Part shown: piece after piece, positions 1-64,000 of the stretch
Position numbering within the stretch: the stretch's first letter is position 1
How the letters are laid out: each line of letters starts with the position of its first letter
DNA from: an uncultured Aquimarina sp.
Lineage (GTDB): Bacteria; Bacteroidota; Bacteroidia; Flavobacteriales; Flavobacteriaceae
DNA: 64,000 nucleotides
Reading direction: 5' to 3'
Assembly (NCBI GenBank): GCA_947498785.1
Contig: CANMLS010000005.1
Span: forward strand, 150,951-214,950
Translations under genes and position numbers: made by a program
Notes under the pieces: generated by a model
Databases searched by the model: none
What the model saw: only the letters and a program-made list of their open reading frames with translations
Told to the model about the DNA's origin: nothing

Positions 1-1839
1 GAATTTTTTACAATAGGAGTGTACTGGAAAAACCCACATCATGCAGAATATTATATTAATGGAAAATTAGTTCGAACGATTAAAAAGAATGAACATAGTT
101 TTATTGATCCAGATGGAAATCTATCCAGTCATACTACAAGCTTTGATGCTTTTGATAAATATGGATATACAGGCGGTACAGGTTTAAGTAAACCCCAACA
201 TATTATTATTAATATGGAACAACAAGAGTGGCTAAGTGATCTTGATATTTTTCCGACCAGTGATGATTTGGATGATGCTAATGCTAGAAATACTTTTTTA
301 GTAGATTGGATTAGAGTTTATAATGCTGTTCCTGTTACAGGTTCAGTTCCTGTTTCCGATGTAACTATATCCCCGGCGAACATAAACTTGAATGCAGGAG
401 ATACCTTTGATCTTACAGCTACAATAATTCCTAGTAATGCAACTAATCAAATTTTAACATGGACTACAAGTAACTCTGCAATAGCAACCATTAATGGTTC
501 AGGTGTAGTAAAAGCTATTTCGCAAGGAACAGTAACTGCAGAAGTTACTACCTTTGATGGTAATTATGTAGCTGTAAGTACAGTTACTGTTACAGGTACA
601 GGTGGTGGAAACTCATCAGTTGATGTAGACGGAATTATTATTTCATCATCCAATGTTGAAGTAAATAAGGGAGAAACGTTAAAAATATCAGCTACTGTTA
701 CTCCTCCGGATGCTACCGTTAAAGCCGTTTTGTGGTCTTCAGATAATCCTAGTATTGCCACTGTGGATAATTTAGGAGTTATAACAGGTCAAGCTGTTGG
801 TTCGGCAACTATTACAGCTACTTCACTTAATGGAAATTTTAAAGCTACTAGTGTTGTAACGGTAAGTGACGATGGAGAAAATCCAATAGTCTTTACTACA
901 GGTGTAGACATTTCTCCAACCAATATTACATTAGATACAGAAGAGTCAATAATGCTTACAGCAACTGTTTCACCATCAAATGCTACTAATAAATCAGTAA
1001 CCTGGGAATCTAGTGACACTAATATAGCAACTGTAAATACTAGTGGTGTGGTTACTGCTCGTGCAGAAGGTACAGCTATAATTACTACTCAGACAGTAGA
1101 TGGGGAGTTTACAGCTACTGCTAATGTAACAGTAAATGGGTCTTCTACTCCTCCTGTAAATGTTATCATAATCGAAGCAGAGAGTTTTATTGCTACCAAT
1201 GGAACCTATAATGATGCTAGTGCTGGAGGATCAGGCCTTGGTGTAAATTCTACAGGAACCAATATCAATTATGTGAATAGTGGGGATTGGGCAGAATATA
1301 GCATTAATGTAACCAATCCAGGAGAATATAATATTGCTTACCAAATCTCCACACCATCTAATAACTCTCAAATTCAGTTATTGATAGATGGTGTAGTTGT
1401 AGCTACAGATAATGTTAGTAATAATGGACAATGGGATGATTATATCACACTTGTGTCTTCAAATACTATTACAAGCCTAACATCAGGAATTCATACGGTA
1501 AGAATTGTGGCTTCAGGATCTAATCCATGGCAATGGAATTTGGATAAAATTACATTGACAAAAATCAATGGAGGAAATAGATCTTTATCTAAGAATTTAC
1601 AGACTAATGATTTTGGACTCTATCCTAACCCATCAAACGGAGCAGTCTTTATTAAGGGACTTAATAATGAAATAGAGCATGAGGTACATATATATGATAT
1701 GAAAGGAGTCAAATATCTTGATCAAAAGTTAGATAAAAATCATATGATCAATATTGAGGGTCTACCAAAAGGAATTTATTTCTTGACTATTAATAACTCC
1801 AAAAGAAGTAACACAACTTTAAAACTTATTAAAAACTAA
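1..1839 (+). CDS. GH16-family galactanase (agarase/porphyranase-like), 5' end cut by the window; carries 3x Big_2, a CBM6-like module and a T9SS C-terminal sorting domain
   Basis: Frame 1 is open from nt 1, upstream of the GTG at nt 19 used by the ORF track. EFFTIGVYWKNPHHAEYYINGKLVR...VDWIRVYNAV looks like the last strands of a GH16 jelly roll. A CBM6-like block follows (IIIEAESFIATNGTYNDAS...WQWNLDKITLTK). The tail LYPNPSNGAVFIKG...KGIYFLTINN...LKLIKN is typical of Por/T9SS CTDs. Confidence 0.8.
   Translation, partial: EFFTIGVYWKNPHHAEYYINGKLVRTIKKNEHSFIDPDGNLSSHTTSFDAFDKYGYTGGTGLSKPQHIIINMEQQEWLSDLDIFPTSDDLDDANARNTFLVDWIRVYNAVPVTGSVPVSDVTISPANINLNAGDTFDLTATIIPSNATNQILTWTTSNSAIATINGSGVVKAISQGTVTAEVTTFDGNYVAVSTVTVTGTGGGNSSVDVDGIIISSSNVEVNKGETLKISATVTPPDATVKAVLWSSDNPSIATVDNLGVITGQAVGSATITATSLNGNFKATSVVTVSDDGENPIVFTTGVDISPTNITLDTEESIMLTATVSPSNATNKSVTWESSDTNIATVNTSGVVTARAEGTAIITTQTVDGEFTATANVTVNGSSTPPVNVIIIEAESFIATNGTYNDASAGGSGLGVNSTGTNINYVNSGDWAEYSINVTNPGEYNIAYQISTPSNNSQIQLLIDGVVVATDNVSNNGQWDDYITLVSSNTITSLTSGIHTVRIVASGSNPWQWNLDKITLTKINGGNRSLSKNLQTNDFGLYPNPSNGAVFIKGLNNEIEHEVHIYDMKGVKYLDQKLDKNHMINIEGLPKGIYFLTINNSKRSNTTLKLIKN
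349..1143 (+). repeat. Three tandem bacterial Ig-like (Big_2) domain repeats inside the GH16 gene
   Basis: Three ~83 aa units share the pattern V..ISP.N..L..G.T..LTATV.P.NATN..V.W.SS...IATV...GVV.A...G.A.IT....DG...A...VTV. Confidence 0.7.
1156..1839 (+). repeat. CBM6-like + T9SS-CTD cassette, copy 1 (paralogous to 3631-4311)
   Basis: Long runs of identical nucleotides with copy 2, e.g. aatatcaattatgtgaatagtggggattgg and ctccacaccatctaataa. The proteins are near-identical through ...NINYVNSGDW.EYSINVTNPGEYNIAYQISTPSNNSQIQLLIDG. Confidence 0.85.
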
Positions 1840-1860
1840 TAAGAATGGCTTATTAAATGA

Positions 1861-1929
1861 GAAGTGATTTGGACTTTTTTGATTCTGCAAAAACGTTTTG
1901 TAGCGAATTGAAAAAGTTTAAATCACTTC
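1861..1929 (+). repeat. 19-bp-stem inverted repeat 22 nt after the stop codon; candidate transcript-end hairpin
   Basis: GAAGTGATTTGGACTTTTT (1861-1879) pairs with AAAAAGTTTAAATCACTTC (1911-1929). There are 17 Watson-Crick pairs plus 2 G-U pairs that work only in plus-strand RNA. An inner CAAAA/TTTTG stem sits in the spacer. A T6 run lies at 1938-1943, 8 nt from the stem, so this is not a canonical intrinsic terminator. Confidence 0.4.
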
Positions 1930-2268
1930 CATATATCTTTTTTGTAAAAAAACTCAAATAAAAACGGTAATCTTGTATTTAGATAAAAGTAAAATTGCGG
2001 CACAGTCTATGCTACATCTTCTTTTTGATTTTGAAGTATAATGAGAAAAGAGCAAATTTTAATTGGGTGATTTTAGATCAGAAAAGGTATCAACTAAACT
2101 TAAAAAAACGGTACTATGCATGCTATTAAATTTTTTTTAATGATTTTTTGTTTACTCATATTTCTGATCTCTTTAAAAGGATTATGATCAAACAATTCTT
2201 CAAACCAAAAAAAACCACGTAAATGGCATAGCAGGTATTTCAAAAGTTAATAACACAAATTTTTTTTT

Positions 2269-4311
2269 ATGAAAACACAAACTCTATTTATTGCATTTTG
2301 CATGATTGTTTTACAACTACAATCGCAAGATTGGAACGGTATTTCTGTTCCAGCAAACCCAGGTCAAGGTAAAACATGGGAACTTCAAGAAGGGCCTTCA
2401 GATAGTTTTAATTATACATTTAATGAAACTAATCGACGTTCAAATTTTGGAAATAATAAATGGTATAACTTCTATCATAATGGATGGAATGGTCCAGGTA
2501 CTACATATTGGCAATACAATCATGTTTCTGTTAATGGAAGTGATTTAGTTCTAAGAGCCTCTAGAAACCCTAGCACTGCAAAATTGGGAGTACCAGGAGT
2601 CAATGCAGGATGTATAACATCAAATACTCGAGTAAAATTTCCAGTTTTTGTAGAAGCAAATGTTAGTGTTGCAGATATTGTATTAGCATCAGATGTTTGG
2701 TTGCTAAGTCCTGATGACACACAAGAAATTGATATTATTGAATGTTATGGAGGTGATGAACAAGGAAATGCGTTTTTTTCTGAATTTATTCATTTGAGTC
2801 ACCACTCCTTTATTCGTAATCCATTTACAGATTACCAACCAAGAGATCTCAATAGTTGGTGGAGTAGATCAGATGTAAATAATTGGGGAGAATGGTCATG
2901 GAATAATGGTGATAGAAGATATGTACGTATCGGGGTAAATTGGATTAGTCCTTTTCATTTTGAGTATTATGTAGATGGTGAATTAGTAAGAGTTTTATAT
3001 GATAAAGCATTTGCAACAAAAAGAAATGGAACCTGGTTTTATACCTATCCAACGATGACTAATGGAACTCTTGATAGTGGTAGTGATGGATTTCAGTTAG
3101 CGGTGCAATATGCGACAGGTAGTAGTTATTCATTTCAAACTTTACAAGCAGCAAGTAATACTTCTTCTGTAAGTGTTATTGACCCTTTTAATTATCAAGG
3201 AGGGAATGGATTTACCAAAGAAATGGATATTATCATTAATGTAGAATCTCAAGATTGGCATGTATTAGCAGGTCGTACTCCAACCGATGCTCAATTAAAT
3301 GATCCTGCAAGAAACACTATGAAAGTGGATTGGTTAAGAGTGTATAAACCTATATCATCTAACAATACTGTTCCTGTAACTGGGGTAACCGTAACACCAG
3401 ATAATTTATCTTTAGTTGTGAATGAAACTGGAAACTTAACAGGTGCTGTAATTCCAGCTAATGCTTCCATAAAAACAATGACTTTTACTTCCAGTAATAC
3501 TTCAGTAGTGACTGTAGATCAAAGTGGAGTTTTAACTGCTGTTGGAAACGGTACTGCAACAATTACTTTAAAAACTACTGATGGTGGATTTACGACTACA
3601 GCTACTGTAACTGTAACGAGCAATCCTACTATAAACGATATTGTTATAGAAGCAGAGGATTTTATTGCTACAAATGGAAACTATAATGACGCCAGTGCAG
3701 GAGGACCTGGTCTTGGTGTAAATTCTACAGAAACCAATATCAATTATGTGAATAGTGGGGATTGGACAGAATATAGTATTAACGTAACTAATCCAGGAGA
3801 ATATAATATCGCTTACCAGATCTCCACACCATCTAATAATTCTCAAATTCAGTTATTGATAGATGGTACAGTCGTAGCTACAGATAATGTTAGTAATAAT
3901 GGCCAGTGGGACAATTATATTGAACTTGTATCTTCAAATACTATAACCAACCTAACATCGGGAGTTCATACAGTAAGAATTGTAGCATCAGGAACTAATC
4001 AATGGCAATGGAATTTGGATAAAATCAAATTAACCAAAATAGATAATAATAGAACACTAAGCAAAAATAAAGTCTTAGAGGGTCTTAATCTTTTCCCGAA
4101 CCCATCTAAAAAAGTAGTATTTATTCGCGGACTAAATAAAGAAATCGAATATAATATACATATATATGATATAAAAGGAACGAAACATTTTGAAGGGAAA
4201 TTAGATAATGATCATACAATCAACATAGAAAGTTTGCCAAAAGGAGCTTATTTTATTACAGTTGATAATTCAAAAAGAAGTAAAACAACTTTAAAACTAA
4301 TCAAAAACTAA
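2269..4311 (+). CDS. Secreted GH16 glycoside hydrolase, beta-agarase-like, with Big_2, a CBM6-like module and a T9SS C-terminal sorting domain
   Basis: Signal peptide MKTQTLFIAFCMIVLQLQSQ. GH16 catalytic ExDxxE motif within VWLLSPDDTQEIDIIECYGG. HLSHHSFIRNPFTDYQP and VDWLRVYKP resemble beta-agarases as I recall them. One Big_2 repeat is present. The tail is LFPNPSKKVVFIRG...GAYFITVDN...LKLIKN. Confidence 0.85.
   Translation: MKTQTLFIAFCMIVLQLQSQDWNGISVPANPGQGKTWELQEGPSDSFNYTFNETNRRSNFGNNKWYNFYHNGWNGPGTTYWQYNHVSVNGSDLVLRASRNPSTAKLGVPGVNAGCITSNTRVKFPVFVEANVSVADIVLASDVWLLSPDDTQEIDIIECYGGDEQGNAFFSEFIHLSHHSFIRNPFTDYQPRDLNSWWSRSDVNNWGEWSWNNGDRRYVRIGVNWISPFHFEYYVDGELVRVLYDKAFATKRNGTWFYTYPTMTNGTLDSGSDGFQLAVQYATGSSYSFQTLQAASNTSSVSVIDPFNYQGGNGFTKEMDIIINVESQDWHVLAGRTPTDAQLNDPARNTMKVDWLRVYKPISSNNTVPVTGVTVTPDNLSLVVNETGNLTGAVIPANASIKTMTFTSSNTSVVTVDQSGVLTAVGNGTATITLKTTDGGFTTTATVTVTSNPTINDIVIEAEDFIATNGNYNDASAGGPGLGVNSTETNINYVNSGDWTEYSINVTNPGEYNIAYQISTPSNNSQIQLLIDGTVVATDNVSNNGQWDNYIELVSSNTITNLTSGVHTVRIVASGTNQWQWNLDKIKLTKIDNNRTLSKNKVLEGLNLFPNPSKKVVFIRGLNKEIEYNIHIYDIKGTKHFEGKLDNDHTINIESLPKGAYFITVDNSKRSKTTLKLIKN
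2725..2742 (+). other. GH16 catalytic motif E-I-D-I-I-E (nucleophile/Asp/acid-base)
   Basis: Codons gaa att gat att att gaa are in frame with the 2269 start (E153, D155, E158). Confidence 0.8.
3631..4311 (+). repeat. CBM6-like + T9SS-CTD cassette, copy 2 (paralogous to 1156-1839)
   Basis: See copy 1. By eye the two copies differ mainly at third-codon positions. Confidence 0.85.
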
Positions 4312-4329
4312 AATGAATTAACGATTAGT

Positions 4330-4488
4330 TTTTAATACCCATTATTATAGTATTTTAAAGTTTTTTATTTAGAAAATATAAGTTTATTTGCTATTTATTT
4401 ACTATGTTTCGCCTCAATGAAATTGTAAATAGTGAATTTTTTAATTCTGATATAAAATATAAGAATAATGTAATAATGGGTATTAAAA
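4330..4488. repeat. Perfect 18-bp inverted repeat pair flanking a 123-nt AT-rich spacer, upstream of the kinase/aldolase operon
   Basis: TTTTAATACCCATTATTA (4330-4347) is the exact reverse complement of TAATAATGGGTATTAAAA (4471-4488). Confidence 0.8.
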
Positions 4489-4589
4489 TTTAATAAAAGT
4501 TTAAAATACCTTTTGTTAAAGAAATAAATTGAATACGAGAATCTTTATTTTAGGGAAAATAAAAAAGGACTTTTAAAGTATTAAGAATA

Positions 4590-5594
4590 ATGAAAAAAAT
4601 TATAACTTTTGGTGAAATTGTAATGCGAATTTCACCTCAGGGAAGTAAAAAATTAACTCAATCCAATCAATTGGAATATTATTTTGGAGGAACAGAAGTT
4701 AATGTTGCGATATCATTAGCTCAATTAGGAAATCATGTAAAACATGTTTCTGTAGCTCCAGAAGATTTTGTGGGTAAAGCAGCCAAAAGTTTTTTAAACC
4801 AATATGGAGTGGATACAAGTATGGTTAAAACTTCTGCTCACCCATTAGGGTTATATTTTTTAGAAGTAGGAGCTGTTATGAGATCTAGTACAATTTCTTA
4901 TAATAGATCTAATTCTGCATTTGCAAAAATAGATGCAGATATAATAGATTGGGATGTAGCATTAGATGGGGTTGATTGGTTTCATTGGACAGGAATTACT
5001 CCTGCATTGTCAGAAGGAGCTTACCAAGGATTGAAAAGAGCATTACACGTGGCAAAGGATAAAAATATTTCTGTTTCAGCAGATCCTGCATATAGAAAAG
5101 ATTTATGGAAATATGGCGGTAACCCTAAAGAAATATTGGGAGAATTGGCAGGTTTATCAGATGTTTTTATAGGAGGTCCAAATGAAATAAATGAATTATT
5201 AGGCACTAGTTTTGAAAATAGTACTGACGGATTTGTCGAAAGTTGTAAACATCTTTTGTCTACTTTTCCATACATAAAAAAAGTTTTTGATAAGACAAGA
5301 GTTTCTGTTAATGCTAATTGGCATAAAATTAAATCTCGTATGTGGAACGAGAAAGGTTTTTATGAAACAGAAGAATTAGAGATTACTCATATAATCGATA
5401 GAATTGGAACAGGAGATGCATTTGCTGCTGGTTTGATTCACGGGTTAATATATTATGAAGATCAAAAAGCGCTAAGATTTGCAAATGCTGCTTGCGCATT
5501 AAAACATACAATAGAAGGCGATGCTAATTTGGTTACAGAAGATGAAATTCAATTAGTTGTCGATGGTAGTCTAACAGGAAGAATAAAAAGATAA
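4590..5594 (+). CDS. kdgK: PfkB-family 2-dehydro-3-deoxygluconate (or -galactonate) kinase
   Basis: N-terminus KKIITFGEIVMRISP and the C-terminal PfkB signature DRIGTGDAFAAGLIHGL. The stop lies 1 nt before the aldolase start, so the two genes form an operon. Confidence 0.8.
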   Translation: MKKIITFGEIVMRISPQGSKKLTQSNQLEYYFGGTEVNVAISLAQLGNHVKHVSVAPEDFVGKAAKSFLNQYGVDTSMVKTSAHPLGLYFLEVGAVMRSSTISYNRSNSAFAKIDADIIDWDVALDGVDWFHWTGITPALSEGAYQGLKRALHVAKDKNISVSADPAYRKDLWKYGGNPKEILGELAGLSDVFIGGPNEINELLGTSFENSTDGFVESCKHLLSTFPYIKKVFDKTRVSVNANWHKIKSRMWNEKGFYETEELEITHIIDRIGTGDAFAAGLIHGLIYYEDQKALRFANAACALKHTIEGDANLVTEDEIQLVVDGSLTGRIKR

Positions 5595-5595
5595 C

Positions 5596-6264
5596 ATGTC
5601 ACAATACACTAGAATAGAAACAGTACAGGTAATGGGAAACACTAAGATTGTTCCCTTATTTTATCATAAAGATATCTCAATCATAAAAAAAGTTATTAAA
5701 GCGTGCTATGATGGAGGTGCAAGAATATTCGAATTCACTAATCGAGGAGATCATGCTCATGAAACTTTTTCTGAATTGGTTAAATGGGTTGGTAAAGAAC
5801 TTCCAGGAATGATATTAGGTATTGGTTCTATAGTGGAGGCAGGAACGGCTTCTCTTTTTATTCAGAATGGAGCTAATTTTATAGTATCACCAATCCTAAA
5901 CCCTGATATGGCAAAAGTATGTAATCGAAGAAAGATTCCTTGGATTCCAGGATGTGGAACTCTTTCAGAGATTAATTATGCTGAAGAATTAGGGGCTGAA
6001 GTCGTGAAAATTTTTCCAGCTAGTCAGATTGGAGGCCCAAGTTTTATAAAAGGAGTTAAAGCTCCTTGTCCTTGGACAAATATAATGGCTAGTGGTGGAG
6101 TTACTACAGAAGAAAGTAATATTAGACAATGGTTTGATGCAGGCGCATATTGTGTAGGGATAGGATCTAATTTAATGATCAAGGATGAAAATGGAAATTT
6201 TGATTATCCAAAAATTTCCAAATTGACAGAAAGGTCTATTCTAGTAGCTAATAAAAACCAGTAA
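5596..6264 (+). CDS. eda: KDPG/KHG-type (or KDPGal-type) class I aldolase
   Basis: ~220 aa TIM-barrel aldolase pattern: GARIFEFTNRG, IPWIPGCGTLSEI, a Schiff-base lysine context VVKIFPA, and GGV...N...W. Confidence 0.8.
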   Translation: MSQYTRIETVQVMGNTKIVPLFYHKDISIIKKVIKACYDGGARIFEFTNRGDHAHETFSELVKWVGKELPGMILGIGSIVEAGTASLFIQNGANFIVSPILNPDMAKVCNRRKIPWIPGCGTLSEINYAEELGAEVVKIFPASQIGGPSFIKGVKAPCPWTNIMASGGVTTEESNIRQWFDAGAYCVGIGSNLMIKDENGNFDYPKISKLTERSILVANKNQ

Positions 6265-6518
6265 TATCATTTCAAATATCGTTGTATCTAATAATGATTA
6301 GGTGTAAAGATAATATACTCGAATTTTTGAGATATTATTTTGGATCAAATAGTATCCAAAGTAAAACTTGATTGTTCGAGTTTATTTTTGATTTTTCTTT
6401 CTTTAATAAATGAATAATCTTTTTTCGGTTTTATATTCATAATGATTTGATCAAAATAACATTTTAGAACTGTTATTATTTCTTATTTGTTTCTGAAAAA
6501 GGTTTGATAAACAACTGA

Positions 6519-6731
6519 TTATAAAATCATTAGTTTGTCTTGGCTTATAAATTCATTAAGAGTTGTGGAGTCGAGTAGTTTTTCATAGAAATCTATTGGC
6601 TTTGTTCGAAGTGATAGAAGAAAAATTGTATTGCAATGACGTTTTACTTGAAAGTTCACTTGTTTCTTTATAGTCTTTGGTAGAAAACTTTTCTTCAGCA
6701 TACTTACATTGGCCTGGGGTATTTTGTTCAT
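6519..6731 (-). CDS. Small basic hypothetical protein (70 aa), ATGA-overlapped with the upstream hydrolase-like gene
   Basis: On the minus strand its ATG (6731-6729) overlaps the TGA (6730-6728) of the 811 aa gene, a translational-coupling geometry. No recognisable motif. Confidence 0.3.
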   Translation of the reverse strand: MNKIPQANVSMLKKSFLPKTIKKQVNFQVKRHCNTIFLLSLRTKPIDFYEKLLDSTTLNEFISQDKLMIL

Positions 6732-9163
6732 GATTTAGGTTGAACCAGCTTGGTATAACCGATCAATACATGTCCATTTCTAGTTTTTCCCAATAATTTT
6801 CCAACAAAATTATCATCATTAATACCATTTCCACTTCCATCGAACTCAATAATTAAATTTTCTCCTGAGTTCTTTGCTTCTATTGCTTTGCTTCCACGAC
6901 CAAAATTGACTTCCTCTGATGCACCAAATCTTAAACTCTTCAAATCGATTTCTTTTTGAGGATTAAAGTCTTTTTCGGCTAATATCAATATTTTAATGTT
7001 CTTTGTTGAACTGTTAATTGGGTTTTTATTCAATATTTTAATTCGTTTTTGTACCGTAAGTGGTATTATGATATTTTTAGAGTTGTGAATATCGTTACCA
7101 TTATCATTTACTTTGGGTACATCAAGAACGGCAACTGATAGATGAGTAGCTCTTCCGTATTTATCTTGTAATATATGAGGACGTTCTAATTTATGCCAAC
7201 GTGTCTGTGTCCCATTTTTATAAACTGTAAAGTCGGGTGAATATGCCAATCCAGGGTCATATTTCCAATGAATACCGTCTTTAGATCGTAAATAAATTGC
7301 ACGATAGTCAAGAAAAGCATTGATTATTAAATGAAATTGTACATCATCACGCCATAGTACAGGATCTTCATAGTTAGATTTCCGATAACGCTCAGGTATT
7401 GTTTGATTATGGTTAATTGTAGGAGTTATTATTTTATAAGGTCCTAATAATCCATTTTCACTGAGCATCATACATCCAAACTTTGAAACTATTAAAATTC
7501 GTCCGTCATCGAGTTGAACACCTGACAAGTTTCGAGTATATTGATAAGTTCGATCATCATTAGGGTCAACAGACTCCATATCTATGGTTAGTATTCCTTC
7601 TTTTGTCCAAGGTCCATTCATAGAGGTTGAAGTAAAAATTGTAGGTTCCCAATCTACGAGAGAATACAAGGCGTAAGTTCCATCATTTAGTAATATAATA
7701 TCTGGGTTATGACCAAGACCATCTTTATATGAGTAAGCTATATCTTTTTCGACAATATATGGTCCTGTTGGCTTTTTTGCTACAGTATGGGCAACTGTAG
7801 AATTTGGCCATTCCCAATGACCTTTGAGGCCTGATTCGGGCCAGCGAGCTACAATCATATGATATCTATTATCTTTACCTTTAACTGGACGTCCTCCCCA
7901 ATACGACCAATCAGGATGTTCAATTCCATTATCAGGATCTCGGGGTACGACATTTATACCACCCCACAAATTGGATTGAAGTTTTTTGTTTATAGGAATA
8001 GGTAGGATTAGATCACTGAATGATGCTCCTAAAACTGTTTTTACTTTTGCTTCAACTATTTCTGAAGCAATGCTACGATTCCCACTATAATCATGGGCAT
8101 AAACAATGTATGTGCTTTTAACTTCTTTAGGGGCTAGAACATCTTCAAACCAGTTTTTTTCAATATTACTGCAAATCTCTTTAAAATTATTTCCGGTAGA
8201 ATCTCCTCGATAAATAGAGTAACCAGAAACATCGATTTCTTCACTTTTTAACCAGCTTATTCTAATTTCAGTATCAAGTTCTTCGGCCTTAACACCAATT
8301 GGAGCTACTGGCGCAAGAATATCTTTTTTTCTAAATGATATTTTGTTTGATGTACGTGATTGTTCGTTTTTATTTTGGGTTAGTAAATAGTTATACTTAA
8401 TCCCGTTTATAATTGTTGTATCCAGAAATGATTTATTTCTAGTTTGACCAATTATGTTATACTTTTTTTCTTTTTTCTTTTTACGATAAATGTAATATTT
8501 ACTGTCTTCATTCAAATCGGTATCATGCCATTTTAATAAAAATCCGTTAGTGAGCACTTCTGCATCAAGACTAATCCCTTTTTTTTCTTTATTTAACACA
8601 CTTATATTAACATAGTGGAGATATACTTTTACATCTTTTTCAGAATAAAACCTAGCTCTAACATATGGTAATCCAGAATAAGTATCTTCATCTTTAATCG
8701 TATAAGTTCCTTCAAAATGTTCTATTGTTTTATCTGAACCAATAAGTTTTACTTTTTCAGCTAGAACTCTTTCATGTTTTCCAAAAACCAGACTTAAGGA
8801 AAAGGTACCGTTACAATTATATTCCAGATCTGCACCAAAACTCCATTTCAAAATATCTCCTACTTTAGGTTCTTGATATTCTGGGTTCGAATTGAGAATC
8901 TTTGATTCTGCAATGCCTTGCTCATTACTACTAAAAAGTGATCCATAATGGAGTCCCATCGGTTTGTTTCCGGCTATTATTTTGGTTTTCCAAAAGGGTG
9001 ACTGGCTGGCATTTCGCCAATAATCCCATACCATACTAAAATCACCATCATTTACATTAGCATATGGAGCATTTTCACCAAGTAGAATAATTTGTGCATT
9101 TAATTGTGTAAAAGTTAATATCAAAATTAGGATTATGAATCCATTTTTTTTATCTATATACAT
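6728..9163 (-). CDS. Secreted multidomain protein: N-terminal beta-sandwich region, two FN3-like repeats, and a C-terminal beta-propeller-like glycoside hydrolase domain (family not resolved)
   Basis: Signal peptide ...LILTFTQLNAQ. FN3-like segments (IRISWLKSEEIDVSGYSIYRGDS...YIVYAHDYSGNRS). The block WGGRPVKGKDNRYHMIVARW...GHWEWPNSTVAHTVAKKPTGPY...DPVLWRDD resembles GH43/GH117-clan propellers. The family call is weak. Confidence 0.55.
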   Translation of the reverse strand: MYIDKKNGFIILILILTFTQLNAQIILLGENAPYANVNDGDFSMVWDYWRNASQSPFWKTKIIAGNKPMGLHYGSLFSSNEQGIAESKILNSNPEYQEPKVGDILKWSFGADLEYNCNGTFSLSLVFGKHERVLAEKVKLIGSDKTIEHFEGTYTIKDEDTYSGLPYVRARFYSEKDVKVYLHYVNISVLNKEKKGISLDAEVLTNGFLLKWHDTDLNEDSKYYIYRKKKKEKKYNIIGQTRNKSFLDTTIINGIKYNYLLTQNKNEQSRTSNKISFRKKDILAPVAPIGVKAEELDTEIRISWLKSEEIDVSGYSIYRGDSTGNNFKEICSNIEKNWFEDVLAPKEVKSTYIVYAHDYSGNRSIASEIVEAKVKTVLGASFSDLILPIPINKKLQSNLWGGINVVPRDPDNGIEHPDWSYWGGRPVKGKDNRYHMIVARWPESGLKGHWEWPNSTVAHTVAKKPTGPYIVEKDIAYSYKDGLGHNPDIILLNDGTYALYSLVDWEPTIFTSTSMNGPWTKEGILTIDMESVDPNDDRTYQYTRNLSGVQLDDGRILIVSKFGCMMLSENGLLGPYKIITPTINHNQTIPERYRKSNYEDPVLWRDDVQFHLIINAFLDYRAIYLRSKDGIHWKYDPGLAYSPDFTVYKNGTQTRWHKLERPHILQDKYGRATHLSVAVLDVPKVNDNGNDIHNSKNIIIPLTVQKRIKILNKNPINSSTKNIKILILAEKDFNPQKEIDLKSLRFGASEEVNFGRGSKAIEAKNSGENLIIEFDGSGNGINDDNFVGKLLGKTRNGHVLIGYTKLVQPKS

Positions 9164-9271
9164 TTAATTGTTTTTTTATTATAATTATTCCATCAGTTAA
9201 ATGAACACCAATAATTGGTATAAGCGCTCATTTTAATGTCATTTATAGCTTTTTATGTATATTTTGTTTGA

Positions 9272-9664
9272 TTAAAATATAGATTCAACTCCAGAAACAT
9301 CTGTTTTGATTGGAAGGATATCTGTAATGCAAGGAAACCATTTTATTTTAAATAAATCATAAAAACGTGTGATACTAAATGTGGGATGACCTCTGTCAGA
9401 GTGAGCATCTAATTTAAAAGGGCATCCAGAAAATTCCCAATACAAATACCCATTTTTTGATAACCCAAAAGCTTCAGATGTAGCATCAAAAAACTCTTTA
9501 TAAGGAGAAACTGAATAATCAAAAGCCCATGTCCATTCATCATAAAAATTATCCCCCCTTTCGTGTAGCATGATTAATCCAATTTTAGTTTTAGTAATTT
9601 TTGAAAGATTTTTAAAATATCCAACTACAGTATTATTTGGAAGATAATTTACAGAACAATCCAA
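9272..9664 (-). CDS. Hypothetical protein (130 aa, TTG start in the ORF track)
   Basis: Open frame only. It is Trp/Phe/Tyr-rich with no motif I recognise, and its start codon is uncertain. Confidence 0.35.
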   Translation of the reverse strand: MDCSVNYLPNNTVVGYFKNLSKITKTKIGLIMLHERGDNFYDEWTWAFDYSVSPYKEFFDATSEAFGLSKNGYLYWEFSGCPFKLDAHSDRGHPTFSITRFYDLFKIKWFPCITDILPIKTDVSGVESIF

Positions 9665-9693
9665 TGACCTAATGGTTTTCTCATTGTTAATTT

Positions 9694-10050
9694 TTATCTC
9701 AACAGGATTAGATATAAGTGGGATGTGATTTTTTGCATTTTTTTTCCAAATTGATTCTTTTTGTAAGCATAGTCATTAATATCTATTAAAAGTAATCCAT
9801 TGTCGGATAAATGCCACTGATTCTCAGAATGATTTAACCAGAATACTTTATTTTTTAGTTTAGCATTTTGTTTTAGCTCATCTATAATTTTTGAACTATT
9901 TTCTGCAATAGCACAGATTCTTGTAGACATATAACTTTTGATATATTTTTTGATTAATGAGGTGCGCTTTATTCTATATAACTTAATCTTTTTAAAATTA
10001 AAAAAAATAAAAAGATAGTAGTTAAGATTTGACAATATTTTTAAATTCAA
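9694..10050 (-). CDS. Hypothetical protein; the real start may be the internal Met at 9930 (78 aa)
   Basis: Open frame only. The N-terminal 40 aa are low-complexity and AT-driven (NLNYYLFIFFNFKKIKLY). Confidence 0.25.
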   Translation of the reverse strand: MNLKILSNLNYYLFIFFNFKKIKLYRIKRTSLIKKYIKSYMSTRICAIAENSSKIIDELKQNAKLKNKVFWLNHSENQWHLSDNGLLLIDINDYAYKKNQFGKKMQKITSHLYLILLR

Positions 10051-10350
10051 TTTTTTCGAAGTTACTTATATTTATAGGATATACATACACATGTATGGTT
10101 TGTTGCTTGGTTAGGTACAATGATTTAGTAACTACAAATTAAATAGAAACTACTCAAGAATTTTCTTTAGTATGCTAGAGTTAATAAATTATCCACGTTT
10201 CGGGTGCATAGTATAGATATCTTTTATTTATCGTGTCGAATTACTCAATATTAGATTTTCTTTTTACTTTTTTGATGGTATAGTAGGCTCAAACTTGAAT
10301 TTCTATACATTAATCGATTCTGGTTAAATTAGATATTGAAACGATTATCT

Positions 10351-10875
10351 TTATTGCTGGTAGTTTTTATTGAACCAAGCCATTGGAATATCAGCCTCAA
10401 AATTTTTAGTTCCGTTATCAATTCTTTTTTCAAATCTACCTTCAATTTTAAAGTCTAATCTTTCATAAAATTTAATTGCTTTTATATTGCTTTCTCTAGC
10501 GATAAGTTCTACTCTCAGAATATCAGTTCTTTTTTCTTCAACATATTTTAAAAGAGAATTAAAAAGTAATTTTCCTAAACCCTGATTTTGATATTTTGGA
10601 TCAACTACAATAGTTAATTCAGATAAAATATGATTAAAAACACTAGGAATTGGTTTATAGCAATGTATTTCTGCAATTATTTTGTTGTGGTTAGGGTCAT
10701 CAACAACTAAACAGATACCATTTTCTATTGAATTTTTGAGATTAGTAAGAACATAACTCTTAGTAATTTCATTTTCAGTTCTTGCAATTCCTCCAACTGT
10801 TTTTGAAACTTCTTTATAAAGCTTTAATAAGCTTTTTTGGTCCGTCAAATTTGCAAATCTTGTAGTAAAATTCAT
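10351..10875 (-). CDS. GNAT-family N-acetyltransferase
   Basis: Acetyl-CoA binding motif A, VVDPKYQNQGLGKLLFNSLL (Q/R-x-x-G-x-G/A), followed by AIKFYERLDF. The 174 aa length is typical of the family. Confidence 0.85.
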   Translation of the reverse strand: MNFTTRFANLTDQKSLLKLYKEVSKTVGGIARTENEITKSYVLTNLKNSIENGICLVVDDPNHNKIIAEIHCYKPIPSVFNHILSELTIVVDPKYQNQGLGKLLFNSLLKYVEEKRTDILRVELIARESNIKAIKFYERLDFKIEGRFEKRIDNGTKNFEADIPMAWFNKNYQQ

Positions 10876-11606
10876 GGATTATCGCTTTTCTTTAATTGTT
10901 CATAGGGATTAATAAGTAGCTTTCTGGTAGTTCTTTATTTGAAGAAAAATTATTTACTCAATAATATTCAAAATCGAAAGGCTTTGACCATTTATAATTC
11001 ATATCGGGGAGAAATTTATTATAAATATAGAGATAATCAAAATCAAAATTTTTAAACCCTTTATAAATAAATTTCAACATTAAAATAGAATGGAAAGACT
11101 CTTTTTTGACATCATCAATGAATAGAACCATTAGATAGGCTTTTTCGGAAATTTGTGATTATACTGATACACTAAATTTCTATTGTGTTCATGTTTTTAT
11201 AGATTACTTTTTTTGTTAACCAAATGTTACTTGTCGGTTAAAAAAGTATCATGATTAGGATGTTATGATAATTTAAATATCTGATTTTGAGCGTTTTGTA
11301 AAATTTTACTATTTACATTTTTTTAAGTACGGTTTTACCTCAAACATCCTATTAATTAAGATTTGTACATTTGAATAGCTTTTGAGAAAACAATTTTTCA
11401 TTTAAGCAGAGTGACATAATTACCTCATTACTTTTATAACAAAAAGATTAATTAAACGCAATAAATTTCTGCTTAGTTAGTCTACTTTCAAAATTATTTT
11501 TAATAATCTTGATTCGCAAAAAATCTTACCAAAAAGGGATTGTGAGTCATATGGCGAAGCTTTATCCTCGATCTAATAAACTTTTATAATCTTAAAACCA
11601 AAGAAT

Positions 11607-12131
11607 ATGTGTATCAGTAAACCTGGCCAATGGTATGTGCTATATGTAAAAGCGCGTCATGAACGAAAAATAGAAAGCCTGTTGAAAGAAAATCAGATAG
11701 AGACATTTTTACCATTAGTTAAAACAGTTCGAAAATGGAGTGATCGAAAAAAAGAGATAGAAGCACCTTTATTTCCCTCTTATGTTTTTGTGAAAATTAA
11801 TTTAAAGAAAGATGCACATAAAGTTTTATCAGTTAGATCCTATTGCTTTTTTATTCGTTTCGGAGATGAATTTGCTAAAGTACAGGAAAGAGAAATAGAC
11901 TCGATTAAACATCTTATAAAAATGAATGTTCCTCTAAAAGTAGAAAATTATACACCGTCAGTAAAAGTAGGTGAACATAGAAAAATAAATAAAGGTGTAC
12001 TAAATGGTTTAAACTGCGAAATTCTTAAAGCTAATAATGAAAATAAAATCGTAGTATTCATTGATTCTATAAAACAAAATATTGTAGCAACAGTACCATC
12101 GTCTTACATTTCTGAAATGGTTGTTGTCTAA
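11607..12131 (+). CDS. NusG-paralog / UpxY-family transcription antitermination protein (NGN + KOW)
   Basis: NGN domain pattern WYVLYVKARHERKIESLLKENQIETFLPLV...RKW.DRKK.IE.PLFPSYVFVKI. C-terminal KOW-like VKVGEHRKINKGVLNGLNCEILK. It is the first gene of the co-directional cluster. Confidence 0.8.
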   Translation: MCISKPGQWYVLYVKARHERKIESLLKENQIETFLPLVKTVRKWSDRKKEIEAPLFPSYVFVKINLKKDAHKVLSVRSYCFFIRFGDEFAKVQEREIDSIKHLIKMNVPLKVENYTPSVKVGEHRKINKGVLNGLNCEILKANNENKIVVFIDSIKQNIVATVPSSYISEMVVV

Positions 12132-12557
12132 GTGAATTTTAATGATATAAAGGTTCAGAGAGTATAAAATTATTTGACTAATCTAGTAATCCAAGCTGGA
12201 TCGGTTGTCTAAATCTTTATGAGTTGATACTTTTTAAAATGTAACAAACTATATAGATTAACAAAACAGCAAACTTCATAACGTTGGGTAAAGCATTTAC
12301 TTCCTAATCTTATTACCCGAAGCATTTTTTAAGCATGTTTCAAGACAAAATTGCTTGAGGATATGGATGTATACTTTACTGTTTTTTTGAGAAAGTAAAG
12401 CTCAAAGGAACTCAAATGTCAGATACACAATAAAATTATATATAAAGTAGGTAAAAATCATTGGTTTTTACACTATCATCAATATAACTGCACAAACACT
12501 TTAACATATTATATCAGGATCATCAAACAGGGGTCTGATTATTAACTCTTTTTATTT

Positions 12558-13556
12558 ATGACTATGGAACTAATTGAAAAAATAAGTAAAATCGAAAAAT
12601 TTATTGGTAATACAAAAACTTACCAATTGGATTATGACCGTTCTAATCTTTTTGCAAAATTGGAATATGGAAGTTTTATGGGAAGTATAAAAGATCGACT
12701 TGCATTTTATACAGTAAGGCAAGCAATACTAGATGGTTATATAAATAAAGATACTACCGTTATAGAATCTTCTTCAGGAAATTTTGCAGTAGGTTTAGCT
12801 GGAATTTGTAAGTGTTTAGGACTTAAATTTATTGCAGTTGTAGATCCTAACATTACAGAAGAAAAAGAAAAACATCTTTCTTTTTTAGCACATGAAACTA
12901 TTAAAGTTCAGAAAAGAGATCAATATGATTCTTATTTACTTACCAGAATCGAATTGATTAACAAAATCCTAAAAGAGAATGATAATTATTTTAATATCAA
13001 TCAGTATAAGAATGTTAATAACTATTTGTGCTACTACAATACAATGGCAAATGAAATCATTAGGGATTTCAAAAGACTAGATTATCTTTTTATAGCTGTA
13101 AGCACAGGGGGTACAGTAACAGGGTTATCATTAAAATTGAAAGAGCATTATCCAAACATTAAGATAGTTGCTGTAGATATAGAAGGGTCAATCATATTTA
13201 GTGATGTGGTTAAAAAGAGGATTATTTCAGGAATGGGAGCGAGTAGAAAGAGCAATTTTATAGAGAAAGGAAAGCTAGATGAAGCAATTATTCTTCCTCA
13301 AGATGAGATCATGCAGGGATGTCTTGATTTGCTGAAAGAGCAAATGGTATTTGCTGGAGGATCCTCTGGGGCGGTATACGTAGCGGCCAAAAAATTACTG
13401 GAGAAAGAAAATAATTCTGATTTGAACGCCTTAATTATATGCCCCGATAGAGGACATGCTTATATAGATAGTATTTATAAAAGAATAGATAACAAAACCC
13501 TTGAAAAACAAAAAGAGTTTTCTGAACCACAACTAGAATACGAGTCATTAGTATAA
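12558..13556 (+). CDS. sbnA: PLP-dependent SbnA-like enzyme (first step of L-2,3-diaminopropionate synthesis)
   Basis: Cysteine-synthase fold with the PLP lysine in FMGSIKDR. ESSSGNFAVGLA, YLLTRIE...NQYKN and VSTGGTVTG track S. aureus SbnA as I recall it. It is paired with an SbnB-like gene. Confidence 0.8.
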   Translation: MTMELIEKISKIEKFIGNTKTYQLDYDRSNLFAKLEYGSFMGSIKDRLAFYTVRQAILDGYINKDTTVIESSSGNFAVGLAGICKCLGLKFIAVVDPNITEEKEKHLSFLAHETIKVQKRDQYDSYLLTRIELINKILKENDNYFNINQYKNVNNYLCYYNTMANEIIRDFKRLDYLFIAVSTGGTVTGLSLKLKEHYPNIKIVAVDIEGSIIFSDVVKKRIISGMGASRKSNFIEKGKLDEAIILPQDEIMQGCLDLLKEQMVFAGGSSGAVYVAAKKLLEKENNSDLNALIICPDRGHAYIDSIYKRIDNKTLEKQKEFSEPQLEYESLV

Positions 13557-13603
13557 AAAGTATTAAAAGAAAATAAAAGATAACCTATCAATATTATAGT
13601 ATA

Positions 13604-14563
13604 ATGATTTACTTAAACGAAAAAGATTTGTTTACAATTGGACTTAACTGGAAAGAATTTACAGAAACAATCAGAGAAGGAGTACGTTGTTTACATCAAG
13701 GAGAAAGTGTACAGCCAATCAAACCATATTTAAGGTTTAAAGACATCAAAAATAGAATTATTGCTATGCCTGCATATCTAGGTAATAATTTTGATGTAGC
13801 CGGAATTAAATGGATAGCAAGCTTTCCTGATAATATCAAAAAAAATAAAGCAAGAGCAAATTGTGTTACCATCTTAAATCATGCAGATACTGGAGAACCA
13901 ATCTGTATTATTAATACCCAACTTATTAGTGTATTAAGAACAACTACAGTAAGTAGACTAATGATCGAAGAGTATTGTTCTTTGAAGAAAATACAAAACC
14001 CTAAAATTGGAATTATAGGGTTTGGACCAATAGGAAAGTATCATTTAGCAATGTGCCAGGACTATTTTAAAGATGACAATGCAGAGTTTTTTATTTATGA
14101 TCTTAATGGAGTACACCCGAAAGATATAGAGATGTACGATAATGTAACCGTTGTTGATAATTGGTATAGTGCATATAAAGATGCAGATGTTTTTATGACA
14201 TGTACAGTTTCTAACGAAAGGTATATTGATAAAAAACCAAAAGAAAACTCACTACACTTGAATGTTTCATTAAGAGATTATAAAACAGAACAGATTGAAT
14301 ATTTTAAAGATGGTATAATAGTAGATAAGTGGAAAGAGATTTGCAGAGAAAATACAGATATCGAAGCTATGCATAAAGAGCGTAATCTCGTTGAAGCTGA
14401 TGTGAAATCTATAGAAGATGTTGTAATCAATAAATGTTTAAAAAATATGATAGATAAAACGGCTATTCTATTTAATCCTATGGGAATGGCAATTTTTGAT
14501 ATAGCTCTAGGACATTATTTCTACAATAAATCAAAAGAACTAGAGGTAGGAGCAGTTTTATAA
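13604..14563 (+). CDS. sbnB: Ornithine cyclodeaminase/mu-crystallin family SbnB-like NAD-dependent dehydrogenase (second step of L-Dap synthesis)
   Basis: VQPIKPYLRF...NRIIAMPAYLG...AGIKWIASFPDN, the Rossmann motif IGIIGFGPIGK, and LFNPMGMAIFDIA match the SbnB pattern (QPLKPYLR...RIIAMPS..GIKWI...LLNPMGMAIEDI). Confidence 0.8.
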   Translation: MIYLNEKDLFTIGLNWKEFTETIREGVRCLHQGESVQPIKPYLRFKDIKNRIIAMPAYLGNNFDVAGIKWIASFPDNIKKNKARANCVTILNHADTGEPICIINTQLISVLRTTTVSRLMIEEYCSLKKIQNPKIGIIGFGPIGKYHLAMCQDYFKDDNAEFFIYDLNGVHPKDIEMYDNVTVVDNWYSAYKDADVFMTCTVSNERYIDKKPKENSLHLNVSLRDYKTEQIEYFKDGIIVDKWKEICRENTDIEAMHKERNLVEADVKSIEDVVINKCLKNMIDKTAILFNPMGMAIFDIALGHYFYNKSKELEVGAVL

Positions 14564-14819
14564 TATTTTTAATAAGAAAGGTGTCCCGTTTTTAATTCAT
14601 TGTACTAGCATTTTTGAGAAAATATAAATCTTTCTCACTCTTCAATTCCTTAATTCATAAACATTGTTTTTATACTTAACAGAGTATAAAAGAAATATCG
14701 TATCAACAATAATTTTTGCATTGTCAAGCAGTAGCGTAGTTGTCCTATAGCACATTATAATAGGTTGTACGATGATTACATGTGTAAAGAAGTTAAAATA
14801 ATAATTAAAAAACTAAAAA

Positions 14820-16208
14820 ATGAGCTCACTTAAAAAATATCATTTATCAGAAACATCAAAAATAGTTTCATCTTCTGTACCAGGAGAAAAATCAAAATTT
14901 TTATTAGATCTGCAAAAAGACATAGAAAGTAGTGTGGTTTCATATCCTATAAGTATGCCTATTGCTATAAAAAGGGCTAAAGGAAGTATTATCGAAGATG
15001 TTGATGGAAATCAATTTATAGATTTTTTTAGTGGATGTGGTGTTTTAAATGTAGGACATAGTAATGATTTTGTTTTAGAATATGTAAAAAAACAACAATC
15101 AGAATTAATTCATGCCTTAGATTTTCCTACAGAAAATAAGCTTTTGTTAATTAAAAAAATAATTAGTCATTTACCAGAAAATATTAGAAATGATTATAAA
15201 GTAAGTTTTGGTGGCCCGACAGGTTCTGATGCTGTTGAAGCGGCAATAAAGTTAGCAAAAATCAAAACGGGAAGAGATGGTATAATTGCTTTTACAGGAG
15301 GTTACCATGGGATGACTTCTGGTGCTTTGGCTGTGACTTCTGATACCTTTTTCAGAAATAATTTAACATCCCTGATGCCTAATGTTCATTTTGCACCTTA
15401 TAATTATCCATACAGAAGTACATCCAATACAACCCATGAGATAGATGGTATAGCTTACTTAAAAAATATACTTACAAACAGCCATTCAGGAATATCTAAA
15501 CCAGCTGCAATTCTTGTAGAACCCATTCAGGGAGAAGGAGGAAATATCGTACCAGAAGATGGCTATCTAGAAGAACTAGTAAGAATTGCCCATGAAAATG
15601 ATGTATTGGTCATATTTGATGAAGTACAGTGTGGTTTTTTTAGAACAGGTAGTTTTTTAGAATTTATGAATACAAATGCTGTACCCGATATTATCACTTT
15701 TTCTAAAGGTTTTGGTGGAATTGGGTTTCCAATTTCGGGATTAATTTATAAAAAAGAAGTTGAAGCCTGGGGGCCTGCAGCGCATATAGGAACTTTTAGA
15801 GGAAATCAGGTAAGTATAGCCGCAGCAAGAGGAGCCTTTGATTTTATTGAGACATATAATATAGAAGAGCATACTGTATTGATAGGTTCCTATTTATTAG
15901 AGAAATTAAAAGAATTGGAAGAAGAAAATCCATTTATAGGAGAAGTACGAGGAAGAGGAATGATGATTGGTGTAGAACTCGTAAAAGATAAAAAAACCAA
16001 GGAACCTTTTCCAGAATTCATGAAAAAATTCAGATCTCAATGCTTTCAAAGAGGTTTATTATTCGAAGTAGGAGGACATTATAATAATGTATTACGGCTG
16101 GTTCCTCCATTAGTTACTACATATAACATTGTAGACGAAGCAATAGCTATTATGAAAGAAGCTATAGCTGTTTGTATGGAAGAATATTTAGAACCTACTC
16201 TAGCTTAA
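14820..16208 (+). CDS. Class-III PLP aminotransferase, diaminobutyrate-2-oxoglutarate transaminase-like (EctB/PvdH-type)
   Basis: IESSVVSYPISMPIAIKRAKG resembles the EctB N-terminal ES.VRSY.R.FP motif. Other matches are GVLNVGHSN, FTGGYHG, FDEVQCGFFRTG and the PLP lysine in TFSKGFGG. Confidence 0.75.
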   Translation: MSSLKKYHLSETSKIVSSSVPGEKSKFLLDLQKDIESSVVSYPISMPIAIKRAKGSIIEDVDGNQFIDFFSGCGVLNVGHSNDFVLEYVKKQQSELIHALDFPTENKLLLIKKIISHLPENIRNDYKVSFGGPTGSDAVEAAIKLAKIKTGRDGIIAFTGGYHGMTSGALAVTSDTFFRNNLTSLMPNVHFAPYNYPYRSTSNTTHEIDGIAYLKNILTNSHSGISKPAAILVEPIQGEGGNIVPEDGYLEELVRIAHENDVLVIFDEVQCGFFRTGSFLEFMNTNAVPDIITFSKGFGGIGFPISGLIYKKEVEAWGPAAHIGTFRGNQVSIAAARGAFDFIETYNIEEHTVLIGSYLLEKLKELEEENPFIGEVRGRGMMIGVELVKDKKTKEPFPEFMKKFRSQCFQRGLLFEVGGHYNNVLRLVPPLVTTYNIVDEAIAIMKEAIAVCMEEYLEPTLA

Positions 16209-16229
16209 ATCCTAATAAAACAAATAATA

Positions 16230-17990
16230 ATGTCACTCATGAAATCGTCTGTTCCAGAAAGTATACCCATTGAAAAAACACTAATAGAAATATTTGAAGC
16301 ACACCTGAAGCGATCACCAAACAAAATTCTGTATAGATTCTTGGCAAATGGAGATGAAGAAAGCGATTCGAGAACGTATCAGGAATTATATAATAGAGCT
16401 CAAATTATAGCATCTCATATTTTAGAATATGTCAATCAGGGAGACCGTGTTCTATTATTGTTTCCCTCTGGACTAGATTTTACAGACGCTTTTTTTGGCT
16501 GCCTACTTGCAGGAGTTATTGCAGTTCCTGCTTTTCCTCCTCAAGGGAAGCGAAGAATAGGCAGATTAGAAAAAATAGTTTCAGATTGTAATGCTAGTCT
16601 TGTTTTAACCAAAGAAGGAATTTATGAAAAAACTAAGACATGGTTTGATTCAGAATTAGATTGGCTTAAAACAGATATTATAGGTAATCATATTGAGAGA
16701 AAACTACCTGTTATTAGCTCAGATACCATTGCTTTTTTACAATATACTTCTGGATCGACAGGAAACCCGAAAGGGGTAATTGTAGATCACTCTAATATAA
16801 TCCATAACAGCGAATTGTTTAAAAAATGTTTCCAAACAGATGCTAAATCTGTTGGAGTTTCATGGCTTCCGATATATCATGATATGGGATTAATAGGGAA
16901 CGTAATTCAAGCATTTTATGTTGGGTTTGAGCTTATTATAATGCCTCCAGTGGCATTTGTTCAAAAGCCAGTTAGGTGGTTAAAAGCATTTTCAAAATAT
17001 AGAGGAACGATTAGTTGCGGGCCAAATTTTGCATATGATTTATGTACAAACCAAATAAGAAACGAGGATTTAGAAGGAATAGATTTAAGTAGTTGGCGGG
17101 TAGCGATTAATGGATCAGAACCTATTCGTCCTGATACTTTTGAAAAGTTTGCTTTACGATTCGAAAAATACGGTATTCAAAAAAAAACCTTATTTCCTGG
17201 ATATGGACTAGCAGAGGTCACACTAACTGTAAGCGGATGTAAGTTTGATGGCTTTCCAGTAACGTTAGAACTAGAAAAGAAGAGTTTTAAAAATAAAGAG
17301 ATAAAAGTTCTAACATCTTCTCAAAGTCAAAATGACACGATACGATTAATGGGAAATGGACCTGTGATAGATGGTTTGATTGTGAAAATTGTAGATCCAA
17401 AAACAAAGAAGGTTTGTGATAAAAATCAGATAGGTGAGGTCTGGATCAGTGGAGCGAGTGTTGCAAAAGGATATTGGGAAAAAGAAGAGACTACAAAAGA
17501 AATTTTCCATGCATTTCCCAAGGATACTAAGGGAGTAGAAAATAAAGAAGAAGGTCCTTTTCTACGTACAGGAGATATGGGATTCCTTTATGATGGAGAA
17601 CTCTATATCTCTGGTCGTTTAAAGGAGATGATCATTTTTAATGGGGTTAATTATTATCCACAGGATTTAGAACGTACCGTACAATACTCTCATTCAGATC
17701 TACAAAACAATGCAGGAGTAGTATTCTGTACAAATATAGATGAACAAGAAAAGTTAATAGTAGTACAAGAAATTAAACGAACAAGTATACGAACGTACAA
17801 TCGAGAATCTTTAGTACAAAGTATTTGTCAATCCATATTAGAAGAACATGAACTACCAGTTTATAGTATTATTTTAATTAGTCCAGGGCGAGTATCCAAA
17901 ACTTCGAGTGGTAAAATTCAACGTTTAGCCACTAAGTTGGCCTATGAATCTGATACTCTCGATGGAGTAATTGATTCTTGGAAAAGAGGA
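16230..17990 (+). other. Fatty acyl-AMP ligase (FAAL) domain
   Basis: AMP-binding cores LQYTSGSTGNPKG, YGLAE, GDMGF and GRLKEMII, with a FAAL-style N-terminus (TLIEIFEAHLKRSPNKILYRFL). Approximate boundaries. Confidence 0.8.
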
Positions 17991-20900
17991 GTGGTTTTAG
18001 AAGGAGAACATATGCCGATTTCTGAACAAATGTTATATAAGAATAGTAATTATCTTATAACATGGCTTCAGGAACGTATTTCAGAAGAATTAAAACTAAC
18101 TCCTTCACAAATTCAGATACACAAACCTTTTGCAGAATTAGGAATGACTTCTTTACAAGGTATTCGATTATCGGGGTTATTGTCTGAATATTTAGATCGA
18201 GATATTTCTCCAACATTAATATATAGTTATTCAACTATAACTGATTTGGTAACCTATTTGTTAGAGGAAGAAAAAAGTGTTCTTGAGACTCATGAACAAA
18301 AAGATTTCTTAAAAAATGAGCCCATAGCTATTATAAGTATGGCATGTCGGTTCCCAGGAGCAGAGAATGTTCAAGAATTTTGGGAAAATCTAATATCTGC
18401 AAAAGATGCAATTAAAGAAGTTCCTAATGATAGATGGGATATAGACGAATTGCATGGAGATATTTTGGATGGACATAACATGAATACTCGTTGGGGAGGG
18501 TTTATAAACGATGTATCAGAATTCGATGCAGATTTTTTTGATATCACTCCGCAAGAGGCCAAAAAAATGGATCCTCAACAGCGTATACTATTAGAGTTAA
18601 GTTATCATTTATTAGAAAATTCTCGTAATGATTTAGAATCATTTAAAGGAACAAATACAGGTGTTTTTATTGGGATAAGCCAGAATAGCTATAATGATTT
18701 GATTAAAAGCAGCAAACAAGATAAGAATGTGTATTCGGGTTTAGGAAGTGCTTTAAGTATTGCCGCTAATCGGTTGTCTTATTATTATAATTTTAGTGGA
18801 CCCAGTATGGCTATAGATACAGCGTGTTCTTCTTCGTTGGTAGCTGTTGATACAGCAGTAGAAAAATTACGTAAAGGTAAGTGCGATATGGCAATTGCTG
18901 GAGGTGTTAACTTAATCATATCTCCAGAAATAACAATTGCTCTATCCCAAGCTGGAATGATGTCTACAGATGGTAGATGTAAAACATTTGATAGTAGTGC
19001 TAATGGATATGTTCGTAGTGAAGGTTGTGGATTAGTATTGTTAACTACTTTATCTAAAGCACAAAAAGGAGGTCACAATATATTGGGAGTAATAAAAGGT
19101 AGTGCTGTTAATCAAGATGGACATAGTAATGGATTATCAGCTCCCAATGGTTTGGCTCAGGAATCAGTCATGAAAAAAGCACTACAAGATGCTCAAGTCA
19201 CTCCAGAAACTATAAGCTACATAGAAACTCATGGTACAGGAACCTCACTTGGTGACCCTATAGAAGTAAGTTCAATAAACAAAGTTTATAATGTAAATCG
19301 TTCTAAAAAAGATCCGCTATACCTCGGAGCAGTTAAAGCCAATATAGGACATCTGGAATCTGCTTCAGGAATTGCGGGACTTATTAAAGCCGTATTTTGT
19401 TTACAGTATAAAAAAATTCCTGCCCAACTTCATTATAACAATCCCAACCCACATATTAACTGGGAAAATATGCCTGTAGCCATTTCCAGTAAAACTATGG
19501 AATGGAATGCTATTGAGGAAAATATGGTAAAAAGAGCAGGTGTTAGTTCTTTTGGTTTTGGAGGTACCAATGCCCACTTAATTCTTGAAGAAGCACCAGA
19601 AGTAACTAAAAAAGAATTAGAAGAAAGTAATTTATCACGAACGTTTCACTTAATTACAATATCAGCAAAAAAAGAAACAGCATTAGATCATCAGGTTGAT
19701 CGAATTCTTAAATATGTTGAAGAAAATCCTAAAATATCGTTAAGTGATTTAGCGTATAGTTTAGCCGTTACCAGAACACATTATAAAAATCGCTTGGGAA
19801 TTATCTGTAAAAACATAGATGATGTTAAAAACAAACTCAATTCGGAAAAACTAGTCATAAAGGATAATATTAAAAATAAAATAAAATTTAAAATAGCCTT
19901 TTTATTTACTGGTCAAGGTTCTCAATATATTAATATGGGTAAATCCTTATATTTTAATGAACCAGTCTTTAAAGAAGCTCTTGATCAATGTTCCTTCCTT
20001 TTAACCTCTTATCTAGAAGAAGATATATTAGAAATTTTGTTCTCTGAAGAGAGAAGTTCAAAAGCTGAATTATTAGATCAGACAGCATATACACAACCAG
20101 CGCTATTCTCATTAGGGTATGCATTATATAAATTATGGCAAAATTGGGGAGTACAGCCAGATGTAATATTGGGCCATAGTATTGGAGAAATTACAGCAGC
20201 TTGCATCGCAGGAGTTTTTACATTGGAAGAGGCTATTAAGTTAGTAGCGTCTAGAGGAAAACTAATGCAGGAACTTAAAGAAAAGGGTATGATGGTTTCT
20301 GTAAGATGTGATAAAGATGTGATTTCGAAATTTATTCATAAGTATGAAGGTAGGATATCCATAGCAGCAATTAATACTCCAAATCAAACAGTAATATCAG
20401 GATGTTCAAAGGCAATAAAAGAATTGCAGGAAGAACTGACTACAGAAGAAATAAAATACAAACAACTTAAGGTTTCAAATGCATTCCATTCACCCCTTAT
20501 GAAACCTATGCTATCATCATTTCTTGCCATTGTAAATACTATTGAATTTCAATCACCTACATATAAAATAATAAGTACTGTATCAGGAAAAGTGGCGGGA
20601 AAAGAAATCAGTACACCAGAGTATTGGGTTGATCATATAAGTGCCCCTGTTGATTTCTTACAGGCAATGACTTTTTTAAACAAAGAAGAAGAAGCAACCA
20701 TATTCATAGAATTGGGCCCGCACCCTGTATTGATACCCATGGGAATTCATTGTATAGAAGATAGTAATAGAATCCATTGGTTACCTTCTCTCAAAAAAGA
20801 AAAAAATGAAGAACAACAAATGATAGAAAGTTTAGGAAGATTGTATAACGCAGGTGGTCAGCTGAATTGGAACGGGTTTTATGCAAACAGAAATGTGAAT

Positions 20901-23900
20901 AAGGTTGATTGTCCAACATATGCTTTTCAACGAAAACGATTCTGGTGTGAAAAAGAAGGTAGTGAGTATACACAGAATAAAAGCGATAACAAATTAATTA
21001 ATCAAGAAAATCAAAATTCTATGTCTATAGTATTTAAAGATATTGAAAATCGATTGCGAACAATGATTTCACAGACTTTACAAATAGATTCAAATGAGAT
21101 TTCTTTAAATGCTTCATTACTTGAGCTTGGTGCAGATTCTTTAGTTTTAATAGAATTTATAAATAAGGTACAAAAGGAATATAGAGTACCTATATCGATA
21201 CGTAATTTGTTTGAAGAATTAAATAATCTGGAAGCGTTAATTGATTATATCATAACGAATACAAAGACTAAAGAAAAGAATATTTTAAAAGTTGGTAGTG
21301 ATAAAAAAAGGGACACTTATTCTAAAGAAAACGAGATTAGCTCAAATAATTTCTATAGTTTAAATGAACCTTCCTTGGATGTCCTACATATTTTGAGGAG
21401 TCAGTTTGAAGAACAAAATAAAATACTATCAGAATATCTCAATCTTTCGGATACATCCTCTTTGAAAAGAAAAGATATTGATGAAATATATAGAGTTTCA
21501 GCAACACAATCAAATACTGCTAATGATGTAAAATTGGGAAGTTCAAAACCAAAAGGAGTTTTACCATTCTTTGCACAGGAAGCAGTATACTTCAGTAAGT
21601 TTCCAGATAATCAAAAAGAAAGTTTACCTGAGTTAATTAATAATTATGTTAATAAAACGGAAAATTCAAAGGCTTATGCATCATACTATCAGAATGTGTT
21701 AGCGGATTCTGGATCAGCTTTTAGGTTTAATATTGCAACCAAAGAGATGATTTATCCGATTATAAGTAAGAAGGCATCTGGTTCCAAATTCATAGATATT
21801 GATGGTAACGAATATATTGATATCATTATGGGATTTGGTTCCTGCATATTTGGACACCAACCAGATTTTATTAATAAAGCATTTCATGATCAATTAGATA
21901 AAGGAATTAACATAGGACCGTTTTCTAACCTGTCTGGAGAAGTAGCAACACTTGTTTCAGAATTAACAGGAATGGAGAGAGTATGCTTTGCTAATACAGG
22001 AAGTGAAGCAGTTTCATTCGCATTGCGATTGGCTAGATCCGTTACGAGGAAAAGAAAGATAGTTATTTTCTCAGGATCATATCATGGGCATGCGGATATT
22101 GTGTTAGGTGTATCTGGAGCCATAGATGGAGAAACTGATCCTATGGTTGAAGGAATAACCAAAAACGCAGTTCAGGATTTGATCGTTTTAAATTATTCTG
22201 ATGATAACATCGTCGAAGAAATTAGAAAATATGCAGATGATATTGCCGGTGTTCTTGTTGAACCAGTAAGAAGTAGATATCCTGATTTTCAACCAAAAGA
22301 AATATTGCATGAATTAAGAGTGGTGACAAAAGAGTTGGACATACCACTAATTTTTGATGAGATGATTACTGGTTTTAGAATTATGCCAGGAGGAGCACAG
22401 GAGTATTTTGGAATTAAAGCAGATATCGCTACTTATGGTAAAATAGTAGGAGGAGGAATGCCTATTGGTATTGTTGCTGGGACTAGAAAATATTTAGATG
22501 CAGTAGATGGGGGGAGTTGGAAATTTGGAGATGATTCTTATCCTAGAGTGAGTAGAACTTTTGTTGCAGGAACTTTTACGAGGCATCCATTAACGATGGC
22601 GGCTTCTAGAGCAGTACTTACAAGAATAAAAGAGATAGGTGCAAAAGCTTATTTAGATTTGAACAAAAAAACAGAAGAATTGGTAAACCGTTTAAATGAT
22701 TATTTTAAACAAGAAACATTACCAATTAAGATGGTTCGTTTTGGTTCTTTGTTTGCTATCAAAAATACAGGAGTGGCAGACGTTTTGGTTTTTTATCTTC
22801 TACAAAAAGGAATCTACGCTTTATCCTCGAATAATTTGTTTTTAACATTTGCTCACTCTAAAGAAGATATAGAAAAAATTTATGAAGCAATATGTAAAAG
22901 CGCTCAAAAAGCATATAATGGAAGTGAAAGTATAGATTCGAAAGTGACCTCACAAAGGGGGAGCAAAAACCAAAAAACATCCAAAATAGATTTGACTCTG
23001 GCTCAAAAACAATTATTTCTACTAGATCAAATTGACTCCAAACGATCTTTAGGATATATTCAGTGTTTCAGCTTAAAAATGATAGGGGAATTAGATTTGA
23101 AAATATTAAATGAAGCTGTAAATCATTTATTAGAAGAACATCCAATTCTGAGAAGTAGGATTTCTAAAAATGGAGAATCTTTAATATTTGATGAATCAAT
23201 ATTTTTAGAAATAGAGAAAATTGATTTATCTCAATATAACAGTAATAATAAAGAGAATTATCGATTATTTATAAATGAAAATTTAAAGACCTCTTTCTCT
23301 TTGAATAAAGGTCCTCTAATTCGACTTCAGTACATACAATTTTCTGAAAAGGAGCACATTTTGATAGTTACTATCAATCATATTATTTCAGATGGATGGT
23401 CCTGTACAGTGTTTGCCAAAGAATTAATAGAAAATTATAAGAAATTGTATTCAGGTGAAAAATTGAATTATTCGCCAAAAATACAATTCTCTTCATATGT
23501 TGATTGGTTAAGTCAATATAGAAAAAGTGAAAAATGGGAAAGTCATGAATCCTATTTTTTAGATAATTTTAGTAACAAGGATTTTGGATTATCCTTACCA
23601 TCAGATACCACCTATGGTAATAAAGGAGAAATTAGCTCTGTTTTTTTTAGAATTGAAAAAAGCGAGGTAAAAACGTTTAAAAAGTGGAGTATAGAAAATG
23701 GATTAACTCTATTTATGACATTTTTGTGCTCGTTTGAGTTATTGCTTTTCAGGTTATGTAGACAGCAAGAGATTGTTTTAGGAATATCAGTAGGAGGTCG
23801 TTCTATGCCTGATATGGATAGAACAATAGGTTATTTTGCACACATCATTCCATTATTCTCAAGATATAGAGAAGAAAAGAAAATAACAAATTATCTACAG

Positions 23901-26138
23901 GAATTTAAAGATAGAGTGATTGATGCTTTTGAACATCAAGATTATCCTTATGCAGATTTTATCACACTAATGCAAAGAGAGAAAGGAAGAGCATACCAAG
24001 GAATACAGGCAGAATTTAACTTTGATGTTGCTATTGGAGATATAGAAATGGAAGGGTTAGAATTGACTTTTGAAGAACATAAACCTTTTTATCGCGATTT
24101 TGATTTAACCTTAAATGCCAGAGAGCAAAATGGGGATATAGTGTTAAGTCTGGATTATCAGAAATCTTTGTGGAGTAATCATTTGGCAAATGAGGCTTTA
24201 GATTGTTTTAAACACATACTGTATCAGCTAATACAAAACAGAGAAATAAGGTTACTTGATATAGACTTATTGTCACAAAGCAAAAAAGACCAGATTTTAT
24301 ACGAATTTAATGATACCAAAACAGATTATCCGTTAGATAAAACATTGGTTGATTTACTAAAAGAAAAGGCAAAACAAATTCCAGATAAAATAGCAATTGT
24401 ATTTGAGGAAACAACTCTTACATACAAGGAGTTGGATGAAAAATCAAACCAGCTAGCTCATTATTTAAGAGAAAGAGGAATAAGAGAAGACGTTTTGATT
24501 CCAATTTGCTTAGAACGTTCTATAGAAATGGTTATTGCCATATTAGGGGTCTTTAAATCTGGAGGAGCTTATGTTCCTATGAAACCAGATTATCCCGAAT
24601 CTCGGATACATTATATTTTAAAAGAAATCCAAGCAACAATCATACTTACAGATAAGAGTACTAGTTTGATTGTTTCTAAAAGTGATGAGGTAGAAGTTTT
24701 CAGAATAGATAATGAAGAAGCTCTATTGGAACGCTATCCGATTACATCATTAAACATAACAATTTCGCCGAGTTCATTATCGTACGTAATCTATACTTCA
24801 GGCAGTACAGGGAAGCCTAAAGGGGCAATGATTGAACATCGAGGGATGCTAAATCATCTGCTCGCAAAAATAGATGGTTTAGGGGTTACTTCAGATAGTA
24901 TAGTGGCTTTTACAGCTCCATTTACATTTGATATATCGGTATGGCAGATGTTCAGCGCTTTGCTAATGGGTGGAAATATAGTGATTTATAAAGAAGAAAT
25001 GATCTATGAGCCTACCTCGTTATTAACTTCTATAAAAGAAAATAATGTAAACATACTTCAACTGGTCCCTTCGTATGTTTCTGAAATATTGAATATAGAT
25101 TCAGAAAATGTACTTAATCAACTCAATTATTTTATTGTAACTGGAGAGGCTGTTTCACCAGCACTACTATCTGATTGGTTTAATAAATATCCCAAAGTCC
25201 CTGTGGCAAATGCTTATGGACCTACCGAAGCTTCAGATGATGTGAGTACTCATTATATGAATCAGACTCCAGATGTAGTTAATGTTTCTATTGGTAAACC
25301 TATGTCTAATCTACAATTGTATGTAGTTGACTCATCGTCAAACTTATGCCCTGTTGGAGTTCAAGGAGAATTGTGGGTTTCTGGTATAGGGGTAGGAAGG
25401 GGATACCTTAATGATGAAGAAAAAACCAAGAAAAGTTTTATAGACAATCCATTTGTAGAAGGAGAACGAATTTATAAAACGGGAGACCTGGCGCGATGGT
25501 TACCAGATGGCAGTTTAGAATATTTGGGAAGGATTGACAATCAGGTGAAAGTTAGAGGTCATAGAATTGAATTAGGAGAAATCGAAAATTTATTATCAAA
25601 ATCAAGAGCAGTAAAGAGTTGTTGTGTTCTAGCCAAGAAGGATCATAGAGGAAGTAATCGTTTGATTGGTTATGTGGTTTCTGAAGAAGAATTTGACAAG
25701 TACAACTTACAAAACTATCTAAAATCAAAACTACCAGAGTATATGGTGCCAGGATTGTGGATAAATCTGGATGTAATGCCATTAACAGCCAATGGAAAAA
25801 TTGATAGAAAAGCTCTTCCAAATCCCGATGAATCAGAGTTTTCGGCACAAGAATATACAGCTCCTACAAATGAAACCGAATCTCAATTGGTTATGATCTG
25901 GCAGAATTTATTGGGAATTGATAAAATAGGAATTCACGACGACTTTTTTGAATTGGGGGGACACTCATTATTAGCAACACGATTAGTATCAGAACTTCGA
26001 AAATCAATGAAAGTTGAACTGACCATAAAAGACATTTTCGAGTTTGCTACAATAGAACAATTAGCACTTTGTCTACAGTATGTTATAGATGAACAGAAAA
26101 AGGATAAAAAAGAATATAAACTAACTATTGAACTGTAA
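16230..26138 (+). CDS. Hybrid loading/PKS/NRPS megasynthase: FAAL-ACP-KS-AT-ACP-aminotransferase-C-A-T (3302 aa)
   Basis: Uninterrupted 9.9 kb ORF. Core motifs of every domain are listed in the domain entries below. Confidence 0.95.
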   Translation: MSLMKSSVPESIPIEKTLIEIFEAHLKRSPNKILYRFLANGDEESDSRTYQELYNRAQIIASHILEYVNQGDRVLLLFPSGLDFTDAFFGCLLAGVIAVPAFPPQGKRRIGRLEKIVSDCNASLVLTKEGIYEKTKTWFDSELDWLKTDIIGNHIERKLPVISSDTIAFLQYTSGSTGNPKGVIVDHSNIIHNSELFKKCFQTDAKSVGVSWLPIYHDMGLIGNVIQAFYVGFELIIMPPVAFVQKPVRWLKAFSKYRGTISCGPNFAYDLCTNQIRNEDLEGIDLSSWRVAINGSEPIRPDTFEKFALRFEKYGIQKKTLFPGYGLAEVTLTVSGCKFDGFPVTLELEKKSFKNKEIKVLTSSQSQNDTIRLMGNGPVIDGLIVKIVDPKTKKVCDKNQIGEVWISGASVAKGYWEKEETTKEIFHAFPKDTKGVENKEEGPFLRTGDMGFLYDGELYISGRLKEMIIFNGVNYYPQDLERTVQYSHSDLQNNAGVVFCTNIDEQEKLIVVQEIKRTSIRTYNRESLVQSICQSILEEHELPVYSIILISPGRVSKTSSGKIQRLATKLAYESDTLDGVIDSWKRGVVLEGEHMPISEQMLYKNSNYLITWLQERISEELKLTPSQIQIHKPFAELGMTSLQGIRLSGLLSEYLDRDISPTLIYSYSTITDLVTYLLEEEKSVLETHEQKDFLKNEPIAIISMACRFPGAENVQEFWENLISAKDAIKEVPNDRWDIDELHGDILDGHNMNTRWGGFINDVSEFDADFFDITPQEAKKMDPQQRILLELSYHLLENSRNDLESFKGTNTGVFIGISQNSYNDLIKSSKQDKNVYSGLGSALSIAANRLSYYYNFSGPSMAIDTACSSSLVAVDTAVEKLRKGKCDMAIAGGVNLIISPEITIALSQAGMMSTDGRCKTFDSSANGYVRSEGCGLVLLTTLSKAQKGGHNILGVIKGSAVNQDGHSNGLSAPNGLAQESVMKKALQDAQVTPETISYIETHGTGTSLGDPIEVSSINKVYNVNRSKKDPLYLGAVKANIGHLESASGIAGLIKAVFCLQYKKIPAQLHYNNPNPHINWENMPVAISSKTMEWNAIEENMVKRAGVSSFGFGGTNAHLILEEAPEVTKKELEESNLSRTFHLITISAKKETALDHQVDRILKYVEENPKISLSDLAYSLAVTRTHYKNRLGIICKNIDDVKNKLNSEKLVIKDNIKNKIKFKIAFLFTGQGSQYINMGKSLYFNEPVFKEALDQCSFLLTSYLEEDILEILFSEERSSKAELLDQTAYTQPALFSLGYALYKLWQNWGVQPDVILGHSIGEITAACIAGVFTLEEAIKLVASRGKLMQELKEKGMMVSVRCDKDVISKFIHKYEGRISIAAINTPNQTVISGCSKAIKELQEELTTEEIKYKQLKVSNAFHSPLMKPMLSSFLAIVNTIEFQSPTYKIISTVSGKVAGKEISTPEYWVDHISAPVDFLQAMTFLNKEEEATIFIELGPHPVLIPMGIHCIEDSNRIHWLPSLKKEKNEEQQMIESLGRLYNAGGQLNWNGFYANRNVNKVDCPTYAFQRKRFWCEKEGSEYTQNKSDNKLINQENQNSMSIVFKDIENRLRTMISQTLQIDSNEISLNASLLELGADSLVLIEFINKVQKEYRVPISIRNLFEELNNLEALIDYIITNTKTKEKNILKVGSDKKRDTYSKENEISSNNFYSLNEPSLDVLHILRSQFEEQNKILSEYLNLSDTSSLKRKDIDEIYRVSATQSNTANDVKLGSSKPKGVLPFFAQEAVYFSKFPDNQKESLPELINNYVNKTENSKAYASYYQNVLADSGSAFRFNIATKEMIYPIISKKASGSKFIDIDGNEYIDIIMGFGSCIFGHQPDFINKAFHDQLDKGINIGPFSNLSGEVATLVSELTGMERVCFANTGSEAVSFALRLARSVTRKRKIVIFSGSYHGHADIVLGVSGAIDGETDPMVEGITKNAVQDLIVLNYSDDNIVEEIRKYADDIAGVLVEPVRSRYPDFQPKEILHELRVVTKELDIPLIFDEMITGFRIMPGGAQEYFGIKADIATYGKIVGGGMPIGIVAGTRKYLDAVDGGSWKFGDDSYPRVSRTFVAGTFTRHPLTMAASRAVLTRIKEIGAKAYLDLNKKTEELVNRLNDYFKQETLPIKMVRFGSLFAIKNTGVADVLVFYLLQKGIYALSSNNLFLTFAHSKEDIEKIYEAICKSAQKAYNGSESIDSKVTSQRGSKNQKTSKIDLTLAQKQLFLLDQIDSKRSLGYIQCFSLKMIGELDLKILNEAVNHLLEEHPILRSRISKNGESLIFDESIFLEIEKIDLSQYNSNNKENYRLFINENLKTSFSLNKGPLIRLQYIQFSEKEHILIVTINHIISDGWSCTVFAKELIENYKKLYSGEKLNYSPKIQFSSYVDWLSQYRKSEKWESHESYFLDNFSNKDFGLSLPSDTTYGNKGEISSVFFRIEKSEVKTFKKWSIENGLTLFMTFLCSFELLLFRLCRQQEIVLGISVGGRSMPDMDRTIGYFAHIIPLFSRYREEKKITNYLQEFKDRVIDAFEHQDYPYADFITLMQREKGRAYQGIQAEFNFDVAIGDIEMEGLELTFEEHKPFYRDFDLTLNAREQNGDIVLSLDYQKSLWSNHLANEALDCFKHILYQLIQNREIRLLDIDLLSQSKKDQILYEFNDTKTDYPLDKTLVDLLKEKAKQIPDKIAIVFEETTLTYKELDEKSNQLAHYLRERGIREDVLIPICLERSIEMVIAILGVFKSGGAYVPMKPDYPESRIHYILKEIQATIILTDKSTSLIVSKSDEVEVFRIDNEEALLERYPITSLNITISPSSLSYVIYTSGSTGKPKGAMIEHRGMLNHLLAKIDGLGVTSDSIVAFTAPFTFDISVWQMFSALLMGGNIVIYKEEMIYEPTSLLTSIKENNVNILQLVPSYVSEILNIDSENVLNQLNYFIVTGEAVSPALLSDWFNKYPKVPVANAYGPTEASDDVSTHYMNQTPDVVNVSIGKPMSNLQLYVVDSSSNLCPVGVQGELWVSGIGVGRGYLNDEEKTKKSFIDNPFVEGERIYKTGDLARWLPDGSLEYLGRIDNQVKVRGHRIELGEIENLLSKSRAVKSCCVLAKKDHRGSNRLIGYVVSEEEFDKYNLQNYLKSKLPEYMVPGLWINLDVMPLTANGKIDRKALPNPDESEFSAQEYTAPTNETESQLVMIWQNLLGIDKIGIHDDFFELGGHSLLATRLVSELRKSMKVELTIKDIFEFATIEQLALCLQYVIDEQKKDKKEYKLTIEL
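18040..18270 (+). other. ACP 1 (phosphopantetheine Ser codon 18150-18152)
   Basis: FAELGMTSLQGIRL. Confidence 0.8.
18318..19600 (+). other. Ketosynthase (KS) domain, active-site Cys codon 18825-18827
   Basis: EPIAIISMACRFPG, DTACSSSL, ETHGTGTSLGDPIE, NIGHLESASG and GFGGTNAHLILEE. Confidence 0.9.
19890..20945 (+). other. Acyltransferase (AT) domain incl. linker, Ser codon 20178-20180, malonyl-type motif
   Basis: FLFTGQGSQY, GHSIGE, and VSNAFHS (HAFH-like, so malonyl-CoA is predicted). Confidence 0.8.
21030..21260 (+). other. ACP 2 (Ser codon 21138-21140)
   Basis: LLELGADSLVLIEF. Confidence 0.8.
21690..22920 (+). other. Embedded PLP aminotransferase (AmT) domain, glutamate-1-semialdehyde aminomutase-like; Lys codon 22440-22442
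   Basis: FIDIDGNEYIDIIMGFGSCIFGH, ANTGSEAVSFALRLAR, FSGSYHGH, FDEMITGFR and ATYGKIVGGGMP. This matches the position and type of the AMT domain in mycosubtilin MycA / iturin ItuA. Confidence 0.8.
22990..26080 (+). other. NRPS module 1: C (His motif NHIISDG at 23376-23396) - A (code DIWQITADDK, diamino-acid-like) - T (Ser codon 25965-25967)
   Basis: LTLAQKQLFLLDQ, NHIISDGWS, SYVIYTSGSTGKPKG, FTFDISVWQ, NAYGPTEASDD, GRIDNQVKVRG and FFELGGHSLLATRL. Confidence 0.8.
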
Positions 26139-26148
26139 TTGTAAGCAA

Positions 26149-26330
26149 ATGAAAAATAATGTTTTTGATATTTTAAAAAGAGCAAATAAAGAAGGAATAA
26201 GAATAGAATTGACGAATAATTCTTTGAGTATAAAATCAGAAAATGAAAAGATTGATTCTGAATTGCTTAAGGATATAAAATCATACAAAACATCAATTGT
26301 TGATCATTTAAAGAAATACAAAAATGAATT
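26149..26330 (+). other. TubC-type N-terminal docking domain
   Basis: VFDILKRANKEGIRIELTNNSLSIKSENEKIDSELLKDIKSYKTSIVDHLKKY fits the L..L...G..L...G..L.......L...I...K..I...L pattern. Confidence 0.6.
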
Positions 26331-29300
26331 TAAAACTCCTTCAATAATTTCATCAATTGGGGCCTATGATCGAGCGACTATAAACAAAATTCCACTATCA
26401 TTTAACCAGGAACGTTTATGGTTCATAGATAAATTACAAGAAGGAAGTGCAGAATATCATATGCCTTTGATATTAAAACTAAAAGGTAATATTAATGAGG
26501 CTGTACTAGATTCGGCGTTGCAAGAGATTATTTCTAGACATGAAATATTGCGTACTACAATATATACAGAAGAAGGTATAGGATATCAGTTAATAAAATC
26601 CATAGACCAATGGAGGTTAATATTTCAGACATATCATAAACATGTAGAGATAGAAGAAGCTATAGAGGCATTTGTGAAGACTCCATTTGATTTGTCCCAA
26701 GACTATATGGTTAGAGCTTGCCTATACAGGTTAAATCAAGAAGAGTGTTTTTTGGCTTTAGTGTTTCATCATATTGTAGCAGATGGATGGTCACATAGTA
26801 TTATTATTAAGGAATTTAACGAACTGTATAATGCACGTCTGAAGCAGAGATCACCAAAATTAGAACCATTACCTATTCAGTATGCAGATTATGGGATATG
26901 GCAGAAGAGTTATTTTGATGAGGTAGAATTAGAAAAGCAACTAATATACTGGAAAACTCAACTCAGAGAGGTGTCCAACCTGATATTACCTCTAGATTAT
27001 AAACGCCCATCTGTACAAAGTACAAAAGGAGCAAGTTATTCTTTTAAGTTAGATGATGAACTGTGTCAGGAAGTAATACAATTATCAGATCAGGAAGGGG
27101 TTACATTGTTTATGTTATTATTATCCGCTTTCAAAATAGTATTACACAGGTATAGTGGTCAGGATGATATCTGTATAGGAACTCCCATTGCTAATCGAAC
27201 AGTAGCAGAATTAGAAGGTTTAATTGGTTTTTTTGTTAACACATTGGCAATTAGAAGTGATTTTAGTGATGATCCGACATTCATCGATATATTAAAGAAA
27301 GTTAAGAAAACAATGCTTAATGCTTATGAATATCAAATGGTTCCATTCGAAAAAGTGGTAGATGCTGTTGTGGGTACACGGGATATGAGTATTAGCCCTT
27401 TGTTTCAGGTAATGTTTGCATTACAGGATACTCCAGAAGAAATCGTATTAGATGGAGTCGATATCTCTATTCATGAGTATAAGAACTCAACATCAAAGTT
27501 TGATTTTACAATGGTGGTTATAAATAACCAGTCCAGCCTTTCTCTCGAAGTAGAGTACTGCACTGATCTATTTAAAGAAAGTACAATTCACCAAATGATA
27601 GTACACTATCAGCAAATTTTAAAGAGTATTGTTAAAAACCCTAAAGAACGTATAGGATTATTACCAATGTTAACTACAACCGAAGAAGAGCAATTACTAG
27701 CTGCTTTCAATGCTACCCAAGTTACATATCCAAAAGATAAAACTATAGTAGATCTGTTTGTAGATCGGGTAAACAAACAACCTGAAAATATAGCAATTGT
27801 ATGTAATAATAGGCATATTACCTATAAAGAGCTAGATGAAGCGTCTAGTCGTTTGGCAAATTTTTTATGGTCAAATTATGATATAGCTAAAGAAGATTTA
27901 ATTGGAGTAAAACTAGAACGAAGCGAATGGTTAATCATAGCTTTTCTTGCAGTTTTAAAAACAGGAGCTGCTTATGTTCCTATAGATCCTAACTATCCAA
28001 AGGAAAGAATAGCATATATCGAAAGCGACAGTAACTGTAGTGGTATTATTGATGACAATTTACTCCAGAAATTCATACAAAATGAAGAATCATATCATAC
28101 CGAATTACCTCAAATCGATATAGAAACTAACAACTTGGCCTATGTTATATATACATCTGGTTCTACAGGCAAACCAAAAGGGGTATTGATAGAACATAGG
28201 GGTATTATAAATACAATATTATCTCAAATAAATGATTTTTTTATTAAAAAAACAGATCATTGTTTACAATTTTCGAACCAATCATTCGATGCCTCTATTT
28301 GGGAAATATTGATATCATTATTAGGAGGAGCAAAGCTTTTTATAATAGATGAAAATGTAAAATCTGATACTAATCAGTTTGTAGAATACATTCAGGATAA
28401 TAAGATAACTTTTGCTACGCTACCTCCCGCATTTTTAAAACTAATCGATTGTGAACAGATACAATGTATTAATACATTAATTACCGCAGGAGAAGAAGCT
28501 CCATTAGAGCAGGTAAAAAAAATCTCAAAGTCTGGAACATACATTAATGCTTACGGTCCTACAGAAACAAGTATATGCGCAACTACTTATAGAGGAAATA
28601 TTACTTCTTCTGTCCCAATAGGAAAACCAATCTCTAATACAGAAACATACATTTTGGATAAAAATCAACAATTGTTGCCTATTGGATGTGTTGGAGAATT
28701 ATGCATTTCGGGCAATGGTTTGGCAAGAGGATACTTAAATCAAGAGGCATTAACCAATGAAAAATTTATACCTAATCCATTTTTTGCCCGAGATAGGATA
28801 TACAGAACCGGGGATTTAGCAAAATGGTTACCTGATGGTAATATTGAATTCATAGGAAGAGCAGATAATCAGGTTAAGATTAGAGGGTATCGAATAGAAT
28901 TAGGAGAGATTGAAGGTGTATTGCATGAAATACCAGAAATAGACCAATCTGTTGTTTTGGCAAAAGAAGATGTAAGCGGCAATAAACGTCTGGTTGGTTA
29001 TGTGGTTACCAAAAAAGTGTTTAATAAAGAATTAATAGAGGAACAATTAAAATCAAAATTGCCAGAGTATATGGTGCCAAGATTATGGATATCATTAGAT
29101 ACAATACCAATAACTTCAAATGGTAAAGTTGATAAGAAGAATCTTCCAGATCCTGATATGTCCAATTATGCAACTGCTGCATATGTTGCACCAAGAAACG
29201 AAACAGAAGAACAATTGGTTACTATTTGGGAGGCATTGCTGAATACTAATACTATAGGGATACATGATGATTTTTTTGAGTTGGGAGGGCACTCTTTGTT

Positions 29301-32300
29301 AGCAACTCAAGTGATAGCAAAGGTGCGTAGTGTATTAAATATAGAGCTCAGTATTAAGGATATCTTTTATTATACAACGGTATCAGATTTGGCAACATAC
29401 ATTGTTAAGCAAAATAAAGGTTCTTCATTACCACAGATTTCTAAAGAGGAAAAGGTAACTCCAATTCCATTATCATTTAGTCAGGAACGTCTGTGGTTTT
29501 TAGACCAGCTACAAGGAAGTACAGAATACCATATTCCGATAACCTTCAATTTGGAAGGAGATTTACAAACCTCGTTTTTAGAGTCTTCTTTGAAAGAAAT
29601 TGTAACAAGACATGAGGTTTTACGAACTGTTATCGAATCAAAAGAAGGAATTCCTTACCAAGTTATACTACCTTCCGAAGATTGGCAATTATCTCTGGTT
29701 GAAACTACGACATCTGAGCTAGAAGATCAATTGATAGAATTTGTAAATAAACCATTTGACTTAGCAACAAATTATATGCTTAGAGGATGCCTATATCAAT
29801 TAGGGACTAACAAGTATACTCTTGCTCTTGTGCTACACCATATTGCTAGTGACGGATGGTCTGATGGTATTTTGATTCATGAATTAACATCATTATATGC
29901 TTCTAAAAGAGGAAGTCAGGACAAACCATTAAATGAAATTGTGCTTCAGTATACAGATTATGCAATCTGGCAAAGAAAGTATATAGAAGGGGAGTTTTTA
30001 GAATCTCAATTACAGTATTGGAAAGAAAAACTTACGGGTATAATCCCATTAGGTTTACCATTAGATTTTCCAAGACCGTCAATTCAAAGTACCACAGGTG
30101 CTGATTTGCAATTTGAATTGAAAAAAGAGCTTAGATCACCAATAATGGCAATATGTAAAGAAAAAGGAGTTACACCATTTATGCTTCTACTTGCAGTCTT
30201 CAAAGTATTGATGTATCGATATAGTGGGCAAAAAGACTTTGCTGTAGGAACTTCTATAGCCAATAGAACACATACAGAATTAGAGGGACTCATAGGTTTT
30301 TTTGTCAATACACTTACCATTAGAAGTAATCTTGAAAACAATCCTACTTTTGACGAAGTATTGAAACAAGTAAAAGAAACTACGATAGAAGCTTTTGATC
30401 ATCAATCTGTTCCTTTTGAACGTATAGTTGAAAAGGTATTAGATGCTCGAGACATGAGTATGAATCCATTGTTTCAGGTCATGTTTGAATTTCAGGAGAT
30501 ACCAGAATCATTTGATATAGAGTTAGAAGGGGTAAATCTATCACCTTATCCGTATAAAAATGAGACCTCTAAGTTTGATCTAATAATGACCACTGTTGAT
30601 ACAGGTCTTGGTTTCGTATTAAATTTTGAGTATTGTACTGATTTATTTACAGAGGAAACCATGCTTAGAATGGCTGGTCATTATCAGGAGTTATTAAGAA
30701 GCGTTATATACGATACCAGTGAGAAAATAGCAGTTTTGCCAATGCTGCTTGAGAGAGAAAAAGAACAAATCCTCCATGGTTTTAATGACACCAAAGTTGA
30801 TTACCCGTTAGACAAAACGGTAATTGAAATATTTGAAAACCAAGTACAAAAAACTCCAGATAATATTGCAGTTGTATTTCAAGGCTACGAAATAACCTAT
30901 GCAGAACTTGATGCAAGATCAAATCAATTAGCACATTATTTAAAGGATTATGGGATAGTAGAAGATATGGCTGTGGCGATTTGTATAGAACGATCTATAG
31001 AAATGATCATTGGCGTTTTGGCGATACTAAAATCTGGAGGGGCTTACGTTCCTATAAAACCAGATTATCCAAAATCACGCATTGAATATATCTTGAATGA
31101 AATAGAAGCTACAATTGTGCTTACTGACATCTCTGGCAAAGACATTATTTCTAAAATACCTTACATCGAAGCTCTGGTTTTGGATGAAAAAGAAACGGTA
31201 TATGCAAATCATCCAAAAACAACTTTAGAAGTATCAATTTCACCAGCATCCTTATCATATCTAATTTATACATCAGGAAGTACAGGTAAACCCAAAGGAG
31301 TGATGATAGAGCATTTAGGACTCTTAAATCATTCGCTACTTATGATTGATAATTTTGAAATGGATTCAAATAGTGTTGTGGCCTTTACAGCACCTTTTAC
31401 CTTTGATATATCAGTATGGCAAATGTTAAGTGGGTTGTTGTGTGGTGGTCGAATTATTGTCTATTCAGAAAAATTGATTCAGGAACCATCTCTGTTTCTA
31501 GAGTCATTACAAAGAGATAAAATTAATCTATTACAGCTGGTTCCATCATATATGTCCAGCTTATTGGAGATAAGTTCTGAAAATGATTTACAAAAACTAA
31601 ACTACTTTTTAGTTACAGGAGAAGCAGTGGCTACAGCATTATTGTCATCATGGTTTGATAAGTATCCAAACATTCTGGTTGTTAATGCTTATGGTCCCAC
31701 AGAAGCATCAGATGATATAAGTTTTCATTTTATGTATGAAGCACCAGATGCAGTAAATGTTTCCATAGGAAAACCTGTAGCTAATATGCTATTATATGTT
31801 GTAGATGTTTCTAATAATTTATGCCCTATTGGTGTGCAAGGTGAGTTATGTGTCTCTGGAGTAGGAGTAGGTAGAGGATATCTTAATGATGAAGAAAAAA
31901 CAAGTAAGAGTTTTGTGACTAATCCATTCTTTAATGATCCACAATTTAGAATGTATAAAACAGGAGATTTGGCACGTTGGCTACCCGATGGGAGTTTGGA
32001 ATATTTAGGGAGGAAAGATGATCAGGTAAAAATAAGAGGGCATCGTATCGAATTAGGGGAAATAGAAAGCGTTTTAGTTCAAAAGGAAGAAATATATAAA
32101 TGCTGTGTACTTGCCAAAGAAGATTCTCGCATGGGTAATCGCTTGGTAGGTTATGTGGTATGTCAAGGAAAGTTTAAAAAGAAAGAAGTTCAGGAATATC
32201 TAAAATCTAAGTTACCTGATTATATGGTACCTGCAATATGGGTTGAGCTGGAAACTATGCCATTGACAGCTAATGGAAAAACTGATAAGAAGGCATTACC

Positions 32301-32613
32301 CAATCCAGATATTACTAAACTTTCTACACAAGAATATATAGCGCCAAGAAATGAAACCGAAAAAGAACTAATCAATATCTGGAAAGAATTACTTGGTGTT
32401 GATAAAATAGGAGTATATGATGATTTTTTCGAATTAGGAGGGCATTCATTATTAGCAACTCGTCTAGTGTCTATAATTCGAAAGAATTTGAAAGTAGAAT
32501 TGATAATTAGAGACATTTTTGAATTTACCACTATAGAAGAACTAGCTGGTCATATAGATCTTTTACTGCTCGATCAGGGAGAAGAAGAATATGCCTTAAC
32601 CATGAACATATAA
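26149..32613 (+). CDS. NRPS, two modules: docking-C-A(Phe)-T-C-A(diamino-acid-like)-T
   Basis: Uninterrupted ORF. I prefer the ATG at 26149 (MKNNVFDIL...), 10 nt after the upstream stop, over the TTG at 26128 used by the ORF track. Confidence 0.95.
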   Translation: MKNNVFDILKRANKEGIRIELTNNSLSIKSENEKIDSELLKDIKSYKTSIVDHLKKYKNEFKTPSIISSIGAYDRATINKIPLSFNQERLWFIDKLQEGSAEYHMPLILKLKGNINEAVLDSALQEIISRHEILRTTIYTEEGIGYQLIKSIDQWRLIFQTYHKHVEIEEAIEAFVKTPFDLSQDYMVRACLYRLNQEECFLALVFHHIVADGWSHSIIIKEFNELYNARLKQRSPKLEPLPIQYADYGIWQKSYFDEVELEKQLIYWKTQLREVSNLILPLDYKRPSVQSTKGASYSFKLDDELCQEVIQLSDQEGVTLFMLLLSAFKIVLHRYSGQDDICIGTPIANRTVAELEGLIGFFVNTLAIRSDFSDDPTFIDILKKVKKTMLNAYEYQMVPFEKVVDAVVGTRDMSISPLFQVMFALQDTPEEIVLDGVDISIHEYKNSTSKFDFTMVVINNQSSLSLEVEYCTDLFKESTIHQMIVHYQQILKSIVKNPKERIGLLPMLTTTEEEQLLAAFNATQVTYPKDKTIVDLFVDRVNKQPENIAIVCNNRHITYKELDEASSRLANFLWSNYDIAKEDLIGVKLERSEWLIIAFLAVLKTGAAYVPIDPNYPKERIAYIESDSNCSGIIDDNLLQKFIQNEESYHTELPQIDIETNNLAYVIYTSGSTGKPKGVLIEHRGIINTILSQINDFFIKKTDHCLQFSNQSFDASIWEILISLLGGAKLFIIDENVKSDTNQFVEYIQDNKITFATLPPAFLKLIDCEQIQCINTLITAGEEAPLEQVKKISKSGTYINAYGPTETSICATTYRGNITSSVPIGKPISNTETYILDKNQQLLPIGCVGELCISGNGLARGYLNQEALTNEKFIPNPFFARDRIYRTGDLAKWLPDGNIEFIGRADNQVKIRGYRIELGEIEGVLHEIPEIDQSVVLAKEDVSGNKRLVGYVVTKKVFNKELIEEQLKSKLPEYMVPRLWISLDTIPITSNGKVDKKNLPDPDMSNYATAAYVAPRNETEEQLVTIWEALLNTNTIGIHDDFFELGGHSLLATQVIAKVRSVLNIELSIKDIFYYTTVSDLATYIVKQNKGSSLPQISKEEKVTPIPLSFSQERLWFLDQLQGSTEYHIPITFNLEGDLQTSFLESSLKEIVTRHEVLRTVIESKEGIPYQVILPSEDWQLSLVETTTSELEDQLIEFVNKPFDLATNYMLRGCLYQLGTNKYTLALVLHHIASDGWSDGILIHELTSLYASKRGSQDKPLNEIVLQYTDYAIWQRKYIEGEFLESQLQYWKEKLTGIIPLGLPLDFPRPSIQSTTGADLQFELKKELRSPIMAICKEKGVTPFMLLLAVFKVLMYRYSGQKDFAVGTSIANRTHTELEGLIGFFVNTLTIRSNLENNPTFDEVLKQVKETTIEAFDHQSVPFERIVEKVLDARDMSMNPLFQVMFEFQEIPESFDIELEGVNLSPYPYKNETSKFDLIMTTVDTGLGFVLNFEYCTDLFTEETMLRMAGHYQELLRSVIYDTSEKIAVLPMLLEREKEQILHGFNDTKVDYPLDKTVIEIFENQVQKTPDNIAVVFQGYEITYAELDARSNQLAHYLKDYGIVEDMAVAICIERSIEMIIGVLAILKSGGAYVPIKPDYPKSRIEYILNEIEATIVLTDISGKDIISKIPYIEALVLDEKETVYANHPKTTLEVSISPASLSYLIYTSGSTGKPKGVMIEHLGLLNHSLLMIDNFEMDSNSVVAFTAPFTFDISVWQMLSGLLCGGRIIVYSEKLIQEPSLFLESLQRDKINLLQLVPSYMSSLLEISSENDLQKLNYFLVTGEAVATALLSSWFDKYPNILVVNAYGPTEASDDISFHFMYEAPDAVNVSIGKPVANMLLYVVDVSNNLCPIGVQGELCVSGVGVGRGYLNDEEKTSKSFVTNPFFNDPQFRMYKTGDLARWLPDGSLEYLGRKDDQVKIRGHRIELGEIESVLVQKEEIYKCCVLAKEDSRMGNRLVGYVVCQGKFKKKEVQEYLKSKLPDYMVPAIWVELETMPLTANGKTDKKALPNPDITKLSTQEYIAPRNETEKELINIWKELLGVDKIGVYDDFFELGGHSLLATRLVSIIRKNLKVELIIRDIFEFTTIEELAGHIDLLLLDQGEEEYALTMNI
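26389..29400 (+). other. NRPS module 2: C-A-T, A code DAWTIAAICK (identical to GrsA Phe)
   Basis: PLSFNQERLWFIDKL, HHIVADGWS, LAYVIYTSGSTGKPKG, SFDASIWE, ITFATLPPAF, LITAGEE, NAYGPTETSICAT, and T-domain Ser codon 29293-29295. Confidence 0.8.
29464..32560 (+). other. NRPS module 3: C-A-T, A code DIWQLTADDK (diamino-acid-like)
   Basis: PLSFSQERLWFLDQL, HHIASDGWS, FTFDISVWQ, NAYGPTEASDD, and T-domain Ser codon 32446-32448. Confidence 0.8.
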
Positions 32614-32623
32614 TTTTATTGAA

Positions 32624-32800
32624 ATGAGTAAAAAGATTCTAGACCTTTTAAAAAGATTACATAAAGAAGGAATTAAAATAGAGCTAGATCAAGGTTCCTT
32701 ATCTATAAAATCAAAACAAGATAGTATTGAATCGATATATCTTGAAGAAATAAAAACATATAAACAAGATATTATATCCTACCTAGAAAAACATCAAAGT
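32624..32800 (+). other. TubC-type N-terminal docking domain
   Basis: ILDLLKRLHKEGIKIELDQGSLSIKSKQDSIESIYLEEIKTYKQDIISYLEKH is clearly paralogous to the 26149 N-terminus. Confidence 0.6.
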
Positions 32801-35800
32801 TCAACAGAAAAAAATAGTAATCTGTTAAAAAAATCAATCACTCCTTTTGACCGTAAATCCATAAACAAATTCCCATTATCATTCAGTCAGGAGCGATTAT
32901 GGTTTATAGATCAGTTAGAAGGCAGTGTTGCATATCATATTCCTGTTGTTTTAAGATTACAAGGGGACTTGAGCGTTTCGAATCTTCAAAGTTCATTGAA
33001 AGAAATATTATCTAGACACGAAGTACTGCGAACCATAATCAAAACCGAAGAAGGCGAAGGAAGTCAGGAACTTCTATTTCCAGATGATTGGAGTATGGAT
33101 GTGATAAAAGCAATGCCATCGTTTGATATGGATAATGTATTAAAAAACTTTATTGATCAACCTTTTGATCTGTCGAAGGATTACATGATGAGAGCTTGCT
33201 TGTATCAGTTAACTACAGATGATTATCTTCTTGCAGTTGTTTTTCATCATATCTCTAGTGATGGTTGGTCAGACATTATATTAATCAATGAATTTGTAGA
33301 ACTATATGCCGCAAAAAAGGAAAAACGCAGTCCGTCATTAAACGAGTTGTCACTGCAATATATTGATTATGCACTATGGCAAAGGGAATACATTAAAGAT
33401 GAAGTTTTGGATGAAGAACTATCCTATTGGAAAAACCAACTAACAGGAATTTCTCCATTGCTATTACCTACAGATTATCAGCGACCGTTGATTAAAAGCA
33501 ATTCTGGATCAGGATTCTCATACGAATTGGATGTGCAATTAAGTAATGCCATATCCAAATTGTGTAAAGAGCAACAAGTAACATCATTTATGGTATTATT
33601 ATCTGCTTTTAAAATAATACTGGCCAGATATAGTCATCAGCAGGATATTTGTGTGGGTATACCAATTGCAAATAGAACTCAGGCCGAATTAGAAGAATTA
33701 ATAGGTTGCTTTATCAATTCACTCGCTTTACGAAGTACCATTGATAATGAACTTCTTTTTATTGATTTATTACAAGAAGTGAAGAAAACTACATTAGAGG
33801 CTTATGATCATCAGTTGATCCCTTTTGAAAAAGTTGTAGATCATGTTGTTGATAGTCGTGATATGAGTACTAGTCCTTTGTTTCAGGTAATGTTTGTTTT
33901 ACAAAATACGCACTCAGAAACAGAAATAAAATTGGATGGACTAACCTTGTCTCCCTATGAACAAAAAAATACAACTGCCAAATTTGATCTTACTTTTACT
34001 ATAGAAGAAACAGCCTCTGGATTTTCATTATGGGTAGAATATTGTACCGATTTATTTAAGAAAGAAACCATACAACGTATGGTAGTGCATTATGAAGAAT
34101 TATTAAAAAATATTGCTCAAAATCCAGAAATAAAAGTCAGTAATTTATCGATGATTACAGAAACAGAAAAAAAAGAACAATTAAGTTCTCTTACAACAAC
34201 ATCGATAAATTACCCATTGGATCAAACAGTAGTAAGTTTATTTGAAAATCAGGCACAACAAAACCCAGATGCAATAGCTGTAGTATATGAGGATGATAAA
34301 CTTACTTACAAAGAATTAAATGAACGATCGAATCAATTAGCAAATTATTTGATTGCTATCGGATTAGAAAGAGAAGAGTTGGTTCCCATTTGTGTTGAAC
34401 GTTCTTTGGACATGATCGTCGGAATGATTGGCGTTATGAAAGCAGGAGGAGTTTATGTACCTCTGGACTCCAGTATGCCAAAAGATCGAATTGATTTTAT
34501 TTTGGAAGATACCCAAGCACAAGTAATGCTTACTCAATCATCCTTGTTTTCTTTTTTTAAAGAGAATAACAGTATAAAAAGAATCTTTTTGGATCAACTT
34601 GCTTACAAAGAGTATTCTATATCAGAAACTAAAATAAAAATTCTTCCAGAGCATTTGATTTATGTCATTTATACCTCAGGAACCACCGGAGTGCCAAAGG
34701 GGGTTTTATTAGAGCATCGTAATGTAGTACGCTTATTCTTTAATGACAATACATTATTTGACTTTAATAAACAGGATGTATGGAGTATGTTCCACTCTTT
34801 TAGTTTTGACTTTTCTGTATGGGAGATGTATGGAGCTCTATTATACGGAGGAAAATTAGTGATTGTTCCTAAATCTCATACTCTAGATACAGCATTATTT
34901 TCAAAATTTATAGAAAAAGAAGGAATAACAGTTTTAAATCAAACTCCATCAGCGTTTAAAGTCTTACAGGAAGAAGCTTTAACCAAAAATATGAAGTCTT
35001 CGATTCGATATTTGATTTTTGGAGGAGAAGCTTTAAACCCTTCAATATTAGAAGAATGGAATGTAGTATACCCAGATTGTAAAATTATTAATATGTACGG
35101 AATTACAGAGACTACTGTGCATGTAACTTATAAAGAAATCACAGAAAAAGAAATAGAAAAAAATGTTAGTAATATAGGTACATCATTACCCACGTTGGGA
35201 TGTTTAGTATTGGATGAGAATCAACAAATTGTTCCTATTGGTGTTGCAGGAGAATTGTATGTTTTGGGAGCTGGAGTAGCAAGAGGGTACCTTAATCGCC
35301 CTGAATTAACAAAAGAACGCTTTAGAAAACTAAGTCTAGAGGGTTTAAATGAAACTCCTAGTTACAGATCTGGAGATTTGGTTAGAATGTTGGATACAGG
35401 AGAATTAGAATATTTGGGTAGAATTGATACCCAGGTAAAAATTAGAGGATATAGAATAGAGCTGGGAGAGATAGAAGTGCAGCTAGAAAAATTAACTTCA
35501 ATAAAACAATCAGTAGTCTTAGCCAAAGAAGATAAAAACGGAAATAAAAGACTAGTTGCGTATATCGTATCTGAACAAAAGATCAATAGAGAAGAAATCA
35601 TAGAAGAGTTAGGAAATAAACTTCCTGAATATATGGTGCCTCAGTTATATGTACCCTTAGAATCTTTTCCACTTACTTCTAATGGAAAAATCAATAGGAA
35701 ATCTTTTCCTGAACCACCAGAAAATGCTTTTATAAGAGATGAATATATAGCTTCAGAAAATGAAGAACAAGAAATCCTTGTCGAAATTTGGAAGAACCAT

Positions 35801-38800
35801 TTGAATTTGAATACCGTGGGAATTACTGATGACTATTTCAGGATAGGAGGGGATTCTATAACCATGATCAGATTAATAAGTGAGGTGAATAAAAAATTTG
35901 AAGCAGCTATAAAAATAGCATCATTTTATGCAAACCCAACGATTAAGGGATTATCCAAATTGATTTATATAGAGTCTTCTGAAGAAAAAGAAAAACTGAT
36001 ACTTGAGATTGATAATTATTTAGAGCAATTACATCAAGATGTAAGAAATGCCCACCCAGATTCAGATTGTATTGAAGCAGTGTATCCGATGAGTGATATT
36101 CAAAAAGGAATGCTCATTACTTCTCAAAAAGGAATTGAATCTGGTGATTTTGGAATATATCATGATCAGTTTGTAGATCAAATACCATTGGTTGATATCG
36201 AGCTATTACAAAAATCTTTACATCTTTTAGTCGCAAAACACGAGACCCTGAGAACAGGATTTGATTTTTATGATTTTGAAGAACCAATACAAATAATATA
36301 TATACAAGTAGATAATACAATCGGTTATGACGATATTTCTAAAAAAGAGACTTCAGAAAAAGAAAAATATATAAAAGATTTTTTATTAAAAGAGCGAAAA
36401 TTCAATCCTTTTCAGATTAATAGTGCACCTCTATGGCGAATCAATATTTTTAAAGTCAATGACACAGAAATGATTTTTGTGATACAATTTCATCATGCAA
36501 TATTAGATGGATGGAGCGAAAAATCATTAAAAGTAGAATTGTTTAATACTTACGAAATATTAAAACAAAAGCCATTATATATTCCAATTCCTTTACGTTG
36601 TAAAATGAGAGATAGTATATTGTCAGATTCGGTAGAGCAGCAACATACTGAAAATAAAGAATATTGGAAAAAAGAATTAGAAGGTTTTAAGAGGTTAAAC
36701 ATTTTTACCGAGGAATCGAAGATAGAAATGATAACAAAAGATTATGATGATGATTTTAAAGATAAATTATTAGAACAGTGTAAAAATGATGGTATTTATC
36801 CAAAAGCCTTGTTTTTTAGCGCTTATATATATGTGTTAAGCATGCTTTCTGGAGAAAAAGATGTAACAGTTGGAATTGTTACTAATAGAAGACCAATGGT
36901 GGATGATGGAGATAAATTATTAGGTTGTTTTTTGAATACAATACCATTCCGTTTTGAGATATCATCAGATATAGAAAATTGGAGAGAATATATCCAGTTA
37001 GTAGATCAGAAAATTAAGGAATTAAAAGGTAAGGATAGATTGTCTTTATTAGAAATTTCCAAGCAAACGGGTCATATCCATTACAATAACCCATATTTTG
37101 ATGTTCTTTTCAATTTTGTAGATTTTCATGTATTCAATCAAATAGAGAATAAAACCCTCTTGACACAAGAATTAAAGGAAAAGATTAATATAGAAGATGA
37201 TTTTGAGCGAACGAATACATTTTTGGATCTTAATGTCAGTCTTACTTTTAATCGATTACAAGTTGGTATAACACAATCCAGAACATTAAAATCAGGACAC
37301 TCAATAGAAGATTTTTACAGATATTTTGATGAGTTTTTAAATAATTATTTAAATGCTGGTCATAAGGAGTTAGATAGTACCAGTTTATTACAAGAATCAG
37401 AAAAAATTGAATTAATAGAAGTTTTTAATAAAACTAAAACTTCTTATCCAAAAACTAAAACAATAGTCGATTTGTTTGTAGATCAGGTAAGTAAAACTCC
37501 GAATCATATTGCAATTGTTTTTGAAGGAAAAGAAATTACATATAAAAATCTGGATGAGTTATCTAATCAATTAGCACATTATTTATTATCCAATTATGAG
37601 ATAAAAATAGAAGATTTAATAGGAGTTAAGCTAGACCGTAGTGAGTGGTTAGTCATTTCAATGTTGGCAATCTTAAAAACTGGTTGCGCCTACATACCTA
37701 TTGATCCCAGTTACCCCCAAGAACGAATATCTTATATCATACAAGATAGTAAGTCTAAAATTGTTATTGATGAGGTGTTTCTACAAAAGTATAAACAATC
37801 TGCTAAAGTCGAAAAGATAGTATTACCAAAGGCAAATATACATTCTGACAATTTGGCTTATGTTATTTATACCTCAGGATCCACTGGTAAACCAAAAGGA
37901 GTACTTGTAGAGCATAGCAGTTTGGTGAATTTGTGTATCTGGCATCAGGAAACATATTCTGTCACAGAACAAAGTAGAGGGGCTTTATTTTCTGGAGTAG
38001 GATTTGATGCTTCAGTTTGGGAAATATACCCATATTTATTGAAAGGAGGAACATTATATCCAATCAATAAAAAAGAAGAACGTTACGATATTTTCTGGTT
38101 AATAGACTTTATTACTGCACACAAGGTTTCTCACATTTACCTTCCTTCTCAGGTTTGTCAAGATATAGTTGATGAGGAGGTAGTATTAAATGGAATAACA
38201 ATTCTAACAGGAGGAGATACTCTCAAATTGACTAAAGCTACATCTTTGCAGATTTATAATAACTATGGTCCTACTGAGAATACGGTAGTCACTTCATTCT
38301 ATAAACTACCAGAAAATTATATTAATACGATTCCGATCGGAAAACCGATTTCTAATACCTCAATTTATATTTTAGGATCTGCTAATGAATTACTACCATT
38401 AGGAGTAGTAGGAGAGTTATGTGTTTCGGGAGCAGGAGTTGCAAGAGGTTATTTAAATAAAGAAAACCTCACCAATGAAAAATTCATATCCAATCCATTT
38501 GTAAAAGGAGAACGAATCTATAAGACAGGAGATTTGGCAAAATGGTTGCCTGATGGAAATATAGAATTTATCGGAAGAAAAGATGATCAGGTAAAGATTC
38601 GGGGATACCGTATAGAACTGGGAGAAATAGAAAATTTATTACAAGAAATACCAGAAGTATTTCAATCTATAGTATTGGCAAAAAAAGATATCTATGGGAA
38701 TCGCCGTTTAATCGGTTATCTCGTTACAGAAAAGGCGTTAGATAAGAAATCAATTCAGGATTGCTTACAGTCAAAATTACCAGATTATATGATTCCGAAG

Positions 38801-41800
38801 CTTTGGGTAGAGCTAGAATCTTTACCAATAACATCTAATGGAAAAATAGACAAAAAATCATTACCAGATTTTGATGAATCAGAGCTTTCTGCACAAAATT
38901 ATGTAGCGCCACAAAATAAGATAGAGGAAAATTTATGTAAGATATGGCAGGATTTACTTGGCATAGAGCGCGTGGGGATATATGATAACTTTTTTGAATT
39001 GGGTGGCCATTCTTTGTTGGCAACAAGGCTAATATCTATACTTCGAAAATCTATGGAATTGGAAGTGAAAATCAAAGATATTTTTGAGTACACAACAGTG
39101 TCAGAATTAGGGAATTATATCTCTAAAAAATCGAATGGTAGATTATTACCTCAAATTGTTAAACAAAAACCAAATAAGGATATTCCGTTATCATACAGTC
39201 AGGAACGGTTATGGTTTTTAGATCAACTTCAAGGAAGTGTAGAATATCATATTCCGATACTATTAAAAATACAAGGAGATGTCGATGTACAGGATATGGA
39301 ATCTACCTTAAAAGAAATAATAACCAGACATGAAATATTAAGAACTGTAATCAAGTCTGATGAAGGAGTAGGATACCAAAAAGTGATTCCTGCAGAAGAT
39401 TGGAAGATGGATATTATAAAAACAGCTTCATTAGAATCTTTAGAAAATAGTGTTACCTCTTTCATTGAACAACCTTTTGATCTATCAAATGACTATATGT
39501 TTAGAGCTTGTTTATTGAAGCAAGAAGAGGGAGAATATATTTTGGCTGTGGTTATTCATCATATTTCGAGTGATGGTTGGTCATATAATATTTTAGTTAA
39601 AGAACTTGTAGAATTATATGCCTCAAAAAAGGAAAATCGAAATTCAAGATTGAACGATTTGTCATTGCAATATTCAGATTATGCATTGTGGCAACGTAAA
39701 TATTTGGATGGAGATATTTTAGAAACTCAATTATCGTATTGGGAAAATCAATTACAAGATGTACCTCCGTTAATGTTTCCAACAGATTATACAAGACCTT
39801 CAATACAAAGCACTGCGGGTTCAGAATTATCGATAACATTGGATAAAAAGTTGAGAGATGCTCTAAATGCTTTGGCCAAAGAAGAAGGAGTAACGCTGTT
39901 TATGGTACTTCTAACCGCTTTTAAAATAGTCTTATATCGATACAGTGGTCAAAAAGATATTTGTGTAGGGACTTCAATTGCTAATAGGACACAAGCAGAG
40001 TTAGAGGGAATAATAGGTTTCTTTGTGAATTCACTAGCAATTCGAACCGATCTAGATGATAATCCAACATTTAGTGATTTATTAAATCAGGTGAAAACAA
40101 CAACTTTGGAAGCTTATGAACATCAGTCGGTTCCTTTTGAGAAAGTTGTAGATCGAGTTTTAAACACTCGTGATATGAGTAAGAGTCCATTGTTTCAGGT
40201 AATGTTTGAATTACAAAATGTTCCCATATCAGAAGAACTGGAGTTAGATGGATTACGCTTATCACCATACGAGACAAAAACGAATACTGCTAAGTTTGAT
40301 TTTACAGTGACAAGTTTTGATACCGGAACTAACCTTTTGATAGATATTGAATATTGTACAGCCTTGTTTCGTGAAGAAACAATTCAACGTATGATGAATC
40401 ACTACAAAGAAATACTAAAAGGTATCGTTGAAAATTCTAATACTAAGATAGATACTTTATCCATGTTGTCTAAAGAAGAAAAACGACAGCTTCTTTATGG
40501 CTTTAATGATACTATTACCGACTACCCTTTAGATAAAACTGTAGTTGACATTTTTAAAGATAAAGTAAAAGAAATTCCAGATGCCATTGCAGTTATACAT
40601 GAAGAAGAAATACTGACGTATAGAGCATTAGATGAACGTTCAAATCAACTTGCTCATTACTTGCGATCTCAAGGTGTTGGTAAAGATATTTTAGTTGGTA
40701 TTTGTTTAGAACGTTCTTTGGATATGATTATCGGGATTTTGGCAGTTTTTAAGGCAGGAGGAGCATATGTACCCATGAAACCAGATTATCCAGAATCACG
40801 TATCAATTATATTTTAAATGAAATAAGAAGCACTATCGTTTTAACTGATATAGTAAGTGCCGCTGTTATTCCATTGGCAGAGAGTAGAAACATCTTTGCT
40901 CTGGATGCAAATAAAGATATGCTTTCAGAATATCCCATAACTCCATTATCTATATCCATCTCTCCTTCATCACTATCTTATGTAATCTATACTTCTGGTA
41001 GTACGGGTAAACCAAAAGGAGCTATGATAGAGCATAAAGGGATGTTAAACCATTTATATGCAAAGATTGAAGGCTTAGATATGAATGCAGAAAGTGTTGT
41101 GGCTTTTACAGCTCCCTTTACATTTGATATATCAGTATGGCAGATTTTTAGTACTTTGATTATAGGAGGAAAGATTATAGTGTATAAAGAAGAATATGTA
41201 CAAGACCCTTTATTATTATTAAACTCCATTGAAAAAGAAGATGTTAATATCCTTCAAATTGTACCTTCTTATGTGTCATCTCTATTAGAAATTGATTCAA
41301 ATGATGTTTTGAATCAATTAAAATATTTTATCGTTACTGGTGAAGCAGTATCAGCATCACTATTAACTGCTTGGTTTGAAAAATATCCAACTATTCCGGT
41401 AGCAAATGCTTATGGCCCTACTGAAGCATCAGATGATGTGAGTACTCACTTTATGTATGAAGCTCCAGATGTACTTAACGTTTCCATAGGTAAGCCTATG
41501 TCTAATATGCAGTTATATGTAGTAGATCAATCTAATAATTTATGTCCGATAGGAGTGCAGGGTGAATTATGGGTTTCTGGTGTTGGAGTAGGAAGAGGAT
41601 ACCTTAATGATGAAGAAAAAACAGACAAAAGTTTTATAACCAATCCTTTTATCAACACAGAACGGGTATATAAAACTGGGGATTTAGCAAAATGGTTACC
41701 AGACGGAAGTTTAGAATATTTAGGTAGAATTGATGATCAAGTAAAGGTTCGCGGACATAGGATCGAGTTAGGAGAAATTGAAAATGTTTTATCTAAAGAG

Positions 41801-44800
41801 CCTACAATAAAGAGCTGTTGCATACTAGCAAAAAAAGACAGTAGAGAAATCAATAATTTGGTGGGATATGTGGTAGTTAATGGAGATTTTGATAAACAAA
41901 ATATTCAGAATCATTTAAAATCAAGATTACCTGATTATATGGTTCCCCGAGTATGGGTTGAGCTGGAAACAATGCCATTGACACCAAATGGAAAGATTAA
42001 TAGAAAAATGCTACCAGATCTAGAAGGGGCAGAATTATCCATGCAAGAGTTCGTGGCACCTCGAAATAACATCGAAAAACAGTTAGTTCTGGTTTGGCAA
42101 AATGTACTAAACATAGGTCAAATAGGAGTTTTTGATAATTTCTTTGAGTTAGGAGGACATTCATTATTGGCTACTCGCGTTGTTTCTGCTTTACGCAAAA
42201 CCGCACATATAGAAATGGCAATCAAGGATGTTTTTATGTACCCGACTATTGCAGAATTGGGAGAATATATTACGACAACCTCAAGAGATGCTATCCTACC
42301 ATCAATAACCGTACAAGAAAGAGTTGATAAGACTCCATTGTCTTTTAGTCAGGAGCGTTTATGGTTTGTAGATCAATTAGAGGGTAGTATTGCTTATCAT
42401 ATTCCAATAATTGTGAATCTAGAAGGAGATGTAGATGTATCTTTTGTAGAAACGTCTTTAAAAACGATACTCATGCGCCATGAATCTTTGCGAACTGTAA
42501 TTAAATCAGAGGGAGGAATTGCATATCAAGAGGTATTATCGCCTGATGATTGGAGAATGAATAAAGTTAGTATATCTGACCCATCAGAATTAGAAAATAT
42601 AGTAACTAACTATACATCTCGGCCATTTGATTTATCATCAGACTATATGTTTAGAACATGCTTATGCAAACTAAGAGAAGGAAAATACGTTTTGTCTGCT
42701 GTTTTTCATCATATTTCCAGTGATGGTTGGTCTGACGGTATTTTTATTAGCGAATTTGTAGAGTTGTATAAATCACAAAAAGAAAGACGAGAACCGCTAC
42801 TAGTAAATTTACCACTTCAATATAGAGATTATGCAATATGGCAACGTAAATATGTAGAAGGAGAAATCCTGAAAACTCAATTATCATATTGGAAAAATCA
42901 ACTTACAGGAGTATCAACACTAACTTTGCCAACCGATTATACACGACCACTAATACAAAGTACTTCAGGAGCAATACTATCATTCGAACTGGACAAGGAG
43001 TTACGTGATGTACTGGTTAATATGTGTAAAGAAGAAGGAGTTACATTGTTTATGTTTCTATTAACAGCATTTAAAGTACTGTTACATAAGTATAGTGGTC
43101 AGGAAGATATCTGTGTGGGTACTCCTATTGCTAATAGAACACAATCAGAACTGGAAAACCTGATTGGCTTTTTTGTAAATACTCTGGCAATTCGAAGTAA
43201 TTTAGGAGAAAATCCGATATTTCTTGATCTGCTAAAAGAAGTGAAATCGACTACTCTCGAAGCTTATGAGCACCAATTAGTTCCTTTTGAAAAAATGGTG
43301 GATCATGTTGTAGATATGCGTGATATGCGTACGAGTCCTTTGTTTCAAGTGTTGTTTGTGTTACAAAATACCCCAGAAGAAGAAAACCTGGGATTAGAAG
43401 GAATTACCTTGTCAACATATGAACATAAACACACAACATCAAAGTTTGATATGACTATGACCGCAGAAGATATTAAATCAGGTATATCATTGGATGTAGA
43501 ATATTGCACAGATTTGTTTACACAAGAAACAATCTCTCGCATGTTGATTCATTTTGAAGAGCTACTAAAAAACATTGTATCTAAACCTAATGAATGTATC
43601 GGGGATATACCCATATTAACAGATAAGGAAAAAGCACAGTTACTGGATACTTTTAATTTGACTCAAACCGATTACAACATTAAAAGAACAGTCATTGATT
43701 TATTTTCAGAACAAGTTAATAAAACCCCCGATTATACAGCTATTGTTTTTAAAGGAGAAGAAATCACTTATAAAGAATTAGACAAGCTTTCTAATCAGTT
43801 TGCTCATTATTTGTTGTCTAAGTATACGTTAAATCAAGAGGATTTGATAGGTGTAAAATTAGATCGTAGTGAGTGGTTAATTATTTCAATATTGGCCGTT
43901 TTAAAAACAGGGTGTGCATATGTACCTATTGATCCTAATTATCCAGAAGAAAGAATATCATATATAAAAGAAGATAGTAACAGTAAGCTTATAATAGATA
44001 AAGCTATACTGAATCAATATCAGGAAAACAAAGAAAACTATACTTCCAAAATTCCTGATATAAATATACAAGCAGATCATTTAGCTTATGTTATTTATAC
44101 CTCGGGTTCTACAGGAAAACCCAAAGGTGTACTTATAGAACATAGAAATTTAATTAATCTATGCTTATGGCATCAACAAGCATATAAAGTTACAGATCAG
44201 AGTAAAGGAGTCTTATTTTCTGGAGTCGGTTTTGATGCTTCGGTTTGGGAAATTTACCCTTATTTATTAGGAGGAGGAACACTATATCCTATACACGAGG
44301 ATGAAACTCGTTATGATATTACTTGGTTAACCGATTTTATAGTTAAGCATAAAGTGTCTCATATTTATCTTCCTTCTCAGATTTGTCATGATATGGTAGA
44401 TCAGGAGGTACTGTTAGATGGAGTTACAATTCTTACAGGAGGAGATACCCTCAAGTTAAGCAAAGAAACCTCTTTACAGATTTATAATAACTACGGTCCT
44501 ACAGAGAATACAGTAGTCAGTACTTTCTACAAACTATCAGGAAATCATGTTAATATGATTCCAATAGGTAAACCAATATCAAATACATCAGTTTATATTT
44601 TAGGATCTAATGAAGAATTGTTGCCAATCGGAGTAACTGGAGAGCTATGTGTTTCAGGGTCAGGACTTGCACGAGGGTATCTAAATCAAAAAGAGTTAAC
44701 AAAAGAGAAGTTCATAAAAAATCCTTTTATAAAGGGAGAACGAATGTATAAAACTGGTGATCTAGCCCGATGGTTACCAAATGGTACCATAGAGTTTATA

Positions 44801-46825
44801 GGAAGAAAAGATGATCAGGTTAAGATTAGAGGCTATCGTATAGAGCTAGGAGAGATAGAAAGTGTATTAGAAGAAATTCCAGAAGTTACCCAAAGTGTTG
44901 TATTAGCCAAAGAAGATACACAAGGTAATAAGCGTTTGGTAGGGTATGTTGTAAGAGAAGACAATACAGATAAAGAAGAACTGAAGAATTATCTGCACAC
45001 TAAATTACCAGAGTATATGGTTCCAAGATTATGGGTAGTAATCGAAGCCATACCATTAACTAATAATGGCAAGATAGATAAAAAGGCATTACCAGATCCT
45101 GATATGAGTGATCTTGTCAAAGATTATGTGGCTCCACAAACCGAAATCGAAAAACAATTGTCAGAAATATGGCAAAATGTATTAGGTGTAAAGAAGGTGG
45201 GAATACATGATAATTTCTTTGAGCTAGGAGGGGATTCTATCATTACAATCCAGGTAGTTAGTCGAGCAAAACATTTTGGAATAGTAATGCAACCTAGGGA
45301 TTTGTTTAAACATCAGACGATTTCAGAACTATCAGAAGCAATACAAAATGGAGCATCACTAGTTATTGGAGAACAAGGAATACTAACTGGTGAAAGTGAT
45401 TTGTTACCGATTCAGCGGTGGTATTTTGATACTTCCTATTCAACGTTGAAAAACGCTCAATACAATCAGACTCTTTTACTCTCTATTGATAAGAGTATGG
45501 CAATTTCATCTATAGAGGAAATGGTACAAACGATAGTAAATCATCATGATGCCCTTCGTTTTTTATATCATAAGGAAGAAGGAGGTTGGAAACAGGTTTA
45601 TAAAAACGACCCTAATCAGTTGATAATAGAAGACCTTAGTTCGATACCAGTAGATAACGTGTCAGAATCGATAACGACGGTTTGTGAATTTTATCAGCGT
45701 AGTTTATCAATAGAAAAAGGAGAGATATTTAAAATAATTTTAATTAAAACGGCAAAAACAGAACATAAAAACCGCCTATTCATTGTAGCACATCATTTGG
45801 TGGTTGATGGAGTCTCATGGCGTATTTTGATACAGGATTTAACTCTTATTTTAAAATCTCTTCAAGATAATTCAGTATTCGATTTGGGGTCTAAAAGCAG
45901 TTCTTTTCGTCAATGGGTACATTGTTTGAAAGAATATGCAACCAATAAAGCTTTTTTTACTCAACAATCTTATTGGTCTACTATTATTAATTCTTATAAA
46001 TCCCTACCGGTAGATTACAAGGACAGAGACCAACAGAATAGAAGTAGTGTTCGTGAATGCCATATGGTACTCGAAAAAGAGTTGACAACCTCATTATTAC
46101 AAGAAACTCATAAGGCTTATGGAACAGAAATTAATGATATTCTCTTAAGCTGTTTGGCATTAACCATAGGTAATTGGTCTGGTTTTGAAAAAGTAGTGAT
46201 AGGCTTAGAAGGGCATGGTCGTGAAGATATATCAAAAACGATTGATCTAAGCAATACGGTAGGGTGGTTTACGAATTTATACCCTATAAGCTTATCAGTA
46301 TCACCAGAGTTCTCTTTAGCCGATATTATTAAATCTGTAAAGGAAGAACTTCGTAGTATTCCAGATAAAGGAATAGGGTACGGAGCGTTAAAATACTTAC
46401 ACCCAGAACTATCGATTAGAGAATCATTATCAGGAACACATTGGGATATAATATTTAATTATCTGGGACAATTTGATAATGTTATTGAAAATGAATCTGT
46501 TATCAATATAGCTGAAGAGTCCTCAGGGAAAGATGTGGGTGATCAGGTTGTGTTTTGTAACAAGTTAGAAATCAATGGTTCAGTAAATGATGGGGTATTG
46601 GTATTGACATGGAATTACTCTGAAAATCAATACGACCCTAGTACAATAAAAAAATTATCAGATTCATATTTATCTAATCTAAAGATGTTAATTCTTCACT
46701 GTATATCGAAAGAAGGAAGAGACTTTACTCCTTCAGATTATGGATTAGGAAAAGAGGTTGGTTATCAGGAACTAGACACGTTTTTAAATGAAGATTTAGA
46801 TTCAGAAGAGCTTTTAAAAATTTAA
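32624..46825 (+). CDS. NRPS, four modules plus terminal epimerase: docking-C-A(Thr)-T-C*-A(Leu-like)-T-C-A(diamino-acid-like)-T-C-A(Leu-like)-T-E (4733 aa)
   Basis: Uninterrupted 14.2 kb ORF starting 10 nt after the upstream stop. Confidence 0.95.
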   Translation: MSKKILDLLKRLHKEGIKIELDQGSLSIKSKQDSIESIYLEEIKTYKQDIISYLEKHQSSTEKNSNLLKKSITPFDRKSINKFPLSFSQERLWFIDQLEGSVAYHIPVVLRLQGDLSVSNLQSSLKEILSRHEVLRTIIKTEEGEGSQELLFPDDWSMDVIKAMPSFDMDNVLKNFIDQPFDLSKDYMMRACLYQLTTDDYLLAVVFHHISSDGWSDIILINEFVELYAAKKEKRSPSLNELSLQYIDYALWQREYIKDEVLDEELSYWKNQLTGISPLLLPTDYQRPLIKSNSGSGFSYELDVQLSNAISKLCKEQQVTSFMVLLSAFKIILARYSHQQDICVGIPIANRTQAELEELIGCFINSLALRSTIDNELLFIDLLQEVKKTTLEAYDHQLIPFEKVVDHVVDSRDMSTSPLFQVMFVLQNTHSETEIKLDGLTLSPYEQKNTTAKFDLTFTIEETASGFSLWVEYCTDLFKKETIQRMVVHYEELLKNIAQNPEIKVSNLSMITETEKKEQLSSLTTTSINYPLDQTVVSLFENQAQQNPDAIAVVYEDDKLTYKELNERSNQLANYLIAIGLEREELVPICVERSLDMIVGMIGVMKAGGVYVPLDSSMPKDRIDFILEDTQAQVMLTQSSLFSFFKENNSIKRIFLDQLAYKEYSISETKIKILPEHLIYVIYTSGTTGVPKGVLLEHRNVVRLFFNDNTLFDFNKQDVWSMFHSFSFDFSVWEMYGALLYGGKLVIVPKSHTLDTALFSKFIEKEGITVLNQTPSAFKVLQEEALTKNMKSSIRYLIFGGEALNPSILEEWNVVYPDCKIINMYGITETTVHVTYKEITEKEIEKNVSNIGTSLPTLGCLVLDENQQIVPIGVAGELYVLGAGVARGYLNRPELTKERFRKLSLEGLNETPSYRSGDLVRMLDTGELEYLGRIDTQVKIRGYRIELGEIEVQLEKLTSIKQSVVLAKEDKNGNKRLVAYIVSEQKINREEIIEELGNKLPEYMVPQLYVPLESFPLTSNGKINRKSFPEPPENAFIRDEYIASENEEQEILVEIWKNHLNLNTVGITDDYFRIGGDSITMIRLISEVNKKFEAAIKIASFYANPTIKGLSKLIYIESSEEKEKLILEIDNYLEQLHQDVRNAHPDSDCIEAVYPMSDIQKGMLITSQKGIESGDFGIYHDQFVDQIPLVDIELLQKSLHLLVAKHETLRTGFDFYDFEEPIQIIYIQVDNTIGYDDISKKETSEKEKYIKDFLLKERKFNPFQINSAPLWRINIFKVNDTEMIFVIQFHHAILDGWSEKSLKVELFNTYEILKQKPLYIPIPLRCKMRDSILSDSVEQQHTENKEYWKKELEGFKRLNIFTEESKIEMITKDYDDDFKDKLLEQCKNDGIYPKALFFSAYIYVLSMLSGEKDVTVGIVTNRRPMVDDGDKLLGCFLNTIPFRFEISSDIENWREYIQLVDQKIKELKGKDRLSLLEISKQTGHIHYNNPYFDVLFNFVDFHVFNQIENKTLLTQELKEKINIEDDFERTNTFLDLNVSLTFNRLQVGITQSRTLKSGHSIEDFYRYFDEFLNNYLNAGHKELDSTSLLQESEKIELIEVFNKTKTSYPKTKTIVDLFVDQVSKTPNHIAIVFEGKEITYKNLDELSNQLAHYLLSNYEIKIEDLIGVKLDRSEWLVISMLAILKTGCAYIPIDPSYPQERISYIIQDSKSKIVIDEVFLQKYKQSAKVEKIVLPKANIHSDNLAYVIYTSGSTGKPKGVLVEHSSLVNLCIWHQETYSVTEQSRGALFSGVGFDASVWEIYPYLLKGGTLYPINKKEERYDIFWLIDFITAHKVSHIYLPSQVCQDIVDEEVVLNGITILTGGDTLKLTKATSLQIYNNYGPTENTVVTSFYKLPENYINTIPIGKPISNTSIYILGSANELLPLGVVGELCVSGAGVARGYLNKENLTNEKFISNPFVKGERIYKTGDLAKWLPDGNIEFIGRKDDQVKIRGYRIELGEIENLLQEIPEVFQSIVLAKKDIYGNRRLIGYLVTEKALDKKSIQDCLQSKLPDYMIPKLWVELESLPITSNGKIDKKSLPDFDESELSAQNYVAPQNKIEENLCKIWQDLLGIERVGIYDNFFELGGHSLLATRLISILRKSMELEVKIKDIFEYTTVSELGNYISKKSNGRLLPQIVKQKPNKDIPLSYSQERLWFLDQLQGSVEYHIPILLKIQGDVDVQDMESTLKEIITRHEILRTVIKSDEGVGYQKVIPAEDWKMDIIKTASLESLENSVTSFIEQPFDLSNDYMFRACLLKQEEGEYILAVVIHHISSDGWSYNILVKELVELYASKKENRNSRLNDLSLQYSDYALWQRKYLDGDILETQLSYWENQLQDVPPLMFPTDYTRPSIQSTAGSELSITLDKKLRDALNALAKEEGVTLFMVLLTAFKIVLYRYSGQKDICVGTSIANRTQAELEGIIGFFVNSLAIRTDLDDNPTFSDLLNQVKTTTLEAYEHQSVPFEKVVDRVLNTRDMSKSPLFQVMFELQNVPISEELELDGLRLSPYETKTNTAKFDFTVTSFDTGTNLLIDIEYCTALFREETIQRMMNHYKEILKGIVENSNTKIDTLSMLSKEEKRQLLYGFNDTITDYPLDKTVVDIFKDKVKEIPDAIAVIHEEEILTYRALDERSNQLAHYLRSQGVGKDILVGICLERSLDMIIGILAVFKAGGAYVPMKPDYPESRINYILNEIRSTIVLTDIVSAAVIPLAESRNIFALDANKDMLSEYPITPLSISISPSSLSYVIYTSGSTGKPKGAMIEHKGMLNHLYAKIEGLDMNAESVVAFTAPFTFDISVWQIFSTLIIGGKIIVYKEEYVQDPLLLLNSIEKEDVNILQIVPSYVSSLLEIDSNDVLNQLKYFIVTGEAVSASLLTAWFEKYPTIPVANAYGPTEASDDVSTHFMYEAPDVLNVSIGKPMSNMQLYVVDQSNNLCPIGVQGELWVSGVGVGRGYLNDEEKTDKSFITNPFINTERVYKTGDLAKWLPDGSLEYLGRIDDQVKVRGHRIELGEIENVLSKEPTIKSCCILAKKDSREINNLVGYVVVNGDFDKQNIQNHLKSRLPDYMVPRVWVELETMPLTPNGKINRKMLPDLEGAELSMQEFVAPRNNIEKQLVLVWQNVLNIGQIGVFDNFFELGGHSLLATRVVSALRKTAHIEMAIKDVFMYPTIAELGEYITTTSRDAILPSITVQERVDKTPLSFSQERLWFVDQLEGSIAYHIPIIVNLEGDVDVSFVETSLKTILMRHESLRTVIKSEGGIAYQEVLSPDDWRMNKVSISDPSELENIVTNYTSRPFDLSSDYMFRTCLCKLREGKYVLSAVFHHISSDGWSDGIFISEFVELYKSQKERREPLLVNLPLQYRDYAIWQRKYVEGEILKTQLSYWKNQLTGVSTLTLPTDYTRPLIQSTSGAILSFELDKELRDVLVNMCKEEGVTLFMFLLTAFKVLLHKYSGQEDICVGTPIANRTQSELENLIGFFVNTLAIRSNLGENPIFLDLLKEVKSTTLEAYEHQLVPFEKMVDHVVDMRDMRTSPLFQVLFVLQNTPEEENLGLEGITLSTYEHKHTTSKFDMTMTAEDIKSGISLDVEYCTDLFTQETISRMLIHFEELLKNIVSKPNECIGDIPILTDKEKAQLLDTFNLTQTDYNIKRTVIDLFSEQVNKTPDYTAIVFKGEEITYKELDKLSNQFAHYLLSKYTLNQEDLIGVKLDRSEWLIISILAVLKTGCAYVPIDPNYPEERISYIKEDSNSKLIIDKAILNQYQENKENYTSKIPDINIQADHLAYVIYTSGSTGKPKGVLIEHRNLINLCLWHQQAYKVTDQSKGVLFSGVGFDASVWEIYPYLLGGGTLYPIHEDETRYDITWLTDFIVKHKVSHIYLPSQICHDMVDQEVLLDGVTILTGGDTLKLSKETSLQIYNNYGPTENTVVSTFYKLSGNHVNMIPIGKPISNTSVYILGSNEELLPIGVTGELCVSGSGLARGYLNQKELTKEKFIKNPFIKGERMYKTGDLARWLPNGTIEFIGRKDDQVKIRGYRIELGEIESVLEEIPEVTQSVVLAKEDTQGNKRLVGYVVREDNTDKEELKNYLHTKLPEYMVPRLWVVIEAIPLTNNGKIDKKALPDPDMSDLVKDYVAPQTEIEKQLSEIWQNVLGVKKVGIHDNFFELGGDSIITIQVVSRAKHFGIVMQPRDLFKHQTISELSEAIQNGASLVIGEQGILTGESDLLPIQRWYFDTSYSTLKNAQYNQTLLLSIDKSMAISSIEEMVQTIVNHHDALRFLYHKEEGGWKQVYKNDPNQLIIEDLSSIPVDNVSESITTVCEFYQRSLSIEKGEIFKIILIKTAKTEHKNRLFIVAHHLVVDGVSWRILIQDLTLILKSLQDNSVFDLGSKSSSFRQWVHCLKEYATNKAFFTQQSYWSTIINSYKSLPVDYKDRDQQNRSSVRECHMVLEKELTTSLLQETHKAYGTEINDILLSCLALTIGNWSGFEKVVIGLEGHGREDISKTIDLSNTVGWFTNLYPISLSVSPEFSLADIIKSVKEELRSIPDKGIGYGALKYLHPELSIRESLSGTHWDIIFNYLGQFDNVIENESVINIAEESSGKDVGDQVVFCNKLEINGSVNDGVLVLTWNYSENQYDPSTIKKLSDSYLSNLKMLILHCISKEGRDFTPSDYGLGKEVGYQELDTFLNEDLDSEELLKI
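32870..35960 (+). other. NRPS module 4: C-A-T, A code DFWNIGMVHK (canonical Thr); T domain has GGDSI
   Basis: PLSFSQERLWFIDQL, HHISSDGWS, YTSGTTGVPKG, SFDFSVWE, LNQTPSAF, LIFGGEA and NMYGITETTVHVT. T-domain motif FRIGGDSITMIRL, Ser codon 35855-35857. Confidence 0.8.
36077..37400 (+). other. Atypical condensation domain (C*) downstream of the Thr module
   Basis: It starts AVYPMSDIQKGMLITSQKG instead of the PLSFSQERLWF form used by the other elongation C domains. The His motif is intact (FHHAILDGWS, 36487-36516). Confidence 0.7.
37430..39120 (+). other. NRPS module 5 A-T, A code DAWYLGNVVK (Leu-like)
   Basis: GFDASVWE, SHIYLPSQV, ILTGGDT, NNYGPTENTVVT, and T-domain Ser codon 39011-39013. Confidence 0.75.
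39181..42270 (+). other. NRPS module 6: C-A-T, A code DIWQITADDK (diamino-acid-like)
   Basis: PLSYSQERLWFLDQL, HHISSDGWS, FTFDISVWQ, NAYGPTEASDD, and T-domain Ser codon 42161-42163. Confidence 0.8.
42331..45340 (+). other. NRPS module 7: C-A-T, A code DAWYLGNVVK (Leu-like); T domain has GGDSI
   Basis: PLSFSQERLWFVDQL, HHISSDGWS, GFDASVWE, NNYGPTENTVVS and FFELGGDSIITIQV (Ser codon 45236-45238). Confidence 0.8.
45370..46825 (+). other. Epimerization (E) domain
   Basis: LLPIQRWYFD, NQTLLLSI, HHDALRF, VAHHLVVDGVSWRIL, EGHGRE and FNYLGQFD. The upstream T domain is of the GGDSI type. Confidence 0.85.
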
Positions 46826-46901
46826 TGCAAGAACTAAGGATGTATATATTATTCATCGCATAATTAATTTATAATCAATTAATTAGTAAATATTTAAGCA
46901 C

Positions 46902-47100
46902 ATGAAAAAAATAGAGGACTTTATTAGTCAATTGGCAATCTATGGTTTGTTTTTGAATGAAAAAAATGAGGAACTAACTTTAAAAAAACATAAAAATAAG
47001 TCAAATGTTAAGTTTTATGACCTAAAAGAAGATAAACTTAATATTATAGACTTTTTAAAAAATAATAAGGAAAGCCTAATCACATTTTTAAAGGAAGAAA
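46902..47100 (+). other. Divergent N-terminal docking region
   Basis: IEDFISQLAIYGLFLNEKNEELTLKK...IIDFLKNNKESLITFLKEE has the same overall pattern as the other two N-termini but is much more diverged. Confidence 0.4.
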
Positions 47101-50100
47101 ATAAAAAGGGTGAAGAAGTAGAAAAAATAAATGATAAAATTTATAAACTAAGCCCGCTTCAGGAAGGAATGCTTTTTCATAGTCTATATGATGAAGATGC
47201 AAAAGCGTACATAGTGCAATTGGCTGTTGATTTTCCGCAAGGTGTAAATGTGGTTATTTTAAAAGCTGCTTGGGATTATGTTCTGAAAAATCACAGTATA
47301 CTAAGAAGTGCTTTTTTTTACAAGGAATTAAGTATCCCTGTACAGCGAGTGTATAACAAAATAGAACTACCTTTTGAAGAGTTGGACTATAGTATGCACT
47401 CTGGAATAGAGTTAGAAGAAAAAGTAAATTCTTTTTTAGAAACTGATAGTCAATCAGGGTTCTCATTTGCAGAACCACCATTACTACGTGTTACACTTAT
47501 TAAAACTGGAAAAATATCTAGCAAGATGGTTTTTACCAATCATCATATTTTATTCGATGGGTGGTCTGTGCCAATTATTTTAGAAGAACTCTTTGCTGCA
47601 TATGAATCTATGTTTAAAGAGCTAGAGCCTCCAGTAAAAAAGAAAGATGAATATGAAGACTATATAAAGTATATAGATAGTAAGGATATTGTTGAAGAAG
47701 AAATTTTTTGGAAAAACTATATTAAGAATTTAGAAGATCCCTGTTTGTTACCTTTTTCAAAAGCAGGATTATCCAGAAACAAGGCAATTGGAGATTTTAA
47801 AGAAGTATTGTTATCAATAGACTCGAGGTTTACAGAAGAACTTAAAAATTATGCACAGCAAAATCGATTAACAGTAAATACACTCATTCAGGGAGTCTGG
47901 TCCCTACTATTATCAAAATATACCAATAATAGCTCTATTGTATATGGAGTAACAGTATCAGGGCGACCAGCAGAGTTAGAAAATTCTGAGCAACGTGTTG
48001 GTCTATATATCAATACACTACCATTATATTCTAGAGTAGAAGGAGAAATGTTGATCATAGACTGGCTTTTAGAATTACAATCAGGTCATGCAGCTTGTAG
48101 AGATCATCAATACACAAGTCTGTCCAAAATTCAGAAATTAAAAGGTATTCAGGGAGACTTGTTTGATAGTATTTTGGTATTTGAAAATTATCCAATATCA
48201 AAGACACTCTCTGAAGGTGAAAACATTCTGGAAGTAAATAATGTAGTGGTTAAGGAACAAGCCAATTATTTATTAAATATAGCCGTTAATCTTGGAGAGG
48301 AACTTGGAATTAATTTTAGTTATAATGCTTCGCTATTAAAAGATAGTACTGTTAAGATGATTTTAAATCATTTTAGATGTGCATTACAACAAATAATAGA
48401 TCCTTCGACTAGTAAAATCTCAGAAATTAACATCTTAACAGAAAACGAAAAAGATGAAATATTGTATGTGTTTAATAAGACCAAAATAGATTATACACAG
48501 AATAAAACAATAATAGATGTATTTGAAGAACAGGTACAAAAAACTCCTGATAAAATAGCAATAAAGTATAAAGGTAAAGATCTTACATATAAAGAATTGA
48601 ATCATAAATCTAATTGTTTGGCTAATTATTTGTTATCCAACTATGACATTAAGGCAGAAGATTTATTAGGGGTTAAGTTAGAAAGAAGTGAACTATTGAT
48701 ATGTGCTTTATTATCAATTCTAAAAACAGGAGCTGCGTATGTTCCTATTGATTTTAATTATCCAAAAGAGAGAATTTTGTTTATCCAGAATGATACCAAT
48801 TGTAGAGTAATCATAGATGAAGATTTTCTAAAAGAATACAATAAAAAAACTCATGATGATACATCGCCAAAACAAGTAATATTCTCAAATCATCTTGCTT
48901 ATGTGATGTACACTTCGGGCTCTACAGGAAAACCAAAAGGAACAATGATAGAACATAAAAGTATCGTTAGTCTTACAAAATCTTGCGACTATATTCCTTT
49001 AAATTCTCAAACCAAATGGTTGTCTACAGGATCTGTTTCTTTTGATGCAACTACTATAGAATTTTGGGGAACACTGCTCAGTGGTGGAACATTAATTATT
49101 ACTGATAAAAATACATTATTAGATAGTGATCAACTAAAAGATGTCATTAGAAAAGAGAAGGTAAATACCTTGTGGATGACAGCTTCATGGTTTCATCAAA
49201 CCGTAGAAGAAGATTTGTCAGTTTTTGAAAACATAAAATATCTTATAGTCGGAGGAGATAAAGTTATTTTTAAATATACTAATAAGTTGCTTTCGAGTTA
49301 TCCAAACATAAAAATCACTAATGGTTATGGGCCGACAGAAAACACAACTTTTTCAACAACATTTCCTATTGAAGAAAAAGTTAATAAAGATCTTCCTATA
49401 GGAAAACCTGTAAAAGATTGCCAAGCATATGTTTATGATGAATCGTTATCCTTTTTACAACCGGTAGGGGTAGCAGGAGAGTTGTGTCTGGGAGGAGCTG
49501 GATTAGCAAGAGGGTATTTGCATCAAGAAAGCTTAACAAATGAAAAATTTATTCCAAACCCGATTGTCGAAGAAGAAAGGTTATATCGCACTGGAGATAT
49601 AGTAAAATGGTTACCAGAGGGTAATATAGAATTTTTGGGAAGAAAAGATGATCAGATTAAGATTAGAGGGTATCGTATTGAATTAGGAGAAATAAATAAT
49701 CTAATACAAGAGATTACCGAAATTAGTCAATCTCTTGTAATTGCTAAAGAAGATGATAATCAAAATAAACAATTAATAGCCTATGTGGTTTATAAAAAAC
49801 CATTGGACAAAGAATTTATTAAAGAATATCTTCGATCAAAATTGCCAAGTTATATGATTCCTCAATTATGGGTAGAATTGGATGTCATGCCTTTGACTAA
49901 TAACGGTAAGATAAATATAAAGGCTTTACCAGATCCAGAGATGTCTCATTTAGCAAAAGACTATGTTGCTCCACGTAATGAAACAGAAGAGAAATTAGCA
50001 ATAATTTGGCAGGATTTATTAAGGGTTTCCAAAGTAGGTGTCTATGATAATTTCTTTGATTTAGGAGGACATTCTTTATTAGCAACTCGATTGGTGTCTG

Positions 50101-53100
50101 CACTTCGTAAATCGCTAGAAATTGAGATTGCAATAAAAGATGTTTTTGTGCATTCCACGATTTCCGAATTAAAAAATCATCTAGATACAAGGTCAACAGG
50201 GGTAACATTACCGCCTTTGGTTAAGCAAGATATAAAAGGAAGAGTTCCTTTATCATTTAGTCAAGAACGTCTATGGTTTTTGGATCAACGTCAAGGAAGT
50301 ATAGAGTATCATATTCCAATTACATTGAATATACAAGGAGATCTAGATCTTTTTATTATAGAAGCATCTCTAAAAGAAATAGTAACTCGTCATGAAATTT
50401 TAAGAACCGTAATCAAATCTGAAGAAGGGGTAGGGCATCAGGAAGTACTTCCTGTAGAAAGCTGGAAGATGAATATAATTGAAGAAGTATCATCTATAGA
50501 AGAATTAGAAAAAGTGTTGTCCATATTTATAAATAAACCTTTTGATTTATCAAAAGACTATATGTGTCGAGCATGTATAATCAAAAAAGGGGAACAAGAG
50601 TATGTTCTGACAGTAGTTTTTCATCATATTTCTAGTGATGGTTGGTCAGAAGATATTTTAATTAATGAGCTAATAGAACTATATACTTCAAAAAAAGAAA
50701 ATCGTAATTCTAATTTAAAGACACTATCGTTACAATACAGAGATTATGCGATATGGCAGCGTAAATATCTTGAAGGAGAAATTTTAGAAGAACAATTATC
50801 CTATTGGAGCAATCAATTAGAAAATATAGCTCCATTAAGCTTGCCTACAGATTATGCGCGACCTGCTGCACAAAGTAATTTGGGAGCGGGCTTTTCTTTT
50901 GAACTGGATAAAAACTTAAGAGAATCACTGGTTGAAATTTGTGAAGGTAAAGAGGTTACTTTGTTTATGATATTATTGTCAGCATTTAAAATTCTTTTAT
51001 ACAAATATAGTGGGCAAAAGGATATATGCGTGGGTACTCCGGTAGCCAACAGAACACAAGTAGAGTTAGAAGGAATCATCGGTTTTTTTATCAATACTCT
51101 GGCAATTCGTAGTAATTTGGAAGGGAATCCTACTTTTATAAAATTTCTTAAAGAAGTTAAGAGAACTACATTAGAAGCTTATGATCATCAATCTGTTCCT
51201 TATGAAAAAGTAGTCGATAGTGTGATAGAAACACGTGATTTGAGTATGAATCCTTTATTTCAGGTGATGTTTGTGTTACAAAACACTCCAGAAGAAGAGG
51301 TAATGGAATTGGAAGATCTAAATTTATTTCCATATCCATATACCAATACAACTTCTAAATTTGATATGAAACTTACTGCAGAAGATCATAAAGACGGTAT
51401 ATCATTATGGTTAGAGTATAGTACAGATTTATTTAAAGAAGATACAGTACGTCAAATAGCGGTTCATTATAGAAAATTATTAGAAAGTATTGTTCATAAT
51501 CCAAATGAACATATATCGACTTTGTCTATGATATCAAATGATGAAAAACATCAACTTTTAGAAGGATTTAACACGAATAAGATTACATATTCTTTGGATA
51601 AAACAATTTTAGATTTATTTAAAGAACAAGTTGTGAAAACCCCTGATGTTATAGCTATTGTTTATGAAGGAGAAGAAATAACATATAATGCATTAGACGA
51701 AAAATCTAATCAAATAGCTCATTGCTTGTGCAATTATGGCATAGGTAGAGAAACATTAGTCGGTATTTGCCTAGATCGTTCTTTGGATACGATATTAGGA
51801 ATTTTGGGCGTGCTAAAAGCCGGAGGTGCCTATGTGCCGATAGATTCAGAATATCCCGATAAACGTATAGCTTATATTATAGAGGATGCTGGAATAAAGC
51901 TGGTTATAAGTACTACGCGTCATAAGAGTATTTTAGAAAAAATAAAAAATATAGAAGTTATTGAGCTTGATAATGACTATGAACTTATAGATAAAGAATC
52001 AGTTCAACCACTTACGAATTCTATATCCTTAAATGACTTAGCCTATGTAATTTATACTTCGGGTTCGACAGGGCAACCTAAAGGAGTAATGATCGAACAT
52101 ATCAATATACTAGATTATTTTCAAGGATTAATACAGACATTGAAAATTACAACAGCTTGTCAATATGGTTTAATGTCCACGACCTCGGCAGATCTAGGAA
52201 ATACAGTTTTATTTGGTTCTTTATTAACAGGAGGGACTTTACATACTTTTACTAAAAATACATTAAGAGATGCAACAGTTATCAATGATTATTTTAAAAG
52301 TCATTCTATTGATTTTATCAAAATTGTACCTTCTCATTGGCTTTCTTTAGAAACCGATGAAGGAGTTTTACTTCCTAAAAAAGCAATTATATTCGGAGGA
52401 AGTATTTTGAGTGTTGAAGTGCTTCAAAAAATAAAGAAAACATCAAAAAATATAGACATAATTAATCATTATGGCCCTACAGAGACAACTATTGGTAAAC
52501 TAATGCACAAAGTAGATATTAATAAAAATTACCTTAGTATACCTATAGGAAAACCGTTTTCAGATACCAAAGTTTATGTGCTGGGACAATATCAAGAGTT
52601 AGTCCCAATAGGAGTTGTTGGAGAGTTATGTATAAGTGGAGCAGGGTTAGCAAGAGGATATCTGAATCAAGAACAATTAACAAATCAAAAGTTTATAGAT
52701 CATCCGTTTATTAAAGGAGAAAAACTATATAAAACAGGAGATCTTGCCCAGTGGCTTCTCGATGGTACTATTAATTTTATAGGAAGAAAAGATGATCAGG
52801 TAAAGATTCGCGGGTATCGTATAGAATTGGGAGAGATAGAAACTGTATTATCTAGAGAGTTAGGAGTAAAAGATAGTTGTGTTTTGGTAAGAGATGGGGT
52901 TGGTGGAGATAAACAATTAGTTGGATATGTAGTTTCTGAAAACGAATTTGATGAACAAGAAATACAAAACTCATTAAGGTCAAAACTACCCGAATATATG
53001 GTTCCTCAATTATGGGTAAGGTTAGATGAAATGCCTTTGACCAATAATGGTAAAATCGATAAAAAATCCTTGCCAGATAGAGAAACATCTCAATTTTCAA

Positions 53101-54230
53101 AAATAACATATGTAGCTCCAAGAAATGAAATAGAGAAGCAGTTTGCAACAATTTGGCAAAATGTATTAGAGGTGGATAAAGTTGGAATAAATGATGATTT
53201 TTTTAGTTTGGGAGGGCATTCTTTACTCGCTATGAAATTAGTGATTCAAATGAATAAAATATCTGATAAAAATATAAGTATTCTAGATATTTTTGAGCAC
53301 CCTTCTATTGCAAAATTAAGTAAAAAACTACCTTCAGAAAATAATTTTGAAGATCAGGTTCTTATTGCTCTAAATGAAAAAGGGGATAAAAGGCCTATAT
53401 TTTGTGCTCCTTCAGGAATCGGAAACGCTCTTCCTTTTTACAATTTATACGAACTTCTAGGAGAACAACAACCTTTTTATGCTTTTCAATGTCCTGGAAT
53501 AGATGGAGAAACCCCTATTTTACAAACTGTTGAACAGATAGCATCTACTTTTATTATAGAAATGCAAAAGATTGACCCTTATGGCCCGTATTGCATTGGA
53601 GGATACTCGTTTGGAGGAAAAATAGCACTCGAGATGGCATTACAACTAGAAAATAAGGGATATGAAGTTAGTGAGCTGTTAATTTTTGATTCTGCTGTCA
53701 TTAATTATCCTCCTGCTTCTATACTTATACCAGAAGAAAATCTTGAAGAATTATTATCCGAAATAATTAGCTTTATTAATCAGGAGTTTGACGTGAATAT
53801 TTTGTTATCTCATTCAATATTAGAAGGTTTATGTCAAAAAGACCAGATAGAAGCAGTATATAAATTAATTGAGGAATTAAAATCACCTTTTGAAATAAAA
53901 ATGAAGGGAAGAGTTCAGGTATATATTAATAATTGTACCTGCAGTTATTACCCAGAAACAAATACAAAGTTAGATACTCAGATTATTTTATTTAGAAGTC
54001 AAGATAAATTGGATATTGATCGTACTTCTCTCACAGAAGAAAGTAGAGAAATATTTGATAAAGTATTGCAGACAAAAGAATTTGGATGGCAAGAATATAC
54101 TAATAAAAAAATTAAAGTATTCTCAATAGAAGCTAGTCATACAGAAATACTATCTCTTCCGCATGTTATAGAGATTAGTCAAAACTTAAAAGAAAACTTA
54201 AATATAGGACAAGGGATACTTATTGATTAA
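46902..54230 (+). CDS. NRPS, two modules plus thioesterase: docking-C(DCL-like)-A(Val-like)-T-C-A(Asp)-T-TE (2442 aa)
   Basis: Uninterrupted 7.3 kb ORF. Confidence 0.95.
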   Translation: MKKIEDFISQLAIYGLFLNEKNEELTLKKHKNKSNVKFYDLKEDKLNIIDFLKNNKESLITFLKEENKKGEEVEKINDKIYKLSPLQEGMLFHSLYDEDAKAYIVQLAVDFPQGVNVVILKAAWDYVLKNHSILRSAFFYKELSIPVQRVYNKIELPFEELDYSMHSGIELEEKVNSFLETDSQSGFSFAEPPLLRVTLIKTGKISSKMVFTNHHILFDGWSVPIILEELFAAYESMFKELEPPVKKKDEYEDYIKYIDSKDIVEEEIFWKNYIKNLEDPCLLPFSKAGLSRNKAIGDFKEVLLSIDSRFTEELKNYAQQNRLTVNTLIQGVWSLLLSKYTNNSSIVYGVTVSGRPAELENSEQRVGLYINTLPLYSRVEGEMLIIDWLLELQSGHAACRDHQYTSLSKIQKLKGIQGDLFDSILVFENYPISKTLSEGENILEVNNVVVKEQANYLLNIAVNLGEELGINFSYNASLLKDSTVKMILNHFRCALQQIIDPSTSKISEINILTENEKDEILYVFNKTKIDYTQNKTIIDVFEEQVQKTPDKIAIKYKGKDLTYKELNHKSNCLANYLLSNYDIKAEDLLGVKLERSELLICALLSILKTGAAYVPIDFNYPKERILFIQNDTNCRVIIDEDFLKEYNKKTHDDTSPKQVIFSNHLAYVMYTSGSTGKPKGTMIEHKSIVSLTKSCDYIPLNSQTKWLSTGSVSFDATTIEFWGTLLSGGTLIITDKNTLLDSDQLKDVIRKEKVNTLWMTASWFHQTVEEDLSVFENIKYLIVGGDKVIFKYTNKLLSSYPNIKITNGYGPTENTTFSTTFPIEEKVNKDLPIGKPVKDCQAYVYDESLSFLQPVGVAGELCLGGAGLARGYLHQESLTNEKFIPNPIVEEERLYRTGDIVKWLPEGNIEFLGRKDDQIKIRGYRIELGEINNLIQEITEISQSLVIAKEDDNQNKQLIAYVVYKKPLDKEFIKEYLRSKLPSYMIPQLWVELDVMPLTNNGKINIKALPDPEMSHLAKDYVAPRNETEEKLAIIWQDLLRVSKVGVYDNFFDLGGHSLLATRLVSALRKSLEIEIAIKDVFVHSTISELKNHLDTRSTGVTLPPLVKQDIKGRVPLSFSQERLWFLDQRQGSIEYHIPITLNIQGDLDLFIIEASLKEIVTRHEILRTVIKSEEGVGHQEVLPVESWKMNIIEEVSSIEELEKVLSIFINKPFDLSKDYMCRACIIKKGEQEYVLTVVFHHISSDGWSEDILINELIELYTSKKENRNSNLKTLSLQYRDYAIWQRKYLEGEILEEQLSYWSNQLENIAPLSLPTDYARPAAQSNLGAGFSFELDKNLRESLVEICEGKEVTLFMILLSAFKILLYKYSGQKDICVGTPVANRTQVELEGIIGFFINTLAIRSNLEGNPTFIKFLKEVKRTTLEAYDHQSVPYEKVVDSVIETRDLSMNPLFQVMFVLQNTPEEEVMELEDLNLFPYPYTNTTSKFDMKLTAEDHKDGISLWLEYSTDLFKEDTVRQIAVHYRKLLESIVHNPNEHISTLSMISNDEKHQLLEGFNTNKITYSLDKTILDLFKEQVVKTPDVIAIVYEGEEITYNALDEKSNQIAHCLCNYGIGRETLVGICLDRSLDTILGILGVLKAGGAYVPIDSEYPDKRIAYIIEDAGIKLVISTTRHKSILEKIKNIEVIELDNDYELIDKESVQPLTNSISLNDLAYVIYTSGSTGQPKGVMIEHINILDYFQGLIQTLKITTACQYGLMSTTSADLGNTVLFGSLLTGGTLHTFTKNTLRDATVINDYFKSHSIDFIKIVPSHWLSLETDEGVLLPKKAIIFGGSILSVEVLQKIKKTSKNIDIINHYGPTETTIGKLMHKVDINKNYLSIPIGKPFSDTKVYVLGQYQELVPIGVVGELCISGAGLARGYLNQEQLTNQKFIDHPFIKGEKLYKTGDLAQWLLDGTINFIGRKDDQVKIRGYRIELGEIETVLSRELGVKDSCVLVRDGVGGDKQLVGYVVSENEFDEQEIQNSLRSKLPEYMVPQLWVRLDEMPLTNNGKIDKKSLPDRETSQFSKITYVAPRNEIEKQFATIWQNVLEVDKVGINDDFFSLGGHSLLAMKLVIQMNKISDKNISILDIFEHPSIAKLSKKLPSENNFEDQVLIALNEKGDKRPIFCAPSGIGNALPFYNLYELLGEQQPFYAFQCPGIDGETPILQTVEQIASTFIIEMQKIDPYGPYCIGGYSFGGKIALEMALQLENKGYEVSELLIFDSAVINYPPASILIPEENLEELLSEIISFINQEFDVNILLSHSILEGLCQKDQIEAVYKLIEELKSPFEIKMKGRVQVYINNCTCSYYPETNTKLDTQIILFRSQDKLDIDRTSLTEESREIFDKVLQTKEFGWQEYTNKKIKVFSIEASHTEILSLPHVIEISQNLKENLNIGQGILID
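47139..50180 (+). other. NRPS module 8: C (LSPLQEGMLFH type, follows the E domain) - A code DAIWIGGTFK (Val-like) - T
   Basis: YKLSPLQEGMLFHS, NHHILFDGWS, SFDATTIE, TLWMTASW, LIVGGDK, NGYGPTENTTFS, and T-domain Ser codon 50073-50075. Confidence 0.8.
50244..53330 (+). other. NRPS module 9: C-A-T, A code DLTKIGHIGK (Asp-like)
   Basis: PLSFSQERLWFLDQR, HHISSDGWS, STTSADLGNTVLF, IKIVPSHW, IIFGGS, NHYGPTETTIGK, and T-domain Ser codon 53220-53222. Confidence 0.8.
53380..54230 (+). other. Type I thioesterase (TE) release domain, Ser codon 53607-53609
   Basis: PIFCAPSGIGNALPFYNL and GGYSFGG (GxSxG), followed by an alpha/beta-hydrolase-length tail with a late His (EASHTEIL). Confidence 0.8.
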
Positions 54231-54240
54231 TCTATAAAAC

Positions 54241-54271
54241 ACCCCGAGTATCTGTCTCAAGGGTCTTTATT
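54241..54271 (+). terminator. Weak candidate hairpin + T-rich tract after the last NRPS gene
   Basis: ACCCCGAG tatctgt CTCAAGGGT (interrupted stem) followed by ctttattc. Weak, and possibly only an attenuator, because three more cluster genes follow. Confidence 0.25.
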
Positions 54272-54354
54272 CGTCTATAGTTTTAAAAAATCAAAATTTA
54301 TAGAATTCGAATAATTGAGTTTACTAGGATAAATCACTCATAAATAAAAAAATA

Positions 54355-55626
54355 ATGAAAAAATATTATGTCTATCTAGGACTATTAATGTTTTCAATAT
54401 TCGGAACAGATTTAACAGATTTTGCACTAAGTGTCTGGATACTGGATCAACCAGAAGGAAGTATTGGTTTGTATTCTATGGTTTGGTTTTTTGAAGCCGC
54501 TCCAGCCATTTTTTTAGCTCCGATTATAGGAGGCTTTGTAGATAGATGGAACAAAAAAAAGATGATCATTTATGGCCAGCTAATAGCAGGATGTGGAAGC
54601 TTGACATTAATGACATTATATTATCTGGAAGAATTACATCCTTGGCATATTATGATAGTTGCAGGAATTGGATCTATTGCCAGCATGTTTGTGTTTAATT
54701 CATTTTATATATCAACAACAGCTTTGGTTCCAAAAAACAGATTAATAAATGCACAAGGAATCTCTAGTACAATACATTCTATGATTCAAATGGGAGTTCC
54801 TATACTTGCTCCTGTTTTATACAAACTTATAGGGCTTAAAAATATATTTTTTATCGATGCAATAACCTTTTTTGTATCGGTATTGGCCTTTACAGTCTTA
54901 AGTTTTGTTGTGGTTACCCAGTCTAAAGAAAAATTTAGTTTGAAAAAGGATTTTATGGTAATAAAAGAGTTTTTCAAACAAAAAAGAGGATTCACATATT
55001 TGTTTTCTTTTTTCTTTTTTATAAATTTTTTAATTGGTCTTGTTACCGTTTTACTTACTCCTTTGATTCTAGATTTTTCAAATGAATATGTTTTGGGAAT
55101 TGTACTTACCGTAGTAGGTTCGGGAAGTCTAATTGGTGGAATTATCATGAGTAATAAAAAAGGATTTAAAAAACCAATCCAGATGGTTATTTGGGCCAAT
55201 ATTGTTGTAGGTCTTATCCTTTGTAGTTTTTTTATTCAGGTTAATCCATACATTTTGGGAATAGGAGGGATGCTGATATTGGCAATGTTCTCGATATCTG
55301 GTATTGCCAATGATACATTTTTTCAAACTGTGGTTCCAGTAGATTTGTTAGGTAGACTAACAGGAGTCGGAACTTTAATTATAGGAGGCGCTGCGCCTAT
55401 AGCGTTTCTTTTATCAGGATTTGTTGTCGATAAACTTAGTAATATATTTAAGAATTTATCCCCACAAATCTTGAGTCGTTTTCCAGGAACCAGTACCACA
55501 ACATCTATTGTAATCGTATTCGCAATATCAGGAGTATTGCTAACTATAATTTCATTAGTGTATAGAAAAAATAAATCACTACAAGATCTTGATAGATTGT
55601 ATTTTACAGAATTAAATAAACATTAA
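54355..55626 (+). CDS. MFS transporter (EntS/MFS_3-like), probable product exporter
   Basis: Multi-pass hydrophobic protein. It carries the loop motif PIIGGFVDRWNKKKMI (G-x-x-x-D-R-x-x-R/K-K) typical of MFS loop 2-3. Confidence 0.8.
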   Translation: MKKYYVYLGLLMFSIFGTDLTDFALSVWILDQPEGSIGLYSMVWFFEAAPAIFLAPIIGGFVDRWNKKKMIIYGQLIAGCGSLTLMTLYYLEELHPWHIMIVAGIGSIASMFVFNSFYISTTALVPKNRLINAQGISSTIHSMIQMGVPILAPVLYKLIGLKNIFFIDAITFFVSVLAFTVLSFVVVTQSKEKFSLKKDFMVIKEFFKQKRGFTYLFSFFFFINFLIGLVTVLLTPLILDFSNEYVLGIVLTVVGSGSLIGGIIMSNKKGFKKPIQMVIWANIVVGLILCSFFIQVNPYILGIGGMLILAMFSISGIANDTFFQTVVPVDLLGRLTGVGTLIIGGAAPIAFLLSGFVVDKLSNIFKNLSPQILSRFPGTSTTTSIVIVFAISGVLLTIISLVYRKNKSLQDLDRLYFTELNKH

Positions 55627-55640
55627 TAAGATAGTTTATA

Positions 55641-56408
55641 ATGAATAAGATTTTAAGAAATAAAATAAAAATCATAGCAATACCTTTTGCAGGAGGTAAC
55701 AAGTATAGTTTTAAAAATATACCAGAATTTTTATCAAAAGATTTTGAATGGATAACTGTAGAACTTCCAGGTAGAGGAGCTAGGTTTAAAGAGAGATTAT
55801 TGGATGATATTTCAACAATGACACAAGATATTTTTGATCAGATAAATAAGCATATAAAAAATGAACCCTACCTTATTTATGGGCATAGTATGGGAACCTT
55901 ATTAGGTTATGAATTAACCAAAATGTTGATTGAAAATAACAAACAATTACCAGTTTGTTTATTTTTTACAGGAAGAGGTGCTCCGGGAGTAGCTTCTAAA
56001 AAGAAAATATCCTCGTTGCCAGAAGATTTGTTTTGGAAAGAAGTCAATGAGATGGGCGGACTTCCTAATGAAATATTAGAACATCAAGATCTTTTATCTC
56101 TATACTACCCAATTCTAAAATCTGATTTCGGAGCTATAGAGAATTATACATACAATAGGATCAAAGAACCATTATCTGTGCCTTTATTTGTTTGCATGGG
56201 AAAAGATGAAGTAGGACAGGGAAAAGGCAAAGTTTCTTTGGATAAAATTAAAAAATGGAATGAAGAAACAGCGTTTCCCCAAACAATACAATTCTTAGAA
56301 GGAGATCATTTTTTCATATTTAAACACCCAAAAGCGATTGCTCAAAGAATCAGTAGTGCATGTGAATCTGTATTAAACTCCAATTACACATTAGAACTTC
56401 ACTATTAA
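55641..56408 (+). CDS. Type II (editing) thioesterase
   Basis: IIAIPFAGGNKYSF and GHSMG, with a C-terminal GDHFF. The 255 aa length is typical. Confidence 0.85.
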   Translation: MNKILRNKIKIIAIPFAGGNKYSFKNIPEFLSKDFEWITVELPGRGARFKERLLDDISTMTQDIFDQINKHIKNEPYLIYGHSMGTLLGYELTKMLIENNKQLPVCLFFTGRGAPGVASKKKISSLPEDLFWKEVNEMGGLPNEILEHQDLLSLYYPILKSDFGAIENYTYNRIKEPLSVPLFVCMGKDEVGQGKGKVSLDKIKKWNEETAFPQTIQFLEGDHFFIFKHPKAIAQRISSACESVLNSNYTLELHY

Positions 56409-56478
56409 GGGTAAAAAAACAACAGAATTGGTTAAGAGGTAGTCTAACATACAAACTAACCATGATTGAGAATATATA

Positions 56479-57225
56479 ATGAATAAAGGTAAATTATTAT
56501 TAGAAAGGAAGACTTCTTTTTTTTCTGCGGGATTTTGCATCTGTAATGAAGAGTTATCAAACTTGGAAAAGAAAATGATTGTATTACATCAGGAGGAAAA
56601 GATGTATTATGAAACATTGAAAAATAATAGGAGAAAAAAAAGCTATCTTTTAGGAAGAATTTCAGCAAAAGTAGCAATATCAGAAATACTTGTTGTAAAA
56701 GTACCTTTATCTTCTATATTAATACAGAGCGGGATATTTCAGTTTCCAGTTGTGAAAAACATACAAAATCAAAATATACAAATTAGTATAAGTCATTGTG
56801 ATACTTATGGAATTACCCTTGCTTTTCCCGAAGAACACCCTTTGGGGATAGATATCGAAAAAATCAATGAAGACAAAATCGATATTATGAAAGATTACCT
56901 TTGTGTTGAGGAATTTCAAAAAATAACTACTTGTTCTCTAAGTATGACCATTGGAAGTACACTCATTTGGACAGTTAAAGAAGGATTGTCAAAAATATTA
57001 AAAACAGGGTTGACCGTAGATTTTAAAATACTTGAAATTGATTCCTTAACAAAAAAAGGAGATGTATACATAAGTTATTTTAAATATTTTGGTCAGTATA
57101 AAGCGATATCATACCATATAGGAGATTACATATGTTCTATTGTATTGCCAAAGAATACTTCGCTTGATTTAAATCTATTTTGGAATATTTTACAAAAACA
57201 ATACCATAGAGTAATATCTTCATAA
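56479..57225 (+). CDS. Sfp-type 4'-phosphopantetheinyl transferase
   Basis: RRKKSYLLGRISAKVA, ISISHCD, GIDIEKI and WTVKEGLSKILK (W/F-x-x-K-E-x-x-x-K). Confidence 0.8.
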   Translation: MNKGKLLLERKTSFFSAGFCICNEELSNLEKKMIVLHQEEKMYYETLKNNRRKKSYLLGRISAKVAISEILVVKVPLSSILIQSGIFQFPVVKNIQNQNIQISISHCDTYGITLAFPEEHPLGIDIEKINEDKIDIMKDYLCVEEFQKITTCSLSMTIGSTLIWTVKEGLSKILKTGLTVDFKILEIDSLTKKGDVYISYFKYFGQYKAISYHIGDYICSIVLPKNTSLDLNLFWNILQKQYHRVISS

Positions 57226-57273
57226 ACTATAGTATGGAGGTTTATGAAGATATCACTGCGTAGTTGTTTATAG

Positions 57274-57669
57274 AAAAACGCTCAGTATTGCTTGAGTAAA
57301 AACCTTTTTAATGATATGTGCATGCGATCAAAATTTTTAATAAAGAAAGTTAATGAGACACTTCGAGAATTTGATTTAGAGATAGATATAGACCAAGATC
57401 ATGTTCGTTTTTTATTGTAATCAGTTCTTATGAAAGGTTCGAGGTAAATAATGAAGTTATTAAAAAAGATTACTACTAGAGAATAATTTTGGTTGTGTTC
57501 TGAATTCCAGAAGCAATTGCGGGGTGGTTCATTTTGACCAAGCAGATATTTTGTCAATATAAAAAGTAAGTTTGGAGATGAGAGTATAATTTCAAAGTAT
57601 GTAAGAGATCAAGGAATTAAGAAAGACTATAAAATGTTACATAAATCTAACCAATTGAAGTTATTCTGA
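57274..57669 (+). pseudogene. Decayed IS200/IS605-family tnpA (Y1/HUH transposase) remnant
   Basis: A single reading frame of 132 codons, interrupted by in-frame stops at 57418, 57445, 57484 and 57535. Recognisable blocks are ...DQDHVRFLL (HUH region, second His now Arg), IMKLLKKITTRE (cf. YLKGKSS), SF*PSRYFV (cf. W.RGYFV) and ESIISKYVRDQ (cf. ETI.KYI.NQ). Confidence 0.55.
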
Positions 57670-57869
57670 TACCTTGTATACAGATATCGAAATAGTTCAC
57701 ATTACTATGAACATAGGGAGGGTTAGTAATTTTGACCGCATTGAAGGTTATTAACCAAGAGGATTAATATATAAAATGCATCAAAAGGAACCCACCTCGT
57801 CATTGATGATTACGTCTTCAAATGTTAAAAATCATGGTAGCTAGTATTACTACGAATACCTTCTCATTT

Positions 57870-58496
57870 TTAATCAGCTAACTTATACCATTCATCGCAT
57901 ACTATTTTTATTTCTTTTTTTGCTTTTTCTAGGATATTATCAACTTGTAGCGGGTATACATTCATACCATATGCTGATATGTGTGTTGAAGGGATTCCTA
58001 TTATCGCGAAGCAGGATTTTAATAAGTCAGTTGCATAATTCGAGGATTTCTCTTGATCTATACCATGATCACTTCCTGTAGTCATTAGAACCAAGGCTTG
58101 TTTTTCTGTACAGAGACCTTGGTAACCTTTGTCTGTCAATAAAAAAGTCTTTCCTGATTGTATGATTGCATCAATCCAAGCTTTAACAGTAGCAGGTAAG
58201 GACAGGTTGAACATAGGATATGATAATATGATGAAGTCTGCATCTAAAACCTGTTGCATCATGGTATCATTTTTTTTCATCAATTCAGTTTCTTCAGATG
58301 ACAATGGAACTCCACCGAAATTTCTTTTCACATATAAGTTTAAATTTTTTTCTAGTAGAAGATCTGGGGCGTTTTTTGCTAAATCTAGGAAGTCAATTTT
58401 GGTTTTTTGTTTATACGTTTCTAAGAAAAAATCAGTAAGCTTTTTTGTATTAGATTCAATCCTAGGAGTGTAGCTCACGACAAGTGTTTTTTTCAT
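57870..58496 (-). CDS. FMN-dependent NAD(P)H azoreductase/quinone reductase-like flavodoxin-fold protein
   Basis: MKKTLVVSYTPR...SNTKKL; ADFIILSYPMFNLSLPATVKAWIDAIIQSGKTF matches the AzoR PMYNF.IP..LK.YID motif. Confidence 0.7.
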   Translation of the reverse strand: MKKTLVVSYTPRIESNTKKLTDFFLETYKQKTKIDFLDLAKNAPDLLLEKNLNLYVKRNFGGVPLSSEETELMKKNDTMMQQVLDADFIILSYPMFNLSLPATVKAWIDAIIQSGKTFLLTDKGYQGLCTEKQALVLMTTGSDHGIDQEKSSNYATDLLKSCFAIIGIPSTHISAYGMNVYPLQVDNILEKAKKEIKIVCDEWYKLAD

Positions 58497-59456
58497 AATT
58501 TTAAATTTGAGGTAAAGTTAGAAGATAAAAATATGCGAAATCTTAACCAAGATTAAGAAATGAAATTAAAAAATTGTACTCGCTAGCGCATAGGTTGAAG
58601 TCAATGATTCTAATCGTACAGAAACGCCAAAAAATGAAAATAAGAAATTACAACTTACAGACTCTGATGTATCATCAGTTGAGGACAAAGTTTGTAGACA
58701 AGGAAGTCCTTAAAACATGAGCAAAAAATCAAGAGAGTCATGATTTTCACAGTATAACATCTGCCATAGCTATTTTCTTATTACTACTACTATAATCTAA
58801 CATTATGCGCCTACAGACGATAAATAGAATCAAGGTGCAATTAAACTTGCCTTATCGAAGATTTTAGTAATAAAGAAAAACAGATTTTGTTCTTTAGAAT
58901 AGTTTACTAATAAACGGATTAAAAATCAAATTTTTTTTATAAATTTCAGTGAATTTATAAGAATTATAATGTACATGAAGAAATGTTAAAAAAGGTTAAT
59001 ATGATCTATTTATTAAGAATCTATTTTATACAAAAAACGAATTCTAATTGAACTGCAACGAATACTAAATCGAGTCGTACAAAATTACTTAAAGGATTAT
59101 TTTTGCCAACTTTAAAATTAAAAAGAAATTTAAACGTCATCATTATATTAAAATCTATAAAAAAGATTTGAACCATTCATTTTTTAAAATAGAAATAGAT
59201 ATAAAAGAAGAAAAAGAAAAGAAACCGTATTTTTCGATTTCAAAGCAAAATTACCCAAGTATTGGTTAAACCTCCACAATATTATTTTGAAAGCAAATCG
59301 AAAAACATAAGACCCTTTATCAACCAAATTCTATAACCAAATGATATTACCTACGAAAAACCTATGTCTAATAAATTTAGAGAGCAAATTTTACAGTAAT
59401 GATTTCATTGGTTAAATGAATTAAAACCTATTCACAAATCATATAAATTTTAAACC

Positions 59457-62087
59457 ATGAAAGTATTATTAGTAAACAAACTTATTATTAAAGTATTAAA
59501 ATACCATATAGGCATATGTACAATATGTCTATTGTTATTTTATAATTTAGGACTCAGTCAAACAAGCCCTACTAACCTCCCCAAGGTAGGAATGGGATTA
59601 GCTGAGGTTAATTATTATTTACCCCATCACCCTTTTAACGATGCGATTAAAACAGTAAGGTGGAGAGATGTTGCTTCTTGGGATTCTAATGGTTTTCCTG
59701 CATCAGCAAATTCGGGAAGAACTGTAGAGGGGCGCATTGGAGCAGGTAATGGAAATCATTTAGATAGCGGGGAGTATGTACTAACCTGGGAAGGAGACGG
59801 TGAGGTAACTTCTACGATAGGAACTTTGGTTAGTGAAGATCTTCAGTCCAATCCTAAGCGTAGAGTTTATAATATTGATGTAAGAGGACGAAGTATTAGG
59901 ATTCGAGTTAGGTCTTTTCCGGCAACTAATATAAAACTTTGGATTCCAGGTCAGGAGAATAGTTCTAGTTTATGGAACCCAGATTATCTATGCTATTTGG
60001 ATGGTGTTAAAGGAGGAGTATTTAGATTCATGAATATGGAAAAATCTAATGAGTCAAGCCAAAAAGATTGGTCAGATAGAACACCTAGAAACTGGTCTAC
60101 TTATGTTAATCAAAATAATAATAGTGCAGGCCATTCAATAAAAGGAGCAGTTGCTTATGAAGCTATGATTGAATTTGCAAACGAAATGCAGACCGATATG
60201 TGGATTTGTTTTCCTCATTTGGTTTCAGATGAGTATGTAAGAAATCTAGCACACTTAATAAAAACAGGTGTGGATTTATCAACAGGTGAACAAACTACAC
60301 AGCCTTTGAATAGTAATCTAGCGGTTTGGCTTGAATACTCGAATGAGGTTTGGAATACTAATTTTTCTCAAACTCATTGGGTCAATGACAATTTACCAGG
60401 TAGTAATTTAGATGAAAAGTATGCTCTCAAATCTGTAGAAATGTTTAATACTTTTAAAAGTCAATTTGGTGATGATGATAGGATTATTAGAGTTTTATCA
60501 ACACATACGGTTAATGGAACTAGAACCCGAAATAGGTTAAATATGGTGGATCGATCTGAATATGATGTTTTAGCTATTACTACTTATTTTCAATACGATT
60601 ATCATAATTATATTTATAACAATTGGAACAATGGTGCGTTAACGCATGAAGATTTTTACAATTATATTGTAAGTCAGATGGGATCTGGTGTTTTCCGAAA
60701 AGATGAGCCTCGAAATTCAGGTATTGCAAGAACATATGAACAAGCTGATTTGTTAAATGTTCCAGTTGTTACATATGAGGGTAACGAACATTTTAATATG
60801 ATTAGAAAAGTAGATACTGATAATGATGGTAGAGCTGATACTCAGATTCAAAACGCAGCTCCTGGTAGTTTAGCTTGGATGCATGATTTTGCGAGATCTG
60901 ATTATATGTATAATTTATTAGAAAGGTTTCAGTTACGTCATGAAGCTTCTGGGTTAAAGACACACGTACCTTACGTGTCAGCATCTGGTTGGAGTCAATA
61001 TGGACAATGGGGATATGCAGAATATGTTGGACAACCAATGAGCGAAGCTACAAAATATAGATGGTTACATGATCATTTCAATCTGGATTACCCTTGTACC
61101 GATACATCATCTTCTTATTTAAATATTTCTGATTCAAGTATTGATTTAGAACACTCTTCAGAAGAGGTAACAGTAGAAGTGACTTCTAATATAGACTGGT
61201 CTGTTTCTAGTAGTCAATCTTGGATAACTATAGACTCCAATAGTGGTACTGCCAATAGCTCTGTTACGATTAATGTTTTAGAAAACACTACTTCAGAAGA
61301 TAGAACAGGAACCATTATTTTTACAGGAGCAGATGTTTCTGATAAAACACTTAGTATTACTCAAAGCGGAGTATCGGCATGTGAGGGAGCAGAATTTATA
61401 GAAACATTTAATGATACTAACTTAGAGCTGTGCTATACGTTTGATAGTTTTATTGGAACAAATGATACAGAATGGGAGTATTCTAATGCAATGAAGGGTG
61501 AGGCAATAGAGGCTGGAGACTCTAACACTATCCTTTTGAATAAAAACGGAGCTAAATTAAGTGCTACAATTCGTGATGGAATATCAGCTATATCTGCGGT
61601 TTGTATGAAAGCAGGAGGAGCTGGAGATGGCGCTCTCGATTTAAAAGTTAATGGAGAGATTGTAGCATCATATTTTAGTTCTGCTAATGATATTATTACA
61701 ATTACGGCAACGGGTCTAGAGGCGAATCCTAACGACAATGTAGAGTTTGTAACTACTGCGGGAAGACCTATCATAATTGATGATATAAGAATAGTAAGTT
61801 GTTTAGAATCAAGCGCATCTTTGTCAGGTGAAATAGGGAATCAAAACAATATACTAAACATGTATCCTAATCCTATTTCAAAAGGTAATATCATTGTAGA
61901 GACCAAAGGATTTGATCGACCAACAATAGAAGTCTATAGAATGCTTGGTGGGAAAACTATATACAGAAAAGAAAACTTATCTAGGTTCGCTACAATCAAT
62001 ATAGATAATATGCTAAAACCTGGGATATATATTGTGCGGATTTTTGATAAGACAACAGAAAAAACACGTAAATTGATTGTAGAGTAA
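59457..62087 (+). CDS. T9SS-secreted protein: N-terminal clan GH-A-like (beta/alpha)8 hydrolase candidate, BACON-like domain (~61115-61372), unknown beta-rich domain, T9SS CTD (~61846-62084)
   Basis: WLEYSNEVWN (the N-E acid/base context of clan GH-A). BACON-like VEVTSNIDWSVSSSQSWITIDSNSGTANSSVTINVLENTTSEDRTGTIIFTG...LSITQSG. The tail is MYPNPISKGNIIV...PGIYIVRIFD...RKLIVE. Confidence 0.65.
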   Translation: MKVLLVNKLIIKVLKYHIGICTICLLLFYNLGLSQTSPTNLPKVGMGLAEVNYYLPHHPFNDAIKTVRWRDVASWDSNGFPASANSGRTVEGRIGAGNGNHLDSGEYVLTWEGDGEVTSTIGTLVSEDLQSNPKRRVYNIDVRGRSIRIRVRSFPATNIKLWIPGQENSSSLWNPDYLCYLDGVKGGVFRFMNMEKSNESSQKDWSDRTPRNWSTYVNQNNNSAGHSIKGAVAYEAMIEFANEMQTDMWICFPHLVSDEYVRNLAHLIKTGVDLSTGEQTTQPLNSNLAVWLEYSNEVWNTNFSQTHWVNDNLPGSNLDEKYALKSVEMFNTFKSQFGDDDRIIRVLSTHTVNGTRTRNRLNMVDRSEYDVLAITTYFQYDYHNYIYNNWNNGALTHEDFYNYIVSQMGSGVFRKDEPRNSGIARTYEQADLLNVPVVTYEGNEHFNMIRKVDTDNDGRADTQIQNAAPGSLAWMHDFARSDYMYNLLERFQLRHEASGLKTHVPYVSASGWSQYGQWGYAEYVGQPMSEATKYRWLHDHFNLDYPCTDTSSSYLNISDSSIDLEHSSEEVTVEVTSNIDWSVSSSQSWITIDSNSGTANSSVTINVLENTTSEDRTGTIIFTGADVSDKTLSITQSGVSACEGAEFIETFNDTNLELCYTFDSFIGTNDTEWEYSNAMKGEAIEAGDSNTILLNKNGAKLSATIRDGISAISAVCMKAGGAGDGALDLKVNGEIVASYFSSANDIITITATGLEANPNDNVEFVTTAGRPIIIDDIRIVSCLESSASLSGEIGNQNNILNMYPNPISKGNIIVETKGFDRPTIEVYRMLGGKTIYRKENLSRFATINIDNMLKPGIYIVRIFDKTTEKTRKLIVE

Positions 62088-62128
62088 CAAAGGAATGAAT
62101 AAAAACCTAGCCCTTTTCATTTCAATCA

Positions 62129-62147
62129 AAAAAGTTTAAATCACTTC
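62129..62147 (+). repeat. Second copy of the 19-nt motif AAAAAGTTTAAATCACTTC (identical to 1911-1929)
   Basis: Exact 19/19 match, and both copies continue with YATATAT. Both lie shortly downstream of a T9SS-CTD protein gene (72 nt and 42 nt after the stop). Confidence 0.8.
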
Positions 62148-62283
62148 TATATATACAAAAGTGAAAAACTATTTAAAAAATCATTTTCTAATATGTATTG
62201 TTTGATATTAAACAATGGCTTTGATCAGAATTGAATTTAAGGTTATTTTAGTATAGATTTTTATTTTCATTCACATAAAAAAT

Positions 62284-62315
62284 AAAACCCCTGTATTTAC
62301 AGGGGTTTTTATGAT
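62284..62315. terminator. Strong hairpin with flanking A/T runs (bidirectional-type intrinsic terminator)
   Basis: AAAACCCCTGT attt ACAGGGGTTTT: an 11-bp perfect stem, including the A/T runs, ending in TTTTT. Confidence 0.6.
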
Positions 62316-62926
62316 TCAAAGTGGAGTCGGAGGGACTATCTATAAACTTGTATCTTATTGATTTACAGATAGTTAAAAGTTGTTTTGGTAAGTTAAGCAC
62401 CGAATTAAGCACCGGATTTTAAGTGCTTGAAAAACAAGTGTTTAAATGATTTTATAGAATGTGAAATATTAGTCTTGAAAAAAAAATCTTCCAATCTTCC
62501 AATAAAAATTGATTATAAAAATCTATGATTTTTTCAAAATTTGATATTTAGTAGCCGGTATTTAAAGCCTGACTATTTCTTTTTTACGGAGAAGTAATAT
62601 TTGGTCTACATACTCTTTTTTTAGTATGTTCTAAGAGGTGTTTTTATATCTGGTATTTATCTGTTCATAATTAAAATTCAAAAATAAGGATTTTTCCAAT
62701 TTGATTCACCAAACTTGTTGAACCAAATTGATAATCATAGTGCGTAATAAAGTATTTATTTTTAAGCAAAATATTAGGCTTTATAGCAAAAAAGGTTTCA
62801 ATGTTAAGTTTGGTTACTTCACTTTTTGTTTGGGTTACTTCACTTAAATGATTAGAAATTTAATCTTAATATCGAACTACTTTCGCTAAGAATTCTAACA
62901 TCATTATTGTTTATAAAATTATAGAT

Positions 62927-63352
62927 ATGTATTGTAATCATTTTATCACAGTTTTTTTGGTTTCCTTTTGTTTTTTAAATGTGCAGGCACAAGATTTGAC
63001 AAAGCAACAGAAAGAAGATTTAAAGTTTAAAGTACACATGTTTACTCATAACGACGAAGAACTTCAGACTTTGTGGTATGAAGACAGAATGGATGAAATG
63101 ATGCTTCAAGGTAAACTGCGGGAGCAATATCAATTAATAGTGAAATACCATGTTTTTAAAATGAAGCAGTTAGACGAAATAGCCAGTTCGCATACTGGTC
63201 CTGAAATGCAGTCCAAACTTAAAGCGCGAGTGAATTTATTAAATGAAGATGTAAAGGACCTTTTAAATAAAGCTCAATTCGAAATTCATAAGAATAGTTG
63301 GGAAGCAATTGTTAGAGGAGTAACTCTTAGAAAAGGTTGGGCTACGAATTAG
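62927..63352 (+). CDS. Small secreted hypothetical protein (141 aa)
   Basis: Signal peptide MYCNHFITVFLVSFCFLNVQAQ followed by a charged helical-looking body. No recognised motif. Confidence 0.5.
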   Translation: MYCNHFITVFLVSFCFLNVQAQDLTKQQKEDLKFKVHMFTHNDEELQTLWYEDRMDEMMLQGKLREQYQLIVKYHVFKMKQLDEIASSHTGPEMQSKLKARVNLLNEDVKDLLNKAQFEIHKNSWEAIVRGVTLRKGWATN

Positions 63353-63403
63353 TGCCAATAAATTACATCTTCAAATATTATTTAACATTTAATTCAATAT
63401 ATT

Positions 63404-64000
63404 ATGATTTGGATAGAATTACTAGTTGTTCTTTTTTTCATCTTTCTGGGTTCAAAACTGGGAAGTATTGGTATTGGTTATGCGGGTGGTGCTGGTGTTG
63501 TTGTTCTTACGTTGGTTTTTGGACTAAAAGCTGGTTCGGTTCCCGTAGATGTAATACTCATTATTATGTCTGTAATAGCTGCCATTGCTGCGATGCAAAA
63601 AGCTGGCGGACTGGATTATCTGGTAAATGTATCTGAAAAGATTCTTAGGAAAAACCCAAAGCGCGTTACCTTTATTGCGCCTACAGTAACCTATTGGATG
63701 ACTTTATTGGCAGGAACAGGTCACACCGCTTATGCTGCTTTACCTGTAATTACAGAAGTAGCTAAAGAAGGCGGCGTAAGACCTTCTAAACCTTTAAGTA
63801 TCTCTGTGGTGGCCTCGCAAATAGCAATTACAGCTTCGCCTATTTCGGCAGCTGTAGTGATTTTTGCAAGTTTTTTAGAGCCTTTAGGAGTGTCGTATTT
63901 ACAATTGCTGGCTGTTGCTATTCCTTCGACTATTTTGGCTTGCTTGGTTGGAGCTATTGTTTCTAATAAACTAGGAAAACCCCTGGATGAGGATCCAGAA
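63404..64000 (+). CDS. Anaerobic C4-dicarboxylate transporter DcuA/DcuB family, 3' end beyond the window (not in the supplied ORF track)
   Basis: My own translation from the ATG at 63404 gives MIWIELLVVLFFIFLGSKLGSIGIGYAGGAGVVVLTLVFGLKAGSVPVDVILIIMSVIAAIAAMQKAGGLDYLVNVSEKILRKNPKRVTFIAPTVTYWMTLLAGTGHTAYAALPVI... The frame is open to nt 64000. It parallels E. coli DcuB (..PPVDVMLVI.AVV.A.ATLQASGGLD....AEKLLR.NPK.V.I.AP.VT....L.GTGH..Y..LP.I). Confidence 0.8.
   Translation, partial: MIWIELLVVLFFIFLGSKLGSIGIGYAGGAGVVVLTLVFGLKAGSVPVDVILIIMSVIAAIAAMQKAGGLDYLVNVSEKILRKNPKRVTFIAPTVTYWMTLLAGTGHTAYAALPVITEVAKEGGVRPSKPLSISVVASQIAITASPISAAVVIFASFLEPLGVSYLQLLAVAIPSTILACLVGAIVSNKLGKPLDEDPE

Follow-up and report, generated by a model that had tools for sequence, protein, structure and literature searches.

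An intact hybrid PKS/NRPS cluster in an uncultured Aquimarina sp. with a predicted 3-amino-acyl, pedopeptin-type lipo-nonapeptide product

Within the window, a stretch of 64,000 nucleotides from an uncultured Aquimarina sp. (contig CANMLS010000005.1), lies an intact hybrid PKS/NRPS assembly line which probably makes a pedopeptin-type cationic lipo-nonapeptide carrying a 3-amino instead of a 3-hydroxy fatty acid. The predicted product is a 3-amino-acyl form of pedopeptin B in which a lactam probably closes the ring. The 3-amino lipid is proposed because one block of the first megasynthase, M1, differs from the corresponding block of the closest relative. The peptide core belongs to a known family of LPS-binding antibiotics, novelty being limited to the beta-amino start and, through it, the predicted lactam.

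Gene content of the locus

Eleven co-directional plus-strand ORFs span positions 11607-57225 (Table 1), and the ORF listing returned all of them as described in the initial annotation, including four megasynthases (M1 to M4 with 3302, 2161, 4733 and 2442 aa) that make up its roughly 38 kb of uninterrupted frame (37.9 kb). As ORFs of 2-4.7 k codons stand in DNA of 32% G+C, chance is not an issue. Pfam and NCBIfam assigned the accessory genes to NusG/UpxY, SbnA-like PALP, SbnB-like OCD, class-III (diaminobutyrate-type) aminotransferase, MFS, thioesterase and ACPS. The closest gene cluster, that of Aquimarina sp. Aq78, has the same order of UpxY, sbnA, sbnB, DABA transaminase, megasynthases, MFS and type II TE genes.

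Table 1. Features of the cluster in window coordinates, all on the plus strand.
Feature	Coordinates	Strand	Basis and remarks
Upstream non-coding region	11209..11606	+	Left edge of the cluster part common with Aq78
UpxY-family NusG-like transcription antiterminator	11607..12131	+	NF033644 antiterm_UpxY, Pfam NusG
Conserved stretch (~125 nt) directly 5' of sbnA	12433..12557	+	Alignment with Aq78
SbnA-like PLP enzyme, predicted L-2,3-diaminopropionate supply step 1	12558..13556	+	TIGR03945
SbnB-like dehydrogenase, predicted L-2,3-diaminopropionate supply step 2	13604..14563	+	TIGR03944
Stand-alone class-III aminotransferase, diaminobutyrate--2-oxoglutarate transaminase family (predicted L-2,4-diaminobutyrate supply)	14820..16208	+	NCBIfam
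M1, hybrid PKS/NRPS lipo-initiation megasynthase	16230..26138	+	Pfam, phmmer parse: FAAL (aa 48-577)-ACP-KS (697-1069)-AT (1224-1529)-ACP (1608-1674)-AmT (~1792-2226)-C1 (2252-2690)-A1 (2713-3190; DIWQITADDK = Dap)-T (3220-3279)
Swapped block in M1 (aa ~1130-2680: KS-AT linker, AT, ACP, AmT, C1)	19617..24269	+	Domain-wise identity, junction alignments
In-line AmT domain	21603..22907	+	Best PDB match MycA AmT (6kfm)
M2	26128..32613	+	TubC_N dock, C-A(DAWTIAAICK, Phe)-T, C-A(DIWQLTADDK, Dab)-T; Pfam, parse, codes
M3	32624..46825	+	TubC_N dock, C-A(DFWNIGMVHK, Thr)-T, C*-A(DAWYLGNVVK, Leu)-T, C-A(DIWQITADDK, Dap)-T, C-A(DAWYLGNVVK, Leu)-T-E; Pfam, parse, codes
C* condensation domain after the Thr module	35996..37453	+	PDB matches, T motif
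M4	46902..54230	+	DCL-type C-A(DAIWIGGTFK, Val)-T, C-A(DLTKIGHIGK, Asp)-T-TE; Pfam, parse, codes
MFS transporter	54355..55626	+	Pfam MFS_1 and MFS_3; 88% identity with Aq78 orthologue
Type II (editing) thioesterase	55641..56408	+	Pfam Thioesterase E 9e-33, motif GHSMG
Sfp/EntD-type phosphopantetheinyl transferase	56479..57225	+	Pfam ACPS 42 bits; NCBIfam best match EntD

At the left edge, window positions 11209-12557 align with Aq78 (L083 8664-10000) at 78% identity (blastn), and nothing left of 11209 aligned with Aq78, tblastx included; the promoter or leader of the UpxY gene probably lies in the non-coding part of this region. The UpxY protein (87% identical to its Aq78 orthologue) reached 131.4 bits against NF033644 (cut-off 100; Pfam NusG E 1e-19) and, together with T9SS-tailed neighbours, bears out the Bacteroidota context proposed before. 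In an operon whose expression we infer, it could provide antitermination across about 45 kb. Directly 5' of sbnA, identity to Aq78 rises to ~90%, as opposed to ~60% in the remaining intergenic region; this stretch matched no Rfam family and is a possible promoter or 5' leader and putative antiterminator target. At the right edge, the MFS protein is a probable exporter serving product export and self-protection, and the type II TE (82% identity) is the final gene in common with Aq78, DNA similarity stopping at ~56377. The PPTase is not orthologous to the one at the same position in Aq78, since the two share only 25% identity. The flanking genomic regions of the two clusters are unrelated as well. 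Type II TE and PPTase would service the carrier domains.

Supply of the diamino acids is predicted to be encoded within the cluster, with NCBIfam scores just under the equivalog cut-offs. The best match of the SbnA-like protein (91.5% identical to WP_106793803.1 of Aq78) is PLP_SbnA_fam with 329.5 bits, slightly below the cut-off of 350, and that of the SbnB-like protein (96% identity with its orthologue) is dehyd_SbnB_fam with 280.9 bits (cut-off 327); this pair would provide Dap. The top matches of the stand-alone aminotransferase are all DABA transaminase models (NF005393 with 425 bits, TIGR00709 with 385 bits, both under the strict cut-offs), suggesting a role in Dab supply. As this enzyme is kept (93.5% identity) in the Aq78 cluster, which has no AmT domain, it is not tied to beta-amino lipid formation.

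Domain order and predicted assembly

Pfam searches combined with a self-domain phmmer parse, HMM parsing being a check that the initial annotation itself had named, reproduced its domain order of FAAL-ACP-KS-AT-ACP-AmT-C-A-T and onwards, with nine A domains and one KS/AT giving nine NRPS modules and one malonyl extension. The single E at module 7 (HHLVVDG and EGHGRE) and the terminal TE (GYSFG with Asp and His) were likewise borne out. Both C domains of M2 are of the LCL type, and the first C of M4 carries LSPLQEGMLFH, the signature of C domains located after an E domain. N-terminal docking domains had been read in M2, M3 and M4; those of M2 (31.7 bits) and M3 (38.4 bits) were recovered, that of M4 (14.8 bits) fell below the cut-off of 26. 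Specificity codes taken from an alignment anchored on GrsA, with the reference verified against 1AMU, gave Dap-Phe-Dab-Thr-Leu-Dap-(D)Leu-Val-Asp, in line with the residue order derived by hand before. A1 equals A6 (299 Ile) and differs from A3 (299 Leu), a pattern mirroring Dap1/Dab3/Dap6; the underlying assignment of Dap and Dab codes is 'in-house', not biochemical (Li et al.).

This order matches, residue for residue, that of pedopeptin B, cyclo[3-OH-acyl-Dap-Phe-Dab-Dhb-Leu-Dap-D-Leu-Val-Asp] (PMC7979671; Table S9 of PMC12677607), a match which the initial annotation had missed while correctly recognising a cationic, pedopeptin-like content. Pedopeptins A-C are LPS-binding cyclic lipodepsipeptides of Pedobacter (cluster in P. 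lusitanus NL19 / P. cryoconitis) with the same nonapeptide order, the same source of cationic character in Dap and Dab, a D configuration confined to residue 7, L-Leu as residue 5 and, for pedopeptin B, Val as residue 8; no hydroxylase for 3-hydroxyvaline occurs in the present cluster. According to the literature, the Pedobacter line has a C-starter, a 3-hydroxy fatty acid and a lactone, whereas here a FAAL-ACP-KS-AT-ACP-AmT start would lead to a lactam with a 3-amino acid; the hosts are soil Sphingobacteriia and marine Flavobacteriia, respectively.

The fourth residue of pedopeptin B, Dhb, is matched by a Thr module followed by the unusual domain C*, which shares 16-24% identity with the other C/E domains of the cluster. 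In PDB comparisons it comes closest to the C domain of McyA2 (8jbr; 183 bits, E 7e-53), located after a Ser->Mdha module; the AmbE CmodAA domain (7r9x) reached 100 bits and TycC only 65. The LCL domain C6, used as control, behaved in the opposite way (TycC 288 bits, McyA2 90). The CmodAA clade is tied in the literature to Ser/Thr dehydration, and C* is accordingly predicted to be a dehydrating C domain of this type, converting Thr to dehydrobutyrine before chain transfer, which fits Dhb at pedopeptin position 4. The T domain upstream of C* has an E-type GGDSI motif, and the order T(GGDSI)-C*(YPMSDI...HHAILDGWS)-A(Leu-like)-T is also found in a P. cryoconitis NRPS fragment.

In the proposed assembly, the FAAL would adenylate a free fatty acid and load it onto ACP1, KS and a malonyl-type cis-AT would add two carbons to give a beta-ketoacyl-ACP2, the in-line AmT would transaminate C3, and C1 would couple the 3-aminoacyl chain to Dap. 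Eight more modules would incorporate Phe, Dab, Thr (dehydrated by C*), Leu, Dap, Leu, Val and Asp, the second Leu being turned into its D form by the sole E domain. For release by the TE, the most likely route is that the lipid 3-amino group attacks the Asp thioester, which would produce a 31-membered macrolactam as aza analogue of the macrolactone found in pedopeptin B. The domains of M1 are consistent with these steps: the FAAL region has FAAL structures as best PDB matches (7r7g, 3kxw, FadD32), the KS shows DTACSS/HGTGT/GHLE with Cys, His and His present, and the AT is of the malonyl type (GHSIG...NAFHS). The AmT should convert beta-ketoacyl-ACP to beta-aminoacyl-ACP; it matches the AmT of mycosubtilin synthase MycA across the whole domain (E 4.5e-129; next GSA aminomutases at 5e-55), with the YGK lysine aligned, and supports the iturin/mycosubtilin-type start suggested before.

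The M1 mosaic and its relatives

Proteins of the cluster are 68-96% identical to those of Aq78 except for the AT-ACP-AmT-C block and module 5; M4, for example, shares 72% identity and equal length (2442 aa) with P0253. Compared with P0013 of Aq78, M1 is a mosaic: identity amounts to 84% for FAAL, 79% for KS, 46% for AT, 29% for ACP2, none for AmT, 25% for C and 84% each for A and T. The same block is closer to other flavobacterial AmT-type synthases (AT 54-58%, AmT 63-67%, C 41-50%), and, judged by sequence, the lineage of C1 is that of AmT-associated C domains, as opposed to those following KR-ACP. In Aq78, an unrelated AT-KR-ACP-C takes the place of the AT-ACP-AmT-C seen here. Sliding identity and junction alignments place sharp breakpoints right after the KS (just after GTNAHLILEE) and in the C-A linker (just before LYEFNDTxTDYP). 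Module 5 of Aq78 is followed by an extra E, a gene split and, in module 6, a DCL-type C; here, a fused gene carries no E at this point, and C6 is of the LCL type.

Judged by shared features rather than by accession, the Aq78 cluster would be the published AQU3 (PQ867815), which was mined in Aquimarina in 2025 and whose predicted product was chemically synthesised (Li et al., Adv Sci 2025). Both share the PKS-type FAAL-ACP-KS start, and the specificity codes are identical at eight of nine positions; module 5 reads Leu without E here, as in the Pedobacter pedopeptins, but Phe (predicted D-Phe) in AQU3. Because the peptide is the pedopeptin B sequence and this AQU3 sister family is published, the compound family is a known one in the terms of the initial annotation, which had named a known cluster with the same domain order and residues as refuting novelty. 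For the combination of an AmT start with a pedopeptin B-type peptide, no close relative turned up in public data: it was found in one genome only, on two contigs, with each protein alone in its 90% cluster.

The start itself follows the logic of the iturin family, in which fatty-acid activation, one malonyl extension and in-line transamination yield a beta-amino fatty acid that is passed to a C domain. MycA relies on the trans-acting FenF for AT activity, whereas the AT lies in cis here, and the neutral heptapeptides of iturins, from another phylum, are unrelated to the nine cationic residues of this line. FAAL plus PKS/AmT logic is also known from puwainaphycin-type cyanobacterial starts (PMC4219810). 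Among Bacteroidetes, the cyclic chitinopeptins of Chitinophaga include congeners with a 3-amino or 3-hydroxy fatty acid and their clusters contain sbnA/sbnB Dap subclusters, one species of the gene-cluster family having a PKS-I start in place of the C-starter; they differ in having 14-16 heavily hydroxylated, iron-chelating residues. As the 3-amino lipid of chitinopeptins A/B goes with a C-starter BGC, not an in-line AmT domain, the start module may mislead as to lipid chemistry.

Release, activity and lipid chemistry

Sequence does not predict the nucleophile that closes the ring, and the side-chain amines of Dap and Dab compete with the lipid 3-amine. The same line could thus release its product without using the 3-amino group, either linear or as a polymyxin-type ring via a Dap/Dab side chain, which we regard as unlikely but as the first alternative to consider. 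The peptide offers three side-chain amines, the TE shares 72% identity with its counterpart in the KR-type (3-hydroxyacyl) Aq78 line and shows no obvious adaptation to an amine nucleophile, and several alternative cyclisation modes of AQU3 were weighed by Li et al. Against this, the pedopeptin ring takes in all nine residues and closes on lipid C3, and an amine at the same lipid position is the better nucleophile. Furthermore, iturin and mycosubtilin, built from a start module of this kind, are closed through their 3-amine. A linear product of hydrolytic release would carry its free 3-amine as a fourth positive charge.

Next to lactam formation, a crippled or silent recombinant has to be weighed, in which the foreign AT-ACP-AmT-C block is incompatible with KS and A1, or C1 is inactive, so that shunts or no lipopeptide are made. 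Chimeric junctions in engineered systems often cut flux, the combination is confined to the single genome mentioned above, and C1 is the exception to the claim that all catalytic motifs are intact: it reads NHIISDG in place of HHxxxDG, a first-His replacement seen in 3 of 115 homologues (2 NH, 1 YH), which could lower activity. However, the catalytic second His is retained, NH/YH variants occur in other intact synthases, all other motifs are intact, the 38 kb ORF is unbroken, and the junctions fall at domain boundaries. The parts common with Aq78 have moreover diverged to 68-84% amino acid identity with zero frameshifts, a pattern that speaks for purifying selection over a long period since the swap, and we consider a defective line doubtful.

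That the AmT is bypassed or acts differently, leaving a 3-keto lipid or, by reduction in trans, a 3-hydroxy lipid and hence pedopeptin B or its keto analogue, is highly improbable: the peptide part is the same and the closest cluster (Aq78, AQU3 type) contains a KR, its modelled lipid being a 3-hydroxy acid, but Pfam found no KR, DH or ER in M1 and no stand-alone reductase in the cluster, and the full-length AmT with its lysine is followed by a C1 of AmT-associated lineage.

For the favoured 3-amino-acyl pedopeptin B, the computed mass is ~1.08-1.2 kDa, lower than the 1.2-1.4 kDa initially expected. With a putative C9 chain, the lactone form would give [M+2H]2+ 550.33, in agreement with the ion described for (iso)pedopeptins.

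Cluster architecture and encoded peptide

The eleven forward-strand ORFs of the initial annotation were recovered at exactly the same coordinates, and its domain counts for the four megasynthases (M1 to M4 in gene order; 3302, 2161, 4733 and 2442 aa) were reproduced with Pfam. When the domains of the cluster itself served as phmmer queries, the resulting orders were FAAL-ACP-KS-AT-ACP-AmT-C-A-T for M1, dock-C-A-T-C-A-T for M2, dock-C-A-T-C*-A-T-C-A-T-C-A-T-E for M3 and C-A-T-C-A-T-TE for M4, where C* denotes an atypical condensation domain. Docking domains had been proposed for M2, M3 and M4; those of M2 and M3 are supported as TubC-type, while that of M4 found no support. The G+C content is about 32% across the whole window.

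Among the small genes, the NusG-like antiterminator belongs to the UpxY family (NCBIfam NF033644, 131.4 bits; cut-off 100), and SbnA-like and SbnB-like proteins are the best NCBIfam matches of the adjoining pair, with scores slightly below the equivalog cut-offs. All best NCBIfam matches of the class-III aminotransferase are diaminobutyrate--2-oxoglutarate transaminase models, and the remaining genes code for a transporter of the MFS type, a thioesterase and a PPTase of the ACPS family. Together, SbnA/SbnB and the diaminobutyrate (DABA) transaminase fit a supply of both Dap and Dab. An Rfam search of the whole window at gathering thresholds returned no match and hence no known leader RNA, and scans for sigma-70 promoters and terminators stayed below background, both being ill-suited to Bacteroidota.

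Positions of features in the window and of their Aq78 counterparts (loci L083 and L081)
Feature	Position	Strand	Aq78 counterpart
Gene cluster	11607-57225	+	
DNA similarity to Aq78	~11209 to ~56377		
Conserved stretch before sbnA	12433-12557		L083 ~9880-10000
C1	22983-24299		
C*	35996-37453	+	
A5	37475-38845		
A7	43703-45073		
PPTase	56479-57225	+	L081 19581-20240
Left flank	1-11208		
Right flank	57226-64000		
811-aa ORF	6728-9163	-	
GNAT acetyltransferase	10351-10875	-	

The nine adenylation domains were aligned with the GrsA PheA segment, identical to 1AMU residues 233-526, as reference. Read colinearly, the nine NRPS modules give Dap-Phe-Dab-Thr-Leu-Dap-Leu-Val-Asp, which is the pedopeptin order; for pedopeptin B, Li et al. 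(2025; PMC12677607) list L-Dap, L-Phe, L-Dab, L-Thr, L-Leu, L-Dap, D-Leu, L-Val and L-Asp. The same study reads DIWQITADDK as Dap and DIWQLTADDK as Dab, and the codes of its Aquimarina cluster AQU3 (supplementary Tables S4, S9) are the same as those of the window at eight of nine positions. A single E domain is present, after module 7, a DCL-type C domain opens M4 and the C domain after module 5 is of the LCL type, matching the pedopeptin pattern with L-Leu5 and with D-Leu7 as the sole D residue. Since codes and E position equal the published order, the cluster is predicted to specify the pedopeptin B peptide residue for residue, including the single D position and the Dap/Dab/Dap pattern.

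Adenylation domain codes anchored on 1AMU
Domain	Code	Predicted residue
A1	DIWQITADDK	Dap
A2	DAWTIAAICK	Phe
A3	DIWQLTADDK	Dab
A4	DFWNIGMVHK	Thr
A5	DAWYLGNVVK	Leu
A6	DIWQITADDK	Dap
A7 (E next)	DAWYLGNVVK	D-Leu
A8	DAIWIGGTFK	Val
A9	DLTKIGHIGK	Asp

The C domains C2, C3, C4, C6, C7 and C9 share 49-61% pairwise identity and the LCL signature, and C8, directly after the E domain, carries that of DCL domains; C* shares only 16-24% identity with these. Its best PDB match is the McyA2 C domain (8jbr, 183 bits), followed by AmbE CmodAA (7r9x, 100) and TycC (65), whereas the ordinary C6, used as control, reached 288-309 bits with TycC/Txo but just 90 with McyA2. The HHxxxDG motif is kept (HHAILDG), and the domain lies directly after the Thr module, in agreement with the placement of CmodAA domains. 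The preceding carrier domain shows the motif GGDSI, which is typical of carriers serving epimerisation domains, and the same arrangement, T(GGDSI)-C*(YPMSDI...HHAILDGWS)-A-T, occurs in an NRPS fragment of Pedobacter cryoconitis. The McyA2 domain follows a Ser module whose residue ends as N-methyl-dehydroalanine. It is a founding member of the CmodAA clade, and the members of this clade that have been characterised carry out dehydration of the donor residue ahead of condensation (PMC10880069). For the pedopeptins, the structure as revised is cyclo[(R)-3-hydroxyalkanoyl-L-Dap-L-Phe-L-Dab-(E)-Dhb-L-Leu-L-Dap-D-Leu-L-Val/OHVal-L-Asp] (PMC7979671). Because of the McyA2/CmodAA match, the place after the Thr module, the GGDSI carrier and the Pedobacter parallel, C* is best read as a predicted Thr-to-Dhb step, as at pedopeptin position 4. 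A dual E/C domain was considered and ruled out, the best matches being CmodAA domains and pedopeptin position 4 being Dhb.

Start module and comparison with the Aq78 cluster

The first 600 residues of M1 match FAAL structures (7r7g, 3kxw and FadD32), the KS contains the catalytic Cys/His/His, and the AT motif GHSIG...NAFHS is of the malonyl type. The AmT domain matches the crystal structure of the AmT of MycA from mycosubtilin synthase over its full length (6kfm; 435 residues, E 4.5e-129), with glutamate-1-semialdehyde aminomutases as next-best PDB matches (E 5e-55); its YGK with the PLP lysine aligns with YGK of 6kfm, so that both the lysine and the overall fold are conserved. Pfam found no KR, DH or ER domain in M1, and a C-starter is likewise absent. 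As in iturin/mycosubtilin-type starts, fatty-acid activation, ACP, KS, ACP, AmT and C are united in one protein devoid of reductive domains. The C1 domain is LCL-like but divergent, and its motif, NHIISDG, keeps the catalytic second His; at the start of this motif, 112 of 115 homologous C domains read HH, two NH and one YH, and a replacement of the first His as in C1 is rare, yet found in other intact AmT-type synthases. Judged from its domains, the M1 start would follow the iturin/puwainaphycin logic and provide a beta-amino fatty acyl starter.

Full-length homologues of M1 reach at most 50-54% identity (e.g., in Aquimarina longa, A. muelleri, Flavivirga and Flavobacterium), and all are of the AmT type and belong with other peptides. 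The exception is P0013, the M1 counterpart in Aquimarina sp. Aq78, which contains KR domains and no AmT, whereas M1 contains AmT and no KR. The Aq78 cluster, carried on the loci L083 and L081, has the same gene order as the window and is 68-96% identical outside the swapped parts. In M1, the swapped part comprises AT-ACP-AmT-C, opposite AT-KR-ACP-C in P0013 (about 4.6 kb), and here the window domains are nearer to other flavobacterial AmT-type proteins (AT 54-58%, AmT 63-67%, C 41-50%, and likewise ACP2). Sliding identity and junction alignments placed the left breakpoint directly after the KS C-terminal motif GTNAHLILEE and the right breakpoint in the C-A linker, just ahead of LYEFNDTxTDYP. 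The C-A linker is a fusion point also used by the "exchange unit" engineering strategy.

Identity of window domains and proteins to their Aq78 counterparts
Part	Identity (%)
M1 versus P0013	
FAAL	84
ACP1	65
KS	79
AT	46
ACP2	29
AmT	absent from P0013
C	25
A	84
T	84
Other parts	
UpxY	87
SbnA	91.5
SbnB	96
DABA transaminase	93.5
A6	82
C7	76
A7	79
E	72
C8	73
A8	78
C9	68
A9	68
TE	72
MFS	88
Type II TE	82

The two clusters also differ at module 5, where one Aq78 gene ends in a T-E pair and the next starts with a DCL-type C domain, neither of which is present at this place in the window. This split matches the D-Phe5 of AQU3, which combines a KR-containing start (3-hydroxyacyl) with a Phe module 5 followed by E, both unlike the window. 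The readable Aq78 codes A1, A6 and A8 (as well as A7 and A9, with small alignment slips) equal the AQU3 table. Because of the matching codes and the E domain after module 5, the Aq78 cluster is treated here as AQU3-type, judged by features and not by accession. In the window, A5 and A7, both specific for Leu, are 71% identical and have identical codes, and A5 resembles A7 of Aq78 (68%) more than it does anything that Aq78 has at module 5. Given this resemblance, module 5 (A-T plus the next LCL C domain) looks like a second replaced block.

A clean-edged block replacement sets this cluster apart from its KR-type relative, the shared parts having diverged to 68-84% with the cluster still intact. 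The comparison with Aq78 locates a natural exchange of KR-type and AmT-type starts at residue resolution, in a cluster that has stayed intact since. If true, it would provide a natural template for where such starts can be exchanged in lipopeptide engineering.

Predicted product and relation to known lipopeptides

The most likely product, as deduced from the assembly line, is 3-aminoacyl-Dap-Phe-Dab-Dhb-Leu-Dap-D-Leu-Val-Asp, released by the terminal TE, in which the triad (GYSFG, Asp and His) is present. The pedopeptin trait of a 3-hydroxy fatty acid with lactone closure is not reflected in M1, which has the MycA-like AmT instead of a KR or C-starter, and since AmT occupies their place, the product should not be a depsipeptide. 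Iturins close their ring on the C3-NH2 of the lipid. As both parents close at lipid C3, pedopeptins via OH and iturins via NH2, ring closure on the lipid 3-amine, giving a macrolactam, is the parsimonious prediction; alternatively, the product may be released in linear form or form its ring through a Dap or Dab side chain. For the predicted macrolactam, the computed residue sum of 942.529 Da leads to masses of 1083.644 (C8), 1167.738 (C14) and 1195.769 (C16). The same arithmetic yields 550.33 as [M+2H]2+ of a C9 lactone, which equals the ion reported for (iso)pedopeptins and thereby supports the composition. The Val form (pedopeptin B type) is expected to be made, since no cluster gene would hydroxylate Val.

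An iturin-family product was ruled out, as nine modules of unrelated specificity stand against a heptapeptide of the Asn/Tyr/Asn/Gln/Pro/Ser... type. A polymyxin-like product was excluded by differences in Dab codes and ring logic.

The AQU3-type sister cluster family has been published together with synthetic products, the lipid being modelled as 3-hydroxyoctanoate (Li et al., 2025), which fits a KR-type start. In Bacteroidetes lipopeptides, 3-amino fatty acids are already represented by chitinopeptins A/B, and a replacement of the start, C-starter versus PKS-I, was noted within that family (PMC9248904). No beta-amino-lipid peptide from Flavobacteriaceae and no aza-pedopeptin were found in the literature. 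The peptide family itself is thus known, and what is new is that an AmT start of the iturin type supplies an assembly line for pedopeptin B. Pedopeptins and isopedopeptins, whose ring is an ester, belong to the small number of natural lipopeptides with activity on carbapenem-resistant Gram-negatives, acting via LPS binding, and ester-to-amide replacement is a standard route to stability in medicinal chemistry. In this context, the cluster predicts a marine flavobacterium making an amide version of pedopeptin B with unchanged peptide, i.e., a concrete compound to seek or synthesise. The full chain, in which recombination after the KS and in the C-A linker would have created a functional cluster for a 3-amino "aza-pedopeptin", a hydrolysis-resistant macrolactam with anti-Gram-negative activity kept or improved, is put forward tentatively, as a real possibility somewhat short of probable.

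The start module could also be of interest in another Aquimarina cluster, AQU2, which comprises genes for an aminotransferase (1389 bp) and an NRPS/PKS (9894 bp; PMC12677607, Fig. S4 table). The NRPS/PKS is best matched by a hybrid synthase of Flavivirga jejuensis, which is of the AmT type in our analysis. In the synthesis published for AQU2, the peptides received tetradecanoic acid as their N-acyl group (PMC12677607). As the start appears to be AmT-type, though the peptides were built with a plain acyl chain, the natural AQU2 product may carry a 3-amino fatty acid instead, which suggests that the start module is worth checking in the synthetic predictions published for related Aquimarina clusters.

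Distribution and genomic surroundings

Each of the window proteins looked up, flanking housekeeping genes included, stands alone in its 90% cluster, except for SbnA, which is grouped with that of Aq78, and only two contigs contain the M1 and M4 sequences. When metagenomes were scanned with the AmT-C1 block, hundreds of AmT-type synthases came up (best full-length match 39%) and no second copy of this variant. On this basis, an AmT start combined with the pedopeptin peptide was seen only here in the data searched. Scanning reference genomes with M3 as a single protein gave no match, its patterns being so specific that Aq78 was missed too, and a homologue search with T-C*-A-T returned only proteins below 2000 aa at no more than 48% identity, again missing the Aq78 orthologue. 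Among the matches listed for a scan of reference genomes with the aligned Dap/Dab A domains, there were generic NRPS loci, at 57% at best, but none from Aquimarina; these included Tenacibaculum sp. MAR_2009_124 (57%) and Chitinophaga niastensis (PYAW01000004.1, 55%), the chitinopeptin-family cluster of the latter being the one reported with a PKS-I start instead of a C-starter.

DNA similarity to Aq78 stops within the gene for the type II TE, and the flanks share nothing: T9SS CBM6/Big_2 proteins, KDG kinase, KDPG aldolase and a BACON/T9SS protein surround the cluster in the window, and MutS, peptidase M19, a sulfatase-modifying enzyme and others in Aq78. The accessory genes are 87-96% identical to those of Aq78, while none of the flanking proteins has a 90% cluster mate. 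Accessory genes this similar in unrelated surroundings suggest that the cluster has moved or been transferred. Taken together, the T9SS-tailed neighbours, UpxY, the low G+C content and the kinship with Aq78 would indicate a marine flavobacterium, probably an Aquimarina, as the source.

The PPTases found at the same position in both clusters (248 aa in the window, 219 aa in Aq78) are only 25% identical and not orthologous; the gene has been replaced rather than inherited. In the UpxY-sbnA spacer, the last ~125 nt before sbnA are about 90% identical to Aq78, against about 60% for the rest. This stretch, which has no Rfam family match, could be a candidate promoter or leader element for UpxY antiterminator action.

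In the left flank, the 811-aa ORF, also a gene in the NCBI record, has no Pfam match at E <= 1e-4. The divergent GNAT acetyltransferase gene lies just outside the region shared with Aq78 and is not part of the conserved cluster; its product could serve in self-protection by amine acetylation.

Follow-up and report, generated by a model that had tools for sequence, protein, structure and literature searches.

The three genes at positions 12,558-16,208 of the window (the whole 64,000-nucleotide stretch of DNA that was analysed) probably constitute, at a probability which we put at roughly 0.8, the precursor supply of a pedopeptin-type cationic lipopeptide in a flavobacterium resembling Aquimarina, L-2,3-diaminopropionate (Dap) being destined for modules 1 and 6 and L-2,4-diaminobutyrate (Dab) for module 3 of the synthetase encoded downstream. 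The interval comprises exactly three open reading frames on one strand, encoding proteins of 332, 319 and 462 amino acids. The initial annotation had pointed to the presence of two supply routes for diamino acids beside only one class of diamino acid-activating A domain, an observation that is confirmed here, while the interpretation attached to it is partly supported. Its view that the sequence does not resolve the discrepancy was too pessimistic, as the colinearity with pedopeptin, the codes of the Aquimarina cluster AQU3 and an independent, pedopeptin-like metagenomic locus (L026) resolve most of it. The nine-module synthetase is colinear with pedopeptin, which carries two Dap and one Dab, so that both precursors would be needed and the mismatch is largely explained; neither promiscuous A domains nor the use of one precursor elsewhere is needed to account for the two routes. 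Set against pedopeptin, two supply routes beside one A domain code become fairly ordinary. The product structure and the substrates of the individual enzymes and A domains are what we infer from the sequence.

All genes described here are located on the forward strand. The cluster is headed by a gene for an UpxY-family (NusG-like) transcription antiterminator (11,607-12,131; NF033644 at 131.4 bits, cutoff 100; Pfam NusG), and the supply genes are followed by a PKS-NRPS gene (gene 1, 16,230-26,138) with the Pfam domain order FAAL-ACP-KS-AT-ACP-aminotransferase-C-A-T, which ends in module 1 (predicted Dap). Modules 2 and 3 are encoded by NRPS gene 2 (26,128-32,613; C-A-T-C-A-T, the first A domain with the Phe code DAWTIAAICK), modules 4-7 by gene 3 (32,624-46,825; predicted Thr, Leu, Dap and Leu, with a terminal E domain) and modules 8 and 9 by gene 4 (46,902-54,230; C-A(Val)-T-C-A(Asp)-T-TE), in which the first C domain, placed after the E domain, is divergent. 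Genes for an MFS transporter (54,355-55,626), a type II thioesterase (55,641-56,408) and a phosphopantetheinyl transferase (56,479-57,225) follow, all recognized by Pfam. The specificity codes of the nine modules give the order X-Phe-X-Thr-Leu-X-Leu(E)-Val-Asp, X being the diamino acid positions and the remaining codes those of Phe (module 2), Thr (4), Leu (5, DAWYLGNVVK), Leu (7), Val (8) and Asp (9). Five C-like, four A and four T domains are found in gene 3 (Pfam), and the sole E-type domain of the system follows module 7, at residue ~4390 of that gene product (motif HHLVVDGVSW). The C domain after Thr4 (residue ~1290) is atypical, with at most 22% identity to the other C domains and an FHHAILDGWS motif shared with its counterpart in L026, and we infer that it serves as a dehydratase in the formation of dehydrobutyrine (Dhb) from Thr. 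The C domain of gene 1 retains the catalytic His (NHIISDG).

Pedopeptin is described as cyclo[3-hydroxyacyl-L-Dap-L-Phe-L-Dab-Dhb-L-Leu-L-Dap-D-Leu-L-Val/OHVal-L-Asp] (PMC7979671). The window synthetase resembles that of pedopeptins A-D and the isopedopeptins of Pedobacter spp. in the predicted order of all nine residues, in two Dap and one Dab and in the single D-residue at position 7, although its host is a marine flavobacterium rather than a Pedobacter. The 2:1 split in the codes of the diamino acid modules matches the pedopeptin ratio of two Dap to one Dab position by position (Dap1, Dab3, Dap6). No hydroxylase gene is present in the window, and Val is therefore expected at position 8, as in pedopeptin B. 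The predicted peptide, acyl-Dap-Phe-Dab-Thr(->Dhb)-Leu-Dap-D-Leu-Val-Asp, would then be that of pedopeptin B.

The first two supply genes have the characteristics of a Dap route. The protein of 332 amino acids (12,558-13,556) has the SbnA model TIGR03945 as its best NCBIfam match, at 329.5 bits, which is below the curated equivalog cutoff of 349.95 yet 160 bits above the next family (cysKM, 169 bits); it also matches Pfam PALP (176 bits), the fold-type II PLP enzymes, and among solved structures Staphylococcus aureus SbnA (5D84) ranks first with 191 bits, ahead of CmnB (133) and CysK (at most 115). The lysine forming the PLP Schiff base is present (K45 in SIKDR, aligned to K47 in SMKDR of S. 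aureus SbnA), and R130 (LLTRI), Y150 (INQYKN) and S183 (AVSTGG) are aligned to R132, Y152 and S185, the residues for O-phosphoserine selectivity which distinguish SbnA from CysK/CysM (PMC12414870), so that the equivalents of all four residues are conserved in the alignment. The gene start of the second protein, of 319 amino acids (13,604-14,563), follows after 47 bp. It is a putative NAD-dependent dehydrogenase of the ornithine cyclodeaminase/mu-crystallin fold (PF02423), best matched by the SbnB model TIGR03944 (280.9 bits, under the curated cutoff of 326.9; runner-up family 81 bits) and, among solved structures, by S. aureus SbnB (4M54, 129 bits; second 57). The initial naming of the pair as SbnA/SbnB-like is borne out by both comparisons. 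Like SbnA and SbnB of staphyloferrin B biosynthesis, the pair consists of an adjoining PLP beta-replacement enzyme and dehydrogenase, but it is divergent from the S. aureus proteins, as the 191 and 129 bits and the scores below the equivalog cutoffs indicate, and its function is predicted from sequence: the SbnA-like enzyme would convert O-phospho-L-serine and L-glutamate to ACEGA, the first step toward Dap, from which the SbnB-like enzyme would release L-Dap and 2-oxoglutarate in an NAD-dependent reaction. The position of the pair directly upstream of an NRPS recurs in Chitinophaga flava, in Pedobacter cryoconitis and in L026.

An independent extraction of the codes of the three candidate A domains reproduced the DIWQ(I/L)TADDK reported initially, i.e. 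DIWQITADDK in module 1 (24,183-26,021), DIWQLTADDK in module 3 (30,661-32,502) and DIWQITADDK in module 6 (40,382-42,217). The notion of one class of A domain holds at the level of this code, where nine of ten residues are common, and fails beyond it: the pairwise identity of the domains is only 61-66% and they differ at the pocket-proximal positions 214, 299, 320 and 334. Their one-class appearance, as judged from sequence, arises only through the ten-residue code. In GrsA numbering, modules 1 and 6 carry K214/I299/T334 and would load Dap, while module 3 carries M214/L299/F334 and would load Dab; a functionally distinct module 3 was among the options raised initially, and it is now supported by the pedopeptin colinearity, the AQU3 codes and the split seen in L026. 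When 15 QL-type domains were compared with 79 E-type domains, only four columns discriminated between them, 214 (M versus K), 278, 326 and 334, and at the first of these the window modules 1 and 6 bear the Dap-type K214. In a neighbour-joining tree of whole domains the three window domains group together inside the QL clade, so the Dap call for modules 1 and 6 rests on a few residues together with colinearity and the presence of sbnAB. The three domains probably descend from a common Q278-type ancestor and can be distinguished at position 299 and at sites that the code does not include.

Related clusters were compared with this arrangement. The closest genome match is Aquimarina sp. Aq78, in which SbnA is 91% identical and the gene order is the same (UpxY, SbnA, SbnB, aminotransferase, PKS-NRPS). 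In the Aquimarina cluster AQU3 (GenBank PQ867815; Adv Sci 2025, PMC12677607), A1 and A6 carry DIWQITADDK, predicted to select Dap, and A3 carries DIWQLTADDK, predicted to select Dab; the cluster resembles the window in its PKS-type start, its genus-level source, the identical codes at positions 1, 3 and 6 and the codes for Thr, Leu7, Val and Asp, and differs at module 5, where AQU3 has a Phe code and the window a Leu code, in agreement with pedopeptin. The product of AQU3 has never been isolated and was obtained solely by synthesis from the prediction, with a 3-hydroxy acid (PMC12677607). In AQU2 the QL code alone is found, with an upstream aminotransferase gene of identical length, and sbnA and sbnB are absent among its 11 listed ORFs (PMC12677607). 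L026, a metagenomic locus of 51% GC, starts with a C-starter domain, has sbnA-sbnB directly upstream and shows the same nine-residue order as the window, with a Tyr/Phe-type code at position 2 and an Ile-type code at position 8. Its diamino acid codes are DIWEMTADDK (position 1), DIWQLTADDK (3) and DIWELTADDK (6); M214/L299/F334 is common to its position 3 and window module 3, and K214 to its positions 1 and 6 and window modules 1 and 6. DIWELTADDK goes with Dap, and Leu at position 299 alone is hence no marker of Dab. For peptides of known chemistry, codes of the E278 type accompany Dap: in C. flava, SbnA and SbnB are followed by [C-A(DIWELTADDK)-T] and NMeVal-Thr, fitting chitinopeptin C/D (acyl-Dap-NMeVal-Thr), and in P. 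cryoconitis by an NRPS with the codes EL, EL, EM, Thr and so on, fitting reported acyl-Dap-Dap peptides. In a Tenacibaculum cluster whose DIWEMVADDK codes are predicted in the literature to select Dap, an aminotransferase and an aspartate kinase are present and no sbnAB lies within the stretch in view, which indicates that the rules linking code to supply genes are not perfectly clean in this family.

The similarity of the three codes, the grouping of the domains in the tree and the difference of just one methylene between Dap and Dab would also fit A domains that are promiscuous for both diamino acids and yield a mixture of congeners in steps of 14 Da at positions 1, 3 and 6. We consider this unlikely, since the split between K214/I299/T334 and M214/L299/F334 recurs between the window and the L026 synthetases at K214 and in module 3; the retention of such position-specific differences in a synthetase which is ~47-50% identical points to selection for separate specificities. 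For the natural peptides of Pedobacter, moreover, the described composition is constant at two Dap and one Dab, and the reported congeners differ from each other in their fatty acid and by Val/OHVal. Still less probable is that all three domains load one and the same diamino acid and that the other route is a relic or serves a pathway elsewhere. One code family is indeed common to domains 1, 3 and 6, and sbnAB cassettes are common in Bacteroidota, sometimes acting in trans; yet the supply genes are all intact, co-oriented and directly upstream of the synthetase, with a gap of 21 bp between the stop of the aminotransferase gene and the start of gene 1, the triad is also kept in Aq78, and the 2:1 split of the codes agrees with pedopeptin at each position.

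The third supply gene (14,820-16,208) encodes the class-III aminotransferase of 462 amino acids. Its four best NCBIfam matches are all diaminobutyrate--2-oxoglutarate transaminase models (424.7, 384.7, 375.5 and 371.6 bits), ahead of the acetylornithine aminotransferase family (363 bits) and GABA aminotransferase (315 bits), and the Dab transaminase proposed initially is in this respect upheld. The score is below the curated cutoff for every NCBIfam match, however (TIGR00709, 384.7 versus 401.6), and the solved structures give a near tie in which an archaeal alanine/serine racemase (252.8 bits) and a GABA transaminase (245.2) score marginally higher than Dab transaminases (233.7 and 220.4). 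A transaminase of the GABA or acetylornithine type, or else a racemase sharing this fold, with Dab obtained from elsewhere or unused, could be read from these scores, but is very improbable given the top four profiles and the distribution of close homologues, which sit within NRPS clusters carrying QL-type codes. Two of these (79-81% identical) share their neighbourhood with an aspartate kinase gene, which in L024 adjoins the homologue and in L027 lies at the other end of the cluster, and many homologues in JGI records bear the KEGG-style name diaminobutyrate-2-oxoglutarate transaminase. Some ectoine clusters carry a specialised aspartokinase alongside EctB, which the pairing with aspartate kinase echoes. 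The enzyme resembles EctB, Dat and PvdH in its class-III fold (PF00202, 310 bits), its PLP lysine (residue 296, within TFSKG) and its best profile matches, and differs from them in its setting outside an ectoine or siderophore context, in scoring below the cutoffs and in that the solved structures do not mark EctB as nearest. The favoured reading is a putative Dab transaminase, which would form Dab from aspartate semialdehyde.

The loading module is the one real difference from pedopeptin. In pedopeptins a C-starter domain introduces a 3-hydroxy fatty acid and the ring is a lactone (the pedopeptin B entry shows a Cs domain; PMC12677607 supplement), whereas the window cluster starts with FAAL-ACP-KS-AT-ACP-aminotransferase and is devoid of a C-starter. 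The acyl ligase-ACP-KS-ACP-aminotransferase-C-A-T order resembles the mycosubtilin/iturin loading module of MycA, with the difference that gene 1 has an AT in cis, that the cationic nonapeptide is unrelated to iturins and that the host belongs to the Bacteroidota. The aminotransferase domain of MycA (6KFM) is also the first structural match of the corresponding domain in gene 1 (434 bits; second 190 bits), in which the PLP site is intact (motifs DEMITGF and ATYGK). As Pfam finds no KR domain in gene 1, an iturin-like loading of this kind is predicted to give a beta-amino fatty acid, with ring closure as a macrolactam. More tentatively, and with rather more doubt than confidence, we propose a linked pair of further readings, namely that modules 1 and 6 acquired their Dap domains within this cluster lineage from a DIWQL Dab-type ancestor, by very few changes near the pocket (M214K, L299I, F334T), and that the product is an undescribed pedopeptin analogue closed as a beta-amino fatty acid macrolactam. 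If true, M214K/L299I/F334T would be a natural minimal switch from Dab to Dap specificity, and the product would differ from the 3-hydroxy-acyl lactone that the published synthesis on the sister cluster AQU3 presumed. An UpxY-type gene, as at the head of the window cluster, is also found at the head of five related clusters (L001, L017, L020, L024 and L025).

The adjoining PKS-NRPS (16230-54230) consists of four genes encoding nine modules. Stachelhaus codes of the adenylation (A) domains were read against a GrsA reference sequence; it returned DAWTIAAICK at the canonical positions, and the codes of one published table were reproduced with it. The candidate diamino-acid domains of modules 1 and 6 both carry DIWQITADDK and that of module 3 carries DIWQLTADDK, and the remaining codes are those for Phe (module 2, DAWTIAAICK), Thr (module 4, DFWNIGMVHK), Leu (modules 5 and 7, DAWYLGNVVK), Val (module 8, DAIWIGGTFK) and Asp (module 9, DLTKIGHIGK). 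The only E domain of the synthetase follows module 7, and the C domain behind it is divergent, as expected of a domain that accepts a D-residue. A second divergent C domain, that of module 5 (36041-37378), comes after the Thr module; it is an outlier with at most 22% identity to the other C domains of the cluster and may be the dehydrating domain that forms Dhb.

Pedopeptins and isopedopeptins, antibiotics that bind LPS, act against Gram-negative bacteria resistant to carbapenems. The pedopeptins have the structure cyclo[(R)-3-hydroxyacyl-L-Dap-L-Phe-L-Dab-(E)-Dhb-L-Leu-L-Dap-D-Leu-L-Val/OHVal-L-Asp] (PMC7979671), where Dap is L-2,3-diaminopropionate and Dab L-2,4-diaminobutyrate. The residue order of the synthetase is identical to this, down to the sole D-residue (position 7) and the Thr module where pedopeptin has Dhb, and a product of this order requires Dap and Dab in the ratio 2:1. 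The two code variants also occur 2:1, at the positions matching pedopeptin Dap and Dab, respectively. As domain annotation detected no hydroxylase gene in the window, Val rather than hydroxy-Val is expected at position 8. From sequence, colinearity and gene context we infer that both precursors are used: modules 1 and 6 would load Dap, and module 3 would load Dab. The initial annotation had set two diamino-acid supply routes against what looked like a single class of A domain; its codes and its SbnA- and SbnB-like calls hold, as its Dab transaminase call probably does, while the paradox itself falls away, since a pedopeptin-like peptide requires both diamino acids. The question is thereby largely resolved, and the answer is unsurprising. 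A marine cluster encoding a pedopeptin peptide, together with the assignment of its Dap and Dab domains, would supply a practical guide to the interpretation of clusters of this type.

The three supply genes (12558-16208) lie in the same orientation and encode proteins of 332, 319 and 462 aa. Among NCBIfam models, all of which they match below the curated cutoffs (two by a narrow margin), the first (sbnA-like, 12558-13556) scores best with TIGR03945 (SbnA; 329.5 bits, with cysteine synthase second at 169) and the second (sbnB-like, 13604-14563) with TIGR03944 (SbnB; 280.9 bits, second family 81). The best solved relative of the former is Staphylococcus aureus SbnA (191 bits), ahead of CmnB (133) and cysteine synthases (115 or less). 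Its call as SbnA rather than CysK/CysM is upheld by the residues which separate these enzymes, as the PLP lysine K47 and R132, Y152 and S185 of S. aureus SbnA align with K45, R130, Y150 and S183; the latter three have been credited with selective O-phosphoserine binding (PMC12414870). The SbnB-like call is likewise borne out by solved structures, S. aureus SbnB scoring 129 bits and the runner-up 57. The dabABC route to 2,3-diaminobutyrate was considered and rejected, since the enzymes it requires are a threonine kinase and one resembling argininosuccinate lyase, not an SbnB-type dehydrogenase. For the class-III aminotransferase (14820-16208), the four top NCBIfam models are all diaminobutyrate--2-oxoglutarate transaminases (424.7, 384.7, 375.5 and 371.6 bits), above the acetylornithine aminotransferase family (363 bits) and GABA transaminase (315 bits). 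Its call as a Dab transaminase is thus favoured by the profiles, while solved structures score almost equally across aminotransferase classes and favour none.

Close homologues of this aminotransferase are widespread in NRPS clusters of Bacteroidota. In A. muelleri (L024, 10001-13185) an 81%-identical homologue adjoins an aspartate kinase behind an UpxY-type antiterminator, with no NRPS nearby, and in a Tenacibaculum NRPS cluster the homologue (L017, 10001-11383) and an aspartate kinase (L027, 24731-26062) lie at opposite ends. Such co-occurrence is the pattern expected for a route via aspartate semialdehyde, and the pair resembles a cassette devoted to the supply of aspartate semialdehyde and Dab. 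In three further loci, retrieved with 10-kb flanks (L023, L025 and L028), the aminotransferase lies upstream of an NRPS without sbnAB; as the visible modules carry no diamino codes, these loci do not inform on co-occurrence. On an 8.1-kb contig of Pedobacter terrae the supply genes are reordered (aminotransferase, Cupin_8/JmjC hydroxylase, SbnA, SbnB) and flanked on one side by an NRPS fragment, with only a weak Condensation-domain match, and on the other by the beginning of a further NRPS gene with the code DSWDIGLIGK in its first A domain.

The A domains of modules 1, 3 and 6 share 61-66% pairwise identity, 1 and 6 being the closest pair, and neighbour-joining places them side by side within the clade of DIWQL (QL) domains of Flavobacteriia; in that sense they form a single lineage. 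Within the 34 pocket-proximal positions of the NRPSpredictor list, modules 1 and 6 have AK at 213-214, I299, A320 and T334 (GrsA numbering), and module 3 has LM, L299, V320 and F334. When 15 QL domains were compared to 79 domains of the DIWE (E278) type, the only discriminating columns were 214 (M versus K), 278, 326 and 334, all inside the 34-position set, and K214 of modules 1 and 6 is the Dap-type residue. A rule by which L299 alone would mean Dab is ruled out, since in both the chitinopeptin locus and that of Pedobacter DIWELTADDK pairs with Dap. On a Q278 background, however, residue 299 in combination with 214 and 334 tracks module position in the sequences compared. We therefore propose that, on the DIWQxTADDK background, K214/I299 be read as Dap and M214/L299 as Dab, which leaves few candidate residues for engineering A domains between substrates one methylene apart.

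An independent locus with the same residue order was found by a homologue search using the atypical C domain of the window as query. This metagenomic contig (L026; JGI metagenome 3300025298, Ga0209050_1000438, 51% G+C) encodes a 6575-aa protein with a C-starter domain, and its gene order (response regulator, sbnA, sbnB, six-module NRPS with the C-starter, three-module NRPS) is that of a complete-looking pedopeptin-like cluster. The two NRPS genes have the nine-residue order of the window, with codes of the Tyr/Phe type at position 2 and of the Ile type at position 8; the E domain is in the same place, and in both clusters the C domain after Thr contains the motif FHHAILDGWS. The codes at positions 1, 3 and 6 are DIWEMTADDK, DIWQLTADDK and DIWELTADDK, and the split at the pocket residues parallels that of the window, position 3 having M214/L299/F334 and the other two K214. 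E278-type codes pair with Dap in loci of known chemistry: the SbnA-SbnB pair of Chitinophaga flava is followed by one DIWELTADDK module and then NMeVal-Thr, fitting chitinopeptins C/D, and that of Pedobacter cryoconitis by EL-EL-EM-Thr, fitting the acyl-Dap-Dap peptides known from the species. The metagenomic synthetase thus repeats the code of window module 3 at its own position 3 and has Dap-type codes at positions 1 and 6; the predicted peptide is Dap-Tyr/Phe-Dab-Dhb-Leu-Dap-D-Leu-Ile-Asp. Tenacibaculum sp. MAR_2010_89 (L017, L027) has three DIWEMVADDK domains, predicted in the literature to activate Dap, and one DIWQLTADDK domain; the aminotransferase and aspartate kinase are present, and sbnA/sbnB were not found within the L017/L027 sequence. 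In the tree the DIWEMVADDK domains split off on a long branch of their own; they may have a substrate other than Dap, or else Dap may come from sbnAB acting in trans.

That the two codes stand for Dap and Dab has already been predicted in print. In the 2025 Aquimarina cluster study, AQU3 has DIWQITADDK at A1 and A6, predicted as Dap, and DIWQLTADDK at A3, predicted as Dab; the remaining predictions after A3 are Thr, Phe, Dap, Leu, Val and Asp, the start is given as 'PKS domain', and the likeness to pedopeptin B was remarked by the authors (PMC12677607). AQU2 of the same study has the QL code only; its PKS-NRPS gene is immediately preceded by an aminotransferase gene of 1389 bp, and sbnA and sbnB are absent from its 11 listed ORFs (PMC12677607). 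A text search of the main texts of the literature gave no occurrence of the code strings.

What remains of interest, besides the discrimination of Dap from Dab by few residues, is the predicted ring closure. Gene 1 (16230-26138) encodes FAAL-ACP-KS-AT-ACP-aminotransferase-C-A-T, a loading-module organisation like that of iturin and mycosubtilin, and no KR domain was annotated in it. The best solved relative of the in-line aminotransferase domain (about 21750-22900) is that of MycA (434 bits), followed by glutamate-semialdehyde aminomutases (190 bits), and its PLP motifs are intact. An iturin-like start lacking a KR and containing a MycA-like aminotransferase domain points to a beta-amino fatty acid and closure of the ring by an amide, as in the iturins. 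The product is thus predicted to be a beta-amino-acyl macrolactam analogue of pedopeptin, whereas pedopeptins are 3-hydroxyacyl lactones and the synthetic AQU3 analogue was built with a 3-hydroxy acid (PMC12677607). Such an amide-closed analogue, which might resist hydrolysis better, was not made in the published synthesis-from-prediction work.

The cluster is a further example of a known cluster type. The closest genome match, Aquimarina sp. Aq78, has a conserved gene order, with SbnA 91% and the aminotransferase 94% identical. The window (about 31% G+C) encodes T9SS-sorted proteins with Big_2/CBM6 and BACON domains on its flanks (19-4311 and 59457-62087), as well as a PfkB kinase and KDPG aldolase (4590-6264), unremarkable genes of polysaccharide use that delimit the cluster. 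An 811-aa ORF (6728-9163, -) has no match in Pfam or NCBIfam, and two small ORFs (9272-9664 and 9694-10050, -) have none in Pfam. No Rfam match was found anywhere in the window, and promoter-like and terminator-like sites between 10800 and 16400 are no more frequent than in shuffled sequence. The cluster is headed by an UpxY-family (NusG-like) antiterminator (11607-12131), as are five related loci (L001, L017, L020, L024 and L025), which suggests processive antitermination of very long operons in NRPS clusters of Bacteroidota.

Follow-up and report, generated by a model that had tools for sequence, protein, structure and literature searches.

The question raised by this locus is what kind of acyl head its first megasynthase would place on a peptide, and whether anything in the way that it does so departs from what is already known. 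The megasynthase is encoded by one uninterrupted ORF of 3302 aa (16230-26138, +) in the window, by which we mean the whole stretch of 64,000 nt that was analysed. We consider it probable that this ORF, in an Aquimarina-like flavobacterium, is the initiation megasynthase of a lipopeptide cluster with nine NRPS modules, that it follows a MycA-type beta-amino route, and that it carries an exchange unit relative to a cluster in Aquimarina sp. Aq78. The architecture of the beta-amino module is already known; what is new is the orthologous Aq78 cluster with its replaced block.

Pfam gives the domain order of the ORF as FAAL-ACP-KS-AT-ACP-AmT-C-A-PCP, with E-values far outside the range of chance:

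16230..17969 (+), FAAL domain: AMP-binding and AMP-dom_DIP2-like, aa 1 to about 580 (Pfam)
18042..18269 (+), ACP1: PP-binding (Pfam), phosphopantetheine Ser in GMTS, aa 641
18318..19436 (+), KS: aa 697-1069, ketoacyl-synt E=5e-92 and Ketoacyl-synt_C E=1e-41 (Pfam)
19899..20816 (+), cis-AT: Acyl_transf_1, aa 1224-1529, E=8e-56 (Pfam)
21051..21251 (+), ACP2: best PP-binding stretch aa 1608-1674 (Pfam), motif GADSL
21636..22919 (+), AmT, a PLP-dependent aminotransferase: Aminotran_3, aa 1841-2221, E=6e-50 (Pfam)
22983..24299 (+), C domain at the PKS-to-NRPS junction: Condensation, aa 2252-2690, E=2e-77 (Pfam), NHIISDG at aa 2383
24360..26084 (+), A domain 1 and PCP: AMP-binding aa 2711-3190, AMP-binding_C and PP-binding (Pfam), code DIWQITADDK

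The earlier note had placed this line at 16230-22920; its start is the ATG of the ORF, but at 22920 only the AmT domain ends, and the polypeptide continues through C-A-PCP. The motifs that it quoted (DTACSSS, GHSIGE, NAFHS, FDEMITGFR, YGKIVGGG and NHxxxDG) are all found in the ORF, and its domain order, with no KR, DH or ER, is borne out by Pfam: the KR, DH, ER and monooxygenase families gave no match in the ORF, and PF00296 (luciferase-like monooxygenase), which is present in several homologues, is absent. PP-binding occurs in three copies, and a KS-AT linker spans aa 1072-1204. The Cys-His-His triad of the KS is intact (DTACSSS, aa 863; HGTGT, aa 1001; NIGHLE, aa 1038), and the GMTS motif of ACP1 is also kept in the homologues P0002 and P0005.

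The best NCBIfam matches of the N-terminal domain are fatty-acid--AMP ligases (PRK05850, 405 bits; FadD32, 377 bits), as against about 158-307 bits for the fatty acyl-CoA ligase families, so that its proposed identity as a FAAL is upheld; a carrier protein follows the ligase, as in the MycA/ItuA-type subunit. Every NCBIfam FAAL score lies below the curated cut-off, which applies to whole proteins, and does so because the domain here is a fused part of a megasynthase. The low scores could also be taken as a sign that the domain activates a short, branched or aryl acid, which would give a beta-amino acid product that is not a lipopeptide in the iturin sense, and FAAL-family domains in natural-product pathways do take C4-C34 substrates (PMC11837247, Table 2). 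We nevertheless judge such a starter improbable, given that the top-scoring families are long-chain fatty-acid--AMP ligases, that the architecture agrees with that of many lipopeptide initiators, and that the cluster is without a gene for an unusual starter acid.

For the fatty acyl starter that we prefer, malonate is the expected extender unit. The cis-AT contains GHSIGE (aa 1315, with Ser1317), Arg1342, QTAYTQPALF and NAFHS (aa 1417). Phe in the xAFH motif of an AT is a malonyl signature, and the presence of GHSIGE, Arg1342 and xAFH agrees with the malonyl type claimed for the domain and matches, by motifs, the malonyl-specific AT of PuwE-, LxaE-, ChtnA- and McyE-type modules. The leading Asn of NAFH is unique among 120 homologues, 58 of which have HAFH. 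There is no stand-alone FabD-like gene in the cluster.

The NHxxxDG of the junction C domain, to which attention had been drawn, proves to be an idiosyncrasy: it is found in two of the 58 scorable homologues, and the catalytic second His is retained in NHIISDG together with the Asp. A role for NHxxxDG as the signature of C domains that take beta-aminoacyl donors was considered and rejected, since 55 of 58 AmT-linked C domains have the HH version. It is possible that the two His-to-Asn changes, NAFH in the AT and NHxxxDG in the C domain, lower activity.

The aminotransferase would determine what happens to the beta-ketone, and its best match in the PDB is the biochemically characterised MycA AmT (6KFM, 6KFR, 6KFU; E=1e-127, 429 bits, 48% identity over 424 columns), compared with 190 bits for the best glutamate-semialdehyde aminomutase (GSAM). 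The PLP lysine, Lys2071 in YGKIVGGG (aa 2069), aligns with the TYGK lysine of MycA, Asp2043 in FDEMITGFR (aa 2042) aligns with the Asp of FDE(M/I)ITGFR in the MycA AmT, and the glycine-rich loop is intact in the same alignment. The MycA-like assignment of the earlier note is thus supported; loss of the PLP lysine or closer kinship to non-transaminating enzymes would have told against it, and with the lysine present and the MycA AmT nearest, the idea stands. HemL has the same class-III fold, and its PLP-lysine and FDE.(M)TGFR motifs are near-identical to those of the AmT; however, the AmT is embedded in a megasynthase and does not stand alone, and it scores 271 bits against the HemL family (TIGR00713, NCBIfam), for which the cut-off is 527. 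An aminomutase or a HemL paralogue was considered, and was rejected on this cut-off and on the MycA-versus-GSAM scores. The nearest AmT-type relatives, P0002, P0003 and P0004, are 63-67% identical in this domain and keep the PLP-lysine motif, which, with the intact ORF, argues that the AmT domain is under selection.

If the AmT were inactive or skipped, the head would be a 3-keto acyl group, or a 3-hydroxy group after adventitious reduction, and the two unusual His-to-Asn changes in the adjacent AT and C motifs could be seen as drift at conserved positions in keeping with such decay. We would be surprised if this were so, however, with the PLP Lys, the Asp and the glycine-rich loop all intact, the whole domain alignable to the MycA AmT at 48% identity, the frame of 3302 codons unbroken, and a KR able to make the hydroxyl absent from the ORF by Pfam. 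At the sequence level, the beta-amino interpretation of the module is well supported.

From the domain content we infer the chemical steps, chain length, amine donor, residue assignments and release mode as follows. The FAAL would adenylate a free fatty acid and load it onto ACP1; the KS would accept the acyl chain, the cis-AT would put malonate on ACP2, and a single decarboxylative condensation would give a beta-ketoacyl-S-ACP2. The MycA-type PLP domain would then transaminate the beta-ketone to a beta-amine, so that ACP2 would carry first the beta-keto and then the beta-amino acyl chain. The likely amine donor is an amino acid, for example Gln, the source described for MycA, whose AmT moves the amine from Gln onto an ACP-bound beta-ketothioester (PMC3870968). 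The junction C domain would join the carboxyl of the 3-aminoacyl thioester to a first amino acid that is short and cationic (of the Dab or Dap type), and eight more modules and a TE would complete the chain. The same beta-amino logic has been proposed for PuwE, LxaE, ChtnA (PMC13291983) and DxpA (PMC12964715).

Among known systems, MycA, ItuA and BmyA of Bacillus (mycosubtilin, iturin A and bacillomycin D) resemble the Aquimarina protein in being single polypeptides with FAAL, ACP, KS, ACP, a GSAM-like AmT and C-A-PCP; as in MycA and ItuA, a condensing KS without KR, DH or ER lies ahead of the aminotransferase, which is an embedded class-III PLP domain orthologous to the MycA AmT and with its Schiff-base lysine. 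The Bacillus enzymes reportedly have no AT of their own, with FenF, ItuD or BmyD acting on them in trans (Duitman 1999, Tsuge 2001, Aron 2007). In contrast, the module here is not an AT-less one supplied by a discrete malonyl-CoA transacylase of the FenF/ItuD kind, and has an Acyl_transf_1 domain in cis and a KS-AT linker. The peptides differ too, that of Bacillus being an Asn-rich heptapeptide and that predicted here having nine residues and being cationic.

Closer in this respect are PuwE (puwainaphycin), LxaB/LxaE (laxaphycin/scytocyclamide) and microginin MicA, in which KS-AT-ACP-AmT acts on a FAAL-primed fatty acyl chain ahead of NRPS modules; Pfam coordinates show KS-AT-ACP-AmT followed directly by C-A-T here, as in the PuwE, LxaE, ChtnA and McyE type. 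In the puw and lxa systems, however, FAAL and ACP are separate proteins, as is the KS in lxa, and PuwE and the microginin-type enzymes have an additional luciferase-like monooxygenase that leads to 3-amino-2-hydroxy acids. No monooxygenase domain of this kind (puwainaphycin/microginin/ralsolamycin type) lies beside the AmT of the Aquimarina protein. ChtnA, from the chitinimine pathway of Chitinophaga koreensis (2026), has a Bacteroidota KS-AT-ACP-AMT module that converts a beta-ketothioester to a beta-aminothioester before the NRPS, with macrolactamisation by the TE proposed (PMC13291983), and the embedded AmT of DxpA (dioxanopeptins, 2026) has been proposed to have the same role (PMC12964715). 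Both differ in that the lipid is supplied by a PUFA-synthase-like system and passed straight to the KS without a FAAL; moreover, ChtnA is from the class Chitinophagia and not Flavobacteriia, and the dxp family was described in Proteobacteria. In the literature searched we found no characterised Flavobacteriia example of a beta-amino-acyl lipopeptide; one from the Chitinophagia appeared in 2026.

The fused cis-AT had been presented as a noteworthy departure, which it is not. An AmT is present in more than 70 of the best 120 homologues, most of which share the full layout, and the AmT-bearing proteins span Flavobacteriia, Cytophagia, cyanobacteria, Pseudoalteromonas, myxobacteria and Chloroflexi. 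Single-polypeptide FAAL-ACP-KS-AT-ACP-AmT-C-A-T proteins occur elsewhere in the Flavobacteriia (Aquimarina muelleri and Gillisia), and uncharacterised proteins of Nostoc, Tolypothrix and Pleurocapsa with 41-43% identity have the identical fused layout. A 2013 survey had already catalogued this arrangement (PMC3870968), and KS-AT-ACP-AmT is that of PuwE, LxaE and ChtnA; the architecture is of a known, ordinary kind.

The remainder of the cluster, in which the megasynthase is embedded, is as follows:

11607-12131 (+), UpxY-family antiterminator (NCBIfam 131 bits, cut-off 100)
12558-13556 (+), SbnA-like (best NCBIfam match 330 bits, just under the cut-off of 350)
13604-14563 (+), SbnB-like (best NCBIfam match 281 bits, just under the cut-off of 327)
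14820-16208 (+), diaminobutyrate-transaminase-family enzyme, dat (best NCBIfam match 385 bits, just under the cut-off of 402)
26128..54230 (+), three NRPS genes, together encoding modules 2-9; module 7 is followed by an E domain, and a TE comes last (Pfam, motif map and A-domain codes)
54355..57225 (+), MFS exporter, type II thioesterase (TEII) and PPTase (Pfam)

The cluster, from a marine flavobacterium and uncharacterised, appears complete, with an antiterminator, Dap/Dab supply, one PKS and nine NRPS modules, an exporter, a TEII and a PPTase; in total it has nine A domains, one E domain and one TE. No Rfam family matched anywhere in the window. The A-domain specificity codes were extracted by alignment to GrsA; the Stachelhaus assignments assume that the reference codes and the GrsA sequence used are correct, and the Phe code alone validates itself by being identical to that of GrsA. 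Three A domains have the code DIWQ[I/L]TADDK, which fits the upstream SbnA/SbnB-like and Dab-transaminase-family genes. The product is predicted to read 3-amino-acyl-X-Phe-X-Thr-Leu-X-D-Leu-Val-Asp (X, Dab or Dap), a polymyxin-like, cationic lipononapeptide headed by a 3-amino acyl group. Its release could be by macrolactam formation through the beta-amine, by side-chain ring closure, or as a linear product.

The most informative comparison is with Aquimarina sp. Aq78 (P0005, P0123; NZ_OMKA01000029), which has an uncharacterised orthologous cluster that is collinear with window positions 11209-56377 at 75-83% nucleotide identity; in the contigs of species-representative genomes that were searched, the matches were this relative and distant FAAL genes only. 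Gene order is shared from the UpxY antiterminator to the TEII, the upstream genes (11607..16208) being syntenic and the MFS and TEII genes collinear. The amino acid sequences are 82% identical in FAAL-ACP-KS and 84% in A1-PCP, and eight of the nine A-domain codes are identical. Between these flanks lies a block of different content:

19594..24284 (+), exchanged block AT-ACP-AmT-C, from just after KS GTNAHLILEE to just before A-domain LYEFNDT

Its counterpart in Aq78 is AT-KR-ACP-C. In windows of 100 residues, identity to P0005 is 58-93% (mostly 76-93%) over aa 1-1100, 46-52% over aa 1101-1500, 23-36% over aa 1501-2700 and 70-91% over aa 2701-3302; blastn against the Aq78 loci only gave blocks at 11209-19593 and 24285-37915. 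Mapped in 90-nt windows, identity is 81-89% up to one domain boundary, 44-64% beyond it, and 80% again past a second. By these alignments AT-ACP-AmT-C is probably a unit of recombinational exchange with respect to the AT-KR-ACP-C of Aq78, and we lean towards a single recombinational exchange within a natural orthologous pair, one junction lying at the C-terminus of the KS and the other in the C-A linker, which is the site used in engineered NRPS exchange units.

Region-by-region best-match tables place the AmT-type P0002, P0003 and P0004 (58-60%) next to FAAL-ACP-KS after Aq78, and the KR-type P0038 (50%) next to A1-PCP; the divergence between each cassette and its closest relatives is similar to that seen for the flanks. 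No recent donor of the AmT block was found in the database, where homologues reach at most 67% identity in the AmT and 53% in the AT. That the flanks beyond 11209-56377 are unrelated to Aq78 might suggest two paralogous clusters, or accelerated mid-gene divergence, in place of block replacement, but this has very little to recommend it when the change in identity is abrupt, taking some 90 nt at each of two domain boundaries, the central domains differ in kind (ACP-AmT versus KR-ACP), and the other 40 kb is collinear, including regulator, precursor genes, transporter and TEII, with eight of nine A-domain codes the same.

The Aq78 KR has the motifs GGLGEIG and YAAAN, and a 3-hydroxy acyl head is therefore predicted for the Aq78 product. 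If block exchange is correct, the two clusters would make near-identical cationic lipononapeptides whose acyl heads are 3-amino in one and 3-hydroxy in the other, with rings perhaps closed as a lactam and a lactone, respectively, and would offer a natural demonstration that beta-carbon processing and a matched downstream C domain move as one evolutionary unit. The AT and the junction C domain would have travelled with the beta-processing domain, which provides a concrete template for KR-to-AmT swaps, and the pairing marks natural cut sites, one following the KS and one within the C-A linker, for conversion of 3-hydroxy to 3-amino heads or the reverse. Elsewhere the Aq78 cluster differs in module 5, which has a Phe code and an extra E domain, and in its third NRPS gene, which is split in two.

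The first megasynthase of the cluster is 3302 aa long (ORF 16230-26138, +), and its Pfam domains, with E-values ranging from 1e-50 to 1e-147, confirm the line of fatty acyl-AMP ligase (FAAL), KS, AT and PLP aminotransferase (AmT) described in the earlier note, all of whose quoted motifs are found in the translation. The span assigned there ends properly with the AmT domain at 22920, but the polypeptide goes on with a complete NRPS module.

Pfam domains of the first megasynthase (aa positions)
1 to about 580, AMP-binding with DIP2-like C-terminal subdomain
after the AMP-binding region and before the KS, carrier protein 1 (ACP1)
697-1069, KS
1072-1204, KS-AT linker
1224-1529, AT
1608-1674, carrier protein 2
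1841-2221, Aminotran_3 (AmT)
2252-2690, condensation (C)
2711-3190, adenylation (A)
C-terminal to the adenylation domain, carrier protein 3

The same search of this ORF gave no matches to KR, DH, ER or monooxygenase families. The top families for the N-terminal domain are fatty-acid--AMP ligases (PRK05850, 405 bits; FadD32, 377 bits), with acyl-CoA ligase families at 158-307 bits, and we consider a non-fatty starter acid very unlikely. The KS carries a Cys-His-His triad and the AT carries GHSIGE, Arg1342 and NAFH; the Phe of xAFH is a malonyl signature in ATs, while the leading Asn is unique among the 120 homologues, in which HAFH predominates.

The key question raised in the earlier note was the relationship of the AmT to MycA, the Bacillus mycosubtilin synthase subunit. 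Among all PDB sequences the top match is the MycA aminotransferase domain (6KFM, 6KFR and the ACP-AmT didomain 6KFU; E=1e-127, 429 bits, 48% identity over 424 aligned positions), the best glutamate-semialdehyde aminomutase scores only 190 bits, and the domain falls below the HemL equivalog cut-off (271 bits vs 527); for these reasons we group it, by sequence, with MycA, the single biochemically characterised beta-ketoacyl-ACP transaminase. In the alignment with MycA both the lysine of TYGK and the aspartate of FDE.ITGFR are matched, and we rate an inactive AmT as highly improbable. MycA uses PLP to transfer an amine from Gln to the beta-ketothioester carried by the ACP (PMC3870968). We judge the beta-amino chemistry to have been read correctly, and a MycA-like route is likely, in which the FAAL would load a fatty acid, a single malonyl extension would follow, the beta-ketone would be transaminated and the 3-aminoacyl chain would be condensed onto residue 1.

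The fused cis-AT had been thought unusual, a view that does not hold. With aa 1-2240 as query, many matches span 98-99% of the query with an identical Pfam set; the PLP-lysine motif is present in 74 of the 120 best matches, and in nearly all of these it is preceded by FAAL, KS and AT. The full layout is found in Aquimarina muelleri (57% identity), Gillisia, Fulvivirga, Saprospiraceae, Nostoc, Tolypothrix, Pleurocapsa and Chamaesiphon, as well as in many Pseudoalteromonas, Methylococcaceae, Trinickia, myxobacteria, Chloroflexi and Acidobacteria. A 2013 survey reported 'A-CP-KS-AT-CP-PLP1' in Pedobacter heparinus (Bacteroidetes) and Thiorhodococcus (PMC3870968), and KS-AT-ACP-AmT has been published for puwainaphycin (PuwE), laxaphycin (LxaB/LxaE), the microginin cluster, the Chitinophaga chitinimines (ChtnA; PMC13291983) and the dioxanopeptins (PMC12964715); RmyA of Ralstonia is another FAAL-KS-AmT example. 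Thus it is the Bacillus arrangement without an AT that is the special case, whereas the fused form is ordinary. No characterised Flavobacteriia compound made by a FAAL-KS-AT-AmT route was found in the literature searched, and the known Aquimarina peptides, the aquimarins, acquire their C-terminal amination by a different route. The protein is an uncharacterised new representative of a known type, in which the fused AT is common and the NHxxxDG motif idiosyncratic.

That motif, also singled out previously, lies in the C domain downstream of the AmT, where 55 of the 58 scorable sequences have HH, one has another residue and two have NH (this protein and one homologue, P0029); HH is kept in the cluster's eight other C domains and in its E domain. 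The second His of HHxxxDG is the important one, and since it is kept, as is the Asp, we regard the Asn as a substitution specific to the lineage, of no demonstrated consequence.

The part worth following is the comparison with Aquimarina sp. Aq78, whose protein P0005 is the second-best match (70% query coverage, 71% identity) and has a KR in place of the AmT, with intact GGLGEIG and YAAAN motifs.

Identity to P0005 per 100-residue window (aa positions)
1-1100, 58-93%, mostly 76-93%, with 58% at the ACP1 stretch (601-700)
1101-1500, 46-52%
1501-2700, 23-36%, effectively unrelated
2701-3302, 70-91%

Collinear nucleotide blocks shared with Aq78 (loci L001 and L022)
11209-19593, 83.5%
24285-37915, 78.4%
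40472-46825, 75.9%
46906-56377, 75.3%

The left junction falls at about 19593, directly after the KS C-terminal motif GTNAHLILEE, and the right at about 24285, just ahead of LYEFNDT, where the A domain starts. Measured in 90-nt windows, identity is 81-89% up to the left junction, 44-64% beyond it and 80% again on reaching the right one. Because the collinear blocks, the gene order (UpxY, SbnA, SbnB, transaminase, PKS-NRPS, NRPSs, MFS, TEII), eight of the nine A-domain codes and the terminal NRPS (2442 aa in both strains, 49-85% identical throughout, TE included) are shared, we regard the clusters as orthologous, with AT-ACP-AmT-C replaced by AT-KR-ACP-C in Aq78; paralogy in place of exchange is a poor explanation of the difference, to which we give very little weight. 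The beta-processing domain took the AT and the C domain at the junction along with it, which would be sensible if the donor site of that C domain has to suit the beta-substituent. No close donor of the block was present in the database searched (best AmT identity 67%), and the region-by-region comparison fits an exchange in either direction. Two changes of a conserved His to Asn, at 20478-20480 (AT, HAFH to NAFH) and 23376-23378 (C, HHxxxDG to NHxxxDG), lie inside the exchanged block, each almost unique among the 120 homologues.

A second, smaller mosaic block (~37916-40471, +) covers module 5 of the NRPS at 32624-46825, where the code is DAWYLGNVVK (Leu-like) here and DAWTIAAICK (Phe) in Aq78; only Aq78 has an extra E domain at this module and the gene split into 2661-aa and 2617-aa proteins. 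Outside 11209-56377 the flanks (1-11208 and 56378-64000) are unrelated to Aq78, collinearity ending at both cluster edges, and no homology links the 876-aa BACON protein here with the 875-aa protein encoded upstream of the cluster in Aq78; the cluster thus has a different genomic context in each strain.

Genes preceding the megasynthases
11607-12131, +, UpxY-family antiterminator (131 bits, above the cut-off of 100)
12558-16208, +, an SbnA-like gene, an SbnB-like gene and a gene of the diaminobutyrate transaminase family, immediately before the megasynthases

Bacteroides capsule loci are the best-known setting of UpxY proteins; the one here, also present at the head of the Aq78 cluster, seems to serve a 45-kb secondary-metabolite operon alone, comparable to Bacillus LoaP. 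The SbnA-like and SbnB-like genes (2,3-diaminopropionate synthesis) are both slightly below their cut-offs, and together with the transaminase gene imply a supply of both Dap and Dab. The first megasynthase gene is followed by three NRPS genes, after which Pfam identifies an MFS exporter, a type II thioesterase and a PPTase. By motif mapping the cluster has nine A domains, a single E domain, which follows module 7, and a terminal TE. Specificity codes were extracted by alignment to GrsA.

A-domain codes by module
1, DIWQITADDK
2, DAWTIAAICK (identical to GrsA-Phe)
3, DIWQLTADDK
4, DFWNIGMVHK
5, DAWYLGNVVK
6, DIWQITADDK
7, DAWYLGNVVK
8, DAIWIGGTFK
9, DLTKIGHIGK

Read against reference codes, these presumably correspond to X-Phe-X-Thr-Leu-X-D-Leu-Val-Asp, where X would be short and cationic (Dab or Dap); the three DIWQ[I/L]TADDK domains have an acidic pair at positions 330/331, and the predicted Dab/Dap residues fit the upstream precursor genes. 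The KR/AmT pair points to a predicted 3-amino/3-hydroxy pair of cationic lipononapeptides, and its natural recombination junctions are of use for engineering. Since the TE was not exchanged between the strains, either it takes both O and N nucleophiles at C3, or the ring is closed elsewhere, with Thr or Dab side chains as candidates, or the product is linear.

The second and third megasynthases have N-terminal docking domains of TubC_N type (26128-26330 and 32624-32790, +), and the Lys-rich C-terminal tail of the first, KKDKKEYKLTIEL, is unchanged in Aq78, pointing to a conserved docking pair. With its TTG start as listed, the second NRPS gene overlaps the stop of the first by 11 nt (26128-26138).

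The 811-aa ORF at 6728-9163 (-) matches no Pfam family at E<=0.001. G+C is about 32%, and the T9SS sorting tails and BACON domains encoded are typical of Bacteroidota. Of three secreted proteins that end in T9SS sorting domains (19-4311 and 59457-62087, +), two have Big_2 and CBM6/CBM35 and one has BACON, which suggests a polysaccharide-degrading Bacteroidota host.
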